Assembly (NCBI GenBank): GCA_041550235.1
Contig: JBFEPE010000002.1
Location: forward strand, 909 to 64,908
Length of the DNA: 64,000 nucleotides
Reading direction: 5' to 3'
Source of the DNA: Minisyncoccia bacterium
GTDB lineage: Bacteria; Patescibacteriota; Minisyncoccia; UBA6257; JAAZHW01
The notes under the pieces were generated by a model, which did not search any database, was not told where the DNA came from, and worked only from the letters and a program-made list of their open reading frames with translations. Positions 1-64,000 of this stretch are shown piece after piece (positions within the stretch are counted from its first letter, which is position 1; every line of letters begins with the position of its first letter). The position numbers and the translations under genes were made by a program.

Positions 1-1146
1 GTAGAAATAGGTAAAAAATATTATCCATCAATAAATTTAATAGAGGGATTAGAAAATAAAGAATCGGGGATACCGCCCGATGTAGATTTTTCATTATTTT
101 GGGATGCATGGCGAATAATCCAAACCGATTATTTAAAAAATAATGATTTAGATCGTCAAAAAATGGTTTATGGAGCAATAGAAGGATTGGTAGATTCATT
201 AGACGATCCTCATTCTGTTTTTTTTAGTCCTGAAAGAGCAGATAGATTTTTAGATGATACTGGTGGAAGTTTTAGTGGGGTGGGAATGGAAATTGGAATA
301 AGAAAAAAAGTGCTAACTATTATTGCTCCACTTAAAGGAACACCCGCATATAATGCTGGCTTAAAGGCGGGCGATATGATTTTAGAAATAGATGGTGAGA
401 CAACTGAGGATTTAGCGATTGAGGAGGCAGTTGGCAAAATAAGGGGAGAGAAGGGAACGGAGGTTGTTTTGAATATATATAGGGATAGTTTTGAAAAGCC
501 AAGAGATTTCTCAGTGATTAGAGATACAATTATTATTCCATCATCAGAGGTTAATTTCTTGGAAAATAATATCGCCCACTTAAAATTGATGAATTTCAAT
601 GAGAATGCTCCTAATGCATTTTATAATTCGGCTCTTGAAATTGCGGGCAGAAATAGTTCGGGTATTATTTTGGATTTGAGAAATAATCCTGGCGGGTATT
701 TGGAAATTTCCGTTCATATTGCTAGTTGGTTTTTGAATAGTGGCGAAGTTGTTGTTCGTCAAAATATTAAGGGGATAGAAGAGGATGTTTTGAGGTCATC
801 AGGTAATGAGGCATTTTCAGAGGTGCCAATTGTAATTTTAGTAAATGAAGGAAGTGCTTCAGCTTCTGAGATTTTGGCAGGTGCATTGAGGGATAATAGG
901 GGAGTTAAGATGGTTGGGAAAAAGACATTTGGGAAGGGTTCTGTTCAGGTAATGGAAAAATTATTTGATGATTCTATGATTAAGCTCACGATAGCAGAGT
1001 GGCTCACTCCTAATGGGATTTCCATAAATAATAATGGGCTTGAGCCCGATTATGAAGTGGATTTACCGGAAGATTGGCAAGAAGGAGATGATGATCCTCA
1101 ATTAGATAAGGCAGTTGAGATCCTCAATGAGATTATAGGGAGATAA
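1..1146 (+). CDS. ctpA: C-terminal processing (tail-specific) peptidase, S41 family; 5'-partial (reading frame is open from base 1)
   Basis: Frame-1 translation from nt 1 continues upstream of the listed ORF (..FSLFWDAWRIIQTDYLKNNDL..). PDZ-like region and S41 motifs are present. The stop is at 1146. Confidence 0.85.
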   Translation, partial: VEIGKKYYPSINLIEGLENKESGIPPDVDFSLFWDAWRIIQTDYLKNNDLDRQKMVYGAIEGLVDSLDDPHSVFFSPERADRFLDDTGGSFSGVGMEIGIRKKVLTIIAPLKGTPAYNAGLKAGDMILEIDGETTEDLAIEEAVGKIRGEKGTEVVLNIYRDSFEKPRDFSVIRDTIIIPSSEVNFLENNIAHLKLMNFNENAPNAFYNSALEIAGRNSSGIILDLRNNPGGYLEISVHIASWFLNSGEVVVRQNIKGIEEDVLRSSGNEAFSEVPIVILVNEGSASASEILAGALRDNRGVKMVGKKTFGKGSVQVMEKLFDDSMIKLTIAEWLTPNGISINNNGLEPDYEVDLPEDWQEGDDDPQLDKAVEILNEIIGR

Positions 1147-1222
1147 TTTTTAAATATTTTTAGATAATAAAAAAGCAGGGCATACAGAGTGCCCTGTTTT
1201 TAGTTGCCTGTATTTCAGGCAA

Positions 1223-1645
1223 CTATTCTTGATTAATATCCTGAACCACTATTTTAAATAGTGATTCCTTGGGCGAGGTGCATCTTAAAACGATGCGACG
1301 ACTTTCATTTGGGAAGAGAAGAATGACTAGCCCATTTCCCTCTTTGGGTTCAAAGGGGATTTTTGAGCGAAAGTTTATCCCCATTTCTGAGCATTCTGCA
1401 CACAAGCAACTTTTAGGATGATATATGAAGAATTTTCTCCCCTCGGCTCTTAAAACATAGATGGTCCCATACTGCCTTACTTCTATTTCCAAAGGACCTT
1501 CTTCGAATTTAAATTCTCCTTTCACCTCTACCTTTCCTACTTTTGTTTTAATTATACTTTCTTTTTTTTCTACCACCCTTATTTTTGAAAGTAGAGATGA
1601 GGCGACAATTAAAACGATTAAAAAAATCAAAGATGTCTTTTTCAT
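1223..1645 (-). CDS. hypothetical secreted/lipoprotein-like protein (N-terminal signal peptide, Cys pair CLCAEC)
   Basis: 140-aa ORF with hydrophobic N-terminus MKKTSLIFLIVLIVASS. An AGGAG-like RBS lies upstream on the minus strand. Confidence 0.5.
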   Translation of the reverse strand: MKKTSLIFLIVLIVASSLLSKIRVVEKKESIIKTKVGKVEVKGEFKFEEGPLEIEVRQYGTIYVLRAEGRKFFIYHPKSCLCAECSEMGINFRSKIPFEPKEGNGLVILLFPNESRRIVLRCTSPKESLFKIVVQDINQE

Positions 1646-1785
1646 TTTTTTCTCCTGTTTTTTTTATATTCTATTTTTAAACATTCTTTAAGAAACTTTT
1701 CCCAGTTTCTTGCCTCTATTATATCATAAATAAATATATTTGTCAATATGCGGGGATAATTTGATATATAATGGTAAGGACGAAC

Positions 1786-1940
1786 ACCCCGTCTCAGCCA
1801 CGTTGAAATTGCGAAGCAATTTCTTTCGTGGCGAGCCACCCCTCTATAAGAGGGCAGAATGTCCGCCTATGGCGGGGAATAAGATAAGAAAAGCTTCGAT
1901 GGGCGAAACCCGCCTTCGTCAAGACTTCGGCGAGGCGAAG
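1786..1940. repeat. mosaic GC-rich hairpin repeat block (modules ACACCCCGTCTC, CCACGTTGAAATTGCGAAGCAATTTC, CCACCCCTCTATAAGAGGG, GTCCGCCTATGGCGGGGAATAAG, AACCCGCCTTCGTCAAGACTTCGGCGAGGCGAAG)
   Basis: The same modules recur at 13615-13900, 20920-20975, 30615-30800, 39480-39535, 50930-51200, 57745-58030 and 60680-60785, in both orientations. Confidence 0.7.
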
Positions 1941-1946
1941 AAAAAT

Positions 1947-2387
1947 ATGAAGATTATATTATTAAAAGATGTGAGGGGGATTGGGAAGAAAAATGAAATT
2001 AAAATAGTGGCGGATGGATTCGCCCGAAATTTTTTGATTCCAAATGGATTAGCAATATTGGCAACAAAAGAAAAAGAGAAAAAAATTGATGAGTTAAATG
2101 TCAAAAAAAATAGAGATGATGAAAAAATGAAATTAAAGCAAAAAGAATTGGTGAAAAAAATAGAATCAATAAAATTAGAATTTGAATTAAGGGGAGGGAA
2201 GGGGACTGCCTTTGGTTCAGTGAGTAAGGAAGATATTCAATCAAAATTGAAGAAAGAGGGTATTGATATTAGTATTAAGCAAATAGAGTTAGAAAAGAAT
2301 ATTAAGAAAAGTGGGGAAAATAATATAAAAATAAAATTTGCCCCGCAGATTGAGGCAAATCTAAGAATTTTGGTGAAGATAATTTAA
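1947..2387 (+). CDS. rplI: 50S ribosomal protein L9
   Basis: [36 protein letters not shown] matches the L9 N-domain. The listed ORF start at 1740 is read-through of the upstream repeat block. Confidence 0.85.
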
Positions 2388-2399
2388 TTTATAATCAAG

Positions 2400-2578
2400 G
2401 CGAGAATAAAACTATTTTTCTAATAACAGCACCCCACCCCTCGCAGGGCGAGGGGTCGATATATGCTATTATTTTTATATATTTAGATTACGATGAGAAT
2501 AAAATTATTTCTAATAGCAACAATCCACCCCTCGCGGGGCGAGGGGTGGGCATATCTTATATTATTTAATAGATTATG
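2400..2578 (+). repeat. two tandem ~88-bp upstream copies of the first ~35 nt of the downstream gene, each followed by a CCCCTCGC-NNN-GCGAGGGG hairpin
   Basis: GCGAGAATAAAACTATTTTTCTAATAACAGC (2400), GATGAGAATAAAATTATTTCTAATAGCAACAAT (2493) and GATGAGAATAAAACTATTTTTCAAAAAAGCAAT (2578, the real gene start) align. Hairpins lie at 2438-2460 and 2526-2550. Confidence 0.7.
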
Positions 2579-3703
2579 ATGAGAATAAAACTATTTTTCA
2601 AAAAAGCAATTATGGAGATAATGAGTTGGGTGGTTGGAATTTGGGGGGTTTTGAGTAGAAAAAAATTTTCAAATAACCCTCAAAAAATAGCCATTCTTTT
2701 TTTGGATTTAGGAATAGGCGATTCAGTTATGCTTTCGCCCATTATCCAAAAAATTGCTGATATATTCAGCCAATCAAAGGTTTTCTTAATAACCCCAACA
2801 GAAGAAATAATCAATTTTAAAAATGTAGAATACCTTAAAGAGAATGAATTTAAAAAAATAAAAAAAGAATTTGATTTAATTATTTCACCCACTTTGTGCC
2901 TGTGGCACTTTCCTTATATTTTTTCTGCAAAAAATTGGATTGGATATTTTGCCAAAACAAAAATTCAGTCTAATTTTAACTTTTTAAAAAATAAAAAAAT
3001 TATTTATTATAAACCAATAGGAGGGCATTATATTATTAGAGGAATTAATTTAATAAAGGCAATAAACAAAGAGGCGGGGGATGAGATGGAAAGAGATTTT
3101 AATAACAAGAGTATTGAATATCCTCTCTTAATATCAAAAGAGCCATCGTATTTTAAAGATGAATTGGAGGGTAAAAAATATATTGCATTAGCACCTGTTT
3201 GTAAGTCTTTGGCAAAGCAATGGCCATTGATGAATTTTGTTGAGATTTGTCGTTATCTTTTTAAAAATAAGGGATTAGATAAAATTGTTTTGTTGGGCGA
3301 TGGCAGTCAATGGGACAAAAATTTTATTTCTAATATGATAAAAGAATTGAGTGATTTGCCACAGGGGGTAATACTTGATGTTGCTGGAAAGAATACACTC
3401 ACGGAAACAATATTTGTTATTAAAAATTCTGAAATTTTTGTCGGGCTTGATTCGGCGCCAGCTCATTTTGCATATTTAAATACCAAGAAGGTGCTGACTA
3501 TTTTTGTAAATATAAATCCTATGGAGATATCTCCGGTTGGAAATTTGAAAAATGTGGAATTTTTGTTTCCCGATGATGAGAGTTATATTTATGGTTATAG
3601 TGGGCTATTAGAAGGGGATGTTGAGTTTTCTCAGAAGTTATTAAAATCAATGCCTGTTCAAAAGGCAATAGATAAGATAAATAATTTATTTGACAAAAGA
3701 TAA
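2576..3703 (+). CDS. glycosyltransferase family 9 (ADP-heptose:LPS heptosyltransferase-like)
   Basis: GT9 hallmark VGLDSAPAHFAYLNTKKVLTIF (GxDSGxxHLAAA-like) and N-terminal IAILFLDLGIGDSVMLSPI. The N-terminal ~35 aa are atypical, so the start is uncertain. Confidence 0.6.
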   Translation: MMRIKLFFKKAIMEIMSWVVGIWGVLSRKKFSNNPQKIAILFLDLGIGDSVMLSPIIQKIADIFSQSKVFLITPTEEIINFKNVEYLKENEFKKIKKEFDLIISPTLCLWHFPYIFSAKNWIGYFAKTKIQSNFNFLKNKKIIYYKPIGGHYIIRGINLIKAINKEAGDEMERDFNNKSIEYPLLISKEPSYFKDELEGKKYIALAPVCKSLAKQWPLMNFVEICRYLFKNKGLDKIVLLGDGSQWDKNFISNMIKELSDLPQGVILDVAGKNTLTETIFVIKNSEIFVGLDSAPAHFAYLNTKKVLTIFVNINPMEISPVGNLKNVEFLFPDDESYIYGYSGLLEGDVEFSQKLLKSMPVQKAIDKINNLFDKR

Positions 3704-3779
3704 ATTATGAGTATAATGTATATTGAGTAGTGAATATGAAATATTCTTTTTTTATCGGAAAGGTCGCACTACTTATTGA

Positions 3780-4118
3780 TTGAAAGAAAAAATAATTATG
3801 GCTTCAGCAAACAGCGATAAGGATTTTCTTGAATTCATTATCAAGGCATTAGTTGATAATCCTGACAAGGTGGAAGTAAATAGGGTTGTTGATGAGATGG
3901 GAGTCTTGCTAAATGTTAAAATCGATCCTAAGGATATGGGTAGGATTATTGGCAGGGCTGGTGCAACTATCAGAGCTATTCGTTCTTTAACTAAATTAGT
4001 TGGTCTAAAGAATAATGCTCGTGTGAATGTCAAGATTGAGGAACCTGCTGGTGGTTCAAGAGTTTCCGGTGGATCAAGTGAGTCATCTGATGTAATGGAT
4101 GATTTGAATAATATCTAG
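3780..4118 (+). CDS. khpA: KH-domain RNA-binding protein (KhpA/UPF0109-like)
   Basis: KH GxxG motif MGRIIGRAGATIRAIRSL. Typical size for a small KH protein. Confidence 0.65.
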   Translation: MKEKIIMASANSDKDFLEFIIKALVDNPDKVEVNRVVDEMGVLLNVKIDPKDMGRIIGRAGATIRAIRSLTKLVGLKNNARVNVKIEEPAGGSRVSGGSSESSDVMDDLNNI

Positions 4119-4146
4119 GAAATTTTTAATTAGTATTTACTATAAA

Positions 4147-4186
4147 AGACTAATCCCGTCCTTTCGGACGGGATTAGTCTTTTTGT
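4147..4186 (+). terminator. rho-independent terminator
   Basis: AGACTAATCCCGTCC-TTTC-GGACGGGATTAGTCT followed by TTTTT. Confidence 0.75.
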
Positions 4187-4217
4187 GCCGTATTCCCTTT
4201 TTTAAAAAATCAACAAG

Positions 4218-4299
4218 TGCCGGGGGCGGGAATCGAACCCGCATGAATTGCTTCACACGATTTTGAGTCGTGCGCGTCTACCAATTCCGCCACCCCGGC
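4218..4299 (-). tRNA. tRNA-Leu(CAA), class II with long variable arm; CCA not encoded
   Basis: Reverse complement reads GCCGGGGTGGCGGAATTGGTAGACGCG-CACGA-CTCAAAA-TCGTG..GCGGGTTCGATTCCCGC-CCCCGGC-A. Cloverleaf with anticodon CAA. Confidence 0.85.
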
Positions 4300-4411
4300 T
4301 TATTTATATTATTATTCTACAAAATTTTAAATAAATTGGAATACCCTGCTCGCATTGATTTTTTGATAATAATTTGGTATTATTTGATTATTAAATAAGT
4401 AATTATAAATA

Positions 4412-4442
4412 CCTCCTCCCCCGCCGAAGGCGGGGGAGGAGG
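4412..4442. repeat. perfect 31-bp GC hairpin palindrome CCTCCTCCCCCGCC-GAA-GGCGGGGGAGGAGG
   Basis: Read directly. Member of the dispersed CCGCC-NNN-GGCGG hairpin family. Confidence 0.8.
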
Positions 4443-4484
4443 TATAAGAATAGTCAGCATATAATTTTAATAAATAGCAAAAAT

Positions 4485-5327
4485 ATGAAAAAAATAGGAA
4501 TCATTACAATAATAATCTTGCTCTTGCTTGGGCTAATCGCTGGATTAATAATCGGCTGGTTAGCAGGCAGAAAGGGATTAGAAGATTGCCAAAAAAATAA
4601 GGGACCATTAAATGCGACCTATGATGTTGAGGGAGAATTATTTACCCTTTCACAAGGAGAGGCAGAGAAAAAACTTTCTCAAACAGGTGGGTCTTCAATT
4701 ATTAAAGTGAAAATTTGGGAGGAGCCAGTTTACGGAGATTTAAATAGCGATGGCATAAGTGATGCCGCATTGATTTTTACTTACGAAGATGAAGATGACT
4801 TTGTTAATTATTATATTTCAGCCGCAATAAAAGATGAGACAAATGACAAATATGATGGATTAAGAGCGGTTTTTTTGGGAGAAGAAATTTCCCCAAAGAA
4901 TTTAATAATCGAAGAAGGTGCAATATTTGTAGATTATGACGATAGGGGACAGAGCGATTCAATATCAGTGAAGCCATATATTGCTCTAGCCAAAACATTT
5001 TTTGTAGAAAGTAATCAGTTGAAAGAATTGGATGTTTTTGCAATTGGCGGACAAAGGGATGATTTTGGTTGTTTGGGTCCAGCAGGGTATTCTTGGGACT
5101 CGGAAATAGAGGCATGTATTCGCCCTTGGGAAATAAATGAAGCCCAAAGAGAGGCGGCAAAAATCGCTGTGGATTATGTTGGATCAGCGGAGGGAATTAC
5201 TATTTTAGAGGTGGAGCAATTTAAATGCCCTGGCTGTTTTCGTGTTTCAATAGAAAAAGATGATAAAAAAATATTAGTGAATTTAGTTGATTTAAAAATA
5301 ACAAAGGTGGAGGAGCATGAATATTAA
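4485..5327 (+). CDS. hypothetical membrane-anchored protein (N-terminal TM, extracytoplasmic domain)
   Basis: 280-aa ORF with TM helix IGIITIIILLLLGLIAGLIIGWLAG. No recognisable family. Confidence 0.5.
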   Translation: MKKIGIITIIILLLLGLIAGLIIGWLAGRKGLEDCQKNKGPLNATYDVEGELFTLSQGEAEKKLSQTGGSSIIKVKIWEEPVYGDLNSDGISDAALIFTYEDEDDFVNYYISAAIKDETNDKYDGLRAVFLGEEISPKNLIIEEGAIFVDYDDRGQSDSISVKPYIALAKTFFVESNQLKELDVFAIGGQRDDFGCLGPAGYSWDSEIEACIRPWEINEAQREAAKIAVDYVGSAEGITILEVEQFKCPGCFRVSIEKDDKKILVNLVDLKITKVEEHEY

Positions 5328-5802
5328 ATTCAATAAAAAAAATGGCTTTACTTTATTAGAGGTTTTAATATCCATTTCTATTTTAGCAATAATAGGTGTT
5401 ATTGGATTTACTTATTTAGCAAATTATAGGAGGTCGTCTCAGTTGAATTTAGAAGCGGGTAGAATAGTTGGTTATTTTCGCCAGACACAAAATAATGCAA
5501 TAGCCGGTAAGAATTTATCAGATTGGGGGATTCATTTTTCTAATCCGAGTGGAGATGGTGGGGATTTTTTTGTTATTTTTGAGGGGAGTTCTTTTGGCTC
5601 AAGCACTACAACAGAGAGAATTTATCTAAATAAGGGGGTTGGGTTTAGCATTCCCGCCGATGATAGTTCCATTGATGTTATCTTTCAGAGAAATAGTGGA
5701 AGGACAAGTTCCTCTACTATTTCAATAATATCAAAGGTTAATACAAATTTAAGCAAGCAAATTAAAATAAATTCATTAGGACAAATAATCAGCAGCGAAT
5801 AG
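5317..5802 (+). CDS. prepilin-type N-terminal cleavage/methylation domain protein (type IV pilin/pseudopilin)
   Basis: N-terminal KKNGFTLLEVLISISILAIIGV matches the GFxxxE prepilin signal. Confidence 0.7.
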   Translation: MNIKFNKKNGFTLLEVLISISILAIIGVIGFTYLANYRRSSQLNLEAGRIVGYFRQTQNNAIAGKNLSDWGIHFSNPSGDGGDFFVIFEGSSFGSSTTTERIYLNKGVGFSIPADDSSIDVIFQRNSGRTSSSTISIISKVNTNLSKQIKINSLGQIISSE

Positions 5803-5865
5803 TCATTAAACAATTAAAAGAGAGTCATATTAAGGGCCGAGGTCGTCATTAAATTATAAAAGAAT

Positions 5866-6333
5866 ATGGATAAAGAAACAGAAAAAATACTGACTCTTTT
5901 AGAGACAAATGAAACCCTATTAGAAAAATTCTACTCATTATGCAGAGCTCATTTCCCCGAAAAAAAAGATTTTTTTGAGCATTTAATGAAGGATGAAAAT
6001 AATCATGCTCAATGGGTAAGAATGATGAGGGCAAAGATAATGAAAGATGGAATTTCTCTTAGAGAATCAATTTGGACAAATTCACTCGCTAAATTTTTTG
6101 AAAAATCAACTAATGCGATATCAGATCTCGTCTCAAAAAAAATGGACTTAACTAAGGCATTGTTTTCAGCTGTGGAGTTAGAAAAAGGAATGTTAGAGAA
6201 GGATTATTTTGAATCAATGATCCCTCATTTAAAATCAGAAGAAACTAAAGATTTTTTAATTCGTCTTTCAAATGCAACAAAAATTCATCTTAAAGAGGTT
6301 GAAGAAGAATGGAAAAAAGAAGTATCATCTTAA
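5866..6333 (+). CDS. hypothetical protein (possible ferritin-like/helical bundle)
   Basis: 155-aa ORF with good coding composition and no diagnostic motif. Confidence 0.45.
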   Translation: MDKETEKILTLLETNETLLEKFYSLCRAHFPEKKDFFEHLMKDENNHAQWVRMMRAKIMKDGISLRESIWTNSLAKFFEKSTNAISDLVSKKMDLTKALFSAVELEKGMLEKDYFESMIPHLKSEETKDFLIRLSNATKIHLKEVEEEWKKEVSS

Positions 6334-7106
6334 AAAAAGAAGAGAATCAAATATTAAACGAGAAGCATAAAGGCATTAAGAATGTCGGTTTTTTTAATGA
6401 CTTAGAAAAATTAAAAAAAGGGGTGCCAGTTGATTATATTATTGGTTGGGTTGATTTTTTAAATTGTAAAATAGATTTGTCTCTTAAGCCTCTCATCCCA
6501 AGAGTAGAAACAGAATTTTGGGTTGAGAAGGTAATAATGGAAATATTAGAATTATCAAAAGATAATAAATTAAAAGTTTTAGATATTTTTTCTGGCTCAG
6601 GCTGTATTGGCGTTTCAATATTAAAAAATTGCCCCAATACAAAAGTTGATTTTGCCGAAGTTAATTCAAAATTTATTAAACAAATAAAAAAGAATCTATC
6701 GATAAACAAAATTCTCTATCCTTCATCATTGAAAGATAGAGGCAGGGCAAATATTATTCAATCAAATATTTTTGATAATATTAAAGATAAATATGATATT
6801 ATTTTGGCAAATCCGCCCTATGTTTCCACTAATAGAAGGGGCAATGTTCAAAGATCAGTTTTGGAATATGAGCCGAGTGAGGCTGTTTTTGGTGGAAAAG
6901 ATGGGCTATTTTTTATTAGAGATTTTTTAGCGAAAGCGAAAGATTATTTGTTGTCAAAAGGCAATATAGAGCCATTTATTTATTTAGAGTTTGATTCTTT
7001 TCAAAAAAGCAAAATAGAAAATATGCTTGCAGAATATAATTATTCAAGTTGGCAATTTTTCAAAGATCAATTCAATCGCTGGCGATTTGCTAAAATTTTT
7101 AAGTAG
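6309..7106 (+). CDS. prmC: release factor glutamine N5-methyltransferase PrmC/HemK
   Basis: NPPY motif (ILANPPYVS), SAM-binding VLDIFSGSGCIG, and N-terminal substrate-binding region. Confidence 0.8.
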   Translation: MEKRSIILKKEENQILNEKHKGIKNVGFFNDLEKLKKGVPVDYIIGWVDFLNCKIDLSLKPLIPRVETEFWVEKVIMEILELSKDNKLKVLDIFSGSGCIGVSILKNCPNTKVDFAEVNSKFIKQIKKNLSINKILYPSSLKDRGRANIIQSNIFDNIKDKYDIILANPPYVSTNRRGNVQRSVLEYEPSEAVFGGKDGLFFIRDFLAKAKDYLLSKGNIEPFIYLEFDSFQKSKIENMLAEYNYSSWQFFKDQFNRWRFAKIFK

Positions 7107-7160
7107 CAGACGATAATTATTATATATTTTGAGAAACATTAAGATAAGATAATACTGATA

Positions 7161-7189
7161 CATCCCCCCCGCCTACGGCGGGGGGGATG
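7161..7189. repeat. GC hairpin CATCCCCCCCGCC-TAC-GGCGGGGGGGATG
   Basis: Read directly. Same family as 4412-4442. Confidence 0.8.
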
Positions 7190-7273
7190 TATGCTTGGTT
7201 TATTATATAATCTGCCCCTCGCGAAGTATGTTATCCGCCTTTGGCAGGCAAGGGCAGGTGCCATTAGCAAAGA

Positions 7274-8056
7274 TTACTTATAATAAATATTGGGAAGATG
7301 GCGGATGTCTAAATATTCTAATGAGGCGAAATCAAAATTTTGCGAAATGAGATTATTTATCGCTAATAAATTTCTCTTTAAATCAAGGGAATCAATCATT
7401 ATTTCCCAATTTGATTCCTCATTTCCCAAAATAAGATTAATATTTTTTGATTCTATTTCCATCTCAATAAGTCCAAATTTATTATCAGCAACATCCTTTA
7501 TTTTTATGATATCATCAAAGTCTTCTTCAGAGAAAATATAGTCGCCTAATTCATACAATCTCCCCGAAAAATCATTTATAAATAGCACATTTTTTTCTAA
7601 TAAGTGATTATTAGAAAAGGCAATAAATATCTGCCCCTTATTATCAAATAAGAAGCATTTTTCATAATCTTCTTTTTGGCATAATTTTCCAAATATTTCT
7701 TTTTCAATTATTTTTATTTCCAATTCTTTATTTTTCCAGCCCTTTATAATATCAAAATCACTTATTGGTAGAAATTGAGAAAAGAAATTTTTTATATTTT
7801 TCTTTTTGATAAGAAGAAGGTTGTTTGATAGTTTTTTTTGAGATAAGTATTCACCCCACTCATTTTCTAATAATTCTCTGTCTAAAAACTTGATATCGCC
7901 TGATAATTTTGATTCTTTTATTTTGAAAAAGTTTGAGAAAATTGTGAAATAAGATAATAGAATTATCATCACAAAAATTGATAGAAAGACTATCATTTCT
8001 ATCCTTTTTTTGTCTTTATTTTTTGATTTCCTTGTCGGAGAGCGATATATTGTCAT
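7274..8056 (-). CDS. ftsQ: cell division protein FtsQ/DivIB-like (short basic cytoplasmic tail, one TM, POTRA-like periplasmic domain)
   Basis: Architecture and low-level pattern (basic N-tail, TM IVFLSIFVMIILLSYFTIF, C-terminal ..LEYLDIRHLPNIYYK) fit FtsQ. Similarity is weak. Confidence 0.5.
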   Translation of the reverse strand: MTIYRSPTRKSKNKDKKRIEMIVFLSIFVMIILLSYFTIFSNFFKIKESKLSGDIKFLDRELLENEWGEYLSQKKLSNNLLLIKKKNIKNFFSQFLPISDFDIIKGWKNKELEIKIIEKEIFGKLCQKEDYEKCFLFDNKGQIFIAFSNNHLLEKNVLFINDFSGRLYELGDYIFSEEDFDDIIKIKDVADNKFGLIEMEIESKNINLILGNEESNWEIMIDSLDLKRNLLAINNLISQNFDFASLEYLDIRHLPNIYYK

Positions 8057-8136
8057 ATATTTGATTATATTAAATATTTAATATATTGCTAATTTTTTAA
8101 GGTTAGAGTTGTAAAAAATTTGGTGGGTAAATAAGA

Positions 8137-9180
8137 GTGGGGTATAATGAGAAAATAATTAAAAAATTTATGAAAATAAAAAGACCCGAATCAAAAAAAT
8201 CTATCTTCCAAGTTCTTATTGATGAAATACAAATTCCATCTATTTGGTTATGGAAATGGTCAGAGAAAGATTATAAAAAAAGCCTAGAGTTAAACATTGA
8301 TGGATATATGGTAAATTTTTACTTTCTTTTGGACAAATTTTCGCAAGACGAAAAATTAAAAGATAGACAATGGCCCATGAGAGGAAGAGTAATCATTTTT
8401 ATTAAAAATCTAGATAAAATATTTGTAGATGGCTTAAAAAATCCGGCAGGAAAAAATTCGCAATTGGTTGCAGAAAAAATATACAATATATATAAGATAA
8501 CTTTAGACAAGGTTGTTTCTTATAGTCGCTGGGTAACAAATTTACCGAGCATTTTAGACGGCATACCTACTAGTTTTGGGGAGATGTTTGGGAACGAAAA
8601 ATTAATTTTGTCGAAAACACATGTTCATTGGAGAGAAGGAAATGATGAATTTAAACCGTTTCAGCCCAAAATAAAAAAAACGAAAGGAAAAATTAACCCA
8701 GTCTTTAAGAGTAAAAATTTGTTGACGGTTGAAAAATGGCAAAAAGTTAGAAATTTTACTAACGGCGATATATCAATATTAAATAGCGAAATCGAGGAGC
8801 TTTTACGCATAAAATCAAAAGCAATTTGGAGAGAGAAGAGAATTGCAGTAATTGAGACAGCGGCTTTGATGGAGGTAATAATTAGAAATAAAGTTCATAA
8901 AGCATTAGAAAAACAGGGCCAAAGTAAAACCAAAATTGAATGTTTTAATGAAGAGGCAGGATTTTCCACATTATTAAACCTTTTATTGCCATTGATTTTG
9001 ACTAGAAATGAAGTTAAGAAATATAAGAAACATATCGATAACTTGGATAAATTAAGAAAAATACGAAATAATATCATGCATCGAAATATTAAAAATGAAA
9101 ACATTAATGAAGAACATATAATCTTGGCTATAAATTCAGCAATAAAAATTATTCAAATTTTAAATAAAAAATTCATCTGA
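8137..9180 (+). CDS. hypothetical protein with C-terminal HEPN-like motif (R-x4-H: RNNIMH); possible Abi-type defence RNase
   Basis: 347-aa ORF with a helical C-terminal region containing KIRNNIMHRN. Confidence 0.45.
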   Translation: MGYNEKIIKKFMKIKRPESKKSIFQVLIDEIQIPSIWLWKWSEKDYKKSLELNIDGYMVNFYFLLDKFSQDEKLKDRQWPMRGRVIIFIKNLDKIFVDGLKNPAGKNSQLVAEKIYNIYKITLDKVVSYSRWVTNLPSILDGIPTSFGEMFGNEKLILSKTHVHWREGNDEFKPFQPKIKKTKGKINPVFKSKNLLTVEKWQKVRNFTNGDISILNSEIEELLRIKSKAIWREKRIAVIETAALMEVIIRNKVHKALEKQGQSKTKIECFNEEAGFSTLLNLLLPLILTRNEVKKYKKHIDNLDKLRKIRNNIMHRNIKNENINEEHIILAINSAIKIIQILNKKFI

Positions 9181-9484
9181 TTTTCCTAATCATGATAAAA
9201 TTTATACTCTTAATTCTGAGTAAAAAAATGGGCCCAGGAAAGCCCTAGTCCCACTTAATATCTTTAATATATCAAATTTAAATAAAATGTCAAATTTTAA
9301 ATTGTGGATAATTTTTTAAATTAGCAAAAAAGATAATTATGGATATAATATAGATAAAATATTGAACCATCCACTCCCGCCCGCCGTAGGCGGGGGATAT
9401 CGGCAAATCAAATAAAATTATATAGTTAATAAATCCCCTCGCCCTTGCGGGCGAGGGGATGGATGACAAATTATTATCAAAAAT

Positions 9485-10252
9485 ATGTTGGATATTAAAT
9501 TAAAAAAGGAAATTATCTTAATAGTTGTAGCAATAATTTTGCTGGCAGTTGTTTTGGTTGGTTATTTTGTTTTTAATAATTCTGATGAAGAAGATGTTAT
9601 TAATAATAATGATGCAAGAGAGAATGGGACAAACAGAGAGATATTGATTTCACAAGAAGAATTAAATGAGTTGATGGCACAAGGAAAAACTATGAGAGAG
9701 GCATTAAAAGAGATAATCTTAAAAGATGCAGACCAAGAGACTCTTATTGAATTAGAGGATGGTTTTTACAAGGATAAAAATAGAATATATGATACTCAAA
9801 TGCGCTGCTTATCAGAATCAGAACAATTAAAAATTGATCCTGAGACTTTTGAAGTGGGAAGATGTTTTATAAAAGATAACGATAGTGTTTATTTAAGGGC
9901 AAGATCAGGTTGCTTCGGAAATTGTCCGCTTGAAAAAATTGAGGGAGTAGATTCTGAAAGTTTTACTAGTATTTGGAATAATTTTTTCAAGGATAAAAAT
10001 AATGTCTATTATGGTAAAGATATTGTGAGGGAGGCAGATCCGGAAAGTTTTGAGATTCTCGCTTCGCCCTCTAGTATCATGGGATGTTATGGGAGGGATA
10101 ATAATAGAGTGTATTATTTTGGTGGTGCATTTTCTAGCGAGATAATTCTTAATGCTGACCTTGAAACATTTGAGGTTGTAAAATGTGGTTTATTAGAGAG
10201 AATCGCCAAAGATAAATATAGAACATATGAGCATATGGTCTTAGAGGAATAA
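9485..10252 (+). CDS. DKNYY-repeat family secreted protein
   Basis: Repeats FYKDKNRIY / FIKDNDSVY / FFKDKNNVYYG / YGRDNNRVYYFG, with an N-terminal signal anchor. Confidence 0.5.
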   Translation: MLDIKLKKEIILIVVAIILLAVVLVGYFVFNNSDEEDVINNNDARENGTNREILISQEELNELMAQGKTMREALKEIILKDADQETLIELEDGFYKDKNRIYDTQMRCLSESEQLKIDPETFEVGRCFIKDNDSVYLRARSGCFGNCPLEKIEGVDSESFTSIWNNFFKDKNNVYYGKDIVREADPESFEILASPSSIMGCYGRDNNRVYYFGGAFSSEIILNADLETFEVVKCGLLERIAKDKYRTYEHMVLEE

Positions 10253-10278
10253 AGGTCAAAAATTAAAATATCAAAAAT

Positions 10279-11553
10279 ATGCTAAATATAAAATCAAAAA
10301 AGGAAATAGGTATTTTGATTATTGCTATAGTGATAGTTGCGGCTTTCTTTATTGTTGGGGATCTTATCCCTCGGGGAGAAGAAAAATGGGAGGGAAATAA
10401 TATCTCAATTCAAATTCCAAAAACAAATATAAAAATAATTCTCCCCAATAATCATCAGCAAGAGTCTATTGTGTATTATGAAGATCAAAAGATGGCGATA
10501 TCATTTGATGAGTTTTATAATCCTAATCATTTTGATGAGTTAGAAAATTTTCCCATCATTTCCTCAATTTCTTTATCTACTGGAAAGTCAATAGCCGATT
10601 ATATAAATCAAACTAGCAAAAATAGCCAAGATTTAATCAAGAAAATGGATAATTTATATTTTTATTATGAGCAAAAAAGGAGGTTTGATTTAGAAGAGGA
10701 TTTTTTAAATTTTAAATTTAGAAAAATTGGCGATAGAAGTTATCATGTGAGCGAAAGAATATGTCAGGGGGATATTTATGGTTGCACAATACTAATGTAT
10801 ACAACTTTTTTGGAAAATATAAAAATTGATATCTCAATAGGATTTTATAGAAAAGCTACTAATGAGCAGATGGATGAATTGGTCTCTCAAATAAAAATTA
10901 TTGATGAAAATCAAGAGACATTGGATATTTCAGAATCATTAAGGTCTTGGTATGAGAAAAGTGATGACGAGAAAATGAGAAGTTATATTGATGAAAATGG
11001 ATATAGGAGATTATCAGAATATGCAAATAATAAAGATTTTGAATATACCTGCATATCGCAAGAAGAAGGAGATTTAATGGTGAGAGCGAGGGATGAATTT
11101 AATAAAATGACCGCCGAAATAACAAAATATTCAAATTTTGAAAAAGGAATCAGTCTTGATTTTGGGAGATATGGATTTGATGAAAAAAATGGAAGCATTT
11201 ATTTTGGGCCAAAAACTCTTAGTGGAGGTGGTTGTAGTTTAAATGATTTTAGGGCATATAAACTCATGTTTGTAGAGTCAAGAACAAAAGAAGAAATTAT
11301 CAGAGATGTGAAAAGCAAGGAATATGATGATGTTTCAGATGGGCGGAAATTATTAGAAACAAGAAAAATCAATAATTTTGATGTTGTGATTTGGAAGCAA
11401 TGGGGAGGACTTCCAACCTTATCATTTTATTTTGAAATACCGGGTAAGGGGAAAAATTATTTTTTCAAGATTTTTGATTCAGTAATTAGTGGGGATAGAG
11501 ATTTTAATGCTGTTTTGGATGTCATTAAGACAATAGAGTTGTTAGAAATTTAA
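10279..11553 (+). CDS. hypothetical membrane-anchored protein, 424 aa
   Basis: Shares the N-terminal leader MLNIKSKKEIGILIIAIVIV with the upstream gene (MLDIKLKKEIILIVVAIILL). No family assigned. Confidence 0.45.
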   Translation: MLNIKSKKEIGILIIAIVIVAAFFIVGDLIPRGEEKWEGNNISIQIPKTNIKIILPNNHQQESIVYYEDQKMAISFDEFYNPNHFDELENFPIISSISLSTGKSIADYINQTSKNSQDLIKKMDNLYFYYEQKRRFDLEEDFLNFKFRKIGDRSYHVSERICQGDIYGCTILMYTTFLENIKIDISIGFYRKATNEQMDELVSQIKIIDENQETLDISESLRSWYEKSDDEKMRSYIDENGYRRLSEYANNKDFEYTCISQEEGDLMVRARDEFNKMTAEITKYSNFEKGISLDFGRYGFDEKNGSIYFGPKTLSGGGCSLNDFRAYKLMFVESRTKEEIIRDVKSKEYDDVSDGRKLLETRKINNFDVVIWKQWGGLPTLSFYFEIPGKGKNYFFKIFDSVISGDRDFNAVLDVIKTIELLEI

Positions 11554-11788
11554 TCTATTGCTAATTTTTTTTGAGGTTGGGGTTATAAAAAATTTGAAAT
11601 GCAGTCTTTTTACTTTGCATAGGGAAGGGCATTGGGCTTGATAAATAAATAAAAATGTTTATACTTTGATAATTAAAGATAGAATAATACTTATATTTGA
11701 ATAAGTGATGTTTTTAATTATATTGGAATAGTTGGATACACCTCTCTCCTCCGCCTTCGGCGGAGGGGAAATAATATCAAAATATACT

Positions 11789-12400
11789 ATGAAAAAGTTT
11801 ATATTAGGAAAAAAAATAGGGATGACAACTATTTATATAGAAGATAAGCAAACACCAATGACATTGATATCAGCGGGTCCTATTGTAGTTTCTCAAATAA
11901 GAAATAAAGAAAAAGATGGATATCAAGCGATTCAAGTTGCTTTTTCAGAGCAGAAGCCACAAAGATTATCAAAGGCAGAAAAAAATCACCTTGGTGATTT
12001 AGGGGCATTTCAATATTTGAGAGAGTTTAGAATAGATGGGGATGGCGAATTTAAGAGGGGAGATAAGATGGATTTATCAATATTTGAAGAGGGAGACAAG
12101 GTGGTGGTAAGTGGAATTAGCAAGGCAAAGGGATTCCAAGGAGTAGTTAAGAGGCATGGATTTCATGGCGGTCCAAAAAGTCATGGTCAAAAGCATTCAT
12201 TAAGAGCCCCGGGTTCTATTGGCTCAACTGGTCCGCAAAGAGTTATGAAGGGCAAGAAAATGGCTGGGAGAATGGGCGGAGACAGAATAACTTTGAAAAA
12301 TAGAAAAATTGTGTATATTGATAAGGAAAAGAATTTGTTAGGCATTAAGGGTGCAATCCCCGGACGAAGAGATACGATATTAGAAATCTCAGCGGTTTAA
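11789..12400 (+). CDS. rplC: 50S ribosomal protein L3
   Basis: MKKFILGKKIGMTTIY..GFQGVVKRHGFHGGPKSHGQ. Start trimmed from the listed ORF, which reads through an upstream hairpin. Confidence 0.9.
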   Translation: MKKFILGKKIGMTTIYIEDKQTPMTLISAGPIVVSQIRNKEKDGYQAIQVAFSEQKPQRLSKAEKNHLGDLGAFQYLREFRIDGDGEFKRGDKMDLSIFEEGDKVVVSGISKAKGFQGVVKRHGFHGGPKSHGQKHSLRAPGSIGSTGPQRVMKGKKMAGRMGGDRITLKNRKIVYIDKEKNLLGIKGAIPGRRDTILEISAV

Positions 12401-12451
12401 TAATAATTATTTAATAAAAAGTCGGTTTTTAATTTTTAAATTAATAAAAAT

Positions 12452-12805
12452 ATGAATAAAAATGAACAAATAGGTGGTGGTAATGAGAATAATCAAGAAG
12501 ATTGGAAAAAGAAAAAAATATCAGTATTAGAATTTACAAAAAGAACGACAATCGATGCAGAAGATGGAAAAAAGGTTAAGATTTGGGAGGCTCTTTTTGG
12601 GGGTGATAATAACAAAAATTTATCTGCTGGCAATAGGATTGCTAAAAAAATTAATGATTTACAGAATCTGGTGACAGGTGGCACAATAGAAGAGGCACAA
12701 AAGGCAAATGAGGAATTAGGCGAAATGATTGAGGGGCTACAACAAATACACAAAGTCGTTGATTATGCATTGAATGAAGACCCCGAGGGTTTGATTAAAA
12801 AATAA
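12452..12805 (+). CDS. hypothetical 117-aa protein inserted between rplC and rplD
   Basis: ORF with coding-like composition and no motif. Confidence 0.4.
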   Translation: MNKNEQIGGGNENNQEDWKKKKISVLEFTKRTTIDAEDGKKVKIWEALFGGDNNKNLSAGNRIAKKINDLQNLVTGGTIEEAQKANEELGEMIEGLQQIHKVVDYALNEDPEGLIKK

Positions 12806-12952
12806 GACAAGTGGCGGGATTATTTGAGTTATTTTATTTATGATGATAATGCGATTATAAAGTAGTGGAAAATAAATATCCCCCCGCCCTTTATGGGCGG
12901 GGAATAAAAAGGTTGAGATTATGCGATTTATTTAATATTAAATGGTTATAAC

Positions 12953-13591
12953 ATGAAGACAACAATATACAATCAAGATAATAAAGAAATAGGGGATATT
13001 GATCTACCGGGCTTTATTTTCGGTAAAAAATGGAGGCCAGATGTAGTCCATCAAGTATTAGTAGCAATTCAGGCAAACAGAAGAAAAAATATCGCTCACA
13101 CAAAAGGAACAGGAGAAAAAAGAGGTGGAGGAAAGAAGCCATGGAGACAAAAAGGGACTGGTAGAGCAAGGCATGGAACTATTAGGTCGCCATTATGGAG
13201 AGGAGGAGGAGTTACATTTGGCCCAACAAAGGAGAGGAATTTTACTAAGAAGGTAAATAAGAAAGTAAAGAGATTGGCTCTTTTTTCAGCCCTCTCCAAA
13301 AAATTATTAGATAAAGAAATAAAGGTGATTGATGATATTAAATTGGAAAGCCCAAAAACAAAGGCGGCTCACTTAATTTTGAAAAATCTTATCCCAGAAA
13401 AGAAAAATTCAGGACTTTTGATTTTGGACAAGGGTAATCCGGAAATATCAAGGTCAGTAAGAAATCTAACTATTGCTCAAACGGCGACGGTGAGAAACTT
13501 CAATTTGGAGGATATATTAAAGTATAAGAATATAATATTCACAAAGGATGCAATCGCCGAATTAGGCAATGTTTATAAGGAGAAGAAATAA
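12953..13591 (+). CDS. rplD: 50S ribosomal protein L4
   Basis: GTGEKRGGGKKPWRQKGTGRARHGTIRSPLWRGGGVTFGP. Confidence 0.9.
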   Translation: MKTTIYNQDNKEIGDIDLPGFIFGKKWRPDVVHQVLVAIQANRRKNIAHTKGTGEKRGGGKKPWRQKGTGRARHGTIRSPLWRGGGVTFGPTKERNFTKKVNKKVKRLALFSALSKKLLDKEIKVIDDIKLESPKTKAAHLILKNLIPEKKNSGLLILDKGNPEISRSVRNLTIAQTATVRNFNLEDILKYKNIIFTKDAIAELGNVYKEKK

Positions 13592-13614
13592 TGTAATATG
13601 AGAGATATATTGTT

Positions 13615-13900
13615 ATAGATTAAAGCATTCCCCCGTCCGCCAGAGGCGGATGTGCCACCTTCGGCGGGGGGCACCCCGCCTTCGCCAAGGCTTCGGCAGG
13701 GCAATGCCCGTCCAGCCAGAGGCTGGCCACCCCTCTATTAGAGGGCAGTATGTCCGCCTATGGCGGGGAATAAGATTTATATCTTAGGTGGTAGTGGATA
13801 TGAGGTTTGATTGTATATAAAACTATGAGTATATTGTTATAAATTAAAGACCCTCCCCCCGCCGAAGGCGGGGGGAGGGTCAAGAGGCTTAATATAACAA
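13615..13900. repeat. composite BIME-like block of GC hairpin modules between rplD and rplW
   Basis: Contains GTCCGCCAGAGGCGGATGTGCCACC, CACCCCGCCTTCGCCAAGGCTTCGGCAGGGCAATGCCCG, CCACCCCTCTATTAGAGGGCAGTATGTCCGCCTATGGCGGGGAATAAG, and CCCTCCCCCCGCCGAAGGCGGGGGGAGGG. Confidence 0.7.
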
Positions 13901-13913
13901 CAATAATATAACT

Positions 13914-14345
13914 ATGAGTATATTTGATAAAAAAACTAAAAAAGACGAGAGCAAAGATGAGAAAAAGAAGGAGATAAAAGAAATTAAGGAGGTAAATGAG
14001 ATAAGAGAAACAAAAAATGGCTTGAAAAAATCAAGAAGTCATTTAGAATACCTAATTCTAAGACCTCATATCACTGAAAAATCAAGCGGATTATCCGCTG
14101 AGAGAAAGTTTGTATTTAAAGTAGAAAAATCGGCAAATAAGACAGAGATAGGAAAAGCAATAGAGAAAATATACAATGTGAAGGTTGATGTTGTGAGAAT
14201 AGTAAATATGCCTTCAAAGAAAAGAAGATTGGGAAGAAGTATGGGCAAGAGGTCCGGCTTCAAGAAGGCAATTGTTCAATTGAAGGAAGGATATAATATT
14301 GATATATTACCAAGCACCGCCCAGTCGGATGTAGCAAAGAAGTAG
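13914..14345 (+). CDS. rplW: 50S ribosomal protein L23 (with K/E-rich N-terminal extension)
   Basis: LILRPHITEKSSGLSAERKFVFKVEKSANKTEIGKAIEKIYNVKVDVVRI. Confidence 0.85.
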   Translation: MSIFDKKTKKDESKDEKKKEIKEIKEVNEIRETKNGLKKSRSHLEYLILRPHITEKSSGLSAERKFVFKVEKSANKTEIGKAIEKIYNVKVDVVRIVNMPSKKRRLGRSMGKRSGFKKAIVQLKEGYNIDILPSTAQSDVAKK

Positions 14346-14391
14346 GGGGATATATAAATACAAAAGTCAAGGGTGGGGGGAAGCATTACTT

Positions 14392-16626
14392 CTATTCCTC
14401 CTCATACTCATCTTCCCCCTCATCGGAAATCTCTTCTCCCTCAATTCCCCCGATATTATCGCGAGGCATTGATTCGGGAACATCCTCGGGGATATCATCA
14501 TCAATATTGGCGGATGATGGAGTGGCGACAAGAACTTCTCTTGGTTTCGCTCCCTCTCCTTGTCCAATCACACCTCTTTCCTCAAGCATATCAATTAACC
14601 TTGCCGCTCTCGCATATCCAATTCTTAATCTCCTTTGCAAAAGAGAAGAAGATGCCTTTTGTGCTTCCACAACAACCTTATATGCCTCGGGATATAAATC
14701 GTCCTCATCATCCAATCCCGGGACAGAATCAAAATCAATTTGGCTATTATTTAACCTATTATTTGTTTCAGCAACCTCTTGAAAATCCTCTATCTCCTCA
14801 TTTTCAGAAATATAATCTTCATTATTCTCAATAATATATTTTACCACACGGGAAATCTCATCTTCTGAAACGAAGACTCCTTGAATTCTCTTTGGCTTAG
14901 AGCTCTCAGCTGCTTGGAATAATAAATCACCTTGTCCCAATAGTTTTTCAGCACCAGAATTATCTAAAATAGTTCGGGAATCAATTTGACTAGCAACTCT
15001 AAGAGCAATTCTTGCTGAAATATTTGCTTTAATTAAACCAGTGATGACCTCTGTTGATGGTCTTTGGGTGGAGACAATTAAATGAATCCCTGTTGCTCTT
15101 GCCATTTGGGCTAATCTCACAATTGATCCCTCCACTTCTCTTCCATAACTTGCCATCAAATCAGCCAACTCATCAATTACAACTAAAATATATGGCATAA
15201 TGTCTTTTTTCTCTTTTAGCATTTTTTTATTAAATGAATCAATATCTCTTGATTTTGCCTCTTCTAATTCCTCATATCTTTTTTCCATTTCTAATACTGC
15301 CCACTTCAAAGCCATAATGGCTTTTTTAGGTTTTGTAATCACATCAGAAACGAGATAGGGGAGATTATTGTATGTTGTGAGTTCCACTCTTTTTGGGTCA
15401 ATCAATAATATTCTTAATGTTTCTGGGGTATTTTTGAAAAGCAAACTTGATAGAATTGTATGAATGGCAACTGATTTTCCTGAACCAGTGCTTCCAGCAA
15501 CCAAAAGGTGGGGCATTTTTGCAATATCCATATATACTGGTTGTCCGCTCACATCTCTACCTAATGGAACGGATAATAATCCTGTTTCTGAAAATTGATT
15601 TAGAGATAAAAGATTCCTCAATCTTACTTGTGCTTTTGATTTATTTGGGACTTCAATACCAACTAATGATTTTCCGGGAATAGGGGCCTCTATTCTTATT
15701 GGGTGAGCGGCCAATGCTAATGATAGGTCGTTTTGAAGAGAAATAATTTTTGATAATTTTACTCCTTCCGCTGGCTTTAGAGTATATCTTGTAACAGTTG
15801 GCCCGATATTTATTTCATCCATCTCAACAGGAATATTGAAATTTGAAAGGGTTCTTCTGATTATTTGGGAATTTGTTTTTATGTCTCCGCTTGTTGGTTT
15901 TTCAGAATCTGATTCTAATAAATCTAAACTTGGGAAATTCCAGTTTGCTAATATATTTGCACTCACTTTCTTCGGCTGAATATCTTCTTTGTCCATCTTA
16001 TCTTTATTTTTACCTGTCAATTTTGAGATTATATTTTTTTCTTTTTTAGGCTCTTCTTTCACTTCCTCTTCTTCTATCTCTTCTTCACCCTCTTCATCTA
16101 ATTCATCATCCTCATCATATTCATCCACAGGATATTGAGATGACTTCTTTTTCTTTTTAAATTTTAGAGAAAACTCAAATATTATAATGAGACCAATAAT
16201 GGCAATCATTATTTCAAAAACAATTCCACCCCAAAAACTAAGCACTTTTTCAATTGCCCCAGCTATTCTCCCAAAGAATCCAGCCGAAGTTGATTTTATT
16301 ATGTCTGAAATTCCTAATGCTCCGAATGTGAATAATAGAAGCCCAAACAATGTGGAGCCATATATTTTTTGTCGCAATGAACTGATAAATATTGCCCCGG
16401 CTGATATGAATATGATAGGGGAGAGGAAATATAACCAGCCAAACATATATTGAAATGATTTTTTGATATAATAGCCAGCAATTCCTGCTCCTCCAAAGAA
16501 ACTTAATAATAGTATTATTGCTATTCCGAGGCATATTATCCCAACTATTATTTTTCTTGTCCGCTCTTCTAAATTAGGAGTCCAAATTTTTATTTTTCTT
16601 TTATTTTTAGATTTTTTTCTTGCCAT
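14392..16626 (-). CDS. ftsK: DNA translocase FtsK (TM N-domain, acidic linker, AAA+ motor, C-terminal gamma wHTH)
   Basis: Walker A VAGSTGSGKSV; gamma domain SSLLQRRLRIGYARAARLIDMLEERGVIG. Start placed at MARKKSK. The longer listed start at 16734 would overlap the hicA operator. Confidence 0.85.
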   Translation of the reverse strand: MARKKSKNKRKIKIWTPNLEERTRKIIVGIICLGIAIILLLSFFGGAGIAGYYIKKSFQYMFGWLYFLSPIIFISAGAIFISSLRQKIYGSTLFGLLLFTFGALGISDIIKSTSAGFFGRIAGAIEKVLSFWGGIVFEIMIAIIGLIIIFEFSLKFKKKKKSSQYPVDEYDEDDELDEEGEEEIEEEEVKEEPKKEKNIISKLTGKNKDKMDKEDIQPKKVSANILANWNFPSLDLLESDSEKPTSGDIKTNSQIIRRTLSNFNIPVEMDEINIGPTVTRYTLKPAEGVKLSKIISLQNDLSLALAAHPIRIEAPIPGKSLVGIEVPNKSKAQVRLRNLLSLNQFSETGLLSVPLGRDVSGQPVYMDIAKMPHLLVAGSTGSGKSVAIHTILSSLLFKNTPETLRILLIDPKRVELTTYNNLPYLVSDVITKPKKAIMALKWAVLEMEKRYEELEEAKSRDIDSFNKKMLKEKKDIMPYILVVIDELADLMASYGREVEGSIVRLAQMARATGIHLIVSTQRPSTEVITGLIKANISARIALRVASQIDSRTILDNSGAEKLLGQGDLLFQAAESSKPKRIQGVFVSEDEISRVVKYIIENNEDYISENEEIEDFQEVAETNNRLNNSQIDFDSVPGLDDEDDLYPEAYKVVVEAQKASSSLLQRRLRIGYARAARLIDMLEERGVIGQGEGAKPREVLVATPSSANIDDDIPEDVPESMPRDNIGGIEGEEISDEGEDEYEEE

Positions 16627-16720
16627 ATTAAATCTTAATTGCCTATATTTTAACAGAAAATATATTTTATGAAATAGGGGGGATAATTTTTTGGCAGTAA
16701 TTATCCACAATAAGCACTTG

Positions 16721-16757
16721 ATATATAGCCACATTTTGGTATAATGTGGCTATATAT
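16721..16757 (+). promoter_or_regulatory. 14-bp inverted repeat ATATATAGCCACAT-N9-ATGTGGCTATATAT enclosing TGGTATAAT (extended -10); putative autoregulated promoter/operator of the hicA-like operon
   Basis: Palindrome read directly. Sits 12 nt upstream of the 16769 ATG. Confidence 0.55.
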
Positions 16758-16768
16758 TATTATAATAC

Positions 16769-17005
16769 ATGTCAAGAATTGATAATTTGATTAAGAAATT
16801 TAATAATAATCCATCATCTTGCAGATATTCAGATATAGAAAAAATCTTAATTTATTTTGGATTTGAGAAAATTAAAGCCAAGGGAAGCCATATTAAGTTT
16901 AAGCATCGTAAGTTAAATTTTGATTTCATTATCCCTATTCATAATAATGAATGTAAGGATTTTTATAAAAACCAAGCAAAAAAACAAATTGATAAAATAA
17001 TTTAA
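16769..17005 (+). CDS. hicA: HicA-family mRNA interferase toxin-like protein
   Basis: 78 aa with ..IEKILIYFGFEKIKAKGSHIKFKH..IIPIHNNE.. (HicA GSH-x-K-x-K and downstream P-x-H pattern). Confidence 0.55.
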   Translation: MSRIDNLIKKFNNNPSSCRYSDIEKILIYFGFEKIKAKGSHIKFKHRKLNFDFIIPIHNNECKDFYKNQAKKQIDKII

Positions 17006-17014
17006 ATAAATAAT

Positions 17015-17329
17015 ATGAAAAAAACTACTGGATACATTACAATAAATAATAAAAAGCATAAGTATATCTTAGAGAAAAGAAAGTCTAATATCTTTTTTGA
17101 TTGCGAAGATGCTAATATTTCTCAAGAGTTTTTAGCCGAGGATATACCAAATCTAATATTGGATTTACCAAATCTGATAATGGCTGAAAAAGAATACAAA
17201 AAGAATCAATCAGAAGTGATAAGATTTAGAATATCATCAAAAGACAAGCGAAAAATAGAGCAGAAAGCAATAAGCCGAGGATATGATTCAATCTCTAAGT
17301 ATATGAGAGATATTGCCCTACATCAATAA
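17015..17329 (+). CDS. putative antitoxin with C-terminal ribbon-helix-helix (HicB-like partner)
   Basis: 104 aa. C-terminus VIRFRISSKDKRKIEQKAISRGYDSISKYMRDIAL is RHH/CopG-like. 9-nt gap to hicA. Confidence 0.45.
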   Translation: MKKTTGYITINNKKHKYILEKRKSNIFFDCEDANISQEFLAEDIPNLILDLPNLIMAEKEYKKNQSEVIRFRISSKDKRKIEQKAISRGYDSISKYMRDIALHQ

Positions 17330-17462
17330 TTTTTAATTGTGGATAATTTTATTTGACTTTTAATATTCATCCAATATAATATGAGTACATTAAGACAAAG
17401 GGGTTCCCGGAAGGTTAGTTGCCTAAGGCCTCCCTTTTTTTATTTTCAATTTTTTCATAAGA

Positions 17463-17912
17463 TTATTTTTTGCCACTTTTTAAATTTATTTTTCTAATTT
17501 CAAGCAATTTATTTATAGCCTCCTCAAATGAACCAACAATCCACCCAGTTTTTTTAACAAATTCTATTGACCACTTGGGATTTCTTTCTAGTTTCCAAAT
17601 AATAATTAAATTATTACAGAAATCGCCCGGATTTTCTACATTATTACCATAAAAAACTCCTATTTCTATCCATGTGCCTTCTGATGGGGATAAACTTGGG
17701 TTGGCTATTAAATAGTTAGAGGTTTTTACTGCCCTTAAATCATCGGGGAAAAAAGTGTCTGGAGAAGTTTGGTCGGAATCAAATTCCCAATCATAAAAAT
17801 CAAAATCCTTTAATTTCTTAAAAGATTCTTTCCAATCATTATCATATTCATTTGATTGCCCTGCTAAATATACTTTTGGTTTTTTATTTTTTTCAAAAGC
17901 ATTGTTTTCCAT
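17463..17912 (-). CDS. nucleoside 2-deoxyribosyltransferase-like protein
   Basis: KVYLAGQSNEYDNDW .. GTWIEIGVFYG resembles the YLAGP..F / GTxFE(I/L)G motifs of PF05014. Confidence 0.5.
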   Translation of the reverse strand: MENNAFEKNKKPKVYLAGQSNEYDNDWKESFKKLKDFDFYDWEFDSDQTSPDTFFPDDLRAVKTSNYLIANPSLSPSEGTWIEIGVFYGNNVENPGDFCNNLIIIWKLERNPKWSIEFVKKTGWIVGSFEEAINKLLEIRKINLKSGKK

Positions 17913-17934
17913 AAATTAAATATGATTATTTAAG

Positions 17935-18006
17935 TCCGCCCGGTAGGATTCGAACCTACGACCATTTGCTTAAGAGGCAACTGCTCTACCACTGAGCTAC
18001 GGGCGG
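17935..18006 (-). tRNA. tRNA-Lys(CTT)
   Basis: RC: CCGCCCG-TA-GCTC-AGTGGTA-GAGC-A-GTTGC-CTCTTAA-GCAAA-TGGTC-GTAGG-TTCGAAT-CCTAC-CGGGCGG-A. Confidence 0.85.
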
Positions 18007-18057
18007 ATATTATTTTTTTAATGAGAAATTTATTCGGGCGATTGAATTATTTAAAAG

Positions 18058-18131
18058 TCCGCCCGGTAGGATTCGAACCTACGACCATTTGCTTAAAAGG
18101 CAACTGCTCTACCGGACTGAGCTACGGGCGG
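18058..18131 (-). tRNA. tRNA-Lys(TTT)
   Basis: Near-identical to the neighbouring tRNA-Lys(CTT), but with anticodon loop CTTTTAA and a longer D-loop. Confidence 0.85.
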
Positions 18132-18186
18132 ATATTATTTAATATAAGAGAATGTTAATATTTGAGAGATAAAAAGTCAAATATCG

Positions 18187-18270
18187 TGCTGGGAGGGAGA
18201 GTCGAACTCCCACAGGATAAATCCCAATAGGTCCTAAGCCTACCGCGTCTACCAATTCCGCCATCCCAGC
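18187..18270 (-). tRNA. tRNA-Leu(TAG), class II
   Basis: RC: GCTGGGA-TG-GCGGAATTGGTAGACGC-G-GTAGG-CTTAGGA-CCTAT-(long variable arm)-GGGAG-TTCGACT-CTCCC-TCCCAGC-A. Confidence 0.85.
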
Positions 18271-18369
18271 ATTTATTGATTATATTATCAAATTATCAAG
18301 AAAAATCCACACCCCGCGAAGTGGGGGATGGGTATCGCCAAATATTATCTTGAGCATTAATACAAAATG

Positions 18370-19353
18370 CTAAATCTTAGGGAGGATTGCTGATGATAAT
18401 CTAATGAATGCTTCTTGGCTTGTTGCCGATAGGAAATAATTATTATACCAGCCATAATAAAATTCTAATCCGGTTGAAAACCTCAAAAATCTTGTGCTAA
18501 TAGGACCGATGTCTAAACTTGAGAAAACTCCACTGGCGACACCCGGATCTTGTAGATAATGAGATGTGAGAATTTCAGGATTTTGAGAAATCATTCTTTC
18601 AAATTCAGTGCTGAAATTACTCTTAATATTTGAAATGGCAAAAACCGGAATGTCTGAAACATCTAATTCCAAAATATATCCAAGGCGATTTATTCCTTCG
18701 GCTCCGGGATTAAATATCATAAATGAAAATTGTTCTTTGAAGTTTGGAATTACTGAGCTATTAATTTCTGGGAAATTTGAAAAGATTGTTTCTAAAAATA
18801 ATTCTCCGCTCAAAAGAGATTCTCGCTCGCCAACATCAACCGTCAAGACAATTTCTTTTGCATTATTTGGCTCAAAGTTTTCTCTAAATCCCTGTGATAT
18901 TATTCTTTCTAAATCTACTATTCCACCTTTATATTTTACAAATATTTTTTCATTGAGTGGATTGACGAATAGGGATGTATGAGCTGGTGGAGGAGTTTCT
19001 GTTGGGGTTGGGATAACTTCTTCAGGAATGGATGGCTTTAATAAGAAATATACGGTCCCTCCTCCTAATATGAATATGAAAATAAGTCCAATAATAATTG
19101 GAAGCACTTTGCTTTTTTTTCTCCCTTCTTGTTGTGAGGGAATTGTTCCTTCTGTTTCAAAGAATGGCTGGGCTTTTTCTTGAGGCATTGGCTCCTCTTT
19201 TCTTCCTTCTATATCCTCTAACCTTTTTCCCAAAATTTTCCCAACATTTACTTGTCCGCCTGATTCTCTCATTTCCTCAACATCGCTTTTAAGAGTGCGA
19301 ATTCTGATGTTTGATGGAGGACGACTTATTTTATTTTCATTTTCTTCTGCCAT
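18370..19353 (-). CDS. hypothetical membrane-anchored protein with Pro/Thr-rich linker
   Basis: 327-aa ORF with TM VLPIIIGLIFIFILGGGTVYFLL, followed by PTPTETPPPAHT. Confidence 0.45.
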   Translation of the reverse strand: MAEENENKISRPPSNIRIRTLKSDVEEMRESGGQVNVGKILGKRLEDIEGRKEEPMPQEKAQPFFETEGTIPSQQEGRKKSKVLPIIIGLIFIFILGGGTVYFLLKPSIPEEVIPTPTETPPPAHTSLFVNPLNEKIFVKYKGGIVDLERIISQGFRENFEPNNAKEIVLTVDVGERESLLSGELFLETIFSNFPEINSSVIPNFKEQFSFMIFNPGAEGINRLGYILELDVSDIPVFAISNIKSNFSTEFERMISQNPEILTSHYLQDPGVASGVFSSLDIGPISTRFLRFSTGLEFYYGWYNNYFLSATSQEAFIRLSSAILPKI

Positions 19354-19562
19354 ATTATTATTATTTTTGATAGACTATTTCTTATATCCCCCCGCCCCTT
19401 CGGGGCGGGGGGATAAGTTGCCTCTAATCATCCCCTCGCCGACAAAGTCGGCGAGGGGGGGGGATAGATTCACAATATTATTCTATCATTATTATTGATT
19501 CAAAACAATTTTTTAAATAATGGAATTTGATATATAAATAAAAGTAAATAAAATAAAAGAAT

Positions 19563-20138
19563 ATGAAAAAAGAAAAGCAATTAAATATTAAAAGAGTTTT
19601 TGTATTTATAGATGCTTCTAATGTTTGGAGTATTGTTAAATCAATAAAGAGGTTTGTTGAATATAAAAATCTTGAAAATTATTTTAAGAAAAAATTTAAT
19701 GCAGAGAAAATTAAAATATTTTATTATGATGCCTATCCAAAAAATGGGACGAGGAAATATAATTTAGATGATAAGCACAAGTTTTTTACTTATCTCAAAA
19801 AAGGATTAGGTTTTATGGTGGTTAAAAAAGAATTAAAAAGAATCTCTGTTGTTAGTGGGGATAGCGAATCAATAATTGAAAAAGGGAATATGGATGTTGA
19901 AATAGTCATTGATGCTATTCACAATTTAAATAAATATGATATTGCGATTTTATTTAGTGGTGATTCTGACTTTTTAGCTTTGATTAATTATTTAAAAAGC
20001 AATCAAAAAAAAGTTTATATATATTCATCAAAAGATAATATCTCACAGGAATTAAAAACAGGGGGAGATGGTTATTTCGATTTGAAAAATATAAATGAAA
20101 TTTGGGGCAAGGAATTAAAGCATCGCAAGAACTTATAA
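19563..20138 (+). CDS. NYN-domain (LabA-like) protein, putative RNase
   Basis: VFVFIDASNVW .. NMDVEIVIDAIH .. ILFSGDSDFLALI are NYN/PIN-like acidic motifs. Confidence 0.65.
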   Translation: MKKEKQLNIKRVFVFIDASNVWSIVKSIKRFVEYKNLENYFKKKFNAEKIKIFYYDAYPKNGTRKYNLDDKHKFFTYLKKGLGFMVVKKELKRISVVSGDSESIIEKGNMDVEIVIDAIHNLNKYDIAILFSGDSDFLALINYLKSNQKKVYIYSSKDNISQELKTGGDGYFDLKNINEIWGKELKHRKNL

Positions 20139-20415
20139 TAAAAAAATCACCCTCAGTTAAGAGGATGACCCAACGATGTATGACCCTTTCGGTTTTCAAA
20201 ACCAAAAGACATATTTATTCTATCAAATATTTAATAAATGTCAAATTAAATCTAATGGCTTGTTTTGTTATTATTTAATTATAGAATTAAATCTATAATT
20301 AATTATATACTCAATCCATGAATTTATTATTAAGCAGTTTTTGGAAAATAAAAAAACCCGACTTTGTTATTACTTCTAACAAGGTCGGGCGACACTCTTT
20401 TTTTATGATATTTTA

Positions 20416-20766
20416 CTATATGGTGGTATACGGTTTCCCGTTATTCCATTTTATTTCAAATCCTAGAAGAGTGGCCGACAACAAGATGTCGCTTGGATTT
20501 ATTGCTTTCATCACAACATTTCTCATATTTATAAAGGTGGCAATAATCTTTGGATGATTGGGGCTTTTTTGGTTTGATGGCAAGTCTTCTTGCAAATCGA
20601 TTAATTTGTCCAAATATTCAATAATTATTTTTTTTAATAATTTAGGTATATCATTTCTGTTTGAGCATAATTTGTCAAAACTAGAGGATCGCCATATCTC
20701 AATATCAAAAAAATAACTACCACCAGTTTTCATTTTTGTTATTAATATTTTTCTCTTTGGAAGCAT
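20416..20766 (-). CDS. hypothetical 116-aa protein
   Basis: Strong RBS (AAGGAG, 7 nt upstream of ATG on the minus strand). Confidence 0.45.
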   Translation of the reverse strand: MLPKRKILITKMKTGGSYFFDIEIWRSSSFDKLCSNRNDIPKLLKKIIIEYLDKLIDLQEDLPSNQKSPNHPKIIATFINMRNVVMKAINPSDILLSATLLGFEIKWNNGKPYTTI

Positions 20767-20985
20767 TTTTTATTCTCCTTATTTTAAATTTTTTACAACA
20801 GGCGGCAAAACATCTAATATCAATTTGGCATATATAAATCTATTTGTCAATAGATTGATTTTTTTTGTTTTATAATGGGAAGGTAATGAAGAAGAGGGGG
20901 AAATCCCGCCTTTGGCGGGGAAAACACCCCGTCTCGCATGAGGCGAGCCACCCCTCTATAAGAGGGGAATTATAATACAATTAAT

Positions 20986-22014
20986 ATGGCAAAGACAAAA
21001 GAGAGTTCTTCAAAAGAAGAAGCACATCAAAAAGATATTGCTCTTGATGAGGCAATCAAAAATATTCAATCAAAATATGGCGAGGGCTCAATAATGAAAT
21101 TGGGCGAAGCCCCAAAAGTTGATGTTGAGGTCATACCAACCGGCTCATTATCATTAGACCTCGCATTAGGAGTAGGCGGCATTCCAAGAGGAAGAATAAT
21201 TGAGATATTTGGACCAGAATCAAGTGGGAAAACAACCCTTGCTCTACATATTATTGCATCAGCACAAAAAAAGGGAGGTAAGGCCGCCTTTATTGATGCT
21301 GAACATGCCCTTGACCCAGAATATGCCAAAAGAATCGGAGTAGAAATAAAGGAATTATTTATTTCTCAGCCGGACAACGGAGAGGAGGCGATGGCAATAA
21401 TGGAAAACTTAGTGAGGTCAGGTTCATTGGATGTGATAGTAGTTGATTCAGTGGCCGCTCTCACTCCAAGAGCAGAAATAGAGGGGGAGATGGGCGCTCA
21501 TCATGTTGGACTTCAAGCAAGATTAATGTCTCAAGCATTAAGAAAAATAACTGCATTGGCTCAAAAAACAAAGACGACAATTATTTTTATCAATCAAATA
21601 AGAATGAAGATTGGAGTAATGTTTGGAAATCCCGAAACAACATCGGGAGGAAGAGCATTGAGATTTTATTCGTCAGTGCGGTTAGATATTAGGAAGACGG
21701 CTCAAGTAAAGAAGGGTGAGGAGATAATTGGCTCTCGAACAAAAGTAAAGGTTGTGAAAAACAAAGTAGCCGCTCCATTCAAAGTTGCTGAGTTTGATTT
21801 ATATTACAATGAAGGCATATCAAGAGATGGTGAAATTTTAGGTCTTAGTGCAAAGTTGGAAATTATATCAAAGTCGGGTAATACTTATTCATTTGAGGGA
21901 GAGAAATTGGGAGTTGGAGCGGATAATGCGAGAAGATTTCTGAAGGAAAATCAAAAAGTTTCAAGAGAGATAGAGAAATTAATATTAAAGAAGGCAAAGG
22001 AATTGGCAAGGTAG
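20986..22014 (+). CDS. recA: recombinase RecA
   Basis: [52 protein letters not shown]. Confidence 0.95.
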
Positions 22015-22253
22015 TTTTGATAGATTTTTTTGGGAGGTGGGGATAATAGAATCACAATGATTAAAAATTTCTTTAAATATTATTAAAATCCCTCCCCGCC
22101 CCTTCGGGGCGGGGAGGGATTTGCTGTTTTTGTTCGCCTCAATATTAAAAATCAAAATATATGCCATTAAAAAATATTATTGAAACAACATAAATGCTTC
22201 CCCCCGCCGTAGGCGGAGGAAGATTCGCCTTACTTATCTTATAATCAAAAAAT

Positions 22254-22412
22254 ATGCTAATAAATAAAATAATTGAAAAAAATAAAAAGGAGATAATCTC
22301 CGGTATCTTTATTTTTTTGATTGTATCAATAAGTTTCGGCTTAGGATTTATTGTCGCCTCAAAGATGATAATAAAGACTCCAATTATCTTTCAGCAATGT
22401 AATAATCAATAA
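22254..22412 (+). CDS. small (52 aa) single-TM membrane protein, not in the ORF track
   Basis: Own translation: MLINKIIEKNKKEIISGIFIFLIVSISFGLGFIVASKMIIKTPIIFQQCNNQ*. Ends 9 nt before the tRNA-Thr. Confidence 0.3.
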   Translation: MLINKIIEKNKKEIISGIFIFLIVSISFGLGFIVASKMIIKTPIIFQQCNNQ

Positions 22413-22421
22413 TGATTGATG

Positions 22422-22494
22422 AGCCGAAGGCGAGAATTGAACTCGCGACCTCTGCTTTACGAAAGCATTGCTCTACCAACTGAGCTACTTCGGC
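22422..22494 (-). tRNA. tRNA-Thr(CGT)
   Basis: RC: GCCGAAG-TA-GCTC-AGTTGGTA-GAGC-A-ATGCT-TTCGTAA-AGCAG-AGGTC-GCGAG-TTCAATT-CTCGC-CTTCGGC-T. Confidence 0.85.
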
Positions 22495-22643
22495 GATTTT
22501 TTATGATTATATTTTTTTGTGGCATTGTTGCAAGATGCTTTTTTAAATCACTACATTATTCCCGCCCCGCAAGGCGGGGCGGGGGGCACCTCTTTTTTTC
22601 AAAATCTCAAAATTATTATAACCTATTATATAAATAATAAAAA

Positions 22644-22683
22644 AAGCGAGCGACTACACCCATTTTGGTAGTCGCTCTTTTTC
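22644..22683. terminator. bidirectional rho-independent terminator (A-run / GAGCGACTAC..GTAGTCGCTC / T-run)
   Basis: AAAAAAGCGAGCGACTACACCCATTTTGGTAGTCGCTCTTTTT. Confidence 0.6.
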
Positions 22684-22989
22684 CAAACTTGAATTCGCCA
22701 ATTTTGGTATTACGAATTGGTTTGGTTAATGTTGGCATCGTTGCGTTTAAACTGCAGGTTATTCTTCTTCATCTTATTATCCTCCATGGATAAAGGGTTT
22801 TTAAACCACTCATTATCTCTTCTTAAGAGACAAATGACCATATTCAGTATGCCCGCTAATAAGACACCTGAATCTTATGAATCCGCATGAAAAAGATTCT
22901 AAATTTATAATACCAAAAATAAATTTTGATAGCAAGAGTTTGTTTGTGGATAGGAACAACCCGCCTTATTTCTTATTTGATTAAAAATT

Positions 22990-22998
22990 TGATATAAT
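22990..22998 (+). promoter_or_regulatory. extended -10 element TGATATAAT upstream of the 571-aa gene
   Basis: TTTGATATAAT lies 78 nt upstream of the ATG. An AGAGGAG RBS lies at 23057-23063. Confidence 0.4.
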
Positions 22999-23075
22999 GA
23001 TTAAAAATAATTGAGCCAAATATAGGCCATCGTCAAAATTCACAATAATAAATCTCCAAGAGGAGAAAAATTAAG

Positions 23076-24791
23076 ATGAATAAATTAATAAAAGATTCTT
23101 TCGTCTTGTCTAATCTAAACAAAGTCAATTCGCCTGATTTGAAAAAAATTAGACAAAATTTATCTAAGGAAATATTAAGAAATAGAAAAAGAAATGGGCT
23201 TTTTTCTCAAAATGCCGGAGAAAATTTTGCCATCTTTACCGCCCTTTGCCAAGGCGACCGAGATTTTTTCAAAACAAAAGATTTAGCGAAGATATTGAAA
23301 TATCTCACATCTTTAGAGGTTGAAGAAGGTGGTCCTTACTTTACTTCCCTTGAAGAAAAAAAGATTGATTTGGGGATAAATTGCCAAATCGGATGTTTCT
23401 TAAATTCTTACGAAGTTAATCTTTCAAAAATAGATGAGTTGGTGGAAGATGCAATAGACTCAAATAATTATGATTCAGATTTTTACTCAAACCCCCACAT
23501 TGTTATTTATCTTATTTCAAATTTCTATAATGGCTCTAAAAAAGAAAAATTAAAGAAGCAGATTTTAAAAAGAATAAAGGGCAATATTGAGAGATTGAAT
23601 TTGTCATTGCTCTGTTTGTCATTGTTCAATTTGGGTTATAGAGATAAAAAATTTAAAAATATTTGTCTATTTGACGAAAACGAAGATTCTAAATCAGATT
23701 TTGAATCGTCTTTTTGTTTTTTGTTAAAAAATAGAATAAACAAAGAATATTCTGAAAATATAGAGGGTGAGAGATTAAAAAGAGAAAAAGAACAGAGCGA
23801 AAAAGAAGAAAAGAGAATGATGGATAAAATTTTAATTTTGGCAAAAAAAAGATTTTCTTCTTTGCCAAAGGAAATGAGGGAATTATCAATGAAGCAAATA
23901 AAGAGAACGATGAATGGTAATTTTGATAAACAAATGCCGTTGATTAGTTATTATTTTAAAAAAGCGATAGGCAAAAGAGGGGAGTCAATCTCTGAGGATT
24001 TTATAGCAGAGGTGGGATTGATAAATACTTTTTTCTGGACTGCCTTTATTATTTATGATGATTTTTGGGACGAAGATGAAGAAAGAAATCCTCAAATATT
24101 GCCAGTGGCGAATTTATTTGCAAGGGAGATGAATAATTTTTTTGCCAAGTTTTTTGATAACAATAAAAACGGCTTTGGCAATTTTTATTCATCATTATTT
24201 GATAAGTTGGATGCAGCCAATAATTGGGAAACGATTCATTGCCGGGCTGAAATAAGGGATGGAAAATTCATTATTCCCGATAAGTTGCCGGATTACAAAA
24301 ATTATGAGAAAAAATATGAGCCGGCGGCTGCTCATATATTGGGACCAGTATTGATAATGAAAAAAATTGGTTTTTCTGAGGACAGCAGGGAAATGAGATA
24401 TTTGATTGATTATTTTAGAAATTATTTAATAGCGATGCAGATGAATGATGATGCTCATGATTGGAAAGAGGACTTAAATCGCGGTCATTTAAGCACGGCG
24501 GTTGTTTTGTTAATTAAGGATTTTTTGAAAAAATATCCAGACAAAAAAGAGATTGATTTGAGGGATGATATTGAAAAACTTCAAGAAGTTTTTTGGTTTG
24601 AGACAATGCCGGTTATTTGCGAGAGGGCAATTAAGTATTGCGAAAAATCAAGAAGAGCGATGCTGAAAATGGATTTCATTGAGGATTATAAGCCATTAGA
24701 AAAATTTATTAATATCCCCGAGGGAGCGATGATAGAGGCTCAAGAAAAGCAATCAGAATCAAGCGAATTCATTAAGGAGTGGAGCAGTTAG
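23076..24791 (+). CDS. 571-aa protein with isoprenoid-synthase-like metal-binding motifs (DDFWD and NDDAHDWKE about 134 aa apart) after a ~300-aa N-terminal region of unknown fold
   Basis: IIYDDFWDEDEE (DDxxD) and MNDDAHDWKEDL (DDxxD / NDxxHxxxE) are spaced as in class I terpene synthases and trans-prenyltransferases. The family assignment is inference only. Confidence 0.4.
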   Translation: MNKLIKDSFVLSNLNKVNSPDLKKIRQNLSKEILRNRKRNGLFSQNAGENFAIFTALCQGDRDFFKTKDLAKILKYLTSLEVEEGGPYFTSLEEKKIDLGINCQIGCFLNSYEVNLSKIDELVEDAIDSNNYDSDFYSNPHIVIYLISNFYNGSKKEKLKKQILKRIKGNIERLNLSLLCLSLFNLGYRDKKFKNICLFDENEDSKSDFESSFCFLLKNRINKEYSENIEGERLKREKEQSEKEEKRMMDKILILAKKRFSSLPKEMRELSMKQIKRTMNGNFDKQMPLISYYFKKAIGKRGESISEDFIAEVGLINTFFWTAFIIYDDFWDEDEERNPQILPVANLFAREMNNFFAKFFDNNKNGFGNFYSSLFDKLDAANNWETIHCRAEIRDGKFIIPDKLPDYKNYEKKYEPAAAHILGPVLIMKKIGFSEDSREMRYLIDYFRNYLIAMQMNDDAHDWKEDLNRGHLSTAVVLLIKDFLKKYPDKKEIDLRDDIEKLQEVFWFETMPVICERAIKYCEKSRRAMLKMDFIEDYKPLEKFINIPEGAMIEAQEKQSESSEFIKEWSS

Positions 24792-24822
24792 ATTATTTAA
24801 AAATGATGTATAATATAGATAT

Positions 24823-27195
24823 ATGGATAAAAGTGTGGTAAAAAAATATATTGACTCTCAAAAAAATAAAGCAGTTGAAATGCTTGATTTTGATAATGAA
24901 AAAATAAAATACTCTGATTTAATTAAACAACACAGGGAAATAAAGAATTTTAAGGGAAATGAAGAAATTGTCCGAGCTTATTTATTGTCTAAACTTTCAA
25001 ATGAATTGGGATACAAATTGGAAAATATTGAGATAGAGAAAGAGTATAATCTTGGAAGACCAAAAACAAATAAGCCGAGAATTGACTTAATTGTTCGGGA
25101 TGATGAGGGAAACGCTTTTTTATATATTGAAGTGAAAGGTCCTAATGAATTTGAGAAAAATAAAGATGAAGTAATTGAAAAACAATTATTTGGTTTGGCA
25201 TCTCAAGAAAAAGGACAGGGTAAAAATATAAAATACCTTGTTCTTTATTCAATTGATGTGTTAGGTGAAAAAATAAAAGACAAAGTGGTAATTATTGATT
25301 ATGAAAAATATCCATCTTTTGACAAGTGGGAAGAAGAAAGGAATTTCACCGATGAGTTGCCAAAGAGATATGGCAATGCTCAAAAAGAGCCATATAAGAA
25401 AGGAGGAAAAAAGGATTTGAGAACTGATTTTGCAAATGAAGAATTAGAGGCAAAAAGAAAAAATCTTCATAATGTTTTGTGGGGTGGCGGAGGAACTGAT
25501 GACAATGATATATTTTCTTCATTAGTTAATATAATTTTGGCTAAGATTCAAGATGAAAGAGAAAGAAAAAACGGCGAAAAATATCAATTTCAAATTTTTT
25601 CTTTTCAAGATGGGGGTAGTTTTGAAAGTAATGAAGAAATTTTTGAAAGAATAAACAAACTTTACAGAAGGTCATTGAAGGAAATAATGTATATGACAGA
25701 CGAAAAAGAAATAAACGAAAGTTTTATAATTGACAAAAAGAAGTTTTCTTTGAATAAATTAAAATATACCATTCAAGAATTGGAGGAATATTCATTTATT
25801 GAGGGAAGAAGTAGTTTGGGCGGAAGGGATATTTTGGGCCAATTTTTTGAAGGTATTGTGAGGGACGGCTTTAAGCAAAATAAAGGTCAATTTTTTACTC
25901 ATTCCAATATTATTAAGTTTATTCTTTATACCCTTCAATTAGATAAATTAGCGATAGAAAAAATAAATAAAGATAAGGAAATTCCTTATTTGATTGATCC
26001 ATCGGCTGGAAGCGGGACATTTTTAATTGAATATATGAATTTCATCACTGAAAATATAAAAAGGAAATATAGGGATAAGTTGGATAATAATTTTAATATT
26101 AAAGAAAGGATAAATGATTGGATGCCTGATGGGAGGGAAAATAAATGGGCAAAGGATTTTATTTACGGAATAGAGCATAATTTTAATTTAGGAACTGCCT
26201 CAAAGGTAAATATGGTTTTGCACGGTGATGGCTCTACTAATATTTTTGTCAAAGATGGTTTATTGCCATTCAATTATTATAAAAAAGAAAATGGAATAAA
26301 TATTTTAAAGAATTCGAAGGATGATGAAAAATATTTTGATAAAAGCATTAATGGAAAATTTGACATTGTCATTACTAATCCGCCATTCTCAGTAGATTTA
26401 GACAAGGACACTAAAAAAACATTAAAAGATAGTTTTGTTTTTGGGGATAAGAAAAATTCGGAAAATCTTTTTGTGGAAAGGTGGTATCAATTATTAAAAG
26501 AAAATGGTCGGCTGGGAGTAGTTTTGCCCGAGAGTGTTTTTGATACCGCAGAAAACAAATATATCAGATTATTTTTGTATAAATACTTTAAAATAAAAGC
26601 AGTCGTTTCTCTGCCTCAGTTAGCATTTCAGCCATATACTTCAACTAAAACAAGCTTGCTTTTTGCCCAAAAGAAAACAAAGAAAGAAATTGAAAAATGG
26701 AATGAATTATGGGCAACTTACTCAAATGATTACAATCAATTAAAAACGAGAGCAGAAAAAGAAGTAGAGCATTTTATTAAGGGAAAAGAAATGGATAAAA
26801 AATGGGCCATCTATAAGGAGACAGAAAAAAAGAGAAAAGACAATATTTTAAGATTATTAATTAATAATATTGATGAGGATGATAAAAATTTATCTCTTCA
26901 AAAATTAGTTGAAAAATATCAAGATGAGATAATCGATTTGTTGAAAATAGAAAAAGAAACGGATGTTTTTGGTTTTGTTAATGCTTGGTGGGTGTTTGGC
27001 AATGTTTCAAAAGAATTGGATTATTCTATTTTTATGGCTGAAGTGGAAAATATTGGTTATAAGCGGACAACGAGGGGAGAAAAGACGACATCAAACGACT
27101 TATTTAGGGTGAATAAAGAAGGCGGGGTTATTATTGATGATGTAAAAAAAGAAACTGCCTTGGATTTTATAAGGTCTGATGTAATATGGGATTAG
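24823..27195 (+). CDS. Type IIB/IIG-like restriction-modification enzyme: N-terminal PD-(D/E)xK nuclease domain fused to gamma-class N6-adenine methyltransferase (BcgI-A-like)
   Basis: N-terminus RIDLIVRDDEGNAFLYIEVKG (D..EVK nuclease motif). MTase motif I LIDPSAGSGTFLIE and motif IV IVITNPPFS. No HsdR in the window. Confidence 0.65.
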   Translation: MDKSVVKKYIDSQKNKAVEMLDFDNEKIKYSDLIKQHREIKNFKGNEEIVRAYLLSKLSNELGYKLENIEIEKEYNLGRPKTNKPRIDLIVRDDEGNAFLYIEVKGPNEFEKNKDEVIEKQLFGLASQEKGQGKNIKYLVLYSIDVLGEKIKDKVVIIDYEKYPSFDKWEEERNFTDELPKRYGNAQKEPYKKGGKKDLRTDFANEELEAKRKNLHNVLWGGGGTDDNDIFSSLVNIILAKIQDERERKNGEKYQFQIFSFQDGGSFESNEEIFERINKLYRRSLKEIMYMTDEKEINESFIIDKKKFSLNKLKYTIQELEEYSFIEGRSSLGGRDILGQFFEGIVRDGFKQNKGQFFTHSNIIKFILYTLQLDKLAIEKINKDKEIPYLIDPSAGSGTFLIEYMNFITENIKRKYRDKLDNNFNIKERINDWMPDGRENKWAKDFIYGIEHNFNLGTASKVNMVLHGDGSTNIFVKDGLLPFNYYKKENGINILKNSKDDEKYFDKSINGKFDIVITNPPFSVDLDKDTKKTLKDSFVFGDKKNSENLFVERWYQLLKENGRLGVVLPESVFDTAENKYIRLFLYKYFKIKAVVSLPQLAFQPYTSTKTSLLFAQKKTKKEIEKWNELWATYSNDYNQLKTRAEKEVEHFIKGKEMDKKWAIYKETEKKRKDNILRLLINNIDEDDKNLSLQKLVEKYQDEIIDLLKIEKETDVFGFVNAWWVFGNVSKELDYSIFMAEVENIGYKRTTRGEKTTSNDLFRVNKEGGVIIDDVKKETALDFIRSDVIWD

Positions 27196-27198
27196 ATT

Positions 27199-28641
27199 AT
27201 GATAAAAAGTTTTATAATACAATTTAAGGATTTGGGTTTTGATAAATTTATCAGAAATAATTTTAGAACATTTAATCTAAAATTGAAGATAGATGATTTT
27301 TTTGTTTCTAATAGTGGATTAAAGTTTATTCGCATTAAAGATATTTTTAATATTATTTCAGGGCTTGCTTTTAAGAGTGATGATTATGAACTAGAGGGCA
27401 TTCCCTTAATTAGAATTGGAGATATTGGCGGTAATTTTAAAAACACAAAATATTTGCCCGAGGAATACGAAAAAATATACAAAGATTTTTTATTGAAGAA
27501 ATTTGATTTAATTGTTGGACTAACAGGGGATGGGGATTTTAAGATTGATTTAATAGATACGGATAATAAATACTTACTTAATCAAAGGGTAGGGGTATTG
27601 CGAGTTAAAAACAAAAGAGAGGATGTAAATATTTTATTTTACTATTATCTTTTGAGATGTCTTAATTTTATTGCGGTTCAATTTAATTATTTTTCTAATG
27701 GCAAAACACAATTAAATATAAGCCCCTTTGATTTATTAAATATAAAAATCCCTCTTATCTCTAAGCAAAAACAGGATGAGGTTGTAGAGAAGATAATCCC
27801 TATTGAAAACAACATCAAGAAATTAAAAAATAAGATAGAAAAACCACAAGACATAATTAATGAAGTTTTTGCCGAAGAATTTGGTTTTGATGTTTTTTTA
27901 TTGAATCAATTTGGGAAAGGAATGACCGCGGGGACACAAAATTTGCCCGATAAAAAATTAAGGATTTTTCAAAGAAATTTTTCTGAATTTTCAAGAAGCG
28001 ATATCTTAAGGTTTTCAACGAGATTTCATAATAATTCAACCAAAAATTTAATGAATTTTTTTAATACAATAGAATCTATAAAAGTAAAAGATGTTGTTGA
28101 TTATTGCGAAAAAGGAGTGCAACCAAAATACAATGAAAATGGGGAGATTCCGGTTATAAAAATAATAAATTTGAAGAATAATCATATTGATTTTTTAGAA
28201 ACTGAAAAAATATCAAGGCAATATTTTAATAAATTGGGTAATAAAAATAAATTAAAATTGAATGATATAATCATTTGTGCTACTGGGAAAATATCACTTG
28301 GAAAAATAGATATTTATGAAAACAAAGAAGATGCTATCACTTCATTAGATAATTATATTTTAAGATTAAGAAATATCTATAATCCATTGTTTTTTACCTA
28401 TTTTTTTAGGTCTATTATGGGCTACTTCCAAATAGAAAGAGACTTCACTGGAACTACAAATCAAATTCATCTTTATTGGGATCAAATTTCTAATTTTAGG
28501 GTCCCCAACATCCCATTATCTCATCAAAATAAAATAGTTGAGAATATAAAATCTCGATTAGATAAACAAGAAGAGATTGAAAAAGAAATAGAGATAGAAA
28601 GAAATAAAATAGACAAAATAATTGAGTTGGTTGTGAGATGA
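27199..28641 (+). CDS. restriction-modification specificity subunit with two target-recognition domains (HsdS/BcgI-B-like)
   Basis: Two TRD halves (LIRIGDIGGNF..LLNQRVGVLRV and VIKIINLKNNHIDF..), each followed by a conserved coiled-coil spacer. Starts 4 nt after the upstream gene. Confidence 0.75.
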   Translation: MIKSFIIQFKDLGFDKFIRNNFRTFNLKLKIDDFFVSNSGLKFIRIKDIFNIISGLAFKSDDYELEGIPLIRIGDIGGNFKNTKYLPEEYEKIYKDFLLKKFDLIVGLTGDGDFKIDLIDTDNKYLLNQRVGVLRVKNKREDVNILFYYYLLRCLNFIAVQFNYFSNGKTQLNISPFDLLNIKIPLISKQKQDEVVEKIIPIENNIKKLKNKIEKPQDIINEVFAEEFGFDVFLLNQFGKGMTAGTQNLPDKKLRIFQRNFSEFSRSDILRFSTRFHNNSTKNLMNFFNTIESIKVKDVVDYCEKGVQPKYNENGEIPVIKIINLKNNHIDFLETEKISRQYFNKLGNKNKLKLNDIIICATGKISLGKIDIYENKEDAITSLDNYILRLRNIYNPLFFTYFFRSIMGYFQIERDFTGTTNQIHLYWDQISNFRVPNIPLSHQNKIVENIKSRLDKQEEIEKEIEIERNKIDKIIELVVR

Positions 28642-28672
28642 TGTAATTAAAAAATATTAAGACAAATATATT

Positions 28673-29140
28673 ATGGTGAATAATAATAAAGGTAAAAAAT
28701 TTAATGAAGGCGATAAGATAATCGCATTCACTGACGGAGGAAGTCGGGGAAATCCTGGACCTGCCGCCATTGGTGTATATATCAAGGGAACGAATGGCGA
28801 AGAAAAGAAATATTATGAATTCATTGGCGAGGCAACTAATAATGTCGCCGAATATAAGGCGATGATCTTTGCTTTAAAAAAGATAAGGCAATTAGCCGGG
28901 AGAGATGCTCTTAAGAAAATTTTTGTGGAAATAAATATGGATTCTGAATTAATTGTGCGACAATTGAATGGGGAATATAAGGTTGAGGAAAAAGAACTTC
29001 AAGGATTATTTATGGAAGTTTGGAATTTAAGATTTGATTTTCCAAATTTGAAATTTAATTATATTCCTCGCGAGGAAAATAAGATGGCTGACTCCCTCGT
29101 CAATATCTGCTTAGACGAGGAGGCAAGTAGATTATTTTAA
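28673..29140 (+). CDS. rnhA: ribonuclease HI
   Basis: FTDGGSRGNPGPAAIGV .. NNVAEYKAMIFALKK. Confidence 0.85.
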   Translation: MVNNNKGKKFNEGDKIIAFTDGGSRGNPGPAAIGVYIKGTNGEEKKYYEFIGEATNNVAEYKAMIFALKKIRQLAGRDALKKIFVEINMDSELIVRQLNGEYKVEEKELQGLFMEVWNLRFDFPNLKFNYIPREENKMADSLVNICLDEEASRLF

Positions 29141-29264
29141 GGTGTTTGTAATTTTGATTTTGATAATTATATAAATACACCCCCGCCTATGGCGGGGGGG
29201 GGATTAAGCACTCCATTGTATTTGATAAATAGATAAGTAAAATAAGAATAAGAGGAATAAAAAT

Positions 29265-29870
29265 ATGAAATTAATAATTGGAACAAAAAATCAAGCCAAA
29301 CTAAAACAAATTAAGGGGGCTCTATCTGATTTAGATCTTGAAATAGTTGGGTTGCAAGATAAGGATATTCCACAGGTAGAAGAGGATGGAAAGACGGCTC
29401 AAGAGAACGGAAGAAAAAAAGCATTGGCATATGCCCAATTTTTGAACGAAATAGTTTTCTCAATGGACAATGCCTTATATATTGATGGTATTCCCGAAGG
29501 GAGTCAGCCCGGAATAAATGTGAGGCGGATAAATGGTAGAAAGGATAGACCAACTGATGAGGAATTGTTAGATTATTATTCTAATCTGATTTCTGATTTA
29601 GGAGGAGTGGCAAACGGGCATTGGGAATTTGCTATCTGTATAGCCAATCCAAAAGGAGAAGTAAAAGAGACGACTATAATTTCTAAAAGAATTTTTTCTT
29701 CAAAGCCAAGTGAAAAAATAATGGAAGGATATCCATTAGAATCAATTCAAATTGATGTGAAGTCGGGGAAATACATTTCTGAAATGACCCAAGAAGAACA
29801 AGACGATTTTTGGAAAAGAATGATTGGAGAGCCCTTAGAAAAATTTGTTAAGGAGGCATTGGGAATCTAA
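29265..29870 (+). CDS. Ham1/RdgB-family (non-canonical purine NTP pyrophosphatase-like) protein with divergent active-site segment
   Basis: KLIIGTKNQAKLKQI .. VEEDGKTAQENGRKKA .. PGINVRRI .. ISEMTQEEQ align to the RdgB blocks. The canonical ADDSGL reads SMDNAL. Confidence 0.55.
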   Translation: MKLIIGTKNQAKLKQIKGALSDLDLEIVGLQDKDIPQVEEDGKTAQENGRKKALAYAQFLNEIVFSMDNALYIDGIPEGSQPGINVRRINGRKDRPTDEELLDYYSNLISDLGGVANGHWEFAICIANPKGEVKETTIISKRIFSSKPSEKIMEGYPLESIQIDVKSGKYISEMTQEEQDDFWKRMIGEPLEKFVKEALGI

Positions 29871-29871
29871 G

Positions 29872-29897
29872 TCAGGAGCATCGGCTCCTGTTTTTTT
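29872..29897 (+). terminator. rho-independent terminator CAGGAGCATCGGCTCCTG + T7
   Basis: Read directly after the stop at 29870. Confidence 0.75.
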
Positions 29898-30086
29898 GTT
29901 TGAAGGAATGGAAATAATTGTCAGATGTGAATAAGTTGTGGAATAGTTTGGGGATATAATTATTTCCGCCTCAAAAAACCCTTTAATTAAGGGCTTTTTT
30001 TGTTTTTGAAAAATAAATTTTTTAGATAAAAAATGATTTTGAAATTTTTTAAAAGTGGTGTAGAATATAATCGTTGTGGGGAATTG

Positions 30087-30131
30087 TGGATAAGTATGGG
30101 GATATGTATGTCCTTTTGTGGATAAGTGATT
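30087..30131 (+). promoter_or_regulatory. cluster of DnaA-box-like 9-mers (TGTGGATAA x2 plus TTGTGGGGAA) upstream of mraZ
   Basis: GGAATTGTGGATAAGTATGGGGATATGTATGTCCTTTTGTGGATAAGTG. An AT-rich tract lies at 29990-30060. Confidence 0.4.
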
Positions 30132-30145
30132 ATTAAATACAACCT

Positions 30146-30577
30146 ATGTTTTTTGGAGAATACCATCACAATTTAGATGAAAAAGGGAGGCTGGCAATAC
30201 CAGTCAAATTTAGGTCGGCCCTTAAAAACGGAGCCGTTGTCGCCAAAAGTTTGGAGGGGGCATTGGCAATATATCCAAGAAAAGACTGGCAGGATTTTGC
30301 TACAAAATTAAGTGGGCTTCCAATTAGTCAAAAGGATGCAAGGTCTTTCTCAAGATTTTTCCTCACAAGTGCAATGGAAGTTGATTTAGATTCTCAAGGA
30401 AGAATATTGATTCCGGATTATTTGAGAAAATATAGTGAGATGAAAAAGAAGGCAGTCATAACTGGTCTTGGTCAAAAGATTGAGGTTTGGGATGAGAAGA
30501 AGTGGGAGGATTATAAGGATAAGGCGGAAAAGAATTCTGTTGAGACAGCGGAGAAGTTGGGTGATTTAGGAATTTAG
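30146..30577 (+). CDS. mraZ: transcriptional regulator MraZ
   Basis: Duplicated MraZ half-domains: HNLDEKGRLAIPVKFR and LDSQGRILIPDYLRK. Confidence 0.85.
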   Translation: MFFGEYHHNLDEKGRLAIPVKFRSALKNGAVVAKSLEGALAIYPRKDWQDFATKLSGLPISQKDARSFSRFFLTSAMEVDLDSQGRILIPDYLRKYSEMKKKAVITGLGQKIEVWDEKKWEDYKDKAEKNSVETAEKLGDLGI

Positions 30578-30614
30578 ATTTTGATGTTGGTTGGTAAGTT
30601 AATATAGGAAATAT

Positions 30615-30800
30615 AGGGCAAGGAGAAACACCCCGTCTGTTTTCGGCGGGACGTAATAAATTATTTCATAATTTAAACGTCCCAGCCACGTTGAAATTGC
30701 GAGGCAATTTTTTACGTGGCGAGGCGAAACCCGCCTTCGTCAACCCGCCTTCGCTAAAGCTACGGCAGGGCAAGGGACTTCGGCGAGGCGAAGAAAAATA
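30615..30800. repeat. composite GC-hairpin repeat block
   Basis: ACACCCCGTCTG, CCACGTTGAAATTGCGAGGCAATTTTTTACGTGGCGAGGCGAAACCCGCCTTCG, CTACGGCAGGGCAAGGGACTTCGGCGAGGCGAAG. Confidence 0.7.
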
Positions 30801-30857
30801 ACCCGTTTCTGCACATTGCTTGTTGCTTTGTGCAAAAACAGGTTTGATTGATCGAGA

Positions 30858-31061
30858 TTATTTGTTCTTTTGTTGGTTTCGACTAGGGATTTTAATAAGG
30901 ATAAGCCAAAGAATTTGCAGGGTAATAACCAAAATCAAGTAGATGTTGAGATTTATTATTGTGTGGGGGTAAGATAATAAATGGAATAATCCCGCCCCAA
31001 ACAATATTGGCCAAAGTGTAAATATGAGCATAAAGACTGGACCAAATATTATCTTAATCAT
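30858..31061 (-). CDS. small hydrophobic membrane protein (67 aa, 2 TM)
   Basis: Last gene of a minus-strand three-gene unit. 4-nt overlap with the upstream ORF. Confidence 0.4.
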   Translation of the reverse strand: MIKIIFGPVFMLIFTLWPILFGAGLFHLLSYPHTIINLNIYLILVITLQILWLILIKIPSRNQQKNK

Positions 31062-31315
31062 CCCGCACCTCCTTGTTCTTGACTATTCTCAATGATTTCA
31101 AAAATACTTTCTTGGACTTTTTCTTCAGATTTTGATAAATGATTGAGTAGGGCATTCATGATGGCAGTATTCCTTGTGTATCTACTTACCCCTATTCCAT
31201 ATCCTATAGGACAATGCATTTCTTTATCATAATATAGTCTTGCCTCCCATCTGAATTCATCATCGGGGGAAAATTTTGTAGAAACATAGATTTTAGGTTT
31301 AAATTCTTTTCCCAT
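31058..31315 (-). CDS. hypothetical 85-aa protein
   Basis: AGGAGG RBS precedes the ATG. Coding-like composition. Confidence 0.5.
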   Translation of the reverse strand: MGKEFKPKIYVSTKFSPDDEFRWEARLYYDKEMHCPIGYGIGVSRYTRNTAIMNALLNHLSKSEEKVQESIFEIIENSQEQGGAG

Positions 31316-31325
31316 TTCAGCCTCC

Positions 31326-31478
31326 TTACACGAACATTAGAAGCACAAAAGATCCGATGAGAATGGCGCTTGCGATAATGATAGCGATTTTGATTTTCCG
31401 TTTAGTATTCTTGCCGAAATTTCCTTTCAGAGAATTCTTTCCTAATTTTCTGTTTTGTCTGTTCTTTCTCTTACTCAT
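31326..31478 (-). CDS. small (50 aa) basic-N-terminus, single-TM protein; not in the ORF track
   Basis: Own translation: MSKRKNRQNRKLGKNSLKGNFGKNTKRKIKIAIIIASAILIGSFVLLMFV*. RBS ATAGGAGGTA lies upstream. Confidence 0.4.
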   Translation of the reverse strand: MSKRKNRQNRKLGKNSLKGNFGKNTKRKIKIAIIIASAILIGSFVLLMFV

Positions 31479-31560
31479 TTTTAAATACCTCCTATATTTT
31501 TAAATTTTTTCAAAATTTACTACTACTACTATTTAATAACGAAAATAAAAATTTGTCAAT

Positions 31561-32442
31561 ATGCATATACCAGTATTATTAAAAGAAACAATAGACTTGC
31601 TCAACCCTCAATCAAATGAGAATTTTGTTGATTGCACTATCGGAGAGGGCGGGCATAGTTTAGCAATCTTACAAAAAACATCTCCTTTGGGAAAAATATT
31701 AGGGATTGATTTAGATGTTGAGACATTAGAGAGAGTAGGCAAGAAATTAGAGTCATATAAAGAGCGGACGATTTTAGTTCAAGACAACTTTAAAAATTTA
31801 GAGAATATTTTAGAGAAATCAAATTTCAAAAATATTTCAGGGATATTATTTGATTTAGGAATGAGTTCTATATCATTAGAGGAATCAGAGAGGGGATTTA
31901 GTTTTCAAAAAGAAGAGCCACTTTTGATGAATTATGGGAGTGATTATATATTTACCGCTTCTGAAATTGTAAATGATTGGTCAAGAGAGGATATTGAAAA
32001 AATATTAAAAGATTTTGGTGAAGAAAGATTTGCTAAAAATATTTCCCAAGAAATTGTAAAAAGGAGAGTAGATTATCCAATAAAGACGACGACTGATTTG
32101 GTGGAAATAATAAGATCGGCAATTCCTAAAAAATTTCAGCGAGGAAAGATTCATCCAGCGACAAAGACATTTCAAGCGATAAGAATTGCAGTAAATAATG
32201 AGTTAGAAAATATTCAGTTGGGATTAGATGGGGCAGTAAATTCATTGGAGAAAGGCGGAAAGATTGCAGTGATTAGTTTTCATTCTTTGGAGGACAGAAT
32301 TGTGAAGTGGTTTTTTAAGCAAAAGAAAGAAGAGGGGATTTTAGAAATTTTGACGAAAAAGCCAATTACTCCTTCTGACAAAGAGATGGAAAATAATCCT
32401 CGGGCAAGGTCGGCAAAGTTAAGGGTGGCAATGATAATATAG
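31561..32442 (+). CDS. rsmH: 16S rRNA (cytosine1402-N4)-methyltransferase RsmH (MraW)
   Basis: MHIPVLLKETIDLL..DCTIGEGGHSLAIL..FDLGMSS. Confidence 0.85.
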   Translation: MHIPVLLKETIDLLNPQSNENFVDCTIGEGGHSLAILQKTSPLGKILGIDLDVETLERVGKKLESYKERTILVQDNFKNLENILEKSNFKNISGILFDLGMSSISLEESERGFSFQKEEPLLMNYGSDYIFTASEIVNDWSREDIEKILKDFGEERFAKNISQEIVKRRVDYPIKTTTDLVEIIRSAIPKKFQRGKIHPATKTFQAIRIAVNNELENIQLGLDGAVNSLEKGGKIAVISFHSLEDRIVKWFFKQKKEEGILEILTKKPITPSDKEMENNPRARSAKLRVAMII

Positions 32443-32523
32443 ATGTCGTTAAAATAAAAAAATTACCCCGCCTTCGCTAAAGCAGAATGTCCGCCTATGG
32501 CGGGCTATGGCGGGCAAAGAAAT

Positions 32524-32928
32524 ATGACAGTGATAAGCTTCAAACAAAATAGCTTTAATAATAAAGCGAAAAGAACGGTCTCAAAAAGAAGAAATTCTTC
32601 TACTCGTTCTATCTCAATAAATAGAGGAACTATTATATTAAATATAATGCTTCTCGGTTTAATTATTTCCCTAATATCAATATATTGCATCTCAATAGCA
32701 AGGACGACAAGTTGGCGATTGGATGTGAGGAGTTTGGAAAAGAAAATTTTAACATTGGAAGAAAAGAATGCAGAATTGAAGATGTCGTCGTCGCAAAGTC
32801 AGAAAAGCGGAGAATTAGAAAATAGTATTTATAATAATTTTATTTATGAGGAATGGCCAGAGTATTTTTCTTTAAGTGGCGAAAATAATAATCCCATCAA
32901 TGATTCATTAGGATTACTGGAAAGATAG
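32524..32928 (+). CDS. ftsL: FtsL-like cell division protein (single TM plus coiled coil)
   Basis: Position directly after rsmH. TM IILNIMLLGLIISLISIYCI then LEKKILTLEEKNAELK. Start trimmed past the hairpin-derived ATGs. Confidence 0.5.
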   Translation: MTVISFKQNSFNNKAKRTVSKRRNSSTRSISINRGTIILNIMLLGLIISLISIYCISIARTTSWRLDVRSLEKKILTLEEKNAELKMSSSQSQKSGELENSIYNNFIYEEWPEYFSLSGENNNPINDSLGLLER

Positions 32929-33125
32929 GGTAATTATTTTGCGGATGTATTTAAAAATGGTAAAATAATTAAAATATGAAATTTGAATATTAAGACAGGA
33001 TGAAGAAATTCCCTCCCCCCGCCGTAGGCGGGGGGAGGGAATAGTAGATTCTTATCTATCCGAACAAAATATCTTGCGCAAATTAAAATCACTTATAAAA
33101 AATAATTATTAATAAAAAATAAAAT

Positions 33126-34769
33126 ATGAAATTTGAATATATATACATTGATAAAGAAGATGATGTTTCCAAGATAGTGGAAAAAATTTTGGATTCAAAA
33201 AGTGATAACTGCATCCTATTTATTCCAGACGATGCAGATGTTGCTGATAGCATAGTCAATTTTAAATTAATATTAAGAGAAGCAAAAGCAGGCAAAAAGA
33301 ATGTCTTCTTAAATTCAGATAGCGATGAAATAAAGAAAATGGCAGAAAAAGCCGGTTTTACCGTTGTTGAATATCAAGGAAATAAAAAAAGTAAAAACAA
33401 AAGAAAGGGTCCATCCTTTATATTAGACATATCTCCTCCAAAAGAAGATTCAAATAAAAAAAGAGTGGCAAGCAAAAAGAAGACAGAAAAAGACGAAGAG
33501 GGGGATGATGCTGATGAGATAGATGACGATAAAGATAAAAAATCAAGAGGAAAAAGAAAAAAAATGGAAGATATAAGGGATGAATATAGCAGTAGAAAAT
33601 CAAGAAAGATGAGCGAGGCGAAAAATGGCGGATGGAAGATGAAAAAAGTTATTGCCGTTGTAATATTATTATTTATTGTAATATTCTTCCCATTTTACTT
33701 ATTTACAAAAGCAGATGTTACGATAATAAGCGAGAAATATATTTTTGAGGCCCAAGAGGCAGTTTTGGCTTCACCTAATATAAAAGAAGTTGAAAAAGAA
33801 AGATTTAGAATGCCAGCAAGATATTTGGAATTTGAAAGAGAAATAAATCAAGAATTTAAATCATCAGGTAAGAATTATGTTGAGGCGAAAGCAAAAGGAA
33901 TGATAAGAATATATAATGCCTATAGCTCAAAGTCGCAAGTTTTGGTGGCAACAACAAGATTTTTATCAGAGTCAGGAAAATTATTTAGATTGATAGAGAG
34001 GACAACTATCCCTGGGGCAAAATTAGAAAATGGAGAAATCGTCCCTTCGTATATAGAGGCAGAAGTGATGGCAGATGAGGCGGGAGATGAATTTAATATT
34101 GAGGCAAGTAAATTTTCTATTCCCGGATTTGATGGAACCGTGAGAGAAGGCAAATTCTATGGAGAATCAGAAAGCCCAATGACCGGCGGTTTTGTTGGTG
34201 AGGCAAATATTATTTCAAAAGGAGATATTGTCAATGCGAGAAATGAATTAAATGAATTGGTGGAAATTTCTTTAGGAGAAGAAATTAGAAGCAAGTTAGG
34301 TGATGATTATGAATTATTAAGTGATGCAAAAGAATTGATAATTGAGAGTTTAGAATTTGATAAGGAGGAGGGCGATGTTGGAGATTCTTTCAAGGGTGGA
34401 ATAAAAGCGAAATTAAGATTGATGGCTTTTTCTAAAAAGGGGATAGAGGATATTTTTAAATACCAATCTCAAATGGCGATTTCTGAATTAGAAGGGAAGG
34501 AGTTAATTGTTTCCGAATTTGATTATGGGGCCCCAAGAATTGATTTTGATACCAACCAACTTTCTTTTCCAGTCAAAGTAAAGATGACTTTCAGAGATCC
34601 AATTGATTCGGATTTTTTGAGGGATAGCATTTCGGGGATGTCTCTTGATGGGGCTAAGGAATTTTTTATGGAACAGGAGGGAATAAGGCAGGTTGATATA
34701 AAGATTGCCCCCGGCATTTCCCCAATTCTTCCACTGAGAAATAATAATATAGATATTATCTTGAATTAG
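33126..34769 (+). CDS. hypothetical bitopic membrane protein (cytoplasmic N-domain, Lys-rich linker, TM, large extracytoplasmic domain)
   Basis: 547-aa ORF. Occupies the position where ftsI is usually found, but has no PBP motifs. Confidence 0.5.
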   Translation: MKFEYIYIDKEDDVSKIVEKILDSKSDNCILFIPDDADVADSIVNFKLILREAKAGKKNVFLNSDSDEIKKMAEKAGFTVVEYQGNKKSKNKRKGPSFILDISPPKEDSNKKRVASKKKTEKDEEGDDADEIDDDKDKKSRGKRKKMEDIRDEYSSRKSRKMSEAKNGGWKMKKVIAVVILLFIVIFFPFYLFTKADVTIISEKYIFEAQEAVLASPNIKEVEKERFRMPARYLEFEREINQEFKSSGKNYVEAKAKGMIRIYNAYSSKSQVLVATTRFLSESGKLFRLIERTTIPGAKLENGEIVPSYIEAEVMADEAGDEFNIEASKFSIPGFDGTVREGKFYGESESPMTGGFVGEANIISKGDIVNARNELNELVEISLGEEIRSKLGDDYELLSDAKELIIESLEFDKEEGDVGDSFKGGIKAKLRLMAFSKKGIEDIFKYQSQMAISELEGKELIVSEFDYGAPRIDFDTNQLSFPVKVKMTFRDPIDSDFLRDSISGMSLDGAKEFFMEQEGIRQVDIKIAPGISPILPLRNNNIDIILN

Positions 34770-34908
34770 TTGGATATTTAGATTTGTGAATATATAAATA
34801 TATAAATATATAAGATGGTAATGATAAAGAAATCTATCTCCGCCCCGCCAAGGGCGGGGCGGAGATTTTAAGAATAGGTTTTGAATTAGAGGGTTGGTTT
34901 TTGGGGTA

Positions 34909-34936
34909 TTGACAAATTATTTAAATTGTGTATAAT
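34909..34936 (+). promoter_or_regulatory. near-consensus sigma70 promoter TTGACA-N16-TATAAT
   Basis: GGGGTATTGACAAATTATTTAAATTGTGTATAATGG. Confidence 0.6.
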
Positions 34937-34942
34937 GGATAG

Positions 34943-35215
34943 CAGATAATGAGTGGTTTGCTATAGGCAACACTCTTTCGCTATTAGCGAGATTAAATCA
35001 TAGCAGGGATAAGACCGGTCTTGGCGGGTCCCCGGCGAAAAAAAGATAGGCTATCTTCTTTTCGCTCAACAGCCAAGTCTCTCACGAAAAAAAGAATCCT
35101 GCGTGAGAGAGCATATCAGGACCAACTATTTACAATAATAGTTGAAGTAGTATGAAGAAGGGGCCTGGGCGGTCATTTGGTTTAATAAACCATTTGGTCT
35201 CTCAGGTGCCCATTT
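34943..35215 (+). ncRNA. candidate structured small RNA or long structured leader (about 270 nt), family not identified
   Basis: Follows a consensus promoter. Local stems: CTCTCACG..CGTGAGAG, GGTTTAATAAACC, GACCGGTC. Ends at a T-run (35211-35225). No ORF of 60 aa or more. Confidence 0.35.
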
Positions 35216-35247
35216 TTTATTTTAATAAAATATGATAAAGTAGGGGT

Positions 35248-35454
35248 ATGAATAAAGATGTGCAAAAAATTAAAAAGAGTGTTTGTAAAGTTAGTTGTTG
35301 TCGGGGCGGTTGTTTTAAATCAAGTCATCATATTTCACCTATCAAAAAAGAAGATTTGAAGGAGAAGGCAAAAAGGGCTACATTAAAAGTACTCAAGGAG
35401 TATAAAGGGGTATTTCATAGGCTTGCTGAATATGATAGAGGATTGCCAAAATAA
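35248..35454 (+). CDS. small Cys-rich protein (68 aa), putative cognate antitoxin of the downstream Doc-family toxin
   Basis: Overlaps the Doc ORF by 32 nt. CKVSCCRGGC cluster. Not Phd-like. Confidence 0.4.
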   Translation: MNKDVQKIKKSVCKVSCCRGGCFKSSHHISPIKKEDLKEKAKRATLKVLKEYKGVFHRLAEYDRGLPK

Positions 35455-35899
35455 TATTAATAAGATTAATATTAAGATTATGGAGATTATGTGTCATCCA
35501 ATGGCGATGGATTTTTTTAATTCAAAAACAGATCCAATTTCCTGTTTTTCAAGACATGATAGGAATAAGTTAGAAGCAATTCTTAATAATCCATATCAAA
35601 CATTTAACCAGAAAGAATTATACCCAACATTTAATAAAAAAGTGGCAATACTTTATTATGGATTAATAAAGGGGCATTGTTTTGAGAATGGAAATAAAAG
35701 AATAGCCACTGCTACTCTTTTAGTATTTTTGTTAATAAATGATATTTTTATTACGGGAGATTATCAAGAAATAGAAGACTATTTAGTTGATTTAGCATTG
35801 AGATTGGCATCATCAGAAGGCAACGATAAAATGGATGATTTTCTTTTGGAAATTGAGAAATGGCTTGATGGTAATACAATAAAAACATTAAACTATTAA
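35423..35899 (+). CDS. doc: Fic/Doc-family protein, Doc (death-on-curing) toxin type
   Basis: HCFENGNKRIA matches the Doc signature Hx-F-x-(D/N)-G-N-K-R. Confidence 0.7.
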   Translation: MLNMIEDCQNNINKINIKIMEIMCHPMAMDFFNSKTDPISCFSRHDRNKLEAILNNPYQTFNQKELYPTFNKKVAILYYGLIKGHCFENGNKRIATATLLVFLLINDIFITGDYQEIEDYLVDLALRLASSEGNDKMDDFLLEIEKWLDGNTIKTLNY

Positions 35900-38278
35900 A
35901 TTCTTGATTCGCATTACTTTTTTGATGAAGTCGCCAAAGACATCTATGTTTGGCTTTATTTTTTTTAATTGATAATTTTCCAATTCCGCTCCAATTGATA
36001 AATTATTTTCTGACTTATATCTCTTAATCTCATCTATTAAATCCAAAACAATATCAAATTCTACCAAATCCTTTTTCTGACTATTTTCTAAAGATACCTC
36101 ATCAGGCCAATTAGAAATATGAATACTTTTTTGTCCGTCAATATCCCTAAAACCAGATTGATAAATTTCTTCCGTGATAAATGGCATTATCGGAGCAAAT
36201 AATTTTAAGATAGCTAAAAATACCTTATACAAAGTCCATTGAGCCGCAATTTTTGATTCAATATCATCGCCATAAAGCCGATATTTTACAAACTCTAAAT
36301 ATCTATCAGTAAATTTTGACCAAAAGAAATCATCAATATAATTTCTCGCTTTTGCAAATTCGTATTTCTCAAACTCTGTTGTCGCCAATCTAATAGTAGA
36401 ATTAAGTTCATCAATTATCCAATTATCAGAATAATCCAAAGAAGCATCTTTGAATGATTTTTTCTTGCTCAAATCAAAGTCCTCAATTTGCATTGATAAA
36501 AATTTAAAAGCATTCCAAAGTTTTGTAGTTGTTTTTTTACCTTTTTGAATCTCATCTAAACTAAATCTTAAATTTTGACCCAATCCAGCCCCAGTCGCCC
36601 AATAGCGGAATGAATCAGCTCCGTACTCACTTATCACTTCCTCAGGAGGGGTATAATTTTTTAATCTCTTTGATAATTTTTTACCATCTTGTCCCAAGCC
36701 CCATCCGGAAATCATTAAATTTTCAAATGGAATATCATTGAATTGATAGAAACTCTTTACAATAGAATAAAAATCCCATGTCCTTATTATTTCAAAGGCA
36801 TTTGGACGAACAATCGGAGGGTATAATCTTTCTTTGTCTTTTTCTGATTTCACCAATTCTCTTATTAAGAATTGAGTGCATGATGATGTTGCCCATGTAT
36901 CCATCACATCTTCTTCTGGTTTAATATTTTTACTCCCGCATTTTGGACATTTATTAACGGGTGGCTTGTCCTTTATGGGATTAACGGGCAAATCTTTTTC
37001 GTCAGCAAAAATTGGCTCGGAGCATTCCTCACAATACCATATAGGCAATGGCACTCCATAATATCTCTGTCTTGAAATACACCAATCCCACTTCAAAGAA
37101 TTGACCCACAATTCAAGTATTTTAAATTTGTCTTCGGGATGCCATTTTATTTTTTTACCCATTTCCAACCACTTTTCTTTCAATTCAGGGGTAGATATTT
37201 TAATAAACCACTGCTTGCTATTTACAAATTCAACGGGGGTAGAGCATCTTTCATGGACATTAAGAGAATGAGTGATATCTTCTTGTTTTTCAAGAAGGCC
37301 ATCATTTTTTAAATCATCAATTATCTTTTCTCTCGCATCTCTTAAATCTAATCCTTGATATTTTCCAGCTAATTCTCCTAATTTTCCATTTTCTAAAATA
37401 AGTGGTCTCGTATCCAAATTATCTAATTGCCATTTTTCTAAATCTTCTTTGTCTCCCCATGTGCAAACCATCATAATTCCTGTGCCAAAATTAACATCTA
37501 CTTTTTCGCTTGATTTAATTGGGATAGAATAATCAAATAATGGAACTTTTGCCATTTTGTCAATTAAATCAATATATCTCTTGTCGGTTGGATTAACATA
37601 AAGGGCGACACAAGCCGGCAATAATTCGGGTCTTGTGGTGGCAATAGTTAAGCTTGAGCCATCTTCTTCGCCCTTAAAATTTATATAATTAATTTTTGAT
37701 TCTTCTTCTTTGTCTTCTAAGTCGGCTTGAGCAAGGGCGGTTTGACAAGAAGGACACCAGAGGACAGGGGCCTCTTTTTGATATAATGCCTTTTTTTTAT
37801 ATAAATCTATAAGTGATCCTTGGGAAACTTTTGTTGCGAGTGGCGAGATAGTGCTATATGTCCTGCTCCAATCTACTGACACCCCTAAACTAGACCAAAG
37901 TTTTTTGTATGTTTGAGAACTTATTTCTGTTTCTTTTAGGCAAAGTTCAATAAATTCTTTTTTGCTTATTTTTGATTTATCAATATTATATTTTTTTTCA
38001 ACAAATCTTTCGGTGGGCAAACCATTATCATCAAATCCCATAGGATAAAAAACATTAAAGCCCCGCATTCTTTTATATCTCACAATAAATTCGGCTTGGG
38101 CATAAGACATTATGTGCCCGTGGTGGAGGTGGTCGGCTGATGCATAAGGTGGGGGAGTGTCAACAGAAAAAATTTGCCTTTCAGAATTTTCCTCAAAAGC
38201 AAAAATTTTTTCATCTTCCCAATATTTCCTCCACCTCTCCTCACTCTCTTTGAAGTTGTATTTCTTTGATATATCCAT
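35888..38278 (-). CDS. valS: valyl-tRNA synthetase (compact form)
   Basis: HIGH-region PPPYASADHLHHGHIMSYAQAEFIVRYKRMRGFNV, ATTRPELLPACVALYVNPTDKRY, CPSCQ zinc motif, WDWCISRQRYYG, and KLSKR (KMSKS-like). Confidence 0.75.
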   Translation of the reverse strand: MDISKKYNFKESEERWRKYWEDEKIFAFEENSERQIFSVDTPPPYASADHLHHGHIMSYAQAEFIVRYKRMRGFNVFYPMGFDDNGLPTERFVEKKYNIDKSKISKKEFIELCLKETEISSQTYKKLWSSLGVSVDWSRTYSTISPLATKVSQGSLIDLYKKKALYQKEAPVLWCPSCQTALAQADLEDKEEESKINYINFKGEEDGSSLTIATTRPELLPACVALYVNPTDKRYIDLIDKMAKVPLFDYSIPIKSSEKVDVNFGTGIMMVCTWGDKEDLEKWQLDNLDTRPLILENGKLGELAGKYQGLDLRDAREKIIDDLKNDGLLEKQEDITHSLNVHERCSTPVEFVNSKQWFIKISTPELKEKWLEMGKKIKWHPEDKFKILELWVNSLKWDWCISRQRYYGVPLPIWYCEECSEPIFADEKDLPVNPIKDKPPVNKCPKCGSKNIKPEEDVMDTWATSSCTQFLIRELVKSEKDKERLYPPIVRPNAFEIIRTWDFYSIVKSFYQFNDIPFENLMISGWGLGQDGKKLSKRLKNYTPPEEVISEYGADSFRYWATGAGLGQNLRFSLDEIQKGKKTTTKLWNAFKFLSMQIEDFDLSKKKSFKDASLDYSDNWIIDELNSTIRLATTEFEKYEFAKARNYIDDFFWSKFTDRYLEFVKYRLYGDDIESKIAAQWTLYKVFLAILKLFAPIMPFITEEIYQSGFRDIDGQKSIHISNWPDEVSLENSQKKDLVEFDIVLDLIDEIKRYKSENNLSIGAELENYQLKKIKPNIDVFGDFIKKVMRIKNLIV

Positions 38279-38378
38279 ATTTTGATTATATATTAAATTT
38301 CTTAAATCTCAAATTATTGTATTCGCTCGACTACACATATATTAGACCTTTTTGACTTATTTGTGGTAAAATATAAAT

Positions 38379-38846
38379 ATGAAAGTTGGTGATATTATTA
38401 AAAATAAAAAAATTATTATTATTTCGGCAATTATAATTGCCTTGATTATAATTACTCTTATTATTATCAATATATATTTTGGAACTGGAAAGGAAAATAA
38501 TATTCCTCCTGAAAAAACAATTGAGCAATTAACGATGGAGGCGAGGGAATTTTGTTCTCAAAATGGTGGGGAAGTGCAGGGAAGATTTGATAATGAGAGT
38601 AATCAGTATGAGGTTTGTTTTTTTGAGGGCAATAAAGAGTGTGATATTTTTGAAATGAAAAATGGAGATTGTCCGATTGGTGGAAGGCAAATGGTTTTTT
38701 CAGGCCCAAGAGATTATTGTGTTTCAGTAGGCGGAGAATATTTACCAAAGGAAGATGCCTTAATTGAGGATTTATTCATCACAGGAGATTGCATCTTAGA
38801 TAATGGAGAAGTATTGAATGCATTGGGATTATTTAGAAGTAGATAG
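38379..38846 (+). CDS. hypothetical secreted Cys-rich protein
   Basis: 155 aa with an N-terminal TM/signal and 6 Cys in the mature part. Confidence 0.45.
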   Translation: MKVGDIIKNKKIIIISAIIIALIIITLIIINIYFGTGKENNIPPEKTIEQLTMEAREFCSQNGGEVQGRFDNESNQYEVCFFEGNKECDIFEMKNGDCPIGGRQMVFSGPRDYCVSVGGEYLPKEDALIEDLFITGDCILDNGEVLNALGLFRSR

Positions 38847-38926
38847 TTTTTTAAATCATTGCATTGCCCCGCTCCGCCAGAGGCGGATGTGCCACTTTTG
38901 GCGGACAGGAATAACAATAAATAATT

Positions 38927-39457
38927 ATGAGCATCAAGAGAAAAATAATAATCGCAATTTATTATATAATTATTTTATTTGCCTCTATCTTATTATGGGG
39001 TAGGATTGAATACTCACTTTTTCCTAATAACATCAATGATATATTTTTTTCTATCCTATATGCCATTTCTTTTTCCTTGATGGGATTTTCTATTGTTATT
39101 TTTTTCTACAAAAGATTTGATTGGGCGAAAAGAAATGTTGAGCAATATCAAAATGATTTTAAAAATTTTAAATTATTAAATCATTTGGCAATAATAATAT
39201 TGCCAATTATAGAAGAGATTTTCTTTAGAGGGCTTATTCTTTCTTATTTTGGTTTTTGGATTTCAGTGGTTTTGTTTGGATTGCCTCATGCTATTTTTTT
39301 CAGAAAAGAAGCGGTTTCTACATTCATAACGGTATTCTTATGGGGGATAATTTTCAATACCCTTCTTCTAATCACATCATCATTATTAGCCCCAATAATT
39401 TGTCATATTTTAATAGTTTATTATAGGATTATATTCGTTAAGACTTCGACGGAATGA
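38927..39457 (+). CDS. CPBP-family intramembrane metalloprotease (CAAX protease/Abi-like)
   Basis: IIEEIFFRGLIL (EExxxR) and FGLPHAIFF motifs. Confidence 0.7.
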   Translation: MSIKRKIIIAIYYIIILFASILLWGRIEYSLFPNNINDIFFSILYAISFSLMGFSIVIFFYKRFDWAKRNVEQYQNDFKNFKLLNHLAIIILPIIEEIFFRGLILSYFGFWISVVLFGLPHAIFFRKEAVSTFITVFLWGIIFNTLLLITSSLLAPIICHILIVYYRIIFVKTSTE

Positions 39458-39630
39458 AATAAATTATAAATAATTTAAACATCCCAGCCATGTTGAAATT
39501 GCGAAGCAATTTTTTACATGGCGGGCGAAGTAAAAATATGAGTGAAAATATAGAATCATATAAATACACCGTTTTTTTGGCAGGCAGAGATTTTTTGCTC
39601 CAATGATTTAAATATGATAAAATTATTTAT

Positions 39631-41019
39631 ATGGCTAAAAATAATCCAAAAATTCATTTCTTTGGAGGAGCAAGGAAGGTAGATGGCTCTAACTATATGT
39701 TAGAAGTTGGAAAAGATAAAATATTAATTGATGTCGGACTTCATCAATCAGGCGACTCAAGAGAATTAAATTTAAAAAAATTTCCATTTAATCCAAAAGA
39801 AATTAAGGTAATTATAATCACTCATGCTCACATAGACCATGTTGGTTTGTTGCCACGATTATACAAGGAGGGATTTAGAGGAAAAATATATAGCACTCCT
39901 CCAACAAAAAGTTTTGCCGAAATAATGCTGGAGGACTCCCAAAGAATTTTAGAAAAAGAGGAAAAAATTGCTCCATATTCAATAGAAGATATTCAGAAAA
40001 CATTAGATTTATGGGAGACGATGGAATATCATATCAATAAGGAAATATCTCCTAATATTTCATTTGTTTTTTATAATGCCGGTCATATTTTAGGCTCGGT
40101 CATCACTTTAGTTACTGCCAAGCCATCGCCTCAAGAAGAGACAAAAATTGTATTTTCGGGCGATCTAGGGAATTCATATAATATGCTTTTTCCTGAGCCG
40201 GAGAAATTATCCGAAGGAGATTATTGTTTAATAGAATCAACTTATGGCGACCGGCTTCATGAGGATTTAGGAAGCAAGAAGGATATATTGGAAGATATTA
40301 TTGAGGAAACTGCGAGGAACAATGGTGTCTTGATGATTCCTGCCTTTGCAATGGAAAGAACTCAGGAATTACTTTTTGAATTGAATGAATTAATTCAAAA
40401 AGAAAAAATACCTCAACTGCCAATATTTGTAGATAGCCCGCTTGCGACAAAGATAACAAATGTTCATAGAAAATATCAATCATATTTCAGATTAGAAGCA
40501 TTTAAAGTAGTAGATAGAGACCCAGATGGATTCTTTAATTTCCCTGGATTAAAATTTACCCTTTCTACTGATGAATCAAAATCTATAAATGATATCCCTG
40601 CTCCTAAAATTATTGTGGCAGGGTCTGGTTCATCTCAAGGAGGGAGAATTATTCATCATGAGAAAAGATATTTGCCTGACCCGAACAGCACATTACTTGT
40701 AGTTGGATATCAGATGAAGGGTAGTTTGGGAAGGCGATTAATTGAGGGAGAAAAAAAGGTGAGAATTCATGGAGAGGATGTTTTGGTGAGGGCAAAAATA
40801 GAAATGATAAGTGCTTATAGCGCTCATGCTGATCAAAAGCAACTTTTAAATTGGCTAAAGCCAATGAGATTTTCTTTGAAGAAATTATTTGTCGTTCAAG
40901 GTGATGAGGAATCAAGTATGGCCTTCGCGGAAAAATCAAGGAATTCGTTTGGAATTGATGCAGTCATCCCCGTCCATGGTCAGGTGATAGAGCTAGAGAC
41001 AAGACGAATTGAGAAATAG
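39631..41019 (+). CDS. MBL-fold beta-CASP ribonuclease (RNase J/CPSF-like)
   Basis: ITHAHIDHVGLLPRL (HxHxDH), YSTPPTKSF, and C-terminal beta-CASP His (SAHADQ). Confidence 0.7.
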   Translation: MAKNNPKIHFFGGARKVDGSNYMLEVGKDKILIDVGLHQSGDSRELNLKKFPFNPKEIKVIIITHAHIDHVGLLPRLYKEGFRGKIYSTPPTKSFAEIMLEDSQRILEKEEKIAPYSIEDIQKTLDLWETMEYHINKEISPNISFVFYNAGHILGSVITLVTAKPSPQEETKIVFSGDLGNSYNMLFPEPEKLSEGDYCLIESTYGDRLHEDLGSKKDILEDIIEETARNNGVLMIPAFAMERTQELLFELNELIQKEKIPQLPIFVDSPLATKITNVHRKYQSYFRLEAFKVVDRDPDGFFNFPGLKFTLSTDESKSINDIPAPKIIVAGSGSSQGGRIIHHEKRYLPDPNSTLLVVGYQMKGSLGRRLIEGEKKVRIHGEDVLVRAKIEMISAYSAHADQKQLLNWLKPMRFSLKKLFVVQGDEESSMAFAEKSRNSFGIDAVIPVHGQVIELETRRIEK

Positions 41020-41033
41020 TAAGGTGCAATACT

Positions 41034-41762
41034 ATGATATCAAAAAAAATAAGGATTATTTTTGAAAATGAGAATTTCTTAATAATTGATAAGTCAAGTG
41101 GCTTATTAGTTCATTCTATATCAAGCAAGGCAAGGGGTAATGAAAAAACATTAGTTGATTGGTTAATAAATAAATATCCTAATATAAAAGATGTTGGCGA
41201 AAATATTATTCGCCCGGGAATAGTTCATAGATTAGATAGAAACACATCAGGAATTATGATAATTGCTAAAAATAATGAAGCATTTTTTTATTTCAAAAAA
41301 CTTTTTCAAGAAAGAAAGATAAGGAAAAAATATTTAACATTGGTTTGGGGGTTATTAAAGGAAAAAGGGGGGATTATAGATAAGCCAATTGGCAGGATAA
41401 GGGCGGCCACCAAAAGATCAGTTTTAGCTAAAAATATTAGCAATATCAAAGAAGCCATCACGGAATATAAATTGATTAAGGTTTTCAAAGATAAAGAGGG
41501 CAGAGAGTTTTCTCTATTAGAGGTGAGTCCGAAAACAGGGAGAACAAATCAGATAAGGGTTCATCTTCAATATTTAGGTCATCCAATAGTTGGCGATGAT
41601 ATTTATAGCCCTAAAAAATTGGTCGCTCCAAGCGGATTAGATAGAATGTTTCTTCACGCTTTTTCTTTAGAATTTAATTCAATAAGTGGAGAAAGATTTT
41701 TATTTGAAGCAAATCTTCCCCAAGAATTAGAAATTTTTTTATCAGATTTAGAGAAGCAATAG
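41034..41762 (+). CDS. RluA-family pseudouridine synthase
   Basis: Catalytic motif HRLDRNTSGIMIIAKN. Confidence 0.8.
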   Translation: MISKKIRIIFENENFLIIDKSSGLLVHSISSKARGNEKTLVDWLINKYPNIKDVGENIIRPGIVHRLDRNTSGIMIIAKNNEAFFYFKKLFQERKIRKKYLTLVWGLLKEKGGIIDKPIGRIRAATKRSVLAKNISNIKEAITEYKLIKVFKDKEGREFSLLEVSPKTGRTNQIRVHLQYLGHPIVGDDIYSPKKLVAPSGLDRMFLHAFSLEFNSISGERFLFEANLPQELEIFLSDLEKQ

Positions 41763-41913
41763 ATAATATTTTCCATTGATTTTAAATTAAAATAATTTAA
41801 GATGTATAAATAATAATAAACTGAGGCATCCTCCCTCGCCCGTCAAAGGCGGATGTGCCACCTACGGCGAGGGGGGATGTGAAACTTTATAATTTAGCAA
41901 AATAAAAATAATA

Positions 41914-43230
41914 ATGAATAAAATAAATAAAATATCAAAAGCGAGGATGGTGTGGTGGTTAATATTGATAATCATCGTCTCTTTAGTGGCGGGAGCATTT
42001 AGTTACGGCGAAAAAATAACTTTTATTCCCGAATGGATGAAGAAGCCATTTAGATTAGGGTTGGACTTATCGGGCGGAGCCCACTTGCTTTACGAAGTGG
42101 ATATGAGCCAAGTTGATGAGAAAGACAGAGGCGATGTCGCATCAGGACTTAGAGATGTGATTGAAAGAAGAGTAAATCTTTTTGGAGTAGCGGAACCAAG
42201 AGTAGAGAGTGTGAGGGTCAAAGAGGATTATCGTCTCAATGTGGAATTAGCCGGAGTGAAGGATATATCTTTAGCAGTAGCAATGATAGGGGAGACGCCA
42301 TATTTAGAATTTAGAGAGCAAAGAACAGAAGACGAGACAGCAATGATATTAGAGGAGCAAGAAAAAGAAGGAGGAGAGCAATATTTAGGGATTGACCCAT
42401 ATTTTGTTCCATCAACCCCATCACTCACAGGAAAATATTTGAAGTCGGCTCAATTAGATTTTGACCAAACAACATTTGAGCCAATAGTTAATTTGCAATT
42501 CACTGATGAGGGAGGAGATATTTTTGCTGAATTAACAAGGGAAAATAAGGGCAAGATGTTGGCTATTTATTTAGACGGATATCCAATATCAACCCCAGTC
42601 GTGAGAGATGAGATATTGGATGGAAGTGCCCAAATATCAGGAAGATTTACTTCTCAAGAAGCAAAAGAATTAGTGCGAAGGCTTAATGCTGGAGCATTGC
42701 CAGCACCAATTAATCTCATATCTCAGCAAACAGTTGGAGCAAGTTTAGGTCAAGAATCATTAGGGCTTATCGTTAAGGCGGGGGTTATTGGAATATTAGC
42801 AGTAGGGGTATTTATGATTCTTTATTATCAATTATTTGGTCTCTTCGCCGCTATTGCTCTTGCAATTTACACGGCTTTGTCTTTGGCAATATTTAAATTT
42901 ATTCCGGTCACTCTCACATTGTCAGGAGTAGCGGGCTTTATTTTGTCTATCGGAATGGCGGTTGATGCTAATATTTTAATATTTGAAAGAACAAAGGAAG
43001 AGTTGAAAAAGGGGTTAAGTAAGATGAGGGCGATAGAGGAAGGTTTTCAGAGGGCATGGCTTTCTATAAGAGATTCTAATATTTCTACAATAATTACTTG
43101 TTTGGTTTTGTATAATTTTACGACATCTATCATAAAGGGGTTTGCCCTCACTCTTCTTATTGGAGTCCTTATCAGCATGTTTACCGCCATCACCGTCACC
43201 CGAACATTTCTAAGAGTCTTTCATAAGTAA
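41914..43230 (+). CDS. secD: protein translocase subunit SecD
   Basis: LGLDLSGGAHLLYEVD, plus the C-terminal six-TM bundle. Confidence 0.85.
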   Translation: MNKINKISKARMVWWLILIIIVSLVAGAFSYGEKITFIPEWMKKPFRLGLDLSGGAHLLYEVDMSQVDEKDRGDVASGLRDVIERRVNLFGVAEPRVESVRVKEDYRLNVELAGVKDISLAVAMIGETPYLEFREQRTEDETAMILEEQEKEGGEQYLGIDPYFVPSTPSLTGKYLKSAQLDFDQTTFEPIVNLQFTDEGGDIFAELTRENKGKMLAIYLDGYPISTPVVRDEILDGSAQISGRFTSQEAKELVRRLNAGALPAPINLISQQTVGASLGQESLGLIVKAGVIGILAVGVFMILYYQLFGLFAAIALAIYTALSLAIFKFIPVTLTLSGVAGFILSIGMAVDANILIFERTKEELKKGLSKMRAIEEGFQRAWLSIRDSNISTIITCLVLYNFTTSIIKGFALTLLIGVLISMFTAITVTRTFLRVFHK

Positions 43231-43299
43231 TAATAAAATTTTTTTATCATCTTGTTTGTTGTCCTTGTATCTCTCTCTGTCGTCCCCGTATTTTCCCTC

Positions 43300-43390
43300 C
43301 TTGTCACCCCCGCGAAGGCGGGGGTCTAAAAAGATGGCAAGTGGGTGGTGGTAGCGAGGCAGAGATTCCTGCCTTCGCAGGAATGACAAG
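43300..43390. repeat. about 91-bp MITE-like element with CTTGTCA/TGACAAG termini and two internal hairpins (CACCCCCGCGAAGGCGGGGGTCTAAAAA; CTGCCTTCGCAGG)
   Basis: Related copies at 57933-58008 and 63527-63623. Confidence 0.5.
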
Positions 43391-43416
43391 TTTAATTTTG
43401 TTGATTAATTAATAAT

Positions 43417-43950
43417 ATGAGTGATGATGTCTTTAATAGATTAGAAAAAGATTTGTATATTAAATTATTGGATTATGGATTTAAAAATCCACAGGGGTTT
43501 AATTTTAAAACAATTAAGGAGTATTTGAAATTGAATGAATATGATGAGAGGATATTGGAGATAAATATTGAGAATGCATTTATTAACACTAGAAATCGCG
43601 ATGTTGATAGTAAGGCCGCTGTTCAAGAGACAATCTTTCTATGCCTTGCTGATAGGCAGGGTCGTCATTTTGATGAGGGAAAAAAATATGTCCTCACTCT
43701 TGAGGCGAGGGGAAAATATATTGATTATTTAGAACTAACAGAGGCGAGAAAATTTTCACAAAAAGCATCGCTGGATGCAAAAAGGGCAATAAATATTGCA
43801 AAATGGGCATTGATAGTTTCAATTATTATCGCATTCATTTCAATTATATTTTCACTTATTCAAATATTAAGACCTATAAAAATAGACAAAAGCCAATTTA
43901 ATCAAGTTATAGAATATTTAGATAATGGAATGGAGAATGCCACAAAATAA
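43417..43950 (+). CDS. hypothetical protein with C-terminal TM anchor (177 aa)
   Basis: First gene of the secD-secF intervening cluster. Confidence 0.45.
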   Translation: MSDDVFNRLEKDLYIKLLDYGFKNPQGFNFKTIKEYLKLNEYDERILEINIENAFINTRNRDVDSKAAVQETIFLCLADRQGRHFDEGKKYVLTLEARGKYIDYLELTEARKFSQKASLDAKRAINIAKWALIVSIIIAFISIIFSLIQILRPIKIDKSQFNQVIEYLDNGMENATK

Positions 43951-44011
43951 GGGGTAGATAAATCTTTCCGCATCAACCCCCTTGACTTATTTTAAATATA
44001 TGTTATAATCC

Positions 44012-44197
44012 TTGTGGGAGGTTAAAATGAGTGATTTTAATAAAATAAATAATATGCCGGAAAAAACCGTGAGCCAGTTAGAAAAAAAGATAGTGGTCAT
44101 TAAAGAATTGATTGGAAGATTGTCTGGGATTAAAAAAATTGAAACTCAGGCAATGCTGAAAACTTTTTATGTAAAATTAGAGAATTTAAAAAAATAA
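44012..44197 (+). CDS. hypothetical 61-aa protein
   Basis: ORF followed by a terminator. Confidence 0.35.
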   Translation: MWEVKMSDFNKINNMPEKTVSQLEKKIVVIKELIGRLSGIKKIETQAMLKTFYVKLENLKK

Positions 44198-44229
44198 TAG
44201 GCTTGATAATTTATTATCTTGTCTATAAA

Positions 44230-44261
44230 AAACAAGGCTAAATGTTTGGCCTTGTTTTTTA
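44230..44261 (+). terminator. rho-independent terminator ACAAGGC..GCCTTGT + T6
   Basis: AAAAACAAGGCTAAATGTTTGGCCTTGTTTTTT. Confidence 0.7.
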
Positions 44262-44313
44262 ATTATTAATTTTTTCTTTGTGTTTTTTATTTATATAGAT
44301 ATAATAGTAATAT

Positions 44314-44700
44314 ATGAAAGTTAAATTAAATTTTTTACATATCTGCGATGAGGTAATTGCCTCTATTGATGGAAAAATAAGCATTATAGGAATGTTTTCC
44401 GTTATTAATACCTTAAAGGTCCCAGCAAACCACCCAAAATTTTATATAATGGTTAATATGACTGCTGATCCGGGCAAATATGATCAATTAATAGAAATAG
44501 TGTCGCCAAGTGGCAGGGTTGTTTCTAAAATAGAAGGAAAATCGGTAATAATTAAAGAGGGTGGGGTAAGTAATTTTATTGCAAACTTCGTAAATACTCC
44601 ATTGCCCGAATTAGGCAGGTATAAGATTAGGGTCTCTGTTGAGGGGGAAATTTTAAGCGATGATGAGGGCTATTTCTTTGATGTTATAAAAAAAGCATAA
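44314..44700 (+). CDS. hypothetical 128-aa protein
   Basis: Coding-like composition. Unknown family. Confidence 0.45.
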   Translation: MKVKLNFLHICDEVIASIDGKISIIGMFSVINTLKVPANHPKFYIMVNMTADPGKYDQLIEIVSPSGRVVSKIEGKSVIIKEGGVSNFIANFVNTPLPELGRYKIRVSVEGEILSDDEGYFFDVIKKA

Positions 44701-44707
44701 TAATTAT

Positions 44708-45100
44708 ATGAACTATACTTTCTTACAAAAAAGACCATTGTTTTTATATGATAAAGTTTCAAATTCTAGTCAATCACTAGATGAGGTTGTTTTTTCTGAA
44801 AATTATCTTGAAAATTCAAGGGGTTTATTAATTTTTAATTTGAGTTCTGATAAGATATATTTAAAAAATGCCCCGCTATTTATTGACAGAGATGTAGATG
44901 AAGATGGGAATATTATTTATTCAAATTCAGATTTAGAAATATTTGGTTATGGCGATACCGACGAGGAGGCAAGAGCGGATTTTGAAAAAGTATTAGAGGA
45001 TTTATATATTTGTTTTAATCAAGAAAAAGAAAAAAATAATCTTCACAATAATGCAATTCCACTTTGGAATCTTTTGGATAATATTTTAAAAGAGAAGTAA
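44708..45100 (+). CDS. HicB/UPF0150-like antitoxin candidate
   Basis: LEIFGYGDTDEEARADFEKVLEDLY resembles the conserved HicB segment (..GxTxEEAxxNxKEAI..LE). Confidence 0.4.
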   Translation: MNYTFLQKRPLFLYDKVSNSSQSLDEVVFSENYLENSRGLLIFNLSSDKIYLKNAPLFIDRDVDEDGNIIYSNSDLEIFGYGDTDEEARADFEKVLEDLYICFNQEKEKNNLHNNAIPLWNLLDNILKEK

Positions 45101-45106
45101 TACATC

Positions 45107-45385
45107 ATGCAATTAAAAATAAAAGAAGCAAAAAGGGTCATTGATAAATTAGAGATGAGGGGGAGAGAGGGGAATGATACTCTCTGTTATTTTTATCACG
45201 AGGGAAAAATGACTAATATATTTACTAGAATCCCCCACAAAAACGGAGATTTAAAAGGCAAGTTGCCCGATTTCATACGACAGCAATTAAAATTAAATGA
45301 AGAAGATTTTCTGAATTTGAAAAAATGTTCATTGAGTAAAGAAGGATACATTGAAATATTAAAAGAAAAAGGGATAATTGATTAA
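45107..45385 (+). CDS. HicA-like toxin candidate
   Basis: CYFYHEGKMTNIFTRIPHKNGDLKGKLPDFIRQQLKL resembles the HicA C-terminus (..H...G...T.P.H..kel..gtl..Ilkq). Confidence 0.4.
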   Translation: MQLKIKEAKRVIDKLEMRGREGNDTLCYFYHEGKMTNIFTRIPHKNGDLKGKLPDFIRQQLKLNEEDFLNLKKCSLSKEGYIEILKEKGIID

Positions 45386-45405
45386 AATAATAATAATAAA
45401 AAAAT

Positions 45406-46299
45406 ATGAATTTTATAAAAATAAGAAAATATCCATATATTTTTTCAGGGTTGCTAATAATAGCAACAATTTTTGGGATGATTTATTTCGGTTTCAATTT
45501 AGGAATAGACTTCAAGGGTGGTTCATTATTAGAAATAAATCTAAACAAAGAAAATATATCATCAAGTGAAGTAGAGGAGATTATGAATAGTTTTGATTTA
45601 GGCGATAGCATAATCTCAAAAACGGAAAGAGGCAGTTTTATTATTAGAACAAAAGATATATCAGAAGAAACTCATCAAGAGATATTAAGCAATTTCAAAA
45701 ATAAATTTGAGAGGGCTGAAGAGGAAAGATTTGAATCAATAGGTCCTGCTATCGGGCAAGAACTCAGGCAAAAATCAATAACGGCGATGATTTTAGTTGT
45801 CGTAGGAATAGCACTTTATTTAGCATGGGCATTCAGAAAAGTATCTCGCCCAATGTCATCTTGGAAATATGGAATTGTAACAATCATTGCCCTCATTCAC
45901 GATGTTCTAATTCCCGCAGGTGTTTTTGTCTATCTTGGATATTTTTCAGGAATGGAAATAGATTCCTCGTTTATTGTTGCCATTCTCGTTGTATTAGGTT
46001 TTTCCGTCCATGATACAATTGTTGTTTTGGATAGGATAAGAGAGAAATTAAGCACTGAGCCAAAATTGGAATTTGGAGAAATAATCAATAAGAGCATCAA
46101 GGAGACATTAGTGAGGTCGTTCAACACATCCATAACATTAATATTTGTTTTAGTTGCCCTTCTTATTTTTGGACCCGCCTCTCTTTGGGGATTCACATTA
46201 GTTCTTCTTATTGGAACATTAGCAGGAACATATTCATCAATTTTCCTCGCCAGCCCACTCCTTTATGACTGGTATTTGAGAAGCAAGGCAAGGCGATAA
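45406..46299 (+). CDS. secF: protein translocase subunit SecF
   Basis: GIDFKGGSLLEINL and the six-TM domain. Confidence 0.85.
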   Translation: MNFIKIRKYPYIFSGLLIIATIFGMIYFGFNLGIDFKGGSLLEINLNKENISSSEVEEIMNSFDLGDSIISKTERGSFIIRTKDISEETHQEILSNFKNKFERAEEERFESIGPAIGQELRQKSITAMILVVVGIALYLAWAFRKVSRPMSSWKYGIVTIIALIHDVLIPAGVFVYLGYFSGMEIDSSFIVAILVVLGFSVHDTIVVLDRIREKLSTEPKLEFGEIINKSIKETLVRSFNTSITLIFVLVALLIFGPASLWGFTLVLLIGTLAGTYSSIFLASPLLYDWYLRSKARR

Positions 46300-46446
46300 G
46301 ATGATAGTTGGAATAATAAGTTTTGAATATAAAATACACTACCCCCCGCCACAGGCGGGGGTATTTTTATAATCATTTTTAAAATAATAAAAAAGAGAGA
46401 GGGCATCCGCTTTTTAGCAGACACCCCCTTTTCGGGATAGAAATCA

Positions 46447-46959
46447 TTAATCAAATAAATTTTTGTTCCAGTCGATAAGATACTGGCTATCGCCAGCAGG
46501 GAACTTGGATAATAAGTTTGTAAAAGAAAAGGTTGGCGTCTCTTGTTCACTAAGAGGATACATTGTCAGTTTTTTCAACCTCTCAATATTTTCTGAATCC
46601 GTTCTTTCTTTCCATTCTTTTATATAATTCCTCCATTCTTGAATAGAACTGATTTTAATGTGGGCAGGTTCAGCATTGAAATTTTCAATAACAAACTCAG
46701 TAAATCTCATCGTTTCTTGATCCCTTGTCTCACAAGTCTTATAAATATAAAATTCATTATCATGAAATATAAGTTCAAGCGGATAAAGATTTAATAATTT
46801 TTCATTGCTTTCCAAACCGCATTTTAATTTTATTAAATCTGGGCTTAGCAAAGAAACAATTATCTTTGTTTTTTTAGATTCAATACAAACAAAGTCTAAC
46901 ACTTTTTCTTTCCCGTCTGCATGGATTTTCCACCCATTATCTTCTCTTTTTATTTTCAT
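46447..46959 (-). CDS. hypothetical 170-aa protein
   Basis: Start moved to MKIKRED, which has the strong RBS AAGGAGGG. Confidence 0.45.
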   Translation of the reverse strand: MKIKREDNGWKIHADGKEKVLDFVCIESKKTKIIVSLLSPDLIKLKCGLESNEKLLNLYPLELIFHDNEFYIYKTCETRDQETMRFTEFVIENFNAEPAHIKISSIQEWRNYIKEWKERTDSENIERLKKLTMYPLSEQETPTFSFTNLLSKFPAGDSQYLIDWNKNLFD

Positions 46960-47125
46960 GATACCCTCCTTTTTTATAGCCATATCTTATTTAGTTTTAA
47001 TCTTGGCCTCTAACATCATATCACAAATAAAAAGTTTGTCAATAGCAGATATTTTTATATTTTTAAGCATATCTTTAGGAAAATAAGATTTTGAAAAACG
47101 GGAAGAAGGTATTATAATACATAAT

Positions 47126-48157
47126 ATGAGATTCTTAGGAGTAGATATTGGAACATCAAATATAAAAGTAGTTGAACTCTCATCATCAAGTGAGGGTCCA
47201 GTATTAGAGAACTATGGGATATTAGAAACCTATAGTTATTTAGAGCGACCAAATGCCGCTATCCAAACAAGCTACTTTAAAATTGTTGAAAAAAATACAG
47301 CAAATCTTTTTAAGGGTTTATTCAAAGAGATGAGGCCAAAGACAGATAATTCCATTATGTCTTTGCCTATTTTCTCAAGCTTTGTAACCGTTTTTGAATT
47401 ACCTCTCATGGATGAAAAAGAAATAGAAAAAGCAATTCCGTTTGAAGCAAAAAAATATATTCCGATGGACTTATCAGGATTAGAAGTTGATTGGGCGATA
47501 ATAGGAAGAAAAGGAAATAATATCAGTCAAATTTTATTAGTTGCTATATCAAAAGAATTAATTTCAAAATATAGCAATATTGCAAAACTGGCTAATTTAG
47601 ATATTGAGGCATATGAATTAGAAAGCGTTGCTTTTACAAGGTCATTATCTCAGGGAGAAAAGGAGCCGATAATCGTTGCTGATATTGGAAGTCAATCAAT
47701 GAATCTAATAACTATTGATAATGGATATTTGGTTGCCAATGAAAATCTCACGACTGCAGGGGCGGAGATTACTCATATTATATCAAGGTCATTGGGGATT
47801 TCTAAAGAAAGAGCGGAGGAATTTAAGAGGATAAAGGGGTTTAATGTTGAGCCACAAGAAAGAGAAGTGGTTAATTTGATGATGCCAATAATTGATTTTT
47901 TTGGAAATGAGATAGGTAGAGCGGCAAAACTTCATAAGAATAAGACAGGCAAGGATGTTAAGAAAATAATTTTGGCAGGTGGGTCGGCTAATCTACCGGG
48001 AATGGATGATTATTTATCAAATTATTTGAGTATGCCTGTTGAGAGGGCATGGCCATTTGCTGGAATTAAGTATGAATCATTTTTGGAGCCATTACTCCGA
48101 GAGGTTGGCCCGTCTCTCGCCTGCGCAGTTGGATTAGCAATGAGAGAATTGAGGTAG
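47126..48157 (+). CDS. pilM: type IV pilus assembly protein PilM (actin-like ATPase)
   Basis: MRFLGVDIGTSNIKVVEL. Confidence 0.8.
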   Translation: MRFLGVDIGTSNIKVVELSSSSEGPVLENYGILETYSYLERPNAAIQTSYFKIVEKNTANLFKGLFKEMRPKTDNSIMSLPIFSSFVTVFELPLMDEKEIEKAIPFEAKKYIPMDLSGLEVDWAIIGRKGNNISQILLVAISKELISKYSNIAKLANLDIEAYELESVAFTRSLSQGEKEPIIVADIGSQSMNLITIDNGYLVANENLTTAGAEITHIISRSLGISKERAEEFKRIKGFNVEPQEREVVNLMMPIIDFFGNEIGRAAKLHKNKTGKDVKKIILAGGSANLPGMDDYLSNYLSMPVERAWPFAGIKYESFLEPLLREVGPSLACAVGLAMRELR

Positions 48158-48208
48158 GCAAATCTTATCCACTTTTTGTTTGAGTGTTTGTATTGTATAA
48201 TTATAAAT

Positions 48209-48757
48209 ATGGCGGAAATGGGATTAATGGGATCACTTGAAAAAGAGAAATTGCCAAGCGGATGGCTCAATAAATTTATCCGATTTAGTGCTATATTATT
48301 AGTGATTGTTTTTATTGCCTATTTCGGATTACATTATGGATATGAAAGAGTTTTAGAAAGAAGAATTGCCGAAGTGGAGGATAATATAATTGGATTAGAA
48401 AAAGAAATCGCCTCTTCAGACAGAGAAGAAGTTTCCGTCTTCTATTCACAATTAATAAATTTGAGGGATTTATTAGAAGGACATATATACTCTTCGCAAG
48501 TTTTTCAAAGATTAGAATTAATTACTCATCCTCAAGTTGCCTTTACAAATTTTGATTATGATTTCAAGGAAGAAAGATTGAAGTTGGACGGATATTCTGC
48601 GAGTTTGTCTGCTATATCAGAGCAGATTTTGGCATTTCAAAGAACGGCTGATTTTAGAGAGATTGATATTTCTGATATTCGTCAAGCAGCTCAAGGTAGA
48701 ATCAATTTTTCAGCGGAGGTATTTTTCAACCCAAGATTAGTTTTGGATAAGATATAG
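48209..48757 (+). CDS. pilN: PilN-like bitopic protein
   Basis: Follows pilM. N-terminal TM with a coiled periplasmic region. Confidence 0.5.
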   Translation: MAEMGLMGSLEKEKLPSGWLNKFIRFSAILLVIVFIAYFGLHYGYERVLERRIAEVEDNIIGLEKEIASSDREEVSVFYSQLINLRDLLEGHIYSSQVFQRLELITHPQVAFTNFDYDFKEERLKLDGYSASLSAISEQILAFQRTADFREIDISDIRQAAQGRINFSAEVFFNPRLVLDKI

Positions 48758-48761
48758 TAAT

Positions 48762-49334
48762 ATGAAATATACGACGAGGAGAAATATAAGCTTATTAATA
48801 TCATTAGCCCTGATGGTTTCGGCATTAGTGGTATTCTTTAGTTTAGATTGGCCTACTATCAGCAATATATCAGAATCAAGTAAAAAATTATCACAAGTGA
48901 AGGCAAAATATGATGAGCAGTTCCAATCAGTTCAAGTCGCAAAATCAATCATCAATCAATACAAGTCATTATCAGGAGTGAGTCAAACAATATCTTTGAG
49001 TGTCCCACGAGGACCCGAAATTCAAAATGTAGTCGCTCAATTAGATAATTTAGCAAGTCAGAGCGGATTAGAGGTTCAAAGCATAAATTTTGACATGCCA
49101 ACTCTTTCTGCATTAGTGGCAGAGAGGGGAGACCAGTTGGCTAAGAAAAATAGGATATTGAACATATCGCTTTCTTTAAATGGTTCGTATGAGTCATTCA
49201 AGACATGGCTATCGTCAGTTGAGAGTAATATTAGATTGATGGATGTAGAAAATATATCTTTTGCTTCTTTGGGTGGAGCAACTGGTGTAGGAAGATTTAA
49301 TTTCAAGGTCTCTCTAAGTGCTTATTATCAATAG
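48762..49334 (+). CDS. pilO: PilO-like protein
   Basis: Synteny and TM + coiled-coil architecture. Confidence 0.45.
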   Translation: MKYTTRRNISLLISLALMVSALVVFFSLDWPTISNISESSKKLSQVKAKYDEQFQSVQVAKSIINQYKSLSGVSQTISLSVPRGPEIQNVVAQLDNLASQSGLEVQSINFDMPTLSALVAERGDQLAKKNRILNISLSLNGSYESFKTWLSSVESNIRLMDVENISFASLGGATGVGRFNFKVSLSAYYQ

Positions 49335-49462
49335 TAATAATTTTTGAAAATATCTCCCCTCGCCTACGGCGAGGGGAATAATCAAACCCGCCCGCCTGAG
49401 GCGGATGTGCCACCTTCGTCAGCCTTTGGCGGACTTCGGCGAGGCAAGGTAATATAAAAAAT

Positions 49463-49786
49463 ATGGAATTAGTTGAAGAAAAACCAAAAAAGAGAACATT
49501 TCTCTATATCATAATAATAGTTTTGATAATCGCTATTGGCATAGTTTATTTTGTTTTCTTCTCAAGCGGAGACGGATTGGGTGGAATTATTGGCGGTGGC
49601 GAAGTAGAGGATTTTTCATTGGTGCCAGAGGATTTACAGAAGGATGTTACTGGTGGTATTGTTGATTTGAAATTTACTCCGGAGGATATTTTACAAAATC
49701 CTGAATTTACTTCTTTGCAATCATATTCTGAACCAGTGGAATTAAGAACAATCCCCGGACGATCAAATCCATTCATTCCTTTTTAG
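49463..49786 (+). CDS. small single-TM Gly-rich protein (107 aa)
   Basis: ORF following pilO. Confidence 0.4.
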   Translation: MELVEEKPKKRTFLYIIIIVLIIAIGIVYFVFFSSGDGLGGIIGGGEVEDFSLVPEDLQKDVTGGIVDLKFTPEDILQNPEFTSLQSYSEPVELRTIPGRSNPFIPF

Positions 49787-49846
49787 ATTTTAGATTAGTT
49801 TTTTGATGAGGGGAGTAGTCGCATATATTTTAAAAAAATAATTAAT

Positions 49847-50881
49847 ATGGATAAAATAAAAATAGGGATAAATGGTTTGGGGAGGATTGGTCGGGCAATA
49901 TTAAAAATTGCTTATGAGAGACCAGAGATTGAAATAATCGCTGGCAATGATTTAGGCGACTTAGAAAATATCGCCTACTTATTAAAATATGATTCAGTAT
50001 ATGGAAAATGGGAAAAAAATGTTAAAGCCAATATTAAAGAAAATTGTTTAGAAATTGATAATAAAAAAATAAAAGTATTCAAAGAAGCCGACCCATCCAA
50101 ACTCCCATGGAAAAAACTTGATATAGACATAGCCGTTGAGGCAACTGGTGTTTTTGAATCATTTGAAAAATCAAAAGCCCATCTTTCTGCTGGAGCAAAA
50201 AGAGTAATTATTAGCACATCCGCAAAAGACGATGATTTAAGTTATAAATTAGGAGCAACTGTTGTTGTTGGTTCTAACGAAGAAGATTTAGAAAAAGTTA
50301 AAATTACAGCAAACGGTTCTTGCACAACCAATAGTGCAGTTCCAGTAATGGCTATTCTTTCTGAAATATTAGGAATTGAAAATGCACTTTTGAATACAAT
50401 TCATGCTTATACTGCTTCTCAAAGATTGGTTGATGGGCCTAATCCAAGAAATTGGCATTTAGGCAGAGCCGGTGCAATAAATTTAATCCCTACTTCCACA
50501 GGGGCAGCATCTGCAGTAGAAAAAGCAGTTAAGAATTTGAGATGTTCTTTTGATGGATTGGCAATTAGGATTCCTGTTCCAATTATATCATTGGCAGATA
50601 TCACATTTATTTCAAAAAAAGATACAACAAGAGAAGAGGTCAATAATATCTTAAAGAAGGCAGCCAATGAGCCAAGATGGAATAAGACATTTAGAATTGA
50701 GGAGGATCCAATTGTTTCTTCTGATTTGATAGGAGATAAGTTTGCTAGTGTTGCCGACCTTTCATTGACGAGGGTTTCGGGGAAAAGATTAGTCAAAGTT
50801 TTGGTTTGGTATGAGAATGAGTGGGGTTATTCAAATGGATTAGTTGAGCATATCATCAAGGCAGGCAGTTTTTTGAGATAG
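49847..50881 (+). CDS. gap: type I glyceraldehyde-3-phosphate dehydrogenase
   Basis: IGINGLGRIGR and active-site GSCTTNS. Confidence 0.9.
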   Translation: MDKIKIGINGLGRIGRAILKIAYERPEIEIIAGNDLGDLENIAYLLKYDSVYGKWEKNVKANIKENCLEIDNKKIKVFKEADPSKLPWKKLDIDIAVEATGVFESFEKSKAHLSAGAKRVIISTSAKDDDLSYKLGATVVVGSNEEDLEKVKITANGSCTTNSAVPVMAILSEILGIENALLNTIHAYTASQRLVDGPNPRNWHLGRAGAINLIPTSTGAASAVEKAVKNLRCSFDGLAIRIPVPIISLADITFISKKDTTREEVNNILKKAANEPRWNKTFRIEEDPIVSSDLIGDKFASVADLSLTRVSGKRLVKVLVWYENEWGYSNGLVEHIIKAGSFLR

Positions 50882-50929
50882 AGATGATGATTTTTGATAA
50901 TCAATAAAATCCCCAAAGAAAATCAAAAA

Positions 50930-51200
50930 ATAGAGATTAAATAGAAGCAAAAAAACAATACCCCCCCCGCCGCAGGCGGGGGGGGTATTGTCATTCCTGT
51001 CCGCCTGAGGCGGATTATACTCCGGCAGGAATCTAATTCTCCGCCGTAGGCGGACATTCTGCCCTCCATAGAGGGGTGGTTCGTCTCAGGCGGGACGGGC
51101 ATTGCCCTGCCGAAGCCCCTTGCCCTGCCGTAGCCCGCCGTAGGCGGACATTCTGCTTTAGCGAAGGCGGGTTGGCGAAGGCGGGGTGTTTCTCTAAAAT
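50930..51200. repeat. largest composite block of GC-hairpin modules in the window (at least 8 hairpins, several in reverse orientation)
   Basis: CCCCCCCGCCGCAGGCGGGGGGG, CCGCCTGAGGCGG, CCGCCGTAGGCGG, reverse complements of the CCACCCCTCTAT and ACACCCCG modules, CGAAGGCGGG x2. Confidence 0.7.
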
Positions 51201-51278
51201 AAAAAAATTACCACTCTCATCTATCTTTCTTGATAGATTTTGAGTGGCAAGTGATGTCTTTCTTACTACTATTACTTT

Positions 51279-51740
51279 TTATACATGCTTTTTGTCTATA
51301 AAAAACATGTTTGGCACATCCGCTCCTGGAAAAAAATCTCCAAAGATTTCTTTCTTTAAATTTTCGGCATCTAGCGAACTACCCCCCCATCCTAAAAAAA
51401 ATAATACCTTTTCTCCGAAGTGGGAATACTTTATGGACCCTCTTTCCTGTTGGGTAGGCATTTCCGTATAAGTCACAATCCTTTCATTATCATTATCACA
51501 GGTGACAATAAGAGTCGATGTTTTGTCAAGATCAACAGCAAATCGATATTTTTTAAAAAATGATTTGTCATTGTGATGAAAGGCACTTATAATCTCCCTT
51601 ACCCCTCTAACTACTTCTTCGTCGCTCATTGTGGGGAAAAGAAAATCCGCTAAACTAGGCGTAGGTGTTTCAACATAAATCTTGCCTTCTTTGTTCCATA
51701 TACGATCTAAGGCTTTTTGAAAAATATTTTTTTCTCCCAT
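51279..51740 (-). CDS. hypothetical 153-aa protein
   Basis: Start set at MGEKNIF, which has RBS AAGGAG 6 nt upstream. Confidence 0.5.
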   Translation of the reverse strand: MGEKNIFQKALDRIWNKEGKIYVETPTPSLADFLFPTMSDEEVVRGVREIISAFHHNDKSFFKKYRFAVDLDKTSTLIVTCDNDNERIVTYTEMPTQQERGSIKYSHFGEKVLFFLGWGGSSLDAENLKKEIFGDFFPGADVPNMFFIDKKHV

Positions 51741-51864
51741 GATTTTCTCCTTGTGATATTTGATTTTTAAACTACTCAATTATATTATAATATTATTATA
51801 ATTTGTCAATAATAAAAAAATCGCCCCCGAGAGAGCGACAACATCTTCCAGATGGAAGAAAGAA

Positions 51865-52020
51865 GAGTTAGCTTGTCATTTGACTACATGTTAGCACTTC
51901 TATTTTGTTTGTCAATATTAAAACTGTGGATAAGATTATGTGGATCCGGGGGGAATTCTCGCCAGAGGCGAGTCCGCCTTCGGCGGAGAACCCCCAAGAT
52001 GTTGGATGACAAGCCAACTC
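51865..52020. repeat. 156-bp element bounded by 15-bp inverted repeats GAGTTAGCTTGTCAT / ATGACAAGCCAACTC, containing a DnaA-box-like TGTGGATAA and nested GC hairpins
   Basis: Inverted repeats 14/15 complementary. Shares the CTTGTCA core with the MITE-like copies. Confidence 0.5.
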
Positions 52021-52083
52021 TCCCACCCGGCGGACCCAAATAATCATTAACTATTATAATTCAAAATTAATAATTAACAAAAT

Positions 52084-52341
52084 ATGAATCAAAATAAATT
52101 GAAGATAGGTTTAGTGGCGGCTAGGCCAAACTCAGAAAAAGAAGAAATAAAAAAGTTTTCGCAAAATAAAAAATCTGACACACTTCTTTTTCCAGAAGGA
52201 TTTTTGATCTCAGATAATCTATCCTTTGCTCAAGGAATAGCGAGAGAAAATAAAAAATGGATTATTTCAGGAATGGATGACAAAAGAGAAAAAGAGAAAA
52301 AGATAAAAAATTATGCCATTGCTTTTTTTCGCAGGGATTGA
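52084..52341 (+). pseudogene. N-terminal fragment (85 aa) of a carbon-nitrogen hydrolase (nitrilase-superfamily) gene
   Basis: KIGLVAARPNS..DTLLFPEGFL..WIISGMDDKREKEKKIKNYAIAF matches a CN-hydrolase N-terminus. The ORF runs into the convergent AlkD-like gene. Confidence 0.5.
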
Positions 52342-53008
52342 GGCATTTTCTCAATAGCATATCTTAATGCCGTGCGAGGCATCTTATTTTTATTTCTCAT
52401 AATAAAATCAAAAACTTCTTTTTGATAATAGACAGAAGCATCCTTTAACATCCAGCCATATCCCTTTTGAACCAAATCATCCTCGCCCAACATTATTTTT
52501 TTGGCGATTTCAAAAATATTTTTTAGAGGTATTTTTTCAGCAGGAATAAGGCTCACAGCAGATGCTCGTCTTACCCATCTATTATTGGAACTCGTCCATT
52601 TTTTTATTTCTAAAAATAATAAGGGAAATTTTTTAATTAAATAATTTATTGAATGAGTGCAAAAATCATCACACTTTGCCCAATTATTAATATATTTTTG
52701 TACCCATTTTTCAAACAGAAAAAATCATTTTTATCAAATCTATCTCTAAGATTAAACACCCAATTAAAGGCAATCATTGATAATTCATTATAATCCATTT
52801 TCAGCATCTCCTCTGATATTCCAAATACCTCTTTTTTATCCATTGTTTTTATTTCAGAGAAATATTTTTTGGCAATATTCCTTGTATTATTTGCCCTCAC
52901 TCCAAAAATAGTTATTTTTTCTTTGAAGTAATTTTCCGCCCCTCTTTTATATTCAATATCAATATTTTGCCTTAAGTCTTTTATTATGTTTTTTATTATC
53001 TCACTCAT
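52311..53008 (-). pseudogene. AlkD-family DNA alkylation repair protein interrupted by a single frameshift at an A6/T6 homopolymer (plus-strand A-run 52719-52724)
   Basis: ORFs 52646-53008 and 52311-52556 are joined by an open alternative frame (..FFLFEKWVQKYINNWAKCDDFCTHSINYLIKKFPLLFLEIKKWTSSNNRWVRRASAVSLIPAEK..). GYGWMLKD and MPRTALRYAIEKM motifs are present. Confidence 0.6.
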
Positions 53009-53130
53009 ATCATTATTTTAAATCATGAGGAGTCAAATGCCAAATTATAATTTTCCGCCATCCAATATCTTTGCCCTTCCTCTTGATTTGATGTAAAATA
53101 GAGGTGTCGTTTTAAAAAAAGTTTCTAATT

Positions 53131-53643
53131 ATGAATAAAAAGATTGTTGTGAGTGATAAAATGCAAAGTGGATATATTTATTATTTGACTGAGCCAATCG
53201 GTAGAAATTTTAATTCTGAATTTAAGCCGGAATTAACACCCAAAGAAATGTTGGAATTAGGAGTTTTTGGAGGGAGATATATGAGGGATTGCCGAAAAGA
53301 ATTTCCTAAGAGTTGGTATAAAAAAGCCAAACTTCATCCTGATGGGATGCCCGGAAATAGCCCAGAATTGAATTTATTTAAAGTGAATGCTAGTCAGCCC
53401 CTATCGGTTTGGCAAAAAAATGGATGGATTCATCCTGATGATCCTCGGGGTTGGTTTCAGTGGTATTGTAGGTATTATATGGGCAGAAGGCATGAGGACG
53501 ATGAGAGGCAAATAAAAAGATGGAAGGCGATTAAGAGACATATTGGTGCTTTGAAGAAAAATTGTCAGAAAGGAGATTTGACCTGCCGAGTAAAGCAAAG
53601 ACAAGTTCTTATCCATTGGGCTTATGATAGTCGCAAGATGTGA
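53131..53643 (+). CDS. conserved hypothetical protein (170 aa; FGGRYM and GWFQWYCRYYMGRR motifs)
   Basis: Coding-like composition. Family not recalled with confidence. Confidence 0.5.
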   Translation: MNKKIVVSDKMQSGYIYYLTEPIGRNFNSEFKPELTPKEMLELGVFGGRYMRDCRKEFPKSWYKKAKLHPDGMPGNSPELNLFKVNASQPLSVWQKNGWIHPDDPRGWFQWYCRYYMGRRHEDDERQIKRWKAIKRHIGALKKNCQKGDLTCRVKQRQVLIHWAYDSRKM

Positions 53644-53938
53644 TAATAAAAGGTTTTGAGATGATAGCAAAAATTTTGTCTAATGCAAATTAATTCTCAA
53701 ATGTCTTTGACTTTTGATTTATTTCATATAAAATAATCAATATATTGAAATAAATAATATATTTAATAACTTGAGATAGAATAATATTAATCCCCCCCCG
53801 CCATAGGCGGGAGGGGGATATAGGTGTATCATCTATTCAATATATTGAGATAAGATAATTTAAAGCAATACTATTATCTCTCCCCCGACTTCGTCGGGGG
53901 AGAGCATAGACATATCATTTATCAATCAAATAAAAATT

Positions 53939-54682
53939 ATGGAAAAGAGTAATTTAAAACAAGGATTTCAAGAGATGGAAAGAGACGGATTAATAAGCCC
54001 AATGGTTAAGGGATTAGTTGAAAACCGCTCTTATTTAGGTCATAGTTCATCAAGAAGCAATCCAAAAATGAAACAATTTATTGTTGGCTCAAAAGGAAAT
54101 TTAGAAATAATAAATTTAGATAAGACGGCTGAGTTTTTGTCAAAAGCAGTTGATGAGGTAAAAAAATTAGGAGGCGAAGGAAAGAGCATTTTTTTTGTTG
54201 GTTCTGACCCGATAATTAGAGATTTAATTGAAAAAATGGCAATTAAGGCAGAATCACCATATGTTATTGGTAGATGGTTGGGTGGTCTTTTGACAAATTT
54301 TAAAATACTCTCATCAAGATTGAAGCAATTTTTAGATTTACGAGATAAGGAGCAGAAAGGAGAATTAAAGAAATATACGAAGAAGGAGCAGGGTCAATTT
54401 AGGAAAAAGATTGAAAAATTATCGCGATTGTTTTATGGCTTGGAGAATTATAAAAGATTGCCGGATGCTATTATCTTGGTAAATATAAATCTTCATGAGA
54501 CGGCAATTGCTGAGGCGAAAATTATGAAAATACCGGTAATTGCAATTGTAGATACAGATTCAAATCCTGAAAAAGTAGATTATCCAATACCAGCCAGTGA
54601 TCAAGTGAGGTCAAGTGTTGAGTTTGTATTAAATAAATTAGTCGATGGTTATAATGAAGGCAGAAATGCTTTGAAAAAATAA
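53939..54682 (+). CDS. rpsB: 30S ribosomal protein S2
   Basis: LHETAIAEAKIMKIPVIAIVDTDSNPEKVDYPIPASD. Confidence 0.9.
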   Translation: MEKSNLKQGFQEMERDGLISPMVKGLVENRSYLGHSSSRSNPKMKQFIVGSKGNLEIINLDKTAEFLSKAVDEVKKLGGEGKSIFFVGSDPIIRDLIEKMAIKAESPYVIGRWLGGLLTNFKILSSRLKQFLDLRDKEQKGELKKYTKKEQGQFRKKIEKLSRLFYGLENYKRLPDAIILVNINLHETAIAEAKIMKIPVIAIVDTDSNPEKVDYPIPASDQVRSSVEFVLNKLVDGYNEGRNALKK

Positions 54683-54724
54683 TTAACCCGCCTTCGTTGA
54701 AACTTCGGCGGGCGAAGCAGAAAT

Positions 54725-55306
54725 ATGGATATAGAATTAATAAAAAAATTAAGGCAAAAGACAAGAGCATCATTGAAGGATTGCTCTTCAGCCCTTGAAG
54801 AGGCGGGAGGCGACATTGAAAAAGCGGAGGATCTTTTGAAGAGAAGGGGACAGGTTATTGCCTCCAAGAAAAGTGAAAGAGGAACAAGTTCGGGAATTAT
54901 CTATTCATATATTCACAGCAATAATAAGGTAGGTGTTCTTTTAGATTTGAGATGTGAGACTGATTTTGTAGCAAAAAATAACTTATTTAAAGAATTGGCT
55001 CATGAGTTGACCCTGCAAGTAGCGGCCATGAACCCGGAATTTGTTAGCCCCGAGGATGTTTCGGAGGAATATATTGAAAAAGAAAAAGCTGCTTACAGGG
55101 AGCAGATGAAGGATTCTGGCAAACCAGCAGATATTTTAGATAAAATCGCTGAGGGCAAGATTCAAAAAGAATTATCGGAATTGTGTCTTGTAAATCAAAA
55201 ATTTGTAAAAGATAATAATAAGATAATAAAAGAGGTAATTGATGAATATATAGCCAAAACAGGCGAGAATATCAAGGTGGAAAGATTTTGTCGCTTTGAA
55301 ATATAG
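54725..55306 (+). CDS. tsf: elongation factor Ts
   Basis: IELIKKLRQKTRASLKDCSSALEEAGGDIEKAEDLLKRRG. Confidence 0.9.
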   Translation: MDIELIKKLRQKTRASLKDCSSALEEAGGDIEKAEDLLKRRGQVIASKKSERGTSSGIIYSYIHSNNKVGVLLDLRCETDFVAKNNLFKELAHELTLQVAAMNPEFVSPEDVSEEYIEKEKAAYREQMKDSGKPADILDKIAEGKIQKELSELCLVNQKFVKDNNKIIKEVIDEYIAKTGENIKVERFCRFEI

Positions 55307-55314
55307 ATAATTAT

Positions 55315-55929
55315 ATGTTTTATTATATTCCCCAAGCAATTCTTTTCTTATCACTTGTTGCTATTATTTGGATAGTTGCGAAGAATTTGAAAAAAGTTGA
55401 TGCTGTCATTGATGAGAATGATGGCTATTCATTGTCAAATAAATCGCCTAATCGTTTTGGGAAAAAGATATTCAATAATATTGCAATTGAGAAATTTGAT
55501 GATAAGTTTAATAGGATGATTGAAAAGATACTGAGGAGGATTAGAATTTTTATTATAAAGATTGATAGTTTCTTGCAAAAGATAATTGAATCTGTTAAAA
55601 AAAGTTCAAAGCCAAAAAGTATTTTTAAAACAGGCGAGAGTGTTGATTTTATTTCGGATGTAGATAATGATAAAGATGATGGTAGAGAAGAATATGGTGA
55701 TAGGGGAGATGATGAGAAAGAAAAAGAAGAGAACGATGATAAGGGTGAGAGTGATAATGAAAATAACGAGAAAGAGAAGATTGATTATGAAGAAGAAGGT
55801 GATAATGATAATAATGATAATGATGAGGTAGAATATGAGAATAAGGGTAGGGATGAGGATGAGAGGGAAGAAAAAATTGAGGTGAAAAAAATAAAAGTGA
55901 GGATAAGAAGAATTAAGAAAGAAAGATAA
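55315..55929 (+). CDS. membrane-anchored protein with highly acidic D/E-rich repeat tail
   Basis: 204-aa ORF with an N-terminal TM and a (D/E/N/K) low-complexity C-terminal half. Confidence 0.45.
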   Translation: MFYYIPQAILFLSLVAIIWIVAKNLKKVDAVIDENDGYSLSNKSPNRFGKKIFNNIAIEKFDDKFNRMIEKILRRIRIFIIKIDSFLQKIIESVKKSSKPKSIFKTGESVDFISDVDNDKDDGREEYGDRGDDEKEKEENDDKGESDNENNEKEKIDYEEEGDNDNNDNDEVEYENKGRDEDEREEKIEVKKIKVRIRRIKKER

Positions 55930-55948
55930 TAGTGAGAGAATAATAATT

Positions 55949-56022
55949 GCCTGAGTAGCTCAGTTGGTCAGAGCAACGGTTTTGTAAACCGTAGGTCGTC
56001 GGTTCGAATCCGACCTCAGGCT
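55949..56022 (+). tRNA. tRNA-Thr(TGT)
   Basis: GCCTGAG-TA-GCTC-AGTTGGTCA-GAGC-A-ACGGT-TTTGTAA-ACCGT-AGGTC-GTCGG-TTCGAAT-CCGAC-CTCAGGC-T. Confidence 0.85.
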
Positions 56023-56217
56023 CTCTTTTTTTTGCTTTTGTTTGTTTGTGTTGGCGGGATTATAAATCATCTTGAAATATATAAAAAGAATATCAATACA
56101 TCCCCTCCCCGCCGAAGGGCGGGGAGGGGATGCTAAAGGCAATTATTATTGCCTTATTATTATCTTGAAATGTATAAAAAAATGATTTAATATAATACCG
56201 ATGGATGATTGATAATT

Positions 56218-56301
56218 GGGTAGGTGGCGGAGTAGTCAATCGCACCAGACTGTAAATCTGGCGGCCTTGTGCCTACGCAGGTGCAAATCCTGCCCTGCCC
56301 A
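56218..56301 (+). tRNA. tRNA-Tyr(GTA), class II
   Basis: Anticodon arm CCAGA-CTGTAAA-TCTGG. Long variable arm. T-arm GCAGG-TGCAAAT-CCTGC. Confidence 0.85.
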
Positions 56302-56321
56302 CACTTTTTCTTAAATTTAAA

Positions 56322-56348
56322 TAAAAAAACCGCTCAGCGGTTTTTTTA
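56322..56348. terminator. bidirectional terminator A7-CCGCTCAGCGG-T7 shared by the tRNA-Tyr (+) and rpmB (-) transcripts
   Basis: AAAAAAACCGCTCAGCGGTTTTTTT. Confidence 0.7.
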
Positions 56349-56537
56349 TGCCATTTCTTTTTTTGAAATAGTCCGAATACATCTCACACATGCCTTTATC
56401 TTTTGACCATCTCCTAATTTAGTTGATTGAATATTCGCTTTTTGTCGGCGGACATTAACAGGGTTCCATTTACTTCGGACCTTTTTATATTTAATTGCTT
56501 TTTGGGATGATTTCCCGCATATTTCACATTGTCTCAT
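56346..56537 (-). CDS. rpmB: 50S ribosomal protein L28 (zinc-ribbon C+ form)
   Basis: MRQCEICGK..KWNPVNV..CVRCIR. The stop is embedded in the terminator. Confidence 0.7.
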   Translation of the reverse strand: MRQCEICGKSSQKAIKYKKVRSKWNPVNVRRQKANIQSTKLGDGQKIKACVRCIRTISKKEMA

Positions 56538-56864
56538 AATACGATTATATTATACTATTTTAAAAAATAATCAATATTTGCATCATAGTATTAATGAAAA
56601 AACTCCCCCCCGCCGAAGGTGGGGGGGGGGTTGGCTAAGTAATATATAAAAAATAATCAAATATATGTATTCGCCTTCCCCCTCGCCGTTGGCGAGGGGG
56701 AGGATCTGGCTAAGTAATATATAAAAAATAATCAAATAATAATTAATTAATAATGAATAAGATGATATTAATATCCCCCCGCCTTCGGCGGGGGGATATT
56801 GGAATAAATTATCTTATTTATTTAAACATTGATTTTATTTAATAAGTATGTATAATTCAAAAAT

Positions 56865-57233
56865 ATGATACAACCGGAAACAAAATTAAAAATTGCTGAT
56901 AATAGCGGAGCAAAAATGGTCAAGTGCTTTAAGATTCTTGGAGGTAGCAAGAGAAGATATGCTCAAATAGGGGACATTGTTGTCGCTTCCGTTAAGGTTG
57001 CTGAGCCACGAAAGGCAGTTAAGAAAAAGGATGTGGTAAAGTGTGTTATTGTGAGACAAAGAAGGGCTTATCGTCGTCCTGATGGTTCATATATAAGATT
57101 TGATGATAATGCTGCTGTGATAATTGATACAAAGAAGGAGCCGAAGGCAACAAGAATTTTTGGTCCAATTCCAAGAGATCTCCGCGAGAAGGGTTATCAA
57201 AAGATTATATCAATGGCATCCGATGTTATATAG
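56865..57233 (+). CDS. rplN: 50S ribosomal protein L14
   Basis: [27 protein letters not shown]. Confidence 0.9.
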
Positions 57234-57323
57234 CAGGTTTGAATATTTAAAAATAAAAAAAATAGAGGGACAAGTTGCTTTTGATAGCATCTTGTCCCAC
57301 TCAATGTTTTTTCGTTTGCCCTC

Positions 57324-57671
57324 TTAATCTTCTTGCTTTTTCGTCGCAGGCACGCGATAGTCTATGGGTACTCCCTGGCTAAGAACATTTTTCATTGTCC
57401 CGAGGGTGAATGTTAGTAAATAAAATAGCTCGCGTGTGTTTATTCCACCTTCATCATTCGCCAAATTTTTTAGGCAAGGCATCTTTTCTTTAACCGGAAT
57501 ACATACATCCAAATACTTTTTACCATCAATATGCGGGGCTTCAAAGTGGATATTTGCCCCACCGAGATTGTATCCCCTTATGATACAAGATGCAATCATT
57601 GATGCTAGATCCCTAGGCTCTTTAAATTCAACCGTGATTTTATCATCTTCACTTTCTTTATGCTTATGCAT
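57324..57671 (-). CDS. hypothetical 115-aa protein (weak OsmC/Ohr-like Cys pattern) encoded antisense between rplN and rplX
   Basis: Start set at MHKHKESE, which has RBS AAAGGAGG. Motifs ASCIIRG and LDVCIPV. Confidence 0.45.
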   Translation of the reverse strand: MHKHKESEDDKITVEFKEPRDLASMIASCIIRGYNLGGANIHFEAPHIDGKKYLDVCIPVKEKMPCLKNLANDEGGINTRELFYLLTFTLGTMKNVLSQGVPIDYRVPATKKQED

Positions 57672-57744
57672 GGTAAAACCTCCTTTTATATTTCTAAAAT
57701 AATCATAACACATATTTAAATAAAATGTCAAGAGGCGACCCGCT

Positions 57745-58030
57745 TGAGGCGGGCGGGTTGCTGGAGTATTATTTGCCTCTGGTGGAGAGGAACACCCCGT
57801 CTCGCCAAGAGGCGAGCCACCCCTCTATTAGAGGGGAATAAAACAACTTGAAATTATTATTTAATTATTGTAATATAGGGTTTGTTTGGTAATCTTGCGA
57901 GTAAATTACTTTGAATTATGAAATGCCTCCCTCTTGTCACCCCCGCGAAGGCGGGGGTCTAAAAACCTCGCCAAAACGGAGATGCCCGCTTTCGCGGGCA
58001 TGACAAAGAAGAGACGGGAATGACAAAGAA
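57745..58030. repeat. composite GC-hairpin block including a MITE-like copy (57933-58008)
   Basis: CGACCCGCTTGAGGCGGGCGGGTTG, ACACCCCGTCTCGCCAAGAGGCGAGCCACCCCTCTATTAGAGGGG, CTTGTCACCCCCGCGAAGGCGGGGGTCTAAAAA, GATGCCCGCTTTCGCGGGCATGACAA. Confidence 0.7.
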
Positions 58031-58035
58031 AAAAT

Positions 58036-58356
58036 ATGAATTCAATAAAAACAAAAGTTAAAAAAGGAGACGAAGTAATGATGTTGGCAGGAAAAGACAA
58101 AGGCAAAAAAGGAAAAATATTAAGAATATTGAGAGAAAAAAATAAAGTAATGATTGAGGGCTTGAATTTAGTAAAGAAACATCAAAGACCAAGAAAGCAA
58201 GGAGAAAAAGGGGAAATTGTCTCATTGCCAAGATTTGTAGATATTTCAAATGTTGGAATATATTGCTCTCCTTGTGGAAAAGGAGTGAGAGTCGGATATC
58301 GTCTTGATGGCGATCAGAAAATAAGAATTTGTAAAAAATGTCAGCAAAGCATATAA
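58036..58356 (+). CDS. rplX: 50S ribosomal protein L24 with a four-Cys zinc-ribbon-like C-terminal insertion
   Basis: KKGDEVMMLAGKDKGKKGKI..LNLVKKHQRP (KOW), then CSPCGKG..x17..CKKC. Confidence 0.85.
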   Translation: MNSIKTKVKKGDEVMMLAGKDKGKKGKILRILREKNKVMIEGLNLVKKHQRPRKQGEKGEIVSLPRFVDISNVGIYCSPCGKGVRVGYRLDGDQKIRICKKCQQSI

Positions 58357-58916
58357 CAATTGAAGAAAAGCATAAAAAGGACATATTAGATAAGTCAAAG
58401 GAATTATTTGGAGTGAAAAATAAAATGTCTGCCCCAAAAATATCAAAAGTAGTTGTTAATGCAGGATTAGGCAGGAAATTATTAAGTATTGAATCAGGAA
58501 AATCAAGGGAAGAACTTTTGAATAATTTTAAGAGCGACTTAATGTTAATAACCGGTCAAGCATTATCAGAAGCAAAAGCAAAAAAATCAATTGCTTCTTT
58601 TAAGAGCAGGGAAGGAATGGTTATTGGATTGAAGGGGACAATAAGAGGAAAAAGAATGAATGATTTTTTGGACCGACTTATAAATTTCGTGTTTCCAAGA
58701 GTGAGGGACTTTAGAGGATTGTCCTTGAGTAATGTTGATAAGAATGGTAATTTGAATATTGGAATTAAAGAAATGATAGTTTTTCCAGAGGTGCCACCAT
58801 CAAGTTCAAAGAATGTTTTTGGGCTACAAATAACAGTCGTTCCTGAAAATATTAAAAATAGAGAGCAGGCAATTGAGTTTTATAGAATATTGGGCTTTCC
58901 TCTAAAAAAAGGTTGA
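58338..58916 (+). CDS. rplE: 50S ribosomal protein L5
   Basis: [18 protein letters not shown]. 19-nt overlap with rplX. Confidence 0.85.
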
Positions 58917-58932
58917 TTTATTGATAATAAAT

Positions 58933-59118
58933 ATGGCAAAACAATCAGTAATTGCGAGAGCAAAGAAAAAACCAAAATTCTCAACGAGAAAGGTGAATCG
59001 CTGTTTCCGTTGTGGTCGTGCCCGATATCTTATCGGTGATTTTGGAGTTTGTAGAATTTGTTTTAGAGAAATGGTCTCGAATGGCGAAATCCCAGGAATC
59101 AAGAAGTCGTCTTGGTAG
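58933..59118 (+). CDS. rpsN: 30S ribosomal protein S14, zinc-binding type Z
   Basis: [46 protein letters not shown]. Confidence 0.85.
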
Positions 59119-59137
59119 TATAATAAGAAGTAGAAAT

Positions 59138-59527
59138 ATGGATACAATAGCAGATTTATTAACACAAATAAGAAATGCATTAGCGGTTAAGAAACCGCTT
59201 ATTTCTGTTCCACACTCAAACTTCAAACAGAATTTAGCCGAATTATTAAGTCGCAGAGGATATTTGGGAAAGATTGAGAAAACAGGAAGGGGTGTTAAGA
59301 AAAATATTAAAATAGAATTAAATTATGACGAGAATGGAAGCCCAAGAATAGTAGAAATAAAGAAAATAAGCAAGCCCGGACAAAGAATATATTCTACTGC
59401 ATCAGAGATAAAGCCAGTAAAGTCGGGACTGGGTCATAGAATAATCTCTACTTCATCAGGATTAATGTTTGATTTTGAGGCAAGAAAGAAGGGATTAGGA
59501 GGCGAAGTAATCTGCGAAATATTTTAA
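59138..59527 (+). CDS. rpsH: 30S ribosomal protein S8
   Basis: MDTIADLLTQIRNALAVKKPLISVPHSNFK. Start trimmed from the listed ORF, which begins inside rpsZ. Confidence 0.9.
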   Translation: MDTIADLLTQIRNALAVKKPLISVPHSNFKQNLAELLSRRGYLGKIEKTGRGVKKNIKIELNYDENGSPRIVEIKKISKPGQRIYSTASEIKPVKSGLGHRIISTSSGLMFDFEARKKGLGGEVICEIF

Positions 59528-59540
59528 TATCTTTCTTTAA

Positions 59541-59581
59541 ATAAAATCCACCGCCAACCATTTTGGTTGGTTGGTGGCGGA
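59541..59581. repeat. perfect palindrome ATCCACCGCCAACCA-TTTTGG-TTGGTTGGTGGCGGAT (bidirectional terminator-like hairpin after rpsH)
   Basis: Read directly. Confidence 0.6.
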
Positions 59582-60122
59582 TAGGAAAGTGTTCTTCTTC
59601 TAGTCTCTTTTTTCAGATTTCTCCTTACAAGAGTTAGGAGGGGGGTTGGTCTCATTAAAAATATTATGTATATAGAGAGACAGAATAACGAGAAGTTAAC
59701 GGGAGCAATTATGGGCAAAATGTCTAATGGTAATCCAAATAAACCCAAGCATGCTATAATCGTTATTGAAAGCAATAAAATCGGTACCCTAAGCATAATA
59801 TAAACAGCAAGTAATAATAAAATTTTTTTTGCACTCATTTCTTTTCTCCTTATTATAATATTTTCTTACTTTTAAATTGTACTACTTTATCTATACTCAT
59901 TATAACATATTCATAAAAATTTGTCAAGGGGCTGAAAATGTGTCATTATATATCACGAAAATAAGGGTATATATTGAAATCTTTAAATAAATAATTAAAC
60001 TAATAAGATTATATTAAAATAGAGGGATTGCCTCCCCCTCGCAAAGCGAGGGGGAGGCAGGGCATTGATATAATTAATAAATAATTAAACTAATAATAAA
60101 ATAATTAATATCATAAAATACC

Positions 60123-60668
60123 ATGTCAAAAATTGGAAAAGCAAAAATTAAATTACCAAGTGGAGTAGAGGCGAAGATAAGCGACTCTGTTTTTTCCGTT
60201 AAGGGACCAAAGGGAGAATTAAATGAAAAAATATTTGATGGCTTTTCTATTTCTATTGAAGATTCCGAAATATCAGTTATCCCACCAGAAAATGCAGGCA
60301 AACAAATCCCTGCCTTATGGGGAACATTAAGGGCATTGATAAGCAATGCCGTTATAGGAGTGAGCGAAGGATATGAGAAAAAACTTATTGTTGAAGGAAT
60401 AGGATTTAAAGTGGTAATAGAAGGAAAAAATTTAGTCCTAAATTTAGGATTTTCACACTCAATAAATTTTCCAATTCCTGATGGCATTGAGATGACAACA
60501 GAAAAAAATACAATTACAATTAAGGGAATAAATAAGGAATTGGTCGGACAAACAGCGGCTGAAATAAGAGCATTTAAAAAACCAGAGCCATACAAGGGAA
60601 AGGGGATTAGGTATAGTGATGAGGTTGTGAGGCGAAAGGCAGGTAAGAAGGCAGTTGGAGCAGGATAA
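60123..60668 (+). CDS. rplF: 50S ribosomal protein L6
   Basis: MSKIGKAKIKLPSGVEAKI..FSVKGPKGEL. Confidence 0.9.
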   Translation: MSKIGKAKIKLPSGVEAKISDSVFSVKGPKGELNEKIFDGFSISIEDSEISVIPPENAGKQIPALWGTLRALISNAVIGVSEGYEKKLIVEGIGFKVVIEGKNLVLNLGFSHSINFPIPDGIEMTTEKNTITIKGINKELVGQTAAEIRAFKKPEPYKGKGIRYSDEVVRRKAGKKAVGAG

Positions 60669-60679
60669 TGAAGGGTGAT

Positions 60680-60785
60680 ATTCTGCCCGCCCGCCTATGG
60701 CGGGGGGTGATAAGACCCACCTTCGTTAAAACTTCGGCGGGGCAAAACCCGCCTTCGTTAAAACTTCGGCGAGGCGAAGTAAAAA
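60680..60785. repeat. hairpin repeat block (CCGCCCGCCTATGGCGGGGGG; two copies of CCGCCTTCGTTAAAACTTCGGCG(G/A)GGC)
   Basis: Read directly between rplF and rplR. Confidence 0.7.
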
Positions 60786-60787
60786 AC

Positions 60788-61147
60788 ATGAAAAATCAAC
60801 AAAAAGAAAAAAATAGAAAAAAGGTATTTAGGAAAAGAAGGGCAGGGGCTCTTATATTTGGAGATGCTCAAACACCACGATTGTCAGTATTTCGCTCCAA
60901 CTCCCATATTTATGGGCAGATTATTGATGATAAGAAAAGAAGCACTATTGTGAGTGCTTCTGATTTAGAGATAAAGGATAGTAAGTTGAATAAGACTCAA
61001 AGGGCGATGAAGGTTGGTGAGTTGTTGGCAACAAAGGCTAAGTCAGTAAAAATATTAAAGGTTGTTTTTGATAGAGGAGGTAATAGATATCATGGACGAG
61101 TCAAAGCATTAGCTGAAGGATCACGAAAAGGAGGTTTGGTGTTTTAA
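60788..61147 (+). CDS. rplR: 50S ribosomal protein L18
   Basis: PRLSVFRSNSHIYGQIIDD..VFDRGGNRYHGRVKALAEG. Confidence 0.85.
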   Translation: MKNQQKEKNRKKVFRKRRAGALIFGDAQTPRLSVFRSNSHIYGQIIDDKKRSTIVSASDLEIKDSKLNKTQRAMKVGELLATKAKSVKILKVVFDRGGNRYHGRVKALAEGSRKGGLVF

Positions 61148-61235
61148 TTTTTTAATAAAATCACCCGCCCGCCAATGGCGGGGGGGGGTTATAGACTTGT
61201 TTTTGTTTAAATATTTAGTAATATCTTTAATAAAT

Positions 61236-61814
61236 ATGTTTGATAAGAATAATCAACAATTTAATAATAGAGGTAGGGGTAAAAAAGGTCCATTTAAGGG
61301 AAGAGGCAGAAGACCGATGATTGAAAAGAAGTATGATGAAAAACTTCTTAGTTTGGATAGAGTAGTCCGAGTAACCGCTGGAGGAAAGAGGTTTAGTTTT
61401 AGGGCAACTATGGCAATGGGCGACAAGAAGGGAAAGGTAGGAGTAGGTATTGCCAAGGGAAAGGATGTCGCTTCTGCTATTGCCAAAGCAAAGGCGGATG
61501 CTGAAAAAAACATGATTTCTCTTAATATCTCCGAAAGAACAATTCCTCATGAGACAAGGGCAAAATATTGTGCAGCTGATATAATAATAAAACCAGCAAG
61601 CGCTGGTCATGGATTGGTGGCTGGTGGAGCAATAAGAACAATTTGTGATTTAGTAGGAATAAGGGATATTTCAGCTAAGAAGTTGGGAAATACGAGCAAT
61701 CAATTGAGTAATGCGAGGGCGACTATTCTCGCTCTACAAAAGTTGAGATTTAAGGATTTAGGAAAGAAGGAGGAGGTTGCTTCTTCTGTCACTCCTGCGG
61801 AGGCAGGGGCTTAA
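61236..61814 (+). CDS. rpsE: 30S ribosomal protein S5
   Basis: RVVRVTAGGKRFSFRATMAMGDKKGKVGVGIAKGKDV. Confidence 0.85.
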   Translation: MFDKNNQQFNNRGRGKKGPFKGRGRRPMIEKKYDEKLLSLDRVVRVTAGGKRFSFRATMAMGDKKGKVGVGIAKGKDVASAIAKAKADAEKNMISLNISERTIPHETRAKYCAADIIIKPASAGHGLVAGGAIRTICDLVGIRDISAKKLGNTSNQLSNARATILALQKLRFKDLGKKEEVASSVTPAEAGA

Positions 61815-61907
61815 AGTATAAGACAAAAAATGAGAGAAACATGAGATGCCCCGCCTAAGGCGGGCAGGCTGCCGGAGTATTATCCGCCTCTGGCGGGGAA
61901 TATAAAT

Positions 61908-62330
61908 ATGCAAATACATACAATAACAAAAACATATAAAACAAAGGCGAAGAAGAGAGTTGGAAGAGGAGGGAAAAGGGGGACATACTCAGGAAAGGGA
62001 ATGAAGGGTCAGAAGTCTCGAGCGGGAAAGAATATTCGTCCAGCTGAAAGAGATTATATTATTAGGTTGCCTAAGAAAAGAGGTGTTAAGTTTAAGTCCA
62101 TAAAAATAAAGCCGGAAATAATAAATATATCTCAATTAGATAAGAATTTTAAGAATAATGATACAATATCTCCAAGGGCATTATTGGATAAGGGATTAGT
62201 TAAGAAGCAAGGTAGAAAAAATCCTGAAGTTAAGATATTAGCAATGGGCGATACAAAGAAGAAGTTTATTATTAAGAATTGTCAATTTTCCAAAGAAGCA
62301 GGCAATAAGCTCGGAATCAGCACAAATTAA
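61908..62330 (+). CDS. rplO: 50S ribosomal protein L15
   Basis: KKRVGRGGKRGTYSGKGMKGQKSRAG. Confidence 0.85.
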   Translation: MQIHTITKTYKTKAKKRVGRGGKRGTYSGKGMKGQKSRAGKNIRPAERDYIIRLPKKRGVKFKSIKIKPEIINISQLDKNFKNNDTISPRALLDKGLVKKQGRKNPEVKILAMGDTKKKFIIKNCQFSKEAGNKLGISTN

Positions 62331-62665
62331 TTTTTATTATTTTGTGCTCTTTGATTATCTGTCTGATATTATTTTGATTATTTTATTTTTTGTTTTTTGT
62401 TTCTGTCATCTCTGCTTTTCTTTTGTCATACCTGTCCGTTAGAGGTGGCACATCCGCCTCAGGCGGGCGGATAGTACTTCGGCAGCTTGCCCGCCTATGG
62501 CGGGAATGACAATAAAAATTTATTGAAATAAAAAAATAGGACAGAGGTTGCTTTTTCTCAAAGCAACATGTCCAATAGACCTCTTGCAAAATAGCAATCA
62601 TCTTCCATTCTTTTAGGCAGAAACCTCCCAAATTTCAGAATATTATCTATGAATTAGATAACATT

Positions 62666-63058
62666 CTAAAGTTTTTGCATAGAGCAAAGACAAATCCACC
62701 AAACAAAAACATTAAGGATTAAAAATCCTGCCCTCGAAAACCCCACTACATCACTATTCTTGCTTTTGATTCCACGGATGCTTAATATCGATAAATAAAG
62801 AAAGAAGATGACACCGAATATAACATCGTCCATCATGAGTATTTTTTGAAAACCAAGTTCTAATATTAGTATTGTTGAAAAAATTGCCGTCAAAGAGAAT
62901 AGTATCACCATTTTATTTTCTTCTTTTCCCCACCATCCGCTTAATTTCTCTTTTTTTTCTTTCCACCAATTCCACCAATTTTTACTTGAAATCTTTAATT
63001 TATCAAAAGATGATAAATGTAGATATTTTTTGGAAAGTTCCTTATATGATAAACTCAT
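62666..63058 (-). CDS. hypothetical Trp-rich membrane protein (130 aa)
   Basis: ORF with a GAGAGG RBS, encoded antisense between rplO and secY. Confidence 0.4.
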   Translation of the reverse strand: MSLSYKELSKKYLHLSSFDKLKISSKNWWNWWKEKKEKLSGWWGKEENKMVILFSLTAIFSTILILELGFQKILMMDDVIFGVIFFLYLSILSIRGIKSKNSDVVGFSRAGFLILNVFVWWICLCSMQKL

Positions 63059-63140
63059 TTTACACCTCTCTTATATTTTTAATTTTTTGGGGTACATCTG
63101 CCTCTATCATATCACAAATAAATTATTTGTCAAATTTTGA

Positions 63141-63180
63141 AAAATAAAAAACTGATGCCGACTTTTATTTTTGGCATCAG
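63141..63180 (-). terminator. rho-independent terminator (minus strand) CTGATGCC..GGCATCAG + T-run
   Basis: Plus strand reads AAAATAAAAAACTGATGCCGACTTTTATTTTTGGCATCAG. Confidence 0.6.
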
Positions 63181-63200
63181 GATAATGAGTTATTTTTTAT

Positions 63201-63356
63201 TTATTGAGCATTAGGGAATATCCCAAAAATTTCCCTTATTTCTTTGCCTATTAATAGATCCATTCTTGCAATCCATAAGACCAATCCAATGATTATTAAA
63301 ATAATCTGAGATATACTTAATTCTCTTAAAAAATTAAAAAACCACTCCATTTCCAT
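63201..63356 (-). CDS. small (51 aa) single-TM protein, not in the ORF track
   Basis: Own translation: MEMEWFFNFLRELSISQIILIIIGLVLWIARMDLLIGKEIREIFGIFPNAQ*. RBS GGGAGGT. Followed by a terminator. Confidence 0.4.
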   Translation of the reverse strand: MEMEWFFNFLRELSISQIILIIIGLVLWIARMDLLIGKEIREIFGIFPNAQ

Positions 63357-63484
63357 TTTTAACCTCCCGAAATCAGAATATCAAATAATTATCAAAAAGT
63401 CAAGGAGCAGAAATACGAGTGTGTTATATTGATATTTATTAAGAAATGATTAGAATGATAATGTGATGTGGCTGATATATTTGT

Positions 63485-63650
63485 CGACAAAAAAACACCC
63501 CGTCCCGCATGAGGCGGACATGACACTCTCTTTGTCGCCCCCGCGAAGGCGGGGGTCTAAAAACAAAGCAAAGCGGAGATGCCTGCCTTCGCAGGCATGA
63601 CAATAAAAGTGGGAATGACAAGGGGGGGATAATTTATCTATTTCGTAATT
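63485..63650. repeat. composite GC-hairpin block including a MITE-like copy (63527-63623), immediately upstream of secY
   Basis: ACACCCCGTCCCGCATGAGGCGGACATGACA, CTTTGTCGCCCCCGCGAAGGCGGGGGTCTAAAAA, GATGCCTGCCTTCGCAGGCATGACAA, GGGAATGACAAGG. Confidence 0.7.
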
Positions 63651-63668
63651 CAAAGAATAATATAAAAA

Positions 63669-64000
63669 ATGAAATTTTTTGAGAAAATAAGGCAGGTATT
63701 TCTATTACCTGACTTAAGAAAAAAAATATTTATAGTCTTGGCTCTATTAGTAGTAGTCCGATTATTTGCCGCCGTTCCAGTTCCGGGAATAGATGCCGAA
63801 AGATTGAAGGCAATTTTTGCTTCCAGTCAATTGCTGGGAATATTAAATATATTCTCAGGAGGAACACTTAGCAACTTATCCATTGTGATGCTTGGAGTTG
63901 CCCCATATATTACCGCGACGATTATTATGCAACTTTTGACAATGGTTTTCCCAAGATTAAAAGAAATGTATCATGAAGAAGGTGAGGCAGGCAAGCAAAA
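63669..64000 (+). CDS. secY: preprotein translocase SecY, 3'-partial (runs off the window end)
   Basis: Own translation: MKFFEKIRQVFLLPDLRKKIFIVLALLVVVRLFAAVPVPGIDAERLKAIFASSQLLGILNIFSGGTLSNLSIVMLGVAPYITATIIMQLL.. Absent from the ORF track because no stop codon falls inside the window. Confidence 0.85.
   Translation, partial: MKFFEKIRQVFLLPDLRKKIFIVLALLVVVRLFAAVPVPGIDAERLKAIFASSQLLGILNIFSGGTLSNLSIVMLGVAPYITATIIMQLLTMVFPRLKEMYHEEGEAGKQ

Follow-up and report, generated by a model that had tools for sequence, protein, structure and literature searches.

Hairpin repeats in the intergenic gaps

The stretch of DNA analysed here, 64,000 nucleotides long and referred to as the window, comes from a small, AT-rich (~33% GC) CPR bacterium of the Paceibacteria type; the best matches of its RecA and L6 are to Paceibacterota/Patescibacteria, in line with the first-pass annotation, which had called the genome CPR-like. 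It carries ribosomal protein genes, recA, mraZ, mraW, secD and tRNA genes, and the gaps between its genes are filled with fast-turning-over GC-rich hairpin repeats, over ~1780-63630. These hairpins form a massively over-represented family. A pattern scan of the window found CCGCC-N3-GGCGG 30 times, where shuffles give an expectation of 0.01; CCCTCGC-N3-4-GCGAGGG was matched 3 times against 0 expected, and of hairpins with perfect pairing (7 bp or more, 6 or more G-C pairs, loop of 3-5) there were 29, with none in block shuffles. All 30 positions reported earlier fall on GC-rich islands or hairpins, but that list was incomplete: further copies lie at 1863, 13637, 13754, 20906, 32491, 50967-51147, 51974, 60691, 61851-61896, 62454-62503 and 63538. 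With the rplC (L3) start re-set to 11790, 42 of 42 G-C-core hairpins are intergenic, the intergenic share of the window being 16-19%. GC-rich islands constitute 27% of intergenic DNA and raise its GC content from 24% to 34%, and CCGCC/GGCGG half-sites are ~5-12 times denser there than in coding DNA. Nearly every gap was said to hold an element, and 30 of the 39 gaps of at least 100 nt do; as also stated, the hairpins lie both 5' and 3' of genes. They occur in tandem, convergent and divergent gaps.

The two hairpin classes proposed earlier gave way to two layers: ~29 stand-alone near-perfect GC palindromes, and ~20 mosaic arrays, put together from a set of at least 7 hairpin modules that recur in fixed orientation and point the same way as the adjoining genes. 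Many of the hairpins listed before are modules within these longer arrays.

Among the stand-alone palindromes, 17-bp stems occur at 4409..4445 (perfect, GAA loop, divergent gap between tRNA-Leu and hyp280) and 22086..22122 (71 nt past the recA stop, core kept in assembly L003). Perfect 16-bp palindromes lie at 7158..7192 (TAC loop, convergent gap) and 33008..33042 (ATTCCCTCCCCCCGCC-gta-GGCGGGGGGAGGGAAT); those of 15 bp at 13849..13881 (perfect, GAA loop) and 56099..56132 (tRNA-Thr/tRNA-Tyr gap); those of 14 bp at 19385..19415 (TATCCCCCCGCCCC-ttc-GGGGCGGGGGGATA, divergent gap), 34836..34866 (perfect), 56770..56800 (64 nt upstream of rplN) and 60029..60059 (upstream of rplF, where L147 has another module). 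Stems of 12 bp are found at 9433..9460 (ATCCCCTCGCCC-ttgc-GGGCGAGGGGAT), 19432..19458 (CCCCTCGCCGAC-aaa-GTCGGCGAGGGG) and 53878..53904 (CTCTCCCCCGAC-ttc-GTCGGGGGAGAG, upstream of rpsB), and one of 10 bp at 22561..22583 (CCCGCCCCGC-aag-GCGGGGCGGG). Further palindromes are ACCCCTCGC-agg-GCGAGGGGT at 2436..2456, with CACCCC in front, CCACCCCTCGC-ggg-GCGAGGGGTGG at 2525..2549, within a 61-nt direct duplication with 2417-2477, CGCCCGCC-gta-GGCGGGGG at 9376..9396, CCCCGCCC-tttat-GGGCGGGG at 12882..12902, upstream of rplD, and CCCCCGCC-aca-GGCGGGGG at 46343..46361, among the few with a T-run behind. Hairpins were also located at 18306..18333 (imperfect, CCACACCCCGC-gaag-TGGGGGATGG), 22199..22221, 29178..29200 (CACCCCCGCC-tat-GGCGGGGGGG, with an over-long G-run) and 53792..53816 (CCCCCCCCGCC-ata-GGCGGGAGGGG). 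The two unlike hairpins at 56603..56701, CCCCCCCGCC-gaag-GTGGGG... and TCCCCCTCGCC-gtt-GGCGAGGGGGA, are each followed by the same 43-nt flank, in a 75-nt tandem unit. Hairpins had been placed within 20 nt of the rplC and rpsE starts; this is correct for CCTCCGCC-ttc-GGCGGAGG at 11743..11771, 18 nt ahead of the corrected rplC ATG (11790), but the one in the rplR/rpsE gap (61162..61188) is actually ~50 nt from the true rpsE ATG near 61238.

On the plus strand, the array at 1784..1939 consists of M5 (M3 with a long P1 hairpin; 1784-1861), M6 and M2, and ends 7 nt before the rplI ATG; that in the rplD/rplW gap (13629..13776) of M1, an M2-like module, M3 (13707-13750) and M6; that upstream of recA (20905..20971) of the hairpin CCCGCC-ttt-GGCGGG followed by M3 (20924-20971); and that after mraZ (30628..30793) of a ACACCCCGTC hairpin, M5 and two M2. 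They are followed by partial M2 and M6 between mraW and the next ORF (32466..32520), M1 at 38866..38908 (CCGCC-aga-GGCGGATGTGCCAC...), M5 at 39470..39530 (CCCAGCCATGTTGAAATTGCGAAGCAATTTTTTACATGGCGGG), the hairpin CCTCCCTCGCC...GGCGAGGGGGG with M1 nested in its loop (41821..41881), M4 (GTCACCCCCGC-gaag-GCGGGGGTCTAAAAA) then M7 after secD (43297..43389), and the palindrome TCCCCTCGCC-tac-GGCGAGGGGA with M1 and an M2 tail, ending 12 nt before an ATG (49355..49450). A GC-rich array with CTCGCC-aga-GGCGAG and TCCGCC-ttc-GGCGGA lies at 51942..52042, and one M2 (54685..54718) fills the rpsB-tsf intercistronic gap. Among the remaining ribosomal protein genes are an array with M3 (57792-57840) in the rplN/rplX gap (57727..57840), M4 then M7, stopping 6 nt short of the rplX ATG (57925..58030), a 108-nt composite of a hairpin and two M2 between rplF and rplR (60681..60781), and a two-hairpin array between rpsE and rplO (61843..61903); at 63494..63628 a ACACCCCGTC hairpin precedes M4 and M7. 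The minus-oriented arrays, three of three, are located 3' of minus genes: an M1-like module at 7213..7265, identified by direct reading (gene 7274-8056), a 17-bp palindrome (50955-50991) with a 200-nt mosaic array at 50955..51195 (gene 51279-51779), and M1 with M6 at 62428..62518 (gene 62666-63058).

Polarity of the elements and the question of termination

The earlier view that stems are conserved while loops vary was half right. The apex of the stand-alone palindromes, (C)CGCC-N3-GGCG(G) or CTCGC-N3-GCGAG, is conserved, and the sequence conservation of CCGCC/GGCGG points to common descent, whereas the outer arms vary from copy to copy with complementarity remaining perfect. CCGCC...GGCGG occurs 31 times and the opposite polarity not once; the C-rich arm comes first in 28 of the 29 perfect hairpins, and intergenic CACCCC outnumbers its complement 18:4, as CGTC does GACG (22:7). 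Modules are shared among many loci with 70-100% identity. Such absolute polarity, together with the shared modules, speaks for common descent or for some specific mechanism, and not for generic selection of hairpins.

As proposed before, the hairpins are not ordinary terminators: T-runs are not enriched, at least five T in six positions on either side being found at 5 of 42 hairpins, with ~10% per side in background intergenic DNA. Hence the elements are not canonical terminators. Canonical hairpin-plus-T-run sites are present elsewhere in the window, and many of its genes have their own TATAAT near the start codon. An alternative is that the elements are intrinsic terminators or insulators that need no U-tract, and that selection keeps each one to close off a transcription unit, or to hold two apart, in a genome with few other terminators. 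In its favour, the hairpins have high stability, lie only between genes and often follow a stop codon by 15-80 nt, insulation would make sense for genes with promoters of their own, and transcription termination by hairpin clusters has reportedly been proposed in one study. We consider this improbable, given the T-run counts and the canonical sites mentioned, the presence of elements in divergent gaps and inside operons whose genes have to be transcribed together (rpsB-tsf, rplF-rplR, phage late operons), the coming and going of copies between strains, and the 31:0 polarity, which generic hairpin selection does not predict.

The conserved core and strict polarity could also be read as action on double-stranded or cruciform DNA, either as sites of a sequence-specific dimeric protein (nucleoid, gyrase, recombinase) or as inverted-pair self-recognition DNA-uptake sequences. 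The density of ~0.5 per kb fits this, as does the enrichment of GNA/TNC triloops (12 of 30 vs 11% expected), loops which are unusually stable in DNA; PilM, PilN and PilO are encoded in the window, CPR bacteria depend on DNA uptake, and uptake sequences are said, in one study, to double as terminators. Unlike uptake sequences, however, the palindromic CCGCC/GGCGG pairs are only intergenic, the asymmetric modules follow gene orientation, and the M3 family is common to phages of unrelated GC content, which makes a DNA-site function very unlikely.

Turnover between strains and likeness to known repeats

The repeats extend beyond the window: the same families occur in two further assemblies of the lineage, L003 (GCA_041559835.1) and L147. 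Where the genes of two assemblies are 95-97% identical, element content differs in every gap compared. Around recA, a 64-nt module (extra in L003, at the 20905..20971 site) and a ~120-nt module are present or absent, and the loop at 22199..22221 is flipped, GTA in the window and TAC in L003. All four gaps compared in the rplF-rplR-rpsE region differ from L147: the 108-nt composite is cleanly present in the window and absent from L147 (gap of 12 nt), with no target-site duplication visible at this insertion, and the rplR/rpsE junction of L147 holds a ~840-nt cassette. The array at 62428..62518 has an 82% identical copy in a different context in L003 (7014-7148), one and the same 140-nt array. 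In relatives with 68-85% protein identity the elements are few or missing and the ribosomal-protein operon has stayed compact, canonical in L148; hairpins per 10 kb amount to 4.5 in the window, 1.2 in L124 and 0 in L125, L002 and L148. Although the DNA comes from a metagenome-assembled genome, in which chimeric joins can start at repeats, an assembly or binning artefact has a negligible probability: the families recur in three independent assemblies (the window with Logan contig L001; L003; L147), and flanking genes are collinear across the elements.

The suggested resemblance to REP elements stands in that the repeats are REP/BIME/NIME-like; their nearest published counterpart is the superfamily of CGTC-tagged REPs (Di Nocera 2013, PMC3733652), rather than the GTAG/RAYT REPs. 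M3 and the published elements have in common the CGTC tag, A-T pairs close to the base of the stem and a CCA tail, and both lack a dedicated transposase. In contrast to classical REPs, which are reported mostly from tandem and convergent gaps, the elements occupy a higher proportion of long divergent gaps (9 of 13), and their modules run head-to-tail where BIMEs alternate in orientation. As noted earlier, no RAYT is in view: window ORFs of at least 100 aa contain no Y1/RAYT or other transposase domain, and no protein family recurring near copies at three or more loci was found.

We regard as the probable explanation a family of non-autonomous interspersed palindromic hairpin elements that bloomed in this lineage, non-autonomous because no transposase is present in cis. 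Points against it are these two differences from REPs and BIMEs, the negative result for a mobilising enzyme and the missing target-site duplication at the rplF-rplR insertion. At the junctions between genes, the elements would be gained, lost, swapped and nested into one another's loops within the time over which strains diverge, inflating and fragmenting otherwise compact operons. Spread and turnover may act on hairpin-forming single-stranded DNA, driven by a trans-acting hairpin-recognising enzyme, as RAYT for REPs, and/or by replication template switching.

The M3 module and its wider family

M3 is an undescribed two-hairpin element in which ACACCCCGTC is followed by P1, a hairpin of variable sequence, then by CCA, by P2, whose hairpin is conserved (CCCCTCT-N3-AGAGGGG), and by AATT; it has no Rfam match. 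Compensatory evidence proper comes from its P1 helix, whose second pair reads UA (11 copies), AU (10) or CG (2), and in P2 CG has changed to UA on both sides; paired cells amount to 98.5%, compared with 49-58% for slid controls. M3 turns up in 20 metagenome contigs and 11 viral contigs (34-66% GC). It lies between structural genes of uncultivated tailed phages, in whose head/tail operons it stands in sense orientation, about one copy to a gap and often 9-14 nt ahead of the RBS or start codon. The single-stranded ACACCCCGTC, CCA and AATT are invariant across these hosts.

This sense-only placement, covariation and invariance would suit functional intercistronic RNA signals, M3 above all, kept by selection at each site and not mobile: sites at which a conserved trans factor (RNase or RNA-binding protein) acts in processing, stability or translation coupling. 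We hold this to be unlikely, since orthologous gaps gain, lose and replace elements between strains with genes 95-97% identical, relatives with the same genes do without them, no co-occurring protein family or Rfam family was found, and the P1 copies of one genome resemble each other but differ from those of other genomes, as intragenomic copying predicts.

For the mobile hairpin family favoured here, persistence could follow from the RNA hairpins being stable, transcribed in sense orientation and harmless, or perhaps useful as barriers to 3' exonucleases or partial insulators between cistrons, without acting as canonical hairpin-plus-U-tract terminators. M3 belongs to a much wider family common to other bacteria and tailed phages, and its constancy over hosts of 34-66% GC could instead mean a specific conserved function.

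GC-rich hairpins between the genes

Every position at which the first-pass annotation had placed a hairpin repeat coincides with a GC-rich element, and scans of the window for the two palindrome patterns it had named found both far above chance: CCGCC-N3-GGCGG has 30 matches against 0.01 expected, and the CCCTCGC class has 3 against 0. Perfect hairpins of at least 7 bp with at least 6 G-C pairs number 29 in the window, with none in shuffled sequences, and a mismatch-tolerant scan of the window counted 42. Once the start of the L3 gene was moved to the ATG at 11790, all of the hairpins were intergenic, while intergenic DNA makes up 16–19% of the window. GC-rich islands constitute 27% of that intergenic DNA and raise its GC content from 24% to 34%; elements occur in 30 of the 39 gaps of at least 100 nt (tandem 16/18, convergent 5/8, divergent 9/13). 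The finding of a repeat family with a conserved core and a strictly intergenic location is real, and its REP-like reading is supported.

The elements form two layers. The stand-alone palindromes, approximately 29 in number and many of them perfect over 12–17 bp, share a conserved apex, (C)CGCC-N3-GGCG(G) or CTCGC-N3-GCGAG, while the outer arms vary between copies and often extend into A/T pairs, as in ATTCCCTCCCCCCGCC-gta-GGCGGGGGGAGGGAAT. GNA/TNC triloops are enriched (12/30 against 11% expected). The C-rich arm comes first in 28 of 29, and CCGCC...GGCGG is found 31 times against none for GGCGG...CCGCC. Since a palindrome is identical on both strands, this polarity is uninformative on orientation. 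Its absoluteness argues for common descent or a sequence-specific mechanism, and not for generic selection of any stable hairpin.

The second layer comprises about 20 mosaic arrays of 40–240 nt, assembled from recurrent hairpin modules: M1 (CCGCC-aga-GGCGGATGTGCCACC), M2 (ACCCGCCTTCG...CTTCGGCGAGGCGAAG), the two-hairpin module M3 discussed below, M4 (GTCACCCCCGC-gaag-GCGGGGGTCTAAAAA), M5 (CCCAGCCACGTTGAAATTGCGAAGCAATTT...CGTGGCG), M6 (CAGAATGTCCGCC-tat-GGCGGGGAAT) and M7 (GAGATGCCTGCC-ttcg-CAGGCATGACAA). Modules can be nested: at 41821-41881, the hairpin CCTCCCTCGCC...GGCGAGGGGGG holds an M1 in its loop. In appearance, the second palindrome class, CCCCTC[GCC-nnn-GGC]GAGGGGAAT, is the M3 hairpin CCCCTCT-ata-AGAGGGGAAT enlarged by a GCC-N3-GGC apex. 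Asymmetric modules are oriented with the genes. They lie on the plus strand, as do most genes, and the three minus-oriented arrays (7213-7265, 50992-51195 and 62428-62518) are each located 3' of a minus-strand gene; intergenic CACCCC outnumbers its complement 18:4, CGTC outnumbers GACG 22:7, and all modules within an array share one orientation. A tandem 75-nt unit at 56589-56738 has 3' portions of 43 nt that are 91% identical between its two copies, with different palindromes as the hairpin halves, reflecting either hairpin replacement or the insertion of two hairpins beside the same flank.

With GC-rich stems, short loops and frequent positions after genes, the elements resemble intrinsic (Rho-independent) terminators. 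However, they also lie inside operons and in divergent gaps, and U-tracts are not enriched: at least five T in six positions on either side were found in 5 of the 42 hairpins, which is the background rate and agrees with the earlier remark that most lack a T-run. We rejected this assignment; canonical hairpin-plus-T-run sites occur at other positions of the window (1176-1196, 29873-29890, 56328-56348). A perfect 18-bp palindrome at 4144-4183, AAAAGACTAATCCCGTCC-tttc-GGACGGGATTAGTCTTTT, between khpA and tRNA-Leu, has CCCGTCC/GGACGGG in its apex; with its A-run and T-run it has the appearance of a canonical terminator acting in both directions.

A role of the elements in supplying Shine-Dalgarno sequences was likewise rejected. 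Such sequences are almost absent at the gene starts of the window, and the AAAAAT-ATG that follows modules is the general start context. Modules ending just before a start (rpsB-tsf, rplF-rplR, rpsE-rplO) therefore merely fill intercistronic gaps. In many genes TATAAT is found 7–12 nt upstream of ATG, a spacing so short that it suggests leaderless or very short-leader mRNAs. The scarcity of Shine-Dalgarno sequences has exceptions in two small minus-strand ORFs at 30858-31315, which have strong AAGGAGG sites and may be foreign. A shared promoter, TATAATGGNAAGG, is not part of the elements (12 matches against 14 expected), and CRISPR, TIGR and integron attC were discarded on anatomy, the copies being dispersed and devoid of variable spacers or R'/R'' boxes. 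At gathering score, the Rfam scan of the window returned tRNAs only, and permissive scans gave no relevant match at E up to 1, 5 or 10; a 'P9' match at 62449-62522 was disregarded, its 27 bits falling short of the cut-off of 43. A scan of genome contigs with the 14-mer GGCGGATGTGCCAC yielded only chance single matches in unrelated GC-rich genomes, the pattern being too short.

Core operons and turnover between strains

The window (GC about 33%, GC skew positive throughout) encodes RecA, FtsK, SecD/F, GAPDH, PilMNO, a type I R-M system, seven tRNAs and many ribosomal proteins. The named best matches of RecA and L6 belong to Candidatus Paceibacterota, Parcubacteria or Patescibacteria, which bears out the description of the genome as CPR-like. 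A HicA toxin and an RHH/HicB-like antitoxin are encoded as a pair at 16769-17329, adjoining ftsK.

Insertions have split the universally conserved operon of ribosomal proteins in this genome, and likewise secD-secF and mraZ-mraW. L3, an inserted ORF, L4, an array and L23 follow one another at 11.7–14.3 kb (11732-14345), beside ftsK, and the L14-L15 block, with inserts between its genes, lies 42 kb away at 56.8–62.3 kb (56865-62330). Hypothetical ORFs on the minus strand are found between ribosomal-protein genes at 57324-57731 and possibly at 59524-59838, and SecY does not follow L15. secD and secF are about 2.2 kb apart (43231-45405); five small ORFs (hyp177, hyp61, DUF6941, hyp130 and hyp92) and an M4+M7 array lie between them. 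mraZ and mraW are about 1 kb apart (30578-31560), the insert being a mosaic array together with two or three small ORFs on the minus strand. No paralogous ORFs were found in the inserted regions, and ten hypothetical ORFs had no NCBIfam match. A promoter-like repeat, AAAAATTTGTCAAGGGGCTGAAAATGTGTTATAGTGTATA (TTGTCA, 17 nt, TATAGT), was seen at 59895-59943 of the window and at 1408-1470 and 1796-1865 of L147, another assembly of the same lineage. Placed right after inserted cassettes and ahead of rplF or rpsE, it would seem to restore transcription to the interrupted operon.

The elements also affect gene calling. The mechanical ORFs for L9, L3, S8, L18 and S5 (1740, 11732, 59012, 60668 and 61197) were over-extended upstream through the GC-rich elements, which lack stop codons; Pfam offsets and L147 place the true starts near 1947, 11790, ~59135, 60788 and ~61238, respectively. 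Hairpin repeats of this kind fragment metagenome assemblies and may lead the calling of gene starts astray.

The first-pass annotation had named confinement of the hairpins to the window as grounds against its reading, but the same families are present in GCA_041559835.1 (L003), an assembly whose RecA is 99% identical in amino acids and about 95% in nucleotides. Between such strains, elements are gained, lost and replaced. Near recA, L003 has an extra 64-nt module inserted precisely between AAAACAC and CCCGTCTCGC, and about 120 extra nt, including an M4-like hairpin, downstream. The first hairpin 3' of recA is conserved, its flanks are not, and one hairpin near recA has the loop TAC in L003 against GTA in the window, that is, a flip. 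The 140-nt array at 62366-62503 is found in another context in L003.

Relative to L147 (L6 98% identical in amino acids, genes 95–97% in nucleotides), all four compared gaps differ. The module upstream of rplF is a different one; between rplF and rplR the window has a 108-nt composite where L147 has a gap of 12 nt, and no target-site duplication is visible at this clean insertion. A 44-nt hairpin unit occupies the rplR-rpsE junction (TTTTAATT^...^GACTTG) of the window, and its place is taken in L147 by an 840-nt cassette containing hairpins, two ORFs on the minus strand and the promoter-like repeat; the modules after rpsE differ as well. A whole gene is exchanged, too: upstream of recA, the minus-strand ORF hyp116 (20416-20766) gives way in L003 to a 222-aa ORF that is unrelated and brings its own terminator hairpin (window 20139-20985, L003 1400-2540). 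The replacement is flanked by 83 nt at 100% identity (20275-20357) on one side and by a ~91% stretch from 20775 on the other.

The expansion is lineage-specific. Among more distant relatives, hairpin density is 1.2 per 10 kb in L124 and 0 in L125, L002 and L148, and in L148 (1-9474; 68% L6 identity) the genes from L2 to SecY still form the canonical compact operon, 1–30 nt apart. From this we conclude that the inflated gaps of the window are derived and recent.

The two-hairpin module M3

Full copies of M3 were located by a covariance model at 1784, 13707, 20924 and 57792 of the window, and also in L003. A metagenome scan with GCCACCCCTCTATWAGAGGG retrieved 20 contigs of 30–55% GC, and the aligned common unit consists of an A-rich lead, ACACCCCGTC, a hairpin P1, (G)CCA, a second hairpin P2 (CCCCTCT-N3-AGAGGGG) and AATT. 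As RNA it reads ACACCCCGUC, variable hairpin, CCA, CCCCUCU-N3-AGAGGGG, AAUU. The P1 sequence is different in nearly every genome and always a hairpin (TGCC/GGCA, TATC/GATA, AGAC/GTCT, ATTCCGA/TCGGAAT, ATTTTC/GAAAAT, CC/GG), P1 copies being alike within a genome and unlike between genomes. The direct repeat (A/C)CACCCC on either side of P1 may have arisen as a duplication or may belong to the motif.

The structure of M3 covaries. In the covariance-model alignment, 98.5% of cells pair against 49–58% in slid controls, and the second P1 pair (beside the closing C-G) is UA in 11, AU in 10 and CG in 2 of 23 copies, counts which, as the alignment was fitted to the model with P1 mostly treated as an insertion, understate P1 and lean towards structure. 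In P2, two pairs have changed from CG to UA on both sides, and viral contigs add further compensatory P2 variants, such as CCCCTTCG...CGAAGGGG. Even permissively, M3 matches no Rfam family, and no protein family recurs near M3 copies in at least three loci.

The P2-only pattern had no matches in viral contigs; a gapped M3 pattern retrieved 11 of them (34–66% GC), with 17 model hits. These contigs encode major head, portal, baseplate and tail-fibre genes. Their M3 copies are in sense orientation, about one per intercistronic gap; in L154, for example, an ORF ends at 10437, M3 spans 10479-10521 and the next start is at 10536. A BLAST search with the M3 consensus against 50,697 GenBank phages gave no match. 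This placement in phages, together with the sequence invariance of M3, fits the main rival to a mobile repeat, namely that units of the M3 type are first of all functional RNA signals between cistrons, which a conserved factor reads. The presence or absence of elements from strain to strain does not fit it, and we favour mobility.

One M3-bearing contig (L128) has two tandem copies and a Moco riboswitch at 4650-4760 (68 bits), and the homology search with one of its ORFs matched an SBBP-repeat protein, a poor taxonomic marker; together these suggest that the M3 family extends beyond CPR. In another (L136, 3861-4313), a gene for a DUF559 (Vsr-like) endonuclease is located between inverted M3 copies (minus strand 3861-3905, plus strand 4272-4313), and an N6/N4 DNA methylase gene and more M3 copies follow. 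By analogy this arrangement, found in one genome only, recalls RAYT genes flanked by REPs. In L140 (8960-9960), L139 and L145, contigs of ~30% GC, other dispersed modules (GGCT...AGCC-ACC hairpins) and an (ATGAAGG)x8 microsatellite lie downstream of M3; homology within this group is confined to ~130–170 nt around M3, and the flanking genes differ.

Kinship with known repeats and a proposed mode of spread

The closest description that we found is that of CGTC-tagged REPs, which include Neisseria dRS3 and Rickettsia RPE-4/RPE-6 (Di Nocera, De Gregorio & Rocco 2013, PMC3733652). These are short palindromes with an unpaired CGTC (or TGTC/CCTC) tag at one end and mostly a CCA tail at the other, a stem of 8–9 bp whose first two pairs are A-T, and a loop of 4–5 nt. 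They are high-copy, mostly intergenic and probably transcribed, have no dedicated transposase known, occur mostly as head-to-head dimers and were reported from five phyla; in Neisseria they lie in large mosaic intergenic arrays, some inserted inside other palindromes (PMC3733652). By its tag, its tail and the A-T pairs near its stem base, the P1 part of M3 fits this description, as in CGTC-ATTCCGA-tgc-TCGGAAT-GCCA. The tag is present in most M3 copies (...CCCCGTC-P1; column 10 of the model alignment is C in 22/23), other modules of the window start with CGTC or TGTC, and (G)CCA follows P1 in most M3 copies, ACA in a few. The P1 stem measures 2–8 bp, and much more in M5-type P1, with loops of 3–5 nt, so that full agreement is limited to some copies (L130-type ATTCCGA/TCGGAAT). 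In contrast, the obligatory second hairpin CCCCTCT-N3-AGAGGGG-AATT and the 5' ACACCC extension are absent from the published description, M3 copies are single or head-to-tail (L137/L144, L128, L153, L158) and not head-to-head, the hosts are CPR bacteria and phages, outside the five phyla, and the stand-alone C-run/G-run palindromes have no tag.

E. coli-type REPs and BIMEs share with our elements the interspersed extragenic palindromes, mosaic units and strain-level variability, and as RNA they act as 3'-exonuclease barriers and modulate upstream or downstream cistrons. However, no GTAG tag flanks the window hairpins, the modules are co-oriented whereas BIME REPs alternate, with defined linker motifs, and, unlike E. 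coli-type REPs, the elements are frequent in divergent gaps. As the first-pass annotation had noted, no RAYT (Y1 transposase, PF01797) is in view: none was found among window ORFs of at least 100 aa, nor as a family recurring in at least three loci with M3. NIMEs, the Neisseria intergenic mosaic elements, are RS units flanked by dRS3, which has been linked with phage or IS110-type integration. Like the elements of the window (compare 33008-33042 and the array at 50955-51195), they are arrays of 25–150-nt modules separated by short ATTCCC...GGGAAT-type GC palindromes; the module sequences are unlike, and those of the window follow gene orientation. The GC clusters of organelles (yeast mitochondria, Volvox, sponge RHEs) are also GC hairpins that invade the intergenic DNA of an AT-rich compact genome in lineage-specific, presumably selfish blooms; here the host is a bacterium, the sequences are unrelated, the modules are oriented and there is a phage connection. 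Of the two marks of a MITE, terminal inverted repeats and a target-site duplication, the first is trivially present in any palindrome; the second is not visible at the 108-nt rplF-rplR insertion and may be represented by the direct repeat around P1 of M3. The literature searched held no description of REP-like repeats in CPR.

No cis-encoded transposase was found in the 64 kb. The elements would be non-autonomous, spreading or turning over through hairpin-forming single-stranded DNA by means of a trans-acting hairpin-recognising enzyme or of template switching; the latter would also account for the perfect arms and the flipped loop. They may be tolerated or favoured only in sense orientation because as RNA the hairpins would do no harm there, or would even help by blocking exonucleases or by insulating.

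In its minimal shape, a substrate of RNase P or of the CCA enzyme is a hairpin with CCA behind it. A far-reaching reading, which as a whole we regard as rather improbable, is that M3 is an undescribed small structured, mobile intercistronic RNA/DNA module common to tailed phages, CPR and other bacteria, recognised or processed by a near-universal machine, and that with its palindromic relatives it remodels even the ribosomal-protein superoperon of a minimal genome, importing portable promoters and antisense micro-genes.

With covariation and without an Rfam entry, M3 is a candidate new mobile or regulatory RNA/DNA motif, and possibly a case of non-coding elements exchanged between phages and hosts. 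It ties a bacterial interspersed repeat to elements between the structural genes of uncultivated phages of 34–66% GC. The usual view of CPR bacteria is one of streamlined genomes with compact, syntenic core operons; the lineage of the window departs from that, its core operons having been remodelled by repeats in a 'streamlined' genome.

Follow-up and report, generated by a model that had tools for sequence, protein, structure and literature searches.

The closest described systems, ComQ/ComX, PalQ/PalX/PalP, StheQ/StheX and ChrPC, are all characterised, and have in common an enzyme of the same fold and a peptide that ends in tryptophan, with or without a kinase. In Bacillus, ComQ (IPR033965) is encoded in a locus whose genes follow the order Q-X-P-A (ComQXPA), where the regulator, ComA, is of the NarL/LuxR type. 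PalQ from Paenibacillus alvei and StheQ from Sphaerobacter thermophilus are remote isoprenoid-synthase-fold enzymes that prenylate the C-terminal or penultimate tryptophan of an adjacent ribosomal peptide. ChrPC is the subject of a study that is said to be by Hubrich and colleagues (Chem, volume 10, page 3224, 2024). As described in the review PMC13290415, ChrPC is a single protein in which a trans-IDS-like tryptophan prenyltransferase is joined to an MstE-like class II terpene cyclase, and its substrate is a RiPP.

Here, we compare with these systems a protein of 571 amino acids, called X below, whose gene lies in a stretch of 64,000 nucleotides (the window) from a Minisyncoccia bacterium. 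The metabolism of Patescibacteria (CPR) is, of course, taken to be minimal, and isoprenoid synthesis is considered sparse in many of their genomes. Peptide lipidation is not known from these bacteria, and a search for literature linking ComQ, ComQXPA or ComX to Patescibacteria or the candidate phyla radiation found nothing relevant. An earlier note on this DNA held that an enzyme of isoprenoid fold was not to be expected in such a genome. The family of X is, to the contrary, very common in Patescibacteria: a library of 50% representatives yielded 1,386 clusters (50% identity, E<=0.001), and a word-indexed search returned 246 homologues. This large family is unannotated, its members all being “hypothetical” and without a Pfam domain. 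From the fold, the conservation of motifs, the family synteny, the gene fusions and the selection described below, we infer that X is a ComQ-like, Mg2+-dependent peptide tryptophan prenyltransferase, a soluble enzyme of two domains; the substrate, chemistry and signalling role so assigned have, in our judgment, a somewhat better than even chance of being right.

The open reading frame reported earlier is intact, and its claimed ribosome binding site is present as a Shine-Dalgarno-like element (Table 1). The claim that X has its own promoter stands in part. The extended -10-like element is there, but a promoter scan called no full -35/-10 site upstream of X on the plus strand, and the region, at 33% GC, yields promoter-like hits no more often than its shuffles do (16 versus 12.2 +/- 4.0). 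Thus, a promoter of its own is plausible for X, but weakly supported. The gene and the same surroundings are present in three assemblies, the window and two that are near-identical to it (L009 and L053). Against the 96%-identical copy in L009, from the MAG JBFFCO01, dN/dS is 0.063; the copy in the window is functional and under strong purifying selection.

Table 1. Features of X and its surroundings, in window coordinates.
Feature	Position	Strand	Basis or remark
recA	20986-22014		Upstream of X
tRNA-Thr(CGU)	22421..22494	-	Upstream of X
Extended -10-like element, TGATATAAT	22990..22998	+	Sequence; weak evidence
Shine-Dalgarno-like GAGGAG	23060..23065	+	10 nt 5' of X ATG
X gene, 571-aa two-domain protein	23076..24791	+	ORF, intact, ATG start
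X architecture: terpene-cyclase-like N-domain, long linker helix, trans-IPPS-like C-domain			AF2 model
N-terminal alpha/alpha domain (class II terpene cyclase / prenyltransferase-beta-like), residues 1-192	23076..23651	+	
QNAGENF, residues 45-51	23208..23228	+	Site of PYPDDLDDT in ~650-aa relatives (MAFFT)
EGGPY motif, E84-Y88	23325..23339	+	G85, G86, P87, Y88 invariant
Linker helix between both domains, residues 208-259	23697..23852	+	DSSP on model
Trans-isoprenyl-diphosphate-synthase-fold domain, residues ~260-571	23853..24788	+	Foldseek PDB; conserved family core
FARM, D328-D329-F-W-D332-E333-D334	24057..24077	+	C-terminal end of helix 307-331
SARM, Q455-M-N457-D458-D459-A-H-D462	24438..24461	+	Canonical register; C-terminal end of helix 438-461
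Neighbouring RM pair, outside the system	24823..28641	+	Pfam, PADLOC
Nuclease-like N-terminus fused to N6-adenine methyltransferase, 790 aa	24823-27195	+	
Two-TRD S subunit	27199-28641	+	

An AF2 model of X (pLDDT 91.4, pTM 0.82) was compared with the PDB using Foldseek. The C-terminal half (~340 residues) is matched best by the polyprenyl synthases 4jyx, 3mzv and 5zlf, with a probability of 1.00 and target-normalised TM scores of 0.68-0.74 at only 11-17% identity; prenyl diphosphate synthases fill the first 37 places in the list of structural matches, with no terpene cyclase among them. This bears out the class I isoprenoid-synthase alpha fold that had been claimed: in the model, the C-domain adopts the trans-isoprenyl diphosphate synthase fold of the IPR008949 type. 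Homologues of only 329-470 aa are made up of this domain, their N-domain being small or missing.

Both aspartate-rich motifs sit at helix C-termini in the model, as they do in IPPS. X reads IIYDDFWDEDEE at residues 325-336, around the FARM, and MNDDAHDWKEDL at residues 456-467, at the SARM. The spacing of 134 residues given for the two motifs needs correction, their starts being 131 apart and D328 being 130 from D458; across the family, the spacing is 115-141 residues (median 128). The second motif had been read either as DDxxD or as an NSE/DTE-like triad. It is a canonical Q-x-x-DDxxD SARM, and not such a triad. These motifs are not there by chance, since homologues conserve both of them. In an alignment of 58 homologues (36-49% identity), D328, D332, D458, D459, D462, E465 and D466 are invariant, as are some 30 further polar residues, while D329, E333 and D334 are conserved in at least 90%. 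Among 249 family proteins, 245 match the pattern D[DN]xxD at the first motif, and 184 match the deliberately strict pattern Q-x-[NDS]-DD-x-[HQ]-D at the second.

X is thus like the canonical trans-prenyl diphosphate synthases (PF00348; 4jyx, 3mzv, IspA, IspB), which are its best structural matches and whose FARM and SARM register it shares. It is unlike them in sequence, however. X has no match in Pfam, NCBIfam or PADLOC, none to PF00348 at E<=1, and none among PDB sequences by phmmer or profile search; with hhalign, the family profile aligns insignificantly with E. coli IspA (probability 0.3%). The arginines of DDxxDxxxxRRG are missing, the FARM of X being followed by EERNPQILP. A canonical prenyl diphosphate synthase was not detected in the window, and among 46 loci is found only in L047, as a separate gene 4 bp 3' of the X homologue. 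That enzyme carries LLAQDDVMDRDRLRRG with, unlike X, DRDRLRRG after its FARM. Because PF00348 does not match, because no RRG follows the FARM, and because a separate IPPS stands in L047, X is not a canonical IPPS.

This weighs on an alternative in which X is an isoprenoid biosynthetic enzyme. It would elongate chains as a trans-prenyl diphosphate synthase, or else be a bifunctional terpene synthase of the class II/class I type, and its free isoprenoid would possibly be the signal for the kinase described below. Such an enzyme would account for the complete FARM, the canonical SARM and the polyprenyl synthases at the head of the structural matches, and a cyclase-like N-domain joined to an alpha domain recalls bifunctional diterpene synthases. 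It would, however, be redundant as an IPPS in L047, where a canonical one is encoded beside it; it would have neither RRG nor any match to PF00348 or IspA; its N-domain would be without the DxDD acid motif in the window; and the invariant GxPW peptide of the family would go unexplained. We regard it as unlikely. The same holds for the terpene synthase or chain-elongating prenyltransferase that the earlier note read from the motifs, given the canonical SARM, the lack of RRG and PF00348, and a set of partners made up of a Trp-ending mini-peptide, a histidine kinase (HK) and a regulator (RR). A class I terpene synthase was rejected on the Q-x-x-DDxxD register of the second motif of X and on the absence of cyclases from the top 37 matches.

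With ComQ, X shares the all-alpha trans-IPPS fold and the DDxxD FARM. The two are not linked by sequence: hhalign of the family against ComQ is insignificant (probability 0.5%, E 0.11), aligning 44 columns around the FARM only. The ComQ alignment comprised 12 database proteins, retrieved with a ComQ sequence that is 100% identical to P0250. The second motif of ComQ and of StheQ is a pseudo-SARM (N-D), whereas that of X is a full DDxxD, with D458 in place of their asparagine and a conserved N457 besides. In StheQ, the register is Q212/N215/D216/D219, where N215 occupies the place of D458, and Q212, three residues before the second motif, is like Q455 of X. The extra cyclase-like N-domain of X (~250 aa) has no counterpart in ComQ.

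That N-terminal half had been described as without a recognisable motif. This was only partly right, as it holds an invariant E81/GGPY motif and an alpha/alpha fold that is like that of terpene cyclases. Modelled separately by AF2 (pLDDT 95.6), the N-domain is matched best by the drimenol synthase AsDMS (TMq 0.71-0.73), MstE, squalene-hopene cyclase (SHC), Rv3377c and FTase beta, the range for AsDMS, MstE, SHC and Rv3377c being 0.57-0.73. The Foldseek E-values are weak (0.02-0.2) and the theme of the matches is consistent; at the level of the modelled fold, the domain resembles a class II terpene cyclase. E81 is invariant in the 58-sequence alignment, as is the neighbouring G85-G86-P87-Y88, and xGGPY occurs in 184 of the 249 family proteins. 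The acid motif of class II cyclases, DxDDT, has been lost from X together with a 15-residue deletion (MAFFT, both clades), while 65 of the 249, with a median length of 652 aa, retain D[DE]xDDT.

The likeness to ChrPC, both folds in one protein, is one of modelled folds only. The ~650-aa relatives, P0160 and P0170 among them, keep DxDDT and, because they do, may cyclise an attached prenyl chain in the manner of ChrPC. In the clade of the window, where the acid motif is deleted, the N-domain is probably only structural or peptide-binding. The family differs from ChrPC also in being tied to a two-component system and in the extreme shortness of its precursors.

In more than 40 related loci, X comes after an RR, a peptide of 35-39 aa and an HK. 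This order, with GxPW in the peptide, was found in at least 35 loci, and it holds in essentially all of those that have sufficient upstream DNA, the nearest non-identical relatives, P0002 and P0005, included. In P0038, P0041, P0043 and P0121, HK and X are fused in one protein. The N-terminus of the kinase is multi-TM without a large loop, as in peptide-pheromone receptors, and the regulator is OmpR-type, unlike ComA. The peptides follow M.KLIKEILTNK..RN....GxPW with a variable tail of 0-5 residues, G-x-P-W being invariant; that of L003, for example, whose cognate enzyme is P0003, is MEQLIKKFLTDKAVRNEATLTALVAIAIVPGMPWYS. The entropies at the three codon positions (1.04/0.67/1.61) indicate that this small reading frame is a translated gene.

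The ComQ locus likewise links its enzyme to a short precursor with tryptophan near the C-terminus, a multi-TM HK and a RR, although in a different order, and ComX, like the peptides here, is conserved at the N-terminus and varies in the tail around its tryptophan. The Pal cluster, too, includes a histidine kinase. The precursors themselves differ: PalX carries a leader of the NHLP type and StheX runs to 69 aa, whereas the CPR peptides have 35-39 aa and GxPW. Since relatives of X are almost always found in a signalling operon, X most likely lipidates a signalling peptide, rather than making terpenes or serving restriction-modification (RM).

The peptide could, alternatively, be a small membrane protein in most Paceibacteria-type loci, where it has a hydrophobic middle segment. 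X might then be a non-catalytic, ligand-sensing subunit of the HK (the ligand being, for example, a polyprenyl phosphate or of the lipid II type), the peptide a membrane regulator of the kinase, and the copy in the window a leftover. The hydrophobic core of most peptides would suit this arrangement, as would the translational coupling or overlap of X with the kinase gene and the HK-X fusions. A sensor of this kind does not, however, agree with metal-binding aspartates that are all strictly invariant, or with strong purifying selection on an orphan X that has no kinase nearby. Further, the peptides of distant clades have lost the hydrophobic stretch and retained PW, and X also occurs with the peptide and no kinase, as in L050. 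We consider this reading quite improbable.

If X is a peptide prenyltransferase, its donor would be an allylic prenyl diphosphate of C10-C20, which the C-domain would bind by way of Mg2+ on D328/D332 of the FARM and D458/D459/D462 of the SARM. The donor would be ionised, and would then alkylate the indole of the invariant GxPW tryptophan in a ribosomal precursor of ~35 aa. In most family members, the co-encoded multi-TM HK would sense the lipidated peptide and signal to the OmpR-type regulator. The resulting circuit would be an autoinducer loop like those of ComQXPA and PalPXQ.

In ComQXPA, of course, the partners adjoin ComQ. The window and the two assemblies near-identical to it are exceptional here, in that peptide, kinase and regulator are all missing within 64 kb. 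HMMs for the three partners gave no hit among all window ORFs of at least 25 aa (hmmsearch --max, E<=1), and tblastn of the window for partner genes was negative. A regular-expression search of the window for ORFs of 20-80 aa with tryptophan near the end gave none with PW as its last residues. When the upstream gap of 1 kb at 22015-23080 was searched in six frames, no remnant of kinase, regulator or peptide emerged, with at most 7 bits; recA and tRNA-Thr(CGU) stand where relatives encode these partners. The proposed substrate is thus missing locally, which speaks against our reading, as do the want of a sequence link to ComQ, the full SARM, and the lack of a detected prenyl diphosphate synthase in the window. 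The C-terminus of X itself (…KEWSS) was considered as a self-substrate and rejected, tryptophan being among the last 10 residues in only 6 of 249 proteins, kinase-linked members included. Because the gene is under strong purifying selection despite the absence of local partners, X in the window, uncoupled from the operon, presumably acts on a peptide from another place in the genome or on some other tryptophan-containing substrate.

A wider hypothesis can be offered, tentatively and at less than even odds. Here, Patescibacteria would widely encode an unrecognised module for signalling by prenylated peptides, comprising a regulator of the OmpR type, a pheromone precursor of 35 aa with GxPW, a multi-TM kinase and a cyclase-prenyltransferase maturase without a sequence link to ComQ. 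Some clades, with DxDDT intact and sometimes an IPPS of their own, would make terpene-cyclised peptide signals. The lineage of the window would keep the maturase alone, which would imply a precursor encoded in trans or the modification of foreign peptides, from a host or a neighbour. If GxPW is indeed prenylated, this would be the first candidate chemistry for peptide signalling between cells (or between cell and host) in CPR/Patescibacteria. The lipidation of tryptophan known from ComX would then reach far past Firmicutes and Chloroflexi, and the 1,386-cluster family would be placed, within the isoprenoid-synthase superfamily, in the branch of the peptide prenyltransferases. Among terpene-cyclised RiPPs, and for the lipidation of peptides by biocatalysis, the relatives with DxDDT would then be new candidates.

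The earlier note placed X beside a restriction system, and correctly so: X ends 31 bp 5' of the nuclease-N6-methyltransferase fusion, which the S subunit follows, in the window as in L009 and L053. From this came the proposal that X is a defence-associated, or nucleic-acid- or lipid-modifying, partner of that system. Three further lineages (L038, L043 and L056) have RM genes close to X as well, and the island in which L050 lies includes TerB_N, SIR2-like and HNH genes. The association does not, however, extend to relatives in general. RM genes occur within 7 kb of X in only 4 independent lineages, leaving ~42 of ~46 loci without one, and are directly adjacent only in the window lineage and L056. 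PADLOC has no match for X, and a single X relative was found among 2.9 million viral contigs. A role in defence is thus highly improbable; the RM neighbour is incidental, not a conserved partner. For the window, this removes a spurious link to restriction and flags, in its place, an unusual orphan maturase. The RM genes are also lower in GC (29% and 26%), and between the window and L009 their dS is 0.067, versus 0.25 for X, differences which suggest that X and the RM genes have separate histories.

A model of the 571-residue protein X, built with AlphaFold2 from a 58-sequence alignment, is confident (pLDDT 91.4, pTM 0.82). Compared by Foldseek with the PDB, its C-terminal ~340 residues match the trans-polyprenyl diphosphate synthases 4jyx, 3mzv, 5zlf and 3aqb (probability 1.00, target-normalised TM 0.68-0.74, identity 11-17%). 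Thus, the isoprenoid-synthase fold that an earlier note had predicted for this half is correct. The reading frame is likewise intact, with the 571 residues claimed. Modelled helices 307-331 and 438-461 are each predicted to carry one Asp-rich motif at the C-terminal end, as do the helices bearing the first and second Asp-rich motifs (FARM and SARM) of isoprenyl diphosphate synthases (IPPS). The motifs start 131 residues apart, not 134 as had been counted. The second has the canonical IPPS register, Q455-x-x-D458-D459-x-x-D462, and is not the NSE/DTE triad offered as its alternative.

Both clusters, whose conservation the earlier note had wished to see checked, are invariant or nearly so in the 58 aligned sequences (36-49% identical to the query), as are ~30 further residues, mostly polar. 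Among 249 family proteins, 245 match D[DN]xxD for the first motif, and 184 match the strict pattern Q-x-[NDS]-DD-x-[HQ]-D for the second. X is not, however, a canonical IPPS. It lacks the arginines that follow FARM in those enzymes (DDxxDxxxxRRG), and hhalign against E. coli IspA gives nothing significant. The C-terminal domain is very probably a prenyl-diphosphate-binding enzyme.

Searches of Pfam, NCBIfam, PADLOC and PDB sequences with X gave no match. A word-indexed search finds 246 homologues; a 50%-identity representative library holds 1,386 at E≤0.001, of which 637 reach E≤1e-30. Those with a name in their source are called "hypothetical" proteins and come from Patescibacteria-type MAGs.

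The N-terminal domain, modelled separately (residues 1-192, pLDDT 95.6), best matches class II terpene cyclases: the drimenol synthase AsDMS (TMq 0.71-0.73), MstE, squalene-hopene cyclase and Rv3377c. Protein farnesyltransferase beta is a weaker match. The E-values are modest (0.02-0.2), though the theme is uniform. In a ~650-residue clade (65 of the 249 proteins) this domain carries PYPDDLDDT, a DxDDT motif like that of class II cyclases, which corroborates the fold at sequence level. The window's clade has QNAGENF and a 15-residue deletion in place of that segment. The cyclase-like domain of the window's X lacks the catalytic acid, and is presumably vestigial.

The decisive evidence on function is genomic context, here from more than 40 distinct related loci (38 from GTDB genomes, together with contigs reached by exact-protein look-up). 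Wherever upstream DNA suffices, X is preceded by an OmpR-type response regulator, an ORF of 35-39 residues, and a ~460-residue histidine kinase whose N-terminus is multi-TM. In many cases the kinase gene overlaps that of X or is separated from it by 2-20 bp, and at least four proteins (P0038, P0041, P0043 and P0121) are kinase-X fusions, with the multi-TM kinase joined to the N-terminus of X (783-1018 residues). Such fusions imply a receptor and a putative maturase side by side at the membrane.

The small ORF, a genuine conserved gene, encodes the consensus M.KLIKEILTNK..RN…G.PW plus a variable tail of 0-5 residues; its G-x-P-W never varies. Peptides of distant clades have a middle that is not hydrophobic, and retain PW. 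Nucleotide entropy by codon position is 1.04/0.67/1.61, highest at the third. One locus, L050, has the peptide and X but neither kinase nor regulator; there they lie inside an island with TerB_N, SIR2-like, HNH and ImmA/HTH genes. In about eight loci, small Cys-rich proteins (Zn-ribbon, Com-like) lie directly 3' of X, and MacB-type ABC exporter genes recur in eight; each is a possible regulon target or peptide exporter. Several GTDB records with this Patescibacteria-type operon (L017, L018, L025, L026, L037 and L040) are titled "uncultured Gammaproteobacteria" or "Bacteriovoracaceae", and are probably mislabelled bins.

One locus of the ~650-residue clade, L047, has the order kinase, X, IPPS: a canonical short-chain prenyl-diphosphate synthase (LLAQDDVMDRDRLRRG) begins 4 bp past X. 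This argues that X consumes prenyl diphosphates rather than makes them. No such gene is found in the window or the 46 other loci.

An established class of trans-IPPS-fold enzymes prenylates an adjacently encoded ribosomal peptide on a Trp at its C-terminus or close to it. Examples are ComQ/ComX of the ComQXPA quorum-sensing locus, PalQ/PalX with the kinase PalP, and StheQ/StheX. In ChrPC, as a review describes it (PMC13290415), a prenyltransferase domain of this kind is joined to a class II cyclase domain resembling MstE, which cyclises the prenyl chain once it is attached. The X family shares with these systems both folds, the precursor type and the kinase linkage. Against an authentic ComQ alignment, however, hhalign gives a probability of 0.5% and aligns FARM alone, so X is not a ComQ family member by sequence; SARM is full in X, and N-D in ComQ and StheQ. 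X is therefore filed as seeming to work like ComQ, PalQ or ChrPC while belonging to none of their families. Our literature search found no paper joining ComQ, ComX or ComQXPA with Patescibacteria or the candidate phyla radiation (CPR).

By this analogy, X would use a prenyl diphosphate to prenylate the GxPW peptide. That the family does so is moderately probable; we infer both the chemistry and the signalling role. This peptide-prenyltransferase reading replaces that of a terpene synthase or defence enzyme. The latter was suggested by the adjacent restriction-modification (RM) pair, a 790-residue protein (nuclease-like HSDR_N_2 N-terminus and N6-adenine methyltransferase) and a 480-residue two-TRD S subunit. 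Adjacency to this pair is confined to the window's own lineage. Three other lineages of ~46 (L038, L043, L056) have RM genes within 7 kb of X, and neighbour clustering gives no RM cluster. The RM genes also have lower GC (26-29%, against 31% for X) and differ from those of L009, a near-identical assembly, about 4-fold less than X does at synonymous sites, which suggests a separate history. On these grounds the defence reading is rejected.

In the three other lineages, which are unrelated, type I genes (HsdR/M/S) lie just 3' of regulator-kinase-X, L056 also having GmrSD; X operons may have a tendency towards variable or defence-island regions. Between the window and L009 the methyltransferase is 97% identical and the central, target-recognition part of the S subunit has diverged, that subunit aligning only at 27730-27890 and from 28504 onwards. 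Together with the lower GC and synonymous divergence of the RM genes, this suggests recent exchange and specificity swapping.

The window comes from a Patescibacteria/CPR bacterium, and its X would be an orphan member of this CPR-wide, ComQ/ChrPC-like family. All three partners are missing here, beside the 96%-identical copy in L009 (a "Candidatus Paceibacteria" MAG contig) and beside the identical copy in L053. Peptide, kinase and regulator HMMs, run with filters off, find nothing in the whole 64 kb; no small ORF in the window ends in PW, and the 1-kb upstream gap (recA, tRNA-Thr, non-coding DNA) holds no partner remnants. Both of the nearest non-identical relatives (44-45% identity) have a linked kinase gene, so the uncoupling is derived. 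The orphan nevertheless keeps every family-invariant residue and is under strong purifying selection (dN/dS 0.063; 65.5 synonymous against 21.5 non-synonymous differences). Its role is read with less confidence than the family's. Of the promoter claimed for it, TGATATAAT is present, but a scan for promoters recognises no complete site at that place, and around X promoter-like matches do not exceed background for 33%-GC DNA.

Positions of features in the window and in related loci
Feature	Position
X, 571 residues	23076-24791 (+)
First acidic cluster, IIYDDFWDEDEE	X residues 325-336
Second acidic cluster, MNDDAHDWKEDL	X residues 456-467
TGATATAAT upstream of X	22990-22998
GAGGAG upstream of X	23060-23065
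RM pair; counterpart	24823-28641 (+); L009:2612-6364
NYN-domain protein, recA, RNase H-like 155-residue ORF, candidate mraZ and rsmH	19563-20138, 20986-22014, 28673-29140, 30146-32442
Recurring sequence; window copies	L009:590-792; 51109-51184, 32467-32517, 30723-30801, 22965-23016
Kinase-X fusion (example)	L005:8001-10742
Canonical synthase past X	L047:2267-2968
Small Cys-rich proteins and MacB-type exporters	L012:8652-9137 and 7 other loci; L005:10820-11011
RM genes downstream of regulator-kinase-X	L056:5072-10851; L038:5573-8469; L043:10445-13349

The window's housekeeping neighbours were called by Pfam (NYN, RecA) or by reading translations (RNase H, mraZ, rsmH); the candidate mraZ and rsmH would be the start of a division/cell-wall cluster. 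The window has seven tRNA genes; the one for tRNA-Thr(CGU) is the next gene upstream of X. A sequence of ~50-100 bp upstream of X in L009 recurs intergenically in the window (74-95% identity); it could be a promoter or terminator element that these sites share, or a small dispersed repeat.

Follow-up and report, generated by a model that had tools for sequence, protein, structure and literature searches.

The archetypal Type IIB restriction-modification enzyme, BcgI (A2B; Smith et al. 2013, PMC3592470), joins in its A subunit a PD-(D/E)xK nuclease and a gamma-class N6-adenine methyltransferase, and its B subunit is a specificity protein with two target-recognition domains (TRDs). The subunits assemble at 2:1 stoichiometry, read a bipartite target, and work without ATP or HsdR. 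BsaXI of Geobacillus/Bacillus stearothermophilus (PDB 8W0P, 8W2P, and 8W2Q; PMC11997821, PMC9159934) is a Type IIB enzyme termed "BcgI-like" in its own literature (PMC9159934). Its activity has been rebuilt in vitro from the RM and S proteins alone, and exchange of TRDs retargets it (PMC9159934). In the BcgI group, the RM protein has an EcoKI-like methyltransferase and, at its C terminus, a single helix that packs in a bundle with the conserved helices CR1 and CR2 of S (PMC11997821). In how S docks, BsaXI stands apart from the other RM+S enzymes: its RM protein carries a "knob," whose long central helix is surrounded by short ones and which forms the docking cradle for the TRDs (PMC11997821). 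Alanine mutants of its nuclease residues E73, D90, E105, and K107 are inactive (PMC11997821). BsaXI also ends in a "paddle" of ~140 aa, an antiparallel two-helix structure (residues ~775 to 916, including D816 and E823), in which E823A abolishes cleavage and D816A retains low partial activity (PMC11997821). Short BsaXI homologs (<800 aa) were already predicted by Shen et al. (NAR 2025, Fig. 9, "orange" clade; PMC11997821).

Architecture of the RM-S gene pair

The window, by which we mean the whole 64-kb stretch of DNA that was analyzed, carries two adjacent forward-strand genes that by themselves very probably form a Type IIB restriction-modification system of the BsaXI family in a Candidatus Paceibacteria (CPR) bacterium. 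The first, the RM gene (24823..27195), is an intact ORF for a 790-aa bifunctional restriction endonuclease and N6-adenine methyltransferase, which phmmer and Foldseek searches place as a short, paddle-less form of that family. Its N-terminal PD-(D/E)xK endonuclease domain (residues 1 to 188; 24823..25386) matches Pfam HSDR_N_2 over residues 46 to 108 (E = 4.7e-9, above cutoff) and contains the string RIDLIVRDDEGNAFLYIEVKG at residues 86 to 106. E72, D88, E103, and K105 (codons within 25036-25137) align with BsaXI E73, D90, E105, and K107 and are invariant in 34 homologs (alignment A1), as are the residues of methyltransferase motif I and NPPF. A multihelical connector follows (residues 189 to 345; 25387..25857), with 57% identity to BsaXI residues 193 to 348 as that domain is defined in PMC11997821. 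The gamma-class N6-adenine methyltransferase domain (residues 360 to 621; 25900..26685; 66% identity to BsaXI residues 363 to 625) contains motif I, DPSAGSGTF (residues 392 to 400; 25996-26022), and motif IV, NPPF (residues 519 to 522; 26377-26388). Pfam N6_Mtase matches residues 335 to 698 (E = 1.1e-28), and Eco57I is matched as well.

The knob (residues 622 to 732; 26686..27018) aligns contiguously with that of BsaXI (residues 626 to 742; 51% identity). An AlphaFold2 (AF2) model of the RM protein was of moderate quality (mean pLDDT, 63.9) and poor in the methyltransferase core. Since it was confident only for the nuclease domain (pLDDT, ~80) and the knob (~88 for residues 620 to 710), we used it only there and for the absence of a paddle. 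In the knob it shows a long helix at residues 620 to 651 and short helices. With all four of the experimentally essential residues conserved, the N-terminal domain is, on these alignments, a bona fide PD-(D/E)xK nuclease fold, and the 790-aa nuclease-methyltransferase fusion proposed in a preliminary description of the locus is borne out by Pfam, by the motifs quoted there, and by homology to BsaXI.

The RM stop codon (TAG, 27193-27195) is followed by the ATG of the S gene at 27199. This gene had been placed 4 nt downstream, which fits the start codon as the fourth base after the stop, but the intergenic gap itself is 3 nt. The S gene (27199..28641) encodes a 480-aa specificity subunit arranged as TRD1-CR1-TRD2-CR2, with the variable TRD1 (27235..27729) as putative reader of the first half-site, the central conserved helix CR1 (27730..27890), the variable TRD2 (27891..28503) as putative reader of the second, and the C-terminal conserved helix CR2 (28504..28641). 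Pfam Methylase_S matches the protein in two stretches (E = 2.1e-20), and its halves resemble each other (25% identity; E = 1.8e-5), reflecting an internal duplication. It is also collinear with S.BsaXI (8w0p_C; residues 100 to 478 against 102 to 473; E = 8.8e-5), with CR1 and CR2 ungapped. These two results agree with the separate two-TRD, HsdS-like subunit that the preliminary description had recognized, and the Pfam families that it had anticipated (HSDR_N_2, N6_Mtase, and Methylase_S) were all recovered.

Relationship to BsaXI and the missing paddle

A phmmer search of the PDB matched the RM protein to RM.BsaXI (8w0p_A; query residues 5 to 764 against chain residues 7 to 774) at E = 7.5e-279, which for a solved and biochemically characterized enzyme is far beyond chance. 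Overall identity is 57% across nuclease, connector, methyltransferase, and knob, with the nuclease domain the lowest at 46%. Foldseek likewise returned 8w2p_A and 8w0p_A as best matches (E of ~1e-57), and BsaXI leads the structural matches by ~50 orders of magnitude. The two systems share the RM+S two-gene layout, an identical catalytic tetrad (E, D, E, and K), identical motif I and NPPF, S subunits of similar size (480 aa against 476 aa in BsaXI) with equally long CR helices, and the lack of HsdR or any ATPase. Features of the BsaXI subfamily present here are homology over R, H, M, and knob, the nuclease catalytic residues, and a knob inserted in the methyltransferase fold. The hosts differ, a mesophilic CPR bacterium with 33% GC as opposed to a thermophilic Firmicute.

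The locus had been described as a BcgI-like Type IIB system. The architecture of RM plus S without HsdR upholds the class, and the RM protein pairs nuclease with gamma-N6-methyltransferase as BcgI A does, while S resembles the two-TRD BcgI B; this likeness is one of functional analogy. By homology, however, the nearest known system is BsaXI rather than BcgI. BsaXI-type RM proteins, that of the window included, are expected to dock the TRDs through the knob, unlike those of the BcgI group, which we compared by its published description (PMC11997821). Where the BcgI group has its lone C-terminal helix, the RM protein of the window has the knob, followed by a tail of 58 aa for which the model, here of low confidence, predicts just one helix, of 8 residues.

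That short conserved tail (residues 733 to 790; 27019..27195) stands in place of the BsaXI paddle. Homology to BsaXI stops at residue 764 of 790 in phmmer, and homology to a 908-aa long form (P0241) stops at residue 761, which leaves 26 to 29 residues as against ~142 in long forms. The AF2 model has no long helices after residue 742, and no counterpart of the paddle with D816 and E823 is present. D773, L780, D781, R784, and W789 of the tail are invariant in short forms. The RM protein is therefore placed by its sequence in the paddle-less clade of the BsaXI family and not in the long BsaXI-proper clade. It is architecturally identical to the short clade of Shen et al. 2025 (R, H, M, and knob, no paddle, ~790 aa), of which it is a further member, from Paceibacteria and with its own TRD pair. 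Because that clade was predicted in 2025 (Shen et al., PMC11997821), the locus will not surprise a specialist. Short forms predominate among the 120 closest database relatives of the RM protein, and our literature search found no characterized short-form BsaXI homolog or methylome motif.

Specificity is where the S subunit departs from BsaXI. The TRDs are not detectably similar to those of BsaXI, TRD1 has no significant similarity to any BsaXI TRD, and no characterized relatives of the TRDs were found in the PDB; the TRD pair recurs at ~60% identity in other metagenomic S proteins. Since S has only the conserved helices in common with S.BsaXI, its target probably differs from AC-N5-CTCC, the BsaXI recognition sequence. 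That the recognition sequence would be new, as previously proposed, is plausible relative to BsaXI.

Expected mode of action and competing readings

By analogy with BsaXI (PMC11997821), two RM proteins and one S would form an (RM)2S heterotrimer, with the TRDs docked in a cradle of the RM knob and methyltransferase core. The complex would read an asymmetric bipartite target, one half through TRD1 and the other through TRD2, and since CR1 and CR2 are as long as in BsaXI, the half-sites probably lie ~5 bp apart. Each methyltransferase domain is expected to flip out and N6-methylate one adenine, one per strand, using SAM, and hemimethylated or fully methylated host sites would be protected, as in BsaXI and BcgI. 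Phage or foreign DNA lacking this mark would be broken in both strands, at set distances beyond the site, by the tethered PD-(D/E)xK domains, which would need Mg2+ but neither ATP nor a translocase. Breaks would most likely fall on each side of the site, as with BsaXI and BcgI, and most likely require the pairing of nuclease domains from more than one complex. Seen this way, the pair is by analogy an ordinary phage defense system.

Since the RM protein has no paddle, cleavage here must be paddle independent, and because BsaXI paddle mutants impair cleavage, nuclease activity and cut geometry are in this respect extrapolated. One alternative is a variant with BsaXI-like assembly and methylation but altered cleavage, which might be one-sided, imprecise, limited to nicks, or dependent on a high local concentration of the enzyme. 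The position of the BsaXI paddle next to the cleavage site, the mutant phenotypes, and the lack of a described short form would be consistent with it. Yet paddle residues are unconserved beyond the closest BsaXI relatives and Shen et al. favor an indirect role (PMC11997821), the nuclease active site is invariant among the short forms, which are abundant, and other Type IIB enzymes cut on two sides without a paddle, so that we consider altered cleavage unlikely for this enzyme. The broader idea that short-form enzymes use a distinct cleavage mechanism or outcome, and are not simple paddle-less copies of BsaXI, seems to us rather doubtful; it may take the form of cuts that are one-sided or imprecise, of nuclease activity that is conditional, or of an obligatory trans-dimerization in which nuclease domains of different complexes pair. 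If true, the abundant short clade would discriminate directly between the three mechanistic hypotheses that the BsaXI structures did not decide; in any case, an enzyme built without a paddle makes it possible to ask whether that of BsaXI has a catalytic or an accessory role.

It is very unlikely that the pair is a methyltransferase-only (M+S) system that retains a nonfunctional nuclease domain and serves epigenetic marking or protection against other nucleases. Under-methylating BsaXI-type enzymes are toxic, and the copy in Brachyspira alvinipulli, in which a frameshift inside the nuclease domain leaves a connector-methyltransferase-knob ORF, demonstrates that such decay can occur. In the window, however, the ORF is intact, the four catalytic residues are present and invariant in the family, and the nuclease domain has a dN/dS of 0.18 against the sister locus described below (whole gene, 0.11), although the substitutions are few (28 synonymous and 14 nonsynonymous).

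Still less credible is the reading as a Type I-like pair for which some other part of the genome, beyond the window, supplies the HsdR translocase/nuclease. Relatives are annotated in their sources as "type I restriction enzyme M protein" or "S subunit," and the best full-length PADLOC models are labeled MTase_I. Type I M2S cores (EcoKI and EcoR124I) do share with this pair the N6_Mtase fold, an HsdS-like S, and changes of specificity by TRD swaps between conserved CR helices. In Type I systems, however, HsdR is a motor subunit and cleavage follows translocation, whereas here the nuclease is fused to M, cleavage would be expected at fixed positions near the site, and the homolog BsaXI works without HsdR or ATP. 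No HsdR was found in the 64-kb window, where, apart from RM, just two ORFs reach 750 aa, those for FtsK and a class I aminoacyl-tRNA synthetase; Pfam searches of ten other ORFs, both of these included, returned no helicase or nuclease (matches were to FtsK, aminoacyl-tRNA synthetase, SecD, beta-CASP RNase, and similar families). Nor was HsdR seen within 8 to 10 kb in six relatives' loci with full flanks or on the 8.4-kb contig of the sister strain, in line with the absence of HsdR asserted beforehand. The pair thus combines three features of Type IIB enzymes: endonuclease and methyltransferase in one polypeptide (Pfam, conserved tetrad, and motifs I and IV), an HsdS-like TRD1-CR1-TRD2-CR2 module, and no ATP-dependent translocase/HsdR in the window or in relatives' loci. 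Membership in a methylation-associated defense system (MADS), with RM as MAD2 and S as MAD5, was rejected and has a negligible probability. MAD2 (E = 2.2e-52) and MAD5 (E = 9.4e-15) are the top NCBIfam matches and PADLOC also matches mad2 and mad5, but the scores fall far below the NCBIfam equivalog cutoffs (178 against 720 bits and 54 against 400 bits, respectively), no other mad genes flank the pair, and the match to BsaXI is overwhelmingly better.

Sister locus, relatives, and genomic setting

The window and a sister Paceibacteria MAG (L001) form a natural experiment, in which 98%-identical RM genes accompany S subunits with both TRDs swapped. CR1 is near-identical in protein (88.8% DNA identity to L001 5516-5676), and CR2 forms the start of a 92.9%-identity block common to both loci. 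TRD1 and TRD2 have no similarity to the L001 S gene, for TRD1 at neither the DNA nor the protein level; TRD2 is ~58% identical to the matching part of the B. alvinipulli S protein (L003). Replacement of both TRDs between such similar RM backgrounds is as expected under diversifying selection for specificity, and Type IIB specificity is shown here to be reshuffled in nature as Xu and colleagues did in vitro (Xu lab 2022, PMC9159934).

Seven relatives' loci (L001, L002, L003, L006, L007, L008, and L009) repeat the order of RM and S and have no helicase close by, and the flanks differ in all but the sister strain, which identifies the module as mobile and self-contained. A relative at 66% identity carries a 1,289-aa RM-S fusion. 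An exact-sequence contig search with the RM protein of the window and P0002 gave no match. The assignment corrects the labels "type I M/S subunit" and "N-6 DNA methylase" under which relatives appear in their sources: the pair is, on this reading, a complete, HsdR-independent Type IIB restriction enzyme.

To our knowledge, CPR bacteria are largely without CRISPR, and the pair adds a defense system to a CPR genome. The preliminary description had considered such systems rare in minimal genomes, a view that is not supported: relatives turned up in Paceibacteria, Gracilibacteria, and other Patescibacteria, and reliance on restriction-modification and a high density of defense systems have been reported for CPR bacteria (PMC12455944, PMC12259885).

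The pair lies between a polyprenyl-synthase-like gene and an RNase H-like gene. The 571-aa upstream gene, whose product adopts the fold of a polyprenyl diphosphate synthase in its C-terminal part, was rejected as a third component, with RM or S in 0 of 62 metagenomic loci carrying its relative. An "empty site" marking insertion was not recoverable, as synteny around this gene is not kept at 35 to 52% identity. By tblastn, the window contains no further piece of RM or S that would indicate extra S cassettes or a shufflon. No plus-strand terminator-like sites occur at the junctions of the 571-aa gene, RM, S, and the RNase H-like gene, in a region otherwise enriched in them (16 against 4.1 expected), and a promoter scan was uninformative, with 49 sites against 41.5 ± 6.5 expected. 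The GC content of RM (0.292; z = -1.0) and S (0.257; z = -2.0) is low relative to the window's ORFs and is only weakly suggestive of foreign origin.

The RM-S gene pair and its relationship to BsaXI

The nuclease-methyltransferase protein (RM, 790 aa) is encoded at 24823-27195 and the specificity subunit (S, 480 aa) at 27199-28641, both on the + strand, with a gap of 3 nt between them (TAG-ATT-ATG in the window sequence). Both ORFs lie where the preliminary description had placed them, and the peptide motifs quoted there were found at aa 86-106, 392-400, and 519-522. The Pfam domains that it expected were also recovered, namely, HSDR_N_2 (aa 46-108) and N6_Mtase (aa 335-698) in RM and Methylase_S in S, where two stretches were matched; RM also matched Eco57I. 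Comparison of S with itself showed weak similarity between its halves, as expected of a TRD1-CR1-TRD2-CR2 layout of target-recognition domains (TRDs) and conserved helices (CRs).

A PDB sequence search with RM returned as the closest match the RM protein of BsaXI, a characterized Type IIB enzyme (8W0P, 8W2P, and 8W2Q; E = 7.5e-279, RM 5-764 on chain 7-774), followed by Type I M subunits at E values of 1e-9 or weaker. With domains cut at the boundaries of Shen et al. (PMC11997821), RM and BsaXI share 46% identity in the endonuclease domain, 57% in the helical connector, 66% in the methyltransferase domain, and 51% in the S-docking domain, or knob (57% overall). Cleavage by BsaXI is abolished by alanine at E73, D90, E105, or K107 (PMC11997821). 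These residues align with E72, D88, E103, and K105 of RM. Across 34 aligned homologues, no variation was seen at these four positions, in motif I (D392-F400), or in NPPF (519-522). The AlphaFold2 model of RM was moderate overall (pLDDT 63.9), its confident parts being the nuclease domain (~80) and the knob (~88), and a Foldseek search of this model against the PDB placed the three BsaXI entries (E ~1e-57) far ahead of the rest. S is collinear with S.BsaXI (100-478 versus 102-473); the likeness resides mainly in CR1 and CR2, both gap-free in the alignment, and no significant similarity was found between the TRDs of the two proteins.

By phylogeny and structure, the pair is a BsaXI-family member of an already-predicted short clade. 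The preliminary description had called it BcgI-like, and the functional logic of that Type IIB reading holds, with nuclease and methyltransferase fused in RM, a separate S, and no HsdR. An HsdR gene, which would be at odds with such a reading, is absent from the 64-kb window. Apart from RM, two ORFs in the window reach 750 aa, and they encode FtsK and a class I aminoacyl-tRNA synthetase; no further RM or S fragments were found. Membership of RM in the BcgI group itself was rejected, because RM proteins of that group have an EcoKI-like C-terminal helix instead of a knob (PMC11997821) and RM has the knob. For the 64-kb window as searched, membership of the pair in Type I systems was rejected, as was membership in MADS systems. 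A further remark, on the rarity of such systems in minimal genomes, finds no support for R-M systems in general, since CPR bacteria have been described as R-M-reliant and as having a high density of defense systems (PMC12455944; PMC12259885).

A short form without the paddle

RM is shorter than BsaXI (790 versus 916 aa). Its homology to BsaXI stops at aa 764, and that to a 908-aa representative of the long form stops at aa 761. Past this point, long forms continue for ~142 residues, which make up an antiparallel two-helix paddle, whereas RM has 26 to 29 residues and its AlphaFold2 model contains no long helices past residue 742. The tail is itself conserved among short forms, with D773, L780, D781, R784, and W789 invariant, and the short form is therefore a stable architecture rather than the result of truncation. 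Almost all of the 120 closest database proteins are 774 to 807 aa long, and among 415 representatives of 50% clusters with E values no higher than 1e-30, short forms (790 to 801 aa, aligned to the last residue) occur beside long forms (~900 to 1020 aa). A knob without a paddle has already been predicted for homologues of <800 aa (PMC11997821); we found no report of a characterized short-form enzyme in the literature. In BsaXI, the paddle mutation E823A abolishes cleavage and D816A leaves low partial activity only (PMC11997821). Since neither residue is conserved beyond the closest relatives, Shen et al. favored an indirect role for the paddle (PMC11997821). An enzyme that lacks it could settle what the BsaXI paddle does, which is one of the two main values of this system.

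Using BsaXI and BcgI as models, we infer that RM and S would assemble as an (RM)2S heterotrimer, with the TRDs docking on a cradle of knob and methyltransferase. One adenine per strand would be flipped out and then N6-methylated, and hemimethylation would prevent cleavage, so conferring self-protection. On unmethylated DNA, the tethered PD-(D/E)xK domains would be expected to cut outside the bipartite site at fixed distances, with Mg2+ and no ATP, and cleavage would probably need nuclease domains of different complexes to pair. Since CR1 and CR2 equal those of BsaXI in length, an N5-like spacer between half-sites is a reasonable guess. Cleavage by RM would have to be paddle-independent, and this is the main extrapolated step of the proposed mechanism.

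Mobility and TRD replacement between sister strains

A 98%-identical copy of RM is present on a contig of a sister Candidatus Paceibacteria MAG (L001), with neighbors matching those of the window, a gene for a 571-aa protein (96% aa identity) and an RNase H-like gene. This match places the window in a CPR/Patescibacteria genome. More distant copies (56 to 77% identity) occur in Gracilibacteria, Lachnospiraceae, Brachyspira, Melioribacteraceae, and metagenomic contigs. In the relatives' loci L002, L003, and L006 to L009, an S gene comes after RM, the surrounding 8 to 10 kb contain no helicase, and the flanking genes differ each time. Transposase fragments, other R-M genes, or a HicA toxin are found in some of these flanks. 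Furthermore, a 66%-identical relative, P0049, is a 1289-aa single-chain RM-S fusion (HSDR_N_2, N6_Mtase, and Methylase_S), a bridge inside a single family between the two-subunit layout of Type IIB systems and the single-chain one. Altogether, the conserved gene order, lack of a helicase, varying flanks, and fusion indicate that the pair acts as a mobile module complete in itself. In GC content, it lies slightly under the window average (z of -1.0 for RM and -2.0 for S).

Some of these loci depart from the simple layout. In Brachyspira alvinipulli ATCC 51933 (L003, 10001-12369), the RM homologue is frameshifted in the nuclease domain after ~residue 133, leaving a 593-aa ORF (connector, methyltransferase, and knob) with an intact 480-aa S gene after it; either an assembly error or a natural M+S derivative lacking the nuclease could explain this arrangement. 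Two other relatives have an extra ORF between RM and S (L006, 10428-11180, 250 aa; L009, 10376-10927, 183 aa). Neither has a Pfam match or BLASTp similarity to S subunits, and they may represent orphan domains or proteins with an accessory or regulatory role.

Window and L001 share 96.8% DNA identity from the 571-aa gene to nt 36 of S, RM included, 88.8% in CR1, and 92.9% from CR2 on. For TRD1 (27235-27729) and TRD2 (27891-28503), no match was detected in L001, whose S is 458 aa long versus 480 aa. The TRD2 region is ~58% identical to the same region of the B. alvinipulli S subunit, and several metagenomic S proteins match the window S over their full length at ~60% identity. BsaXI keeps its specificity with a 59%-identical TRD, and TRD exchange or duplication gives new specificities (PMC9159934). 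By analogy, the replaced TRDs imply that the sister strains almost certainly restrict different sequences with essentially the same RM protein. This natural TRD swap is the other main value of the system.

Comparison of the window with L001 gave a dN/dS of 0.11 over the full RM gene and 0.18 within the nuclease domain. Although based on few substitutions (28 synonymous and 14 nonsynonymous), these values fit purifying selection and speak against a decaying nuclease. Identity to L001 rises to 97 to 99.5% in a ~3-kb tract (24000-27000) that holds most of RM together with the 3' half of the 571-aa gene, and it is 91 to 94% on either side. The dS is 0.067 for the RM gene and 0.248 for the 571-aa gene (substitution-density difference, Fisher p = 3e-9). 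This pattern suggests a tract of recent homologous recombination, or else that the RM gene swept from strain to strain.

Upstream neighborhood

An extended -10-like box (TGTATAAT, 24803-24810, + strand) ends 12 nt 5' of the RM start codon, and no obvious Shine-Dalgarno sequence precedes RM. This box may be RM's own promoter, with a very short leader; it is absent from the consensus promoter scan output since it has no -35 match.

Directly 5' of RM is the 571-aa protein gene (23076-24791, + strand), which is linked to RM-S in no locus beyond the window and L001. Its product is annotated as hypothetical everywhere, and sequence searches of Pfam, NCBIfam, PADLOC, and the PDB gave no match, but conservation extends across CPR lineages, with 62 metagenomic loci and 246 database proteins. 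In a high-confidence AlphaFold2 model (pLDDT 91.5), the C-terminal ~340 aa have the fold of a trans-polyprenyl diphosphate synthase (TM ~0.7 to 4jyx), with invariant Asp-rich motifs YDDFWDED (aa 327-334) and NDDAHD (aa 457-462), and the N-terminal ~230 aa form an all-helical domain with an invariant E..GGPY motif. Some relatives (P0428, P0431, and P0433) are fused to a HATPase_c domain.

Between recA and this gene lie a strong terminator with a 17-bp stem 3' of recA (22086-22122, + strand) and tRNA-Thr(CGT) (22421-22494, - strand); a 73-aa ORF at 22416-22637 overlaps the tRNA and was rejected as spurious. Farther upstream, an NYN-domain (RNase-like) gene (19563-20138, + strand) has the lowest GC content among local genes (0.247, z -2.2). 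Its homologues lie directly 3' of a relative of the 571-aa gene in four metagenomic loci (L046, L049, L051, and L065) and ~4.6 kb upstream of one in L035, which hints that adjacency of the two genes is ancestral and was interrupted in the window by recA and tRNA-Thr.

Follow-up and report, generated by a model that had tools for sequence, protein, structure and literature searches.

The comparative analysis we carried out on the 64-kb window (the whole stretch of DNA that was analysed, from the AT-rich genome of a Minisyncoccia bacterium) clearly shows that an RNA of about 280 nt, encoded on the plus strand with its own promoter and terminator, is a real and previously unclassified structured RNA. 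A first-pass annotation made from the sequence had left this RNA unassigned, as neither tmRNA, RNase P RNA nor SRP RNA, and that assignment agrees well with our results: Rfam and ARAGORN searches are negative, the structure covaries, and the sequence diverges quickly. The comparative alignment that the annotation had proposed as a check recovered a conserved, covarying structure in relatives.

Transcription is expected to start at about 34942-34944, downstream of a promoter (P1, 34909-34936) in which TTGACA (34909-14) and TATAAT (34931-36) are separated by a 16-nt spacer. The near-consensus sigma70 promoter reported at this position is thus a 12 out of 12 match to TTGACA-N16-TATAAT. Near-identical copies of P1 are found in the three relatives described below (L002, L057 and, in part, L111), and the upstream gene, which encodes a 547-aa protein, ends in a terminator of its own at 34836-34866. 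The further claim that P1 is the single best promoter of the window does not stand, as perfect TTGACA-N16-18-TATAAT sites number four in the 64 kb, where 0.07 would be expected. The remaining ones are at 1718-1746 (minus strand), 3690-3717 (plus strand) and 59899-59927 (minus strand), each just 5' of a protein gene (a 140-aa, a 112-aa and a 104-aa ORF, respectively).

The predicted 286-nt transcript has a minimum free energy (MFE) of -94 kcal/mol, compared with -68.8 +/- 5.3 for shuffled sequences (z = -4.79; 0 of 200 shuffles as good), and the G+C content of the RNA stretch is 44%, against 25-33% in the flanks. It ends at an intrinsic terminator (35160-35223) made of a long imperfect hairpin at 35160-35211 (-30 kcal/mol, z = -5.0) and a T-run at 35212-35223 (ATTTTTTATTTT), and the terminal T-run seen at first pass does, then, follow a strong hairpin. 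Each of the three full-length copies (window, L111 and L057) has its own terminator; those of L111 and L057 are different, strong G+C-rich hairpins (-23 and -25 kcal/mol, respectively, each with z about -6) with CUUCUUUUUUAUUUU after them. The absence of any ORF of at least 60 aa from the stretch of about 270 nt was also borne out, the longest ORF within 34937-35225 being a 44-aa frame with a TTG start. None of the ORFs checked across the homologues (the 44-aa plus-strand ORF and minus-strand ORFs of 30-34 aa) is conserved in frame or strand, and the minus-strand ORFs over the conserved blocks lie in different reading frames in different homologues.

Known families do not account for the RNA. 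The cmscan comparison with Rfam, also proposed as a check, gave no match to it, either at gathering thresholds, where Rfam 15 returned only tRNAs from the window, or at E <= 10, where nothing relevant overlapped the core in the window, L002, L111 or L057. For tmRNA, ARAGORN reported seven tRNAs and no tmRNA in the window, and the Rfam tmRNA models gave no match. RNase P RNA models had no match at E <= 10 in the window or the three homologues; SRP RNA models had none, and the domain IV motif is absent from the sequence. There was also no 6S RNA match in the window or the three homologues, and both the MFE fold and the comparative structure are multi-hairpin rather than a rod. The universal P4, T-arm and domain IV motifs are all missing from the RNA. 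T-box leader models found nothing in the window or the homologues, and the nearby ValRS gene runs convergently instead of lying downstream. No published RNA motif connected with Doc genes or with Patescibacteria turned up in our literature search. The Patescibacteria account for much of the diversity of bacteria, and almost nothing is known of their regulatory RNAs; the present locus is a clean candidate, with a promoter, a terminator, a compact core supported by covariation and a defined protein neighbour.

Homologues of the RNA are few. An identical copy (L001, Logan SRR29257546) was recovered through an exact look-up of the upstream protein, and a second genome (L002, NCBI GCA_041548905.1) was found through the same protein, which is 97% identical there. 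The flank and promoter of L002 are about 98% identical to the window and the RNA body is sharply divergent, the contig stopping inside the RNA. A full-length copy (L111, Logan SRR15144438) was reached through the Doc homologue P0118 (98% identical), and a motif scan in which each GTDB species was represented by a single genome yielded a full locus with an extra ORF in a Ca. Paceibacteria MAG (L057). L057 was the only real one among the 23 hits of that scan, the rest being chance matches in high-G+C genomes. All 44 hits of a motif scan of JGI metagenomes were likewise chance matches, the 39 hits in viral contigs were phage coding genes, and BLAST against phages gave no match. More distant homologues of the 547-aa protein (48% identity; L003 and L004) are followed directly by infA and lack the RNA, and P0244, which had been taken for part of the ValRS cluster, proved to be an unrelated 50-aa ORF. 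Four loci were all that came to light across the JGI metagenomes and the genomes of about 185,000 species, and as far as seen the RNA family is confined to one genus-level group of ultra-small Paceibacteria with four distinct sequences.

The conserved core spans 34992-35122, about 130 nt (125-131 nt across the variants), and its helices are held by compensatory changes. A covariance model (R1) built from L111, L002 and L057 only, with the window left out, matches the window core at 75.5 bits (E = 6e-20) and has no other copy to report from the 64 kb; the next-best match, 16 bits at 61722-61809, lies inside a 205-aa ORF and was taken as chance. The core comprises H3a (GGG 35006-08 with CCC 35031-33), which never varies, H3b (35013-16 with 35027-30), H4 (35034-35066) and H5 (35078-86 with 35102-10). 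In the alignment of the four sequences (A8), 98.6% of the cells form standard pairs and eight base pairs are changed on both sides (3 of 4 in H3b, 2 of 10 in H4 and 3 of 9 in H5), a covariation support that is qualitative, since the sequences number four, two have almost the same core, and the alignment was fitted to the model. Sliding the partners by 1-3 columns as a control gave 0-1 both-sided changes and 42-62% pairing. Two of the local stems listed at first pass belong to this architecture, GTCTCTCACG..CGTGAGAGAG being H5 and GGTTTAATAAACC the tip of the terminator. The third, the palindrome GACCGGTC, forms no hairpin: it is absent from the homologues, and in the structure derived from their alignment GACC at 35013-16 pairs with GGTC at 35027-30 over a 10-nt loop.

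The core also has invariant junction blocks, GCAGGGAUAA (35003-12), CUUGGCGG (35020-27) and ACAG (35069-72). Among the invariant unpaired blocks, the longest are complementary to one another, CUUGG to CCAAG and (C)UCCUG to CAGGA(G), which suggests two pseudoknots. Putative pseudoknot PK-A (35020-35077) would join the H3b loop (CUUGG, 35020-24) to CCAAG (35073-77), strands that are invariant and complementary in all four sequences. Putative pseudoknot PK-B (35097-35121) would join the H5 loop (UCCUG, 35097-101) to CAGGA (35117-21); five to six base pairs are possible in each of the four sequences, with a single change from U-A to U-G in L111 and no double changes. Because the paired blocks are invariant, both pseudoknots lack covariation support and remain proposals.

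On either side of the core the RNA is made of variable modules. In the MFE fold, the 5' module (34951-34992) consists of a two-tier hairpin, H1 (34951-34975), and a second hairpin, H2 (34976-34992). H1 is kept as a two-tier hairpin of other sequence in L002 and L057; in place of H2, L002 and L111 have another hairpin, and the H2 of L057 is weak. The 3' module begins with H6 (35123-35144), a hairpin in all four sequences and of unrelated sequence in each, where the homologues also have one or two extra small hairpins rich in G+C. The 3' module of L111 contains, at 226-295, a 35-nt tandem repeat (2.1 copies, 86% matches) made up of small hairpins; no tandem repeats were found in the RNA of the window or of L057.

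The RNA is the divergence hotspot of its locus. Between the window and L057, ValRS is 95% identical, Doc 84% and the antitoxin 63-68%, and the RNA is 62-68% identical in the core and 24-47% in the 3' module; among relatives generally, core identity is 62-69%. Compared with L111, the flanks of the window are 95-100% identical and the RNA interior (about 34975-35215) only 28-62%. L111 is moreover a mosaic, with H1 as in the window, H2-H5 as in L002 and the terminator as in L057, which suggests that alleles have been exchanged by recombination within an accessory cassette. Such strain-level mosaicism, an interior swapped between near-identical flanks, indicates that in these small genomes structured RNAs can act as hotspots of recombination.

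Our attention to the downstream genes supports the earlier placement of the RNA just 5' of a Doc-type operon, which consists of a 68-aa ORF (35248-35454) and a Fic/DOC gene (35432-35899), with the convergent ValRS gene 3' of it. The second gene encodes a Doc-type toxin with the motif HCFENGNKR (Pfam Fic, 1.7e-11; TIGR01550 DOC_P1, 48.3 bits, 1e-12) and overlaps the stop codon of the first. The 68-aa product is a putative antitoxin: it matches nothing in Pfam or NCBIfam, and a protein search returned only itself, but its C-terminal half can be aligned with the partners, 49-59 aa long, of other Patescibacteria Doc toxins (..KALKEYxRVFxRLAEYD). Between the conserved N-terminus and this half lies a Cys/His/RGG-rich insert, CKVSCCRGGCFKSSHH (residues 13-28; 35284-35331), which varies among close relatives (CKDGCC.. 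in L111, CKDGCCQHQLHCCCG in L057) and may bind a metal. The small antitoxin overlapping a Doc toxin recalls type II phd-doc. Classic phd-doc, however, is autoregulated at a DNA operator with no long structured RNA upstream, and no Phd/YefM domain can be recognised in the present antitoxin, which does have the Cys/His-rich insert.

The RNA is linked to this operon, standing directly 5' of antitoxin and Doc at every locus with visible downstream DNA (the window, L111 and L057). Doc homologues at 59-68% identity have no RNA and no room for one; those at 62-68% identity (L112-L126) have just 85-130 nt upstream, and their antitoxins of 49-59 aa are without the Cys-rich insert. The insert has been seen only in RNA-bearing genomes and is missing from distant antitoxins.

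Immediately before the antitoxin ATG is a box, ATATGATAAAGT-N6-ATG (35230-35247), that has the form of an extended -10 element and is probably a promoter of the toxin-antitoxin operon itself (P2), from which the antitoxin mRNA would start leaderless or nearly so. For a normal Shine-Dalgarno sequence, the G-run ahead of the ATG lies too near the start codon. The box is identical in L057 and altered in L111 only within the 6 nt before the ATG, and the same geometry, ATATGATATTGT-N6-ATG, occurs in three distant Doc loci (L124, L125 and L118), all without the RNA. A box of the form ATATGATAWWGT-N6-ATG is common to Doc operons at only about 60% protein identity. The first-pass annotation had offered a choice between a new sRNA and a long structured leader; the structured RNA stands, and the conservation of this promoter-like box favours a separate transcription unit. 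Should P2 not be a promoter, the RNA would simply be the operon leader.

We therefore set out the readings of the RNA in order of how well they fit. The one we favour, tentatively, is that it would be a separate accessory non-coding RNA and the regulatory partner of the Doc toxin-antitoxin genes beside it. The arrangement of promoter, structured RNA, terminator and toxin genes resembles that of type III toxin-antitoxin loci. P1 would make the RNA in excess, with most transcription stopping at the terminator, and antitoxin and Doc would be transcribed from their own P2 box, plus any read-through. The RNA may then serve as the protein-binding partner of the cassette, the best candidate for its reader being the Cys/His/RGG insert of the antitoxin, and an abundant, short-lived RNA could report the transcription state to the toxin-antitoxin pair. 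If the RNA does talk to the Doc pair, an RNA layer would have been added to a type II system, which would explain the metal-binding-like insert of the antitoxin. Direct pairing of the RNA with the start of the antitoxin mRNA is not favoured by RNAduplex, which gave energies no better than those of shuffled sequences. An RNA partner is unnecessary for neutralisation, because a protein antitoxin is already present. It is also possible that, all four copies being of one lineage, the co-occurrence of RNA and Cys-rich insert reflects a single event and plain linkage.

A possible if doubtful alternative is that the RNA works in cis as a leader (a riboswitch, or an attenuator that responds to a protein or an RNA), through which P1 read-through would control antitoxin and Doc, the core being the sensor and the variable hairpins and terminator the expression platform. 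Terminator riboswitches and attenuators likewise have a covarying core, invariant junctions, variable hairpins and a terminator upstream of genes, and the order found here is the classic aptamer-plus-platform pattern, with invariant junctions and covarying stems first, then a stretch of low conservation, and a terminator just ahead of the genes. A simple promoter scan also found no second promoter between terminator and ATG; it left P2 uncalled because it needs a -35 element. The SAM-I riboswitch, in which the P2 loop pairs with the J3/4 junction, offers a topological lead and no more, since PK-A would similarly link the H3 loop to the H4/H5 junction; the present RNA, however, has neither sequence similarity to SAM-I nor an enclosing P1 helix, and the Rfam SAM models were negative. 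The pattern of divergence fits a leader poorly, as the core differs by 31-38% where ValRS differs by 5%, unlike metabolite aptamers under purifying selection. Manual inspection found no anti-terminator pairing common to the variants: a 7-bp alternative pairing of the 3' strand of H5 with the 3' strand of the terminator is possible in the window only and is absent from L111 and L057. Moreover, 40-110 nt of unrelated hairpins separate core and terminator, an ORF lies upstream of the core in L057, and the operon seems to keep its own promoter box, which persists in relatives without the RNA. Riboswitches also differ from this RNA in that it matches no known class, diverges very fast and is limited to one genus-level group, with four loci in all those genomes and metagenomes.

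The ORF of L057 raises another reading. At L057:3553-3685 (minus strand), under the same promoter, between P1 and H1 and hence upstream of the core, is a 44-aa ORF, MKSKKLQLNKITITSLSEPSASNYQCISNPTCGVACSGDTCGNC, with a canonical Shine-Dalgarno sequence. Its product scores 23.7 bits with the class I lanthipeptide leader model NF038153, which has a cutoff of 22, and H1 of L057 encloses its stop codon. The window has at 34948-34965 a five-codon remnant, AUG AGU GGU UUG CUA UAG. Here the AUG and AGUGG match both edges of the L057 ORF, in its start and C-terminal regions (..AAUAAUGA.. and ..AUGUAGUGG..), like the scar of an internal deletion, which suggests that the peptide ORF was lost in this way in the window lineage. 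The RNA might thus be the 3' UTR of a lanthipeptide-like precursor gene, a stabiliser of its mRNA or a partial terminator with no functional link to Doc, the ORF being intact in L057 and deleted in the window, L111 and L002 while the RNA persists. The L057 core, 3' of the peptide ORF on the same transcript, could in that case belong to the peptide gene and not to the toxin-antitoxin pair. Simple stem-loop attenuators follow lantibiotic precursor genes, for example nisA, and the L057 RNA and its terminator likewise come after a lanthipeptide-like ORF and before further genes. We nevertheless consider this reading unlikely. The nisA-type attenuators are simple hairpins, and a simple hairpin suffices for 3' stabilisation, whereas the core here is a 130-nt multi-helix structure and three of the four loci have no ORF. 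Structure-preserving double changes distinguish even the ORF-less copies (window compared with L002 and L111), which suggests continued selection without the ORF. No lanthipeptide enzymes were seen in the window at 23-40 kb or on the short L057 contig.

A stronger version of the regulatory-partner reading that we favour is improbable, namely that the RNA would be an obligatory third component of a Doc toxin-antitoxin or defence module, abundant, labile and pseudoknotted, which the Cys/His/RGG insert of the antitoxin would recognise. Improbable too is that the core would represent a new ribozyme or ligand-sensing class. If the RNA were such an obligatory component, loss of transcription, for instance under phage attack, would free Doc, and the module would combine type II with type III logic, RNA and protein reader diversifying together.

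The known type III loci (ToxIN, CptIN and TenpIN), in which the promoter is constitutive, share with the window, L111 and L057 the order of promoter, structured RNA, Rho-independent terminator and toxin genes; their RNAs are structured, as is this putatively pseudoknotted one, and both are accessory and evolve fast. The antitoxin RNAs of type III systems, however, are tandemly repeated units of about 34-45 nt, where we find one multi-helix core of 130 nt; a 35-nt repeat, in 2.1 copies, is present in L111 and absent from the window and L057 RNAs. Type III toxins, in turn, are endoribonucleases of the ToxN/AbiQ/CptN/TenpN kind, in contrast to the Doc kinase-type toxin with a protein antitoxin encoded here. 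Taken as analogies, the closest systems, which are type III loci, terminator riboswitches and lantibiotic attenuators, are alike in architecture only.

That the transcript holds a new self-cleaving ribozyme or other catalytic RNA is very unlikely. Small ribozymes often occur among fast-evolving accessory genes, and this RNA has such a setting, together with a compact core, two possible pseudoknots and invariant junction nucleotides, but it matches no Rfam ribozyme family and has no sequence feature marking a cleavage site, and four sequences cannot separate invariant nucleotides from recent common ancestry. A divergent housekeeping RNA (tmRNA, RNase P, SRP or 6S) missed by the Rfam models is effectively refuted: the strong promoter, the length of about 280 nt and the divergent RNAs for which Patescibacteria are known would suit one, but none of the four variants has an Rfam match at E <= 10, ARAGORN is negative, pattern scans find the RNA absent from other Patescibacteria, L057 carries an ORF insertion, whole hairpins are swapped, gained or lost between strains, and mosaicism and divergence (31-38% in the core and more than 50% in the 3' module, between strains with 95% identical ValRS) far above those of the neighbouring ValRS are incompatible with a housekeeping role.

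Three further features lie in the wider neighbourhood of the RNA. A few kb upstream, at 24823-29140, is another accessory block, in which type I restriction-modification genes (methylase and specificity) precede a 155-aa gene of the RNase H / RVT_3-like kind. The mraZ-mraW pair is normally tight; here about 1 kb (30578-31560) separates the two genes and contains three small minus-strand ORFs (85, 67 and 50 aa). Near the cassette, at 38927-39457, and also in L111, lies a gene for an Rce1-like CAAX protease, a family often linked to bacteriocin immunity.
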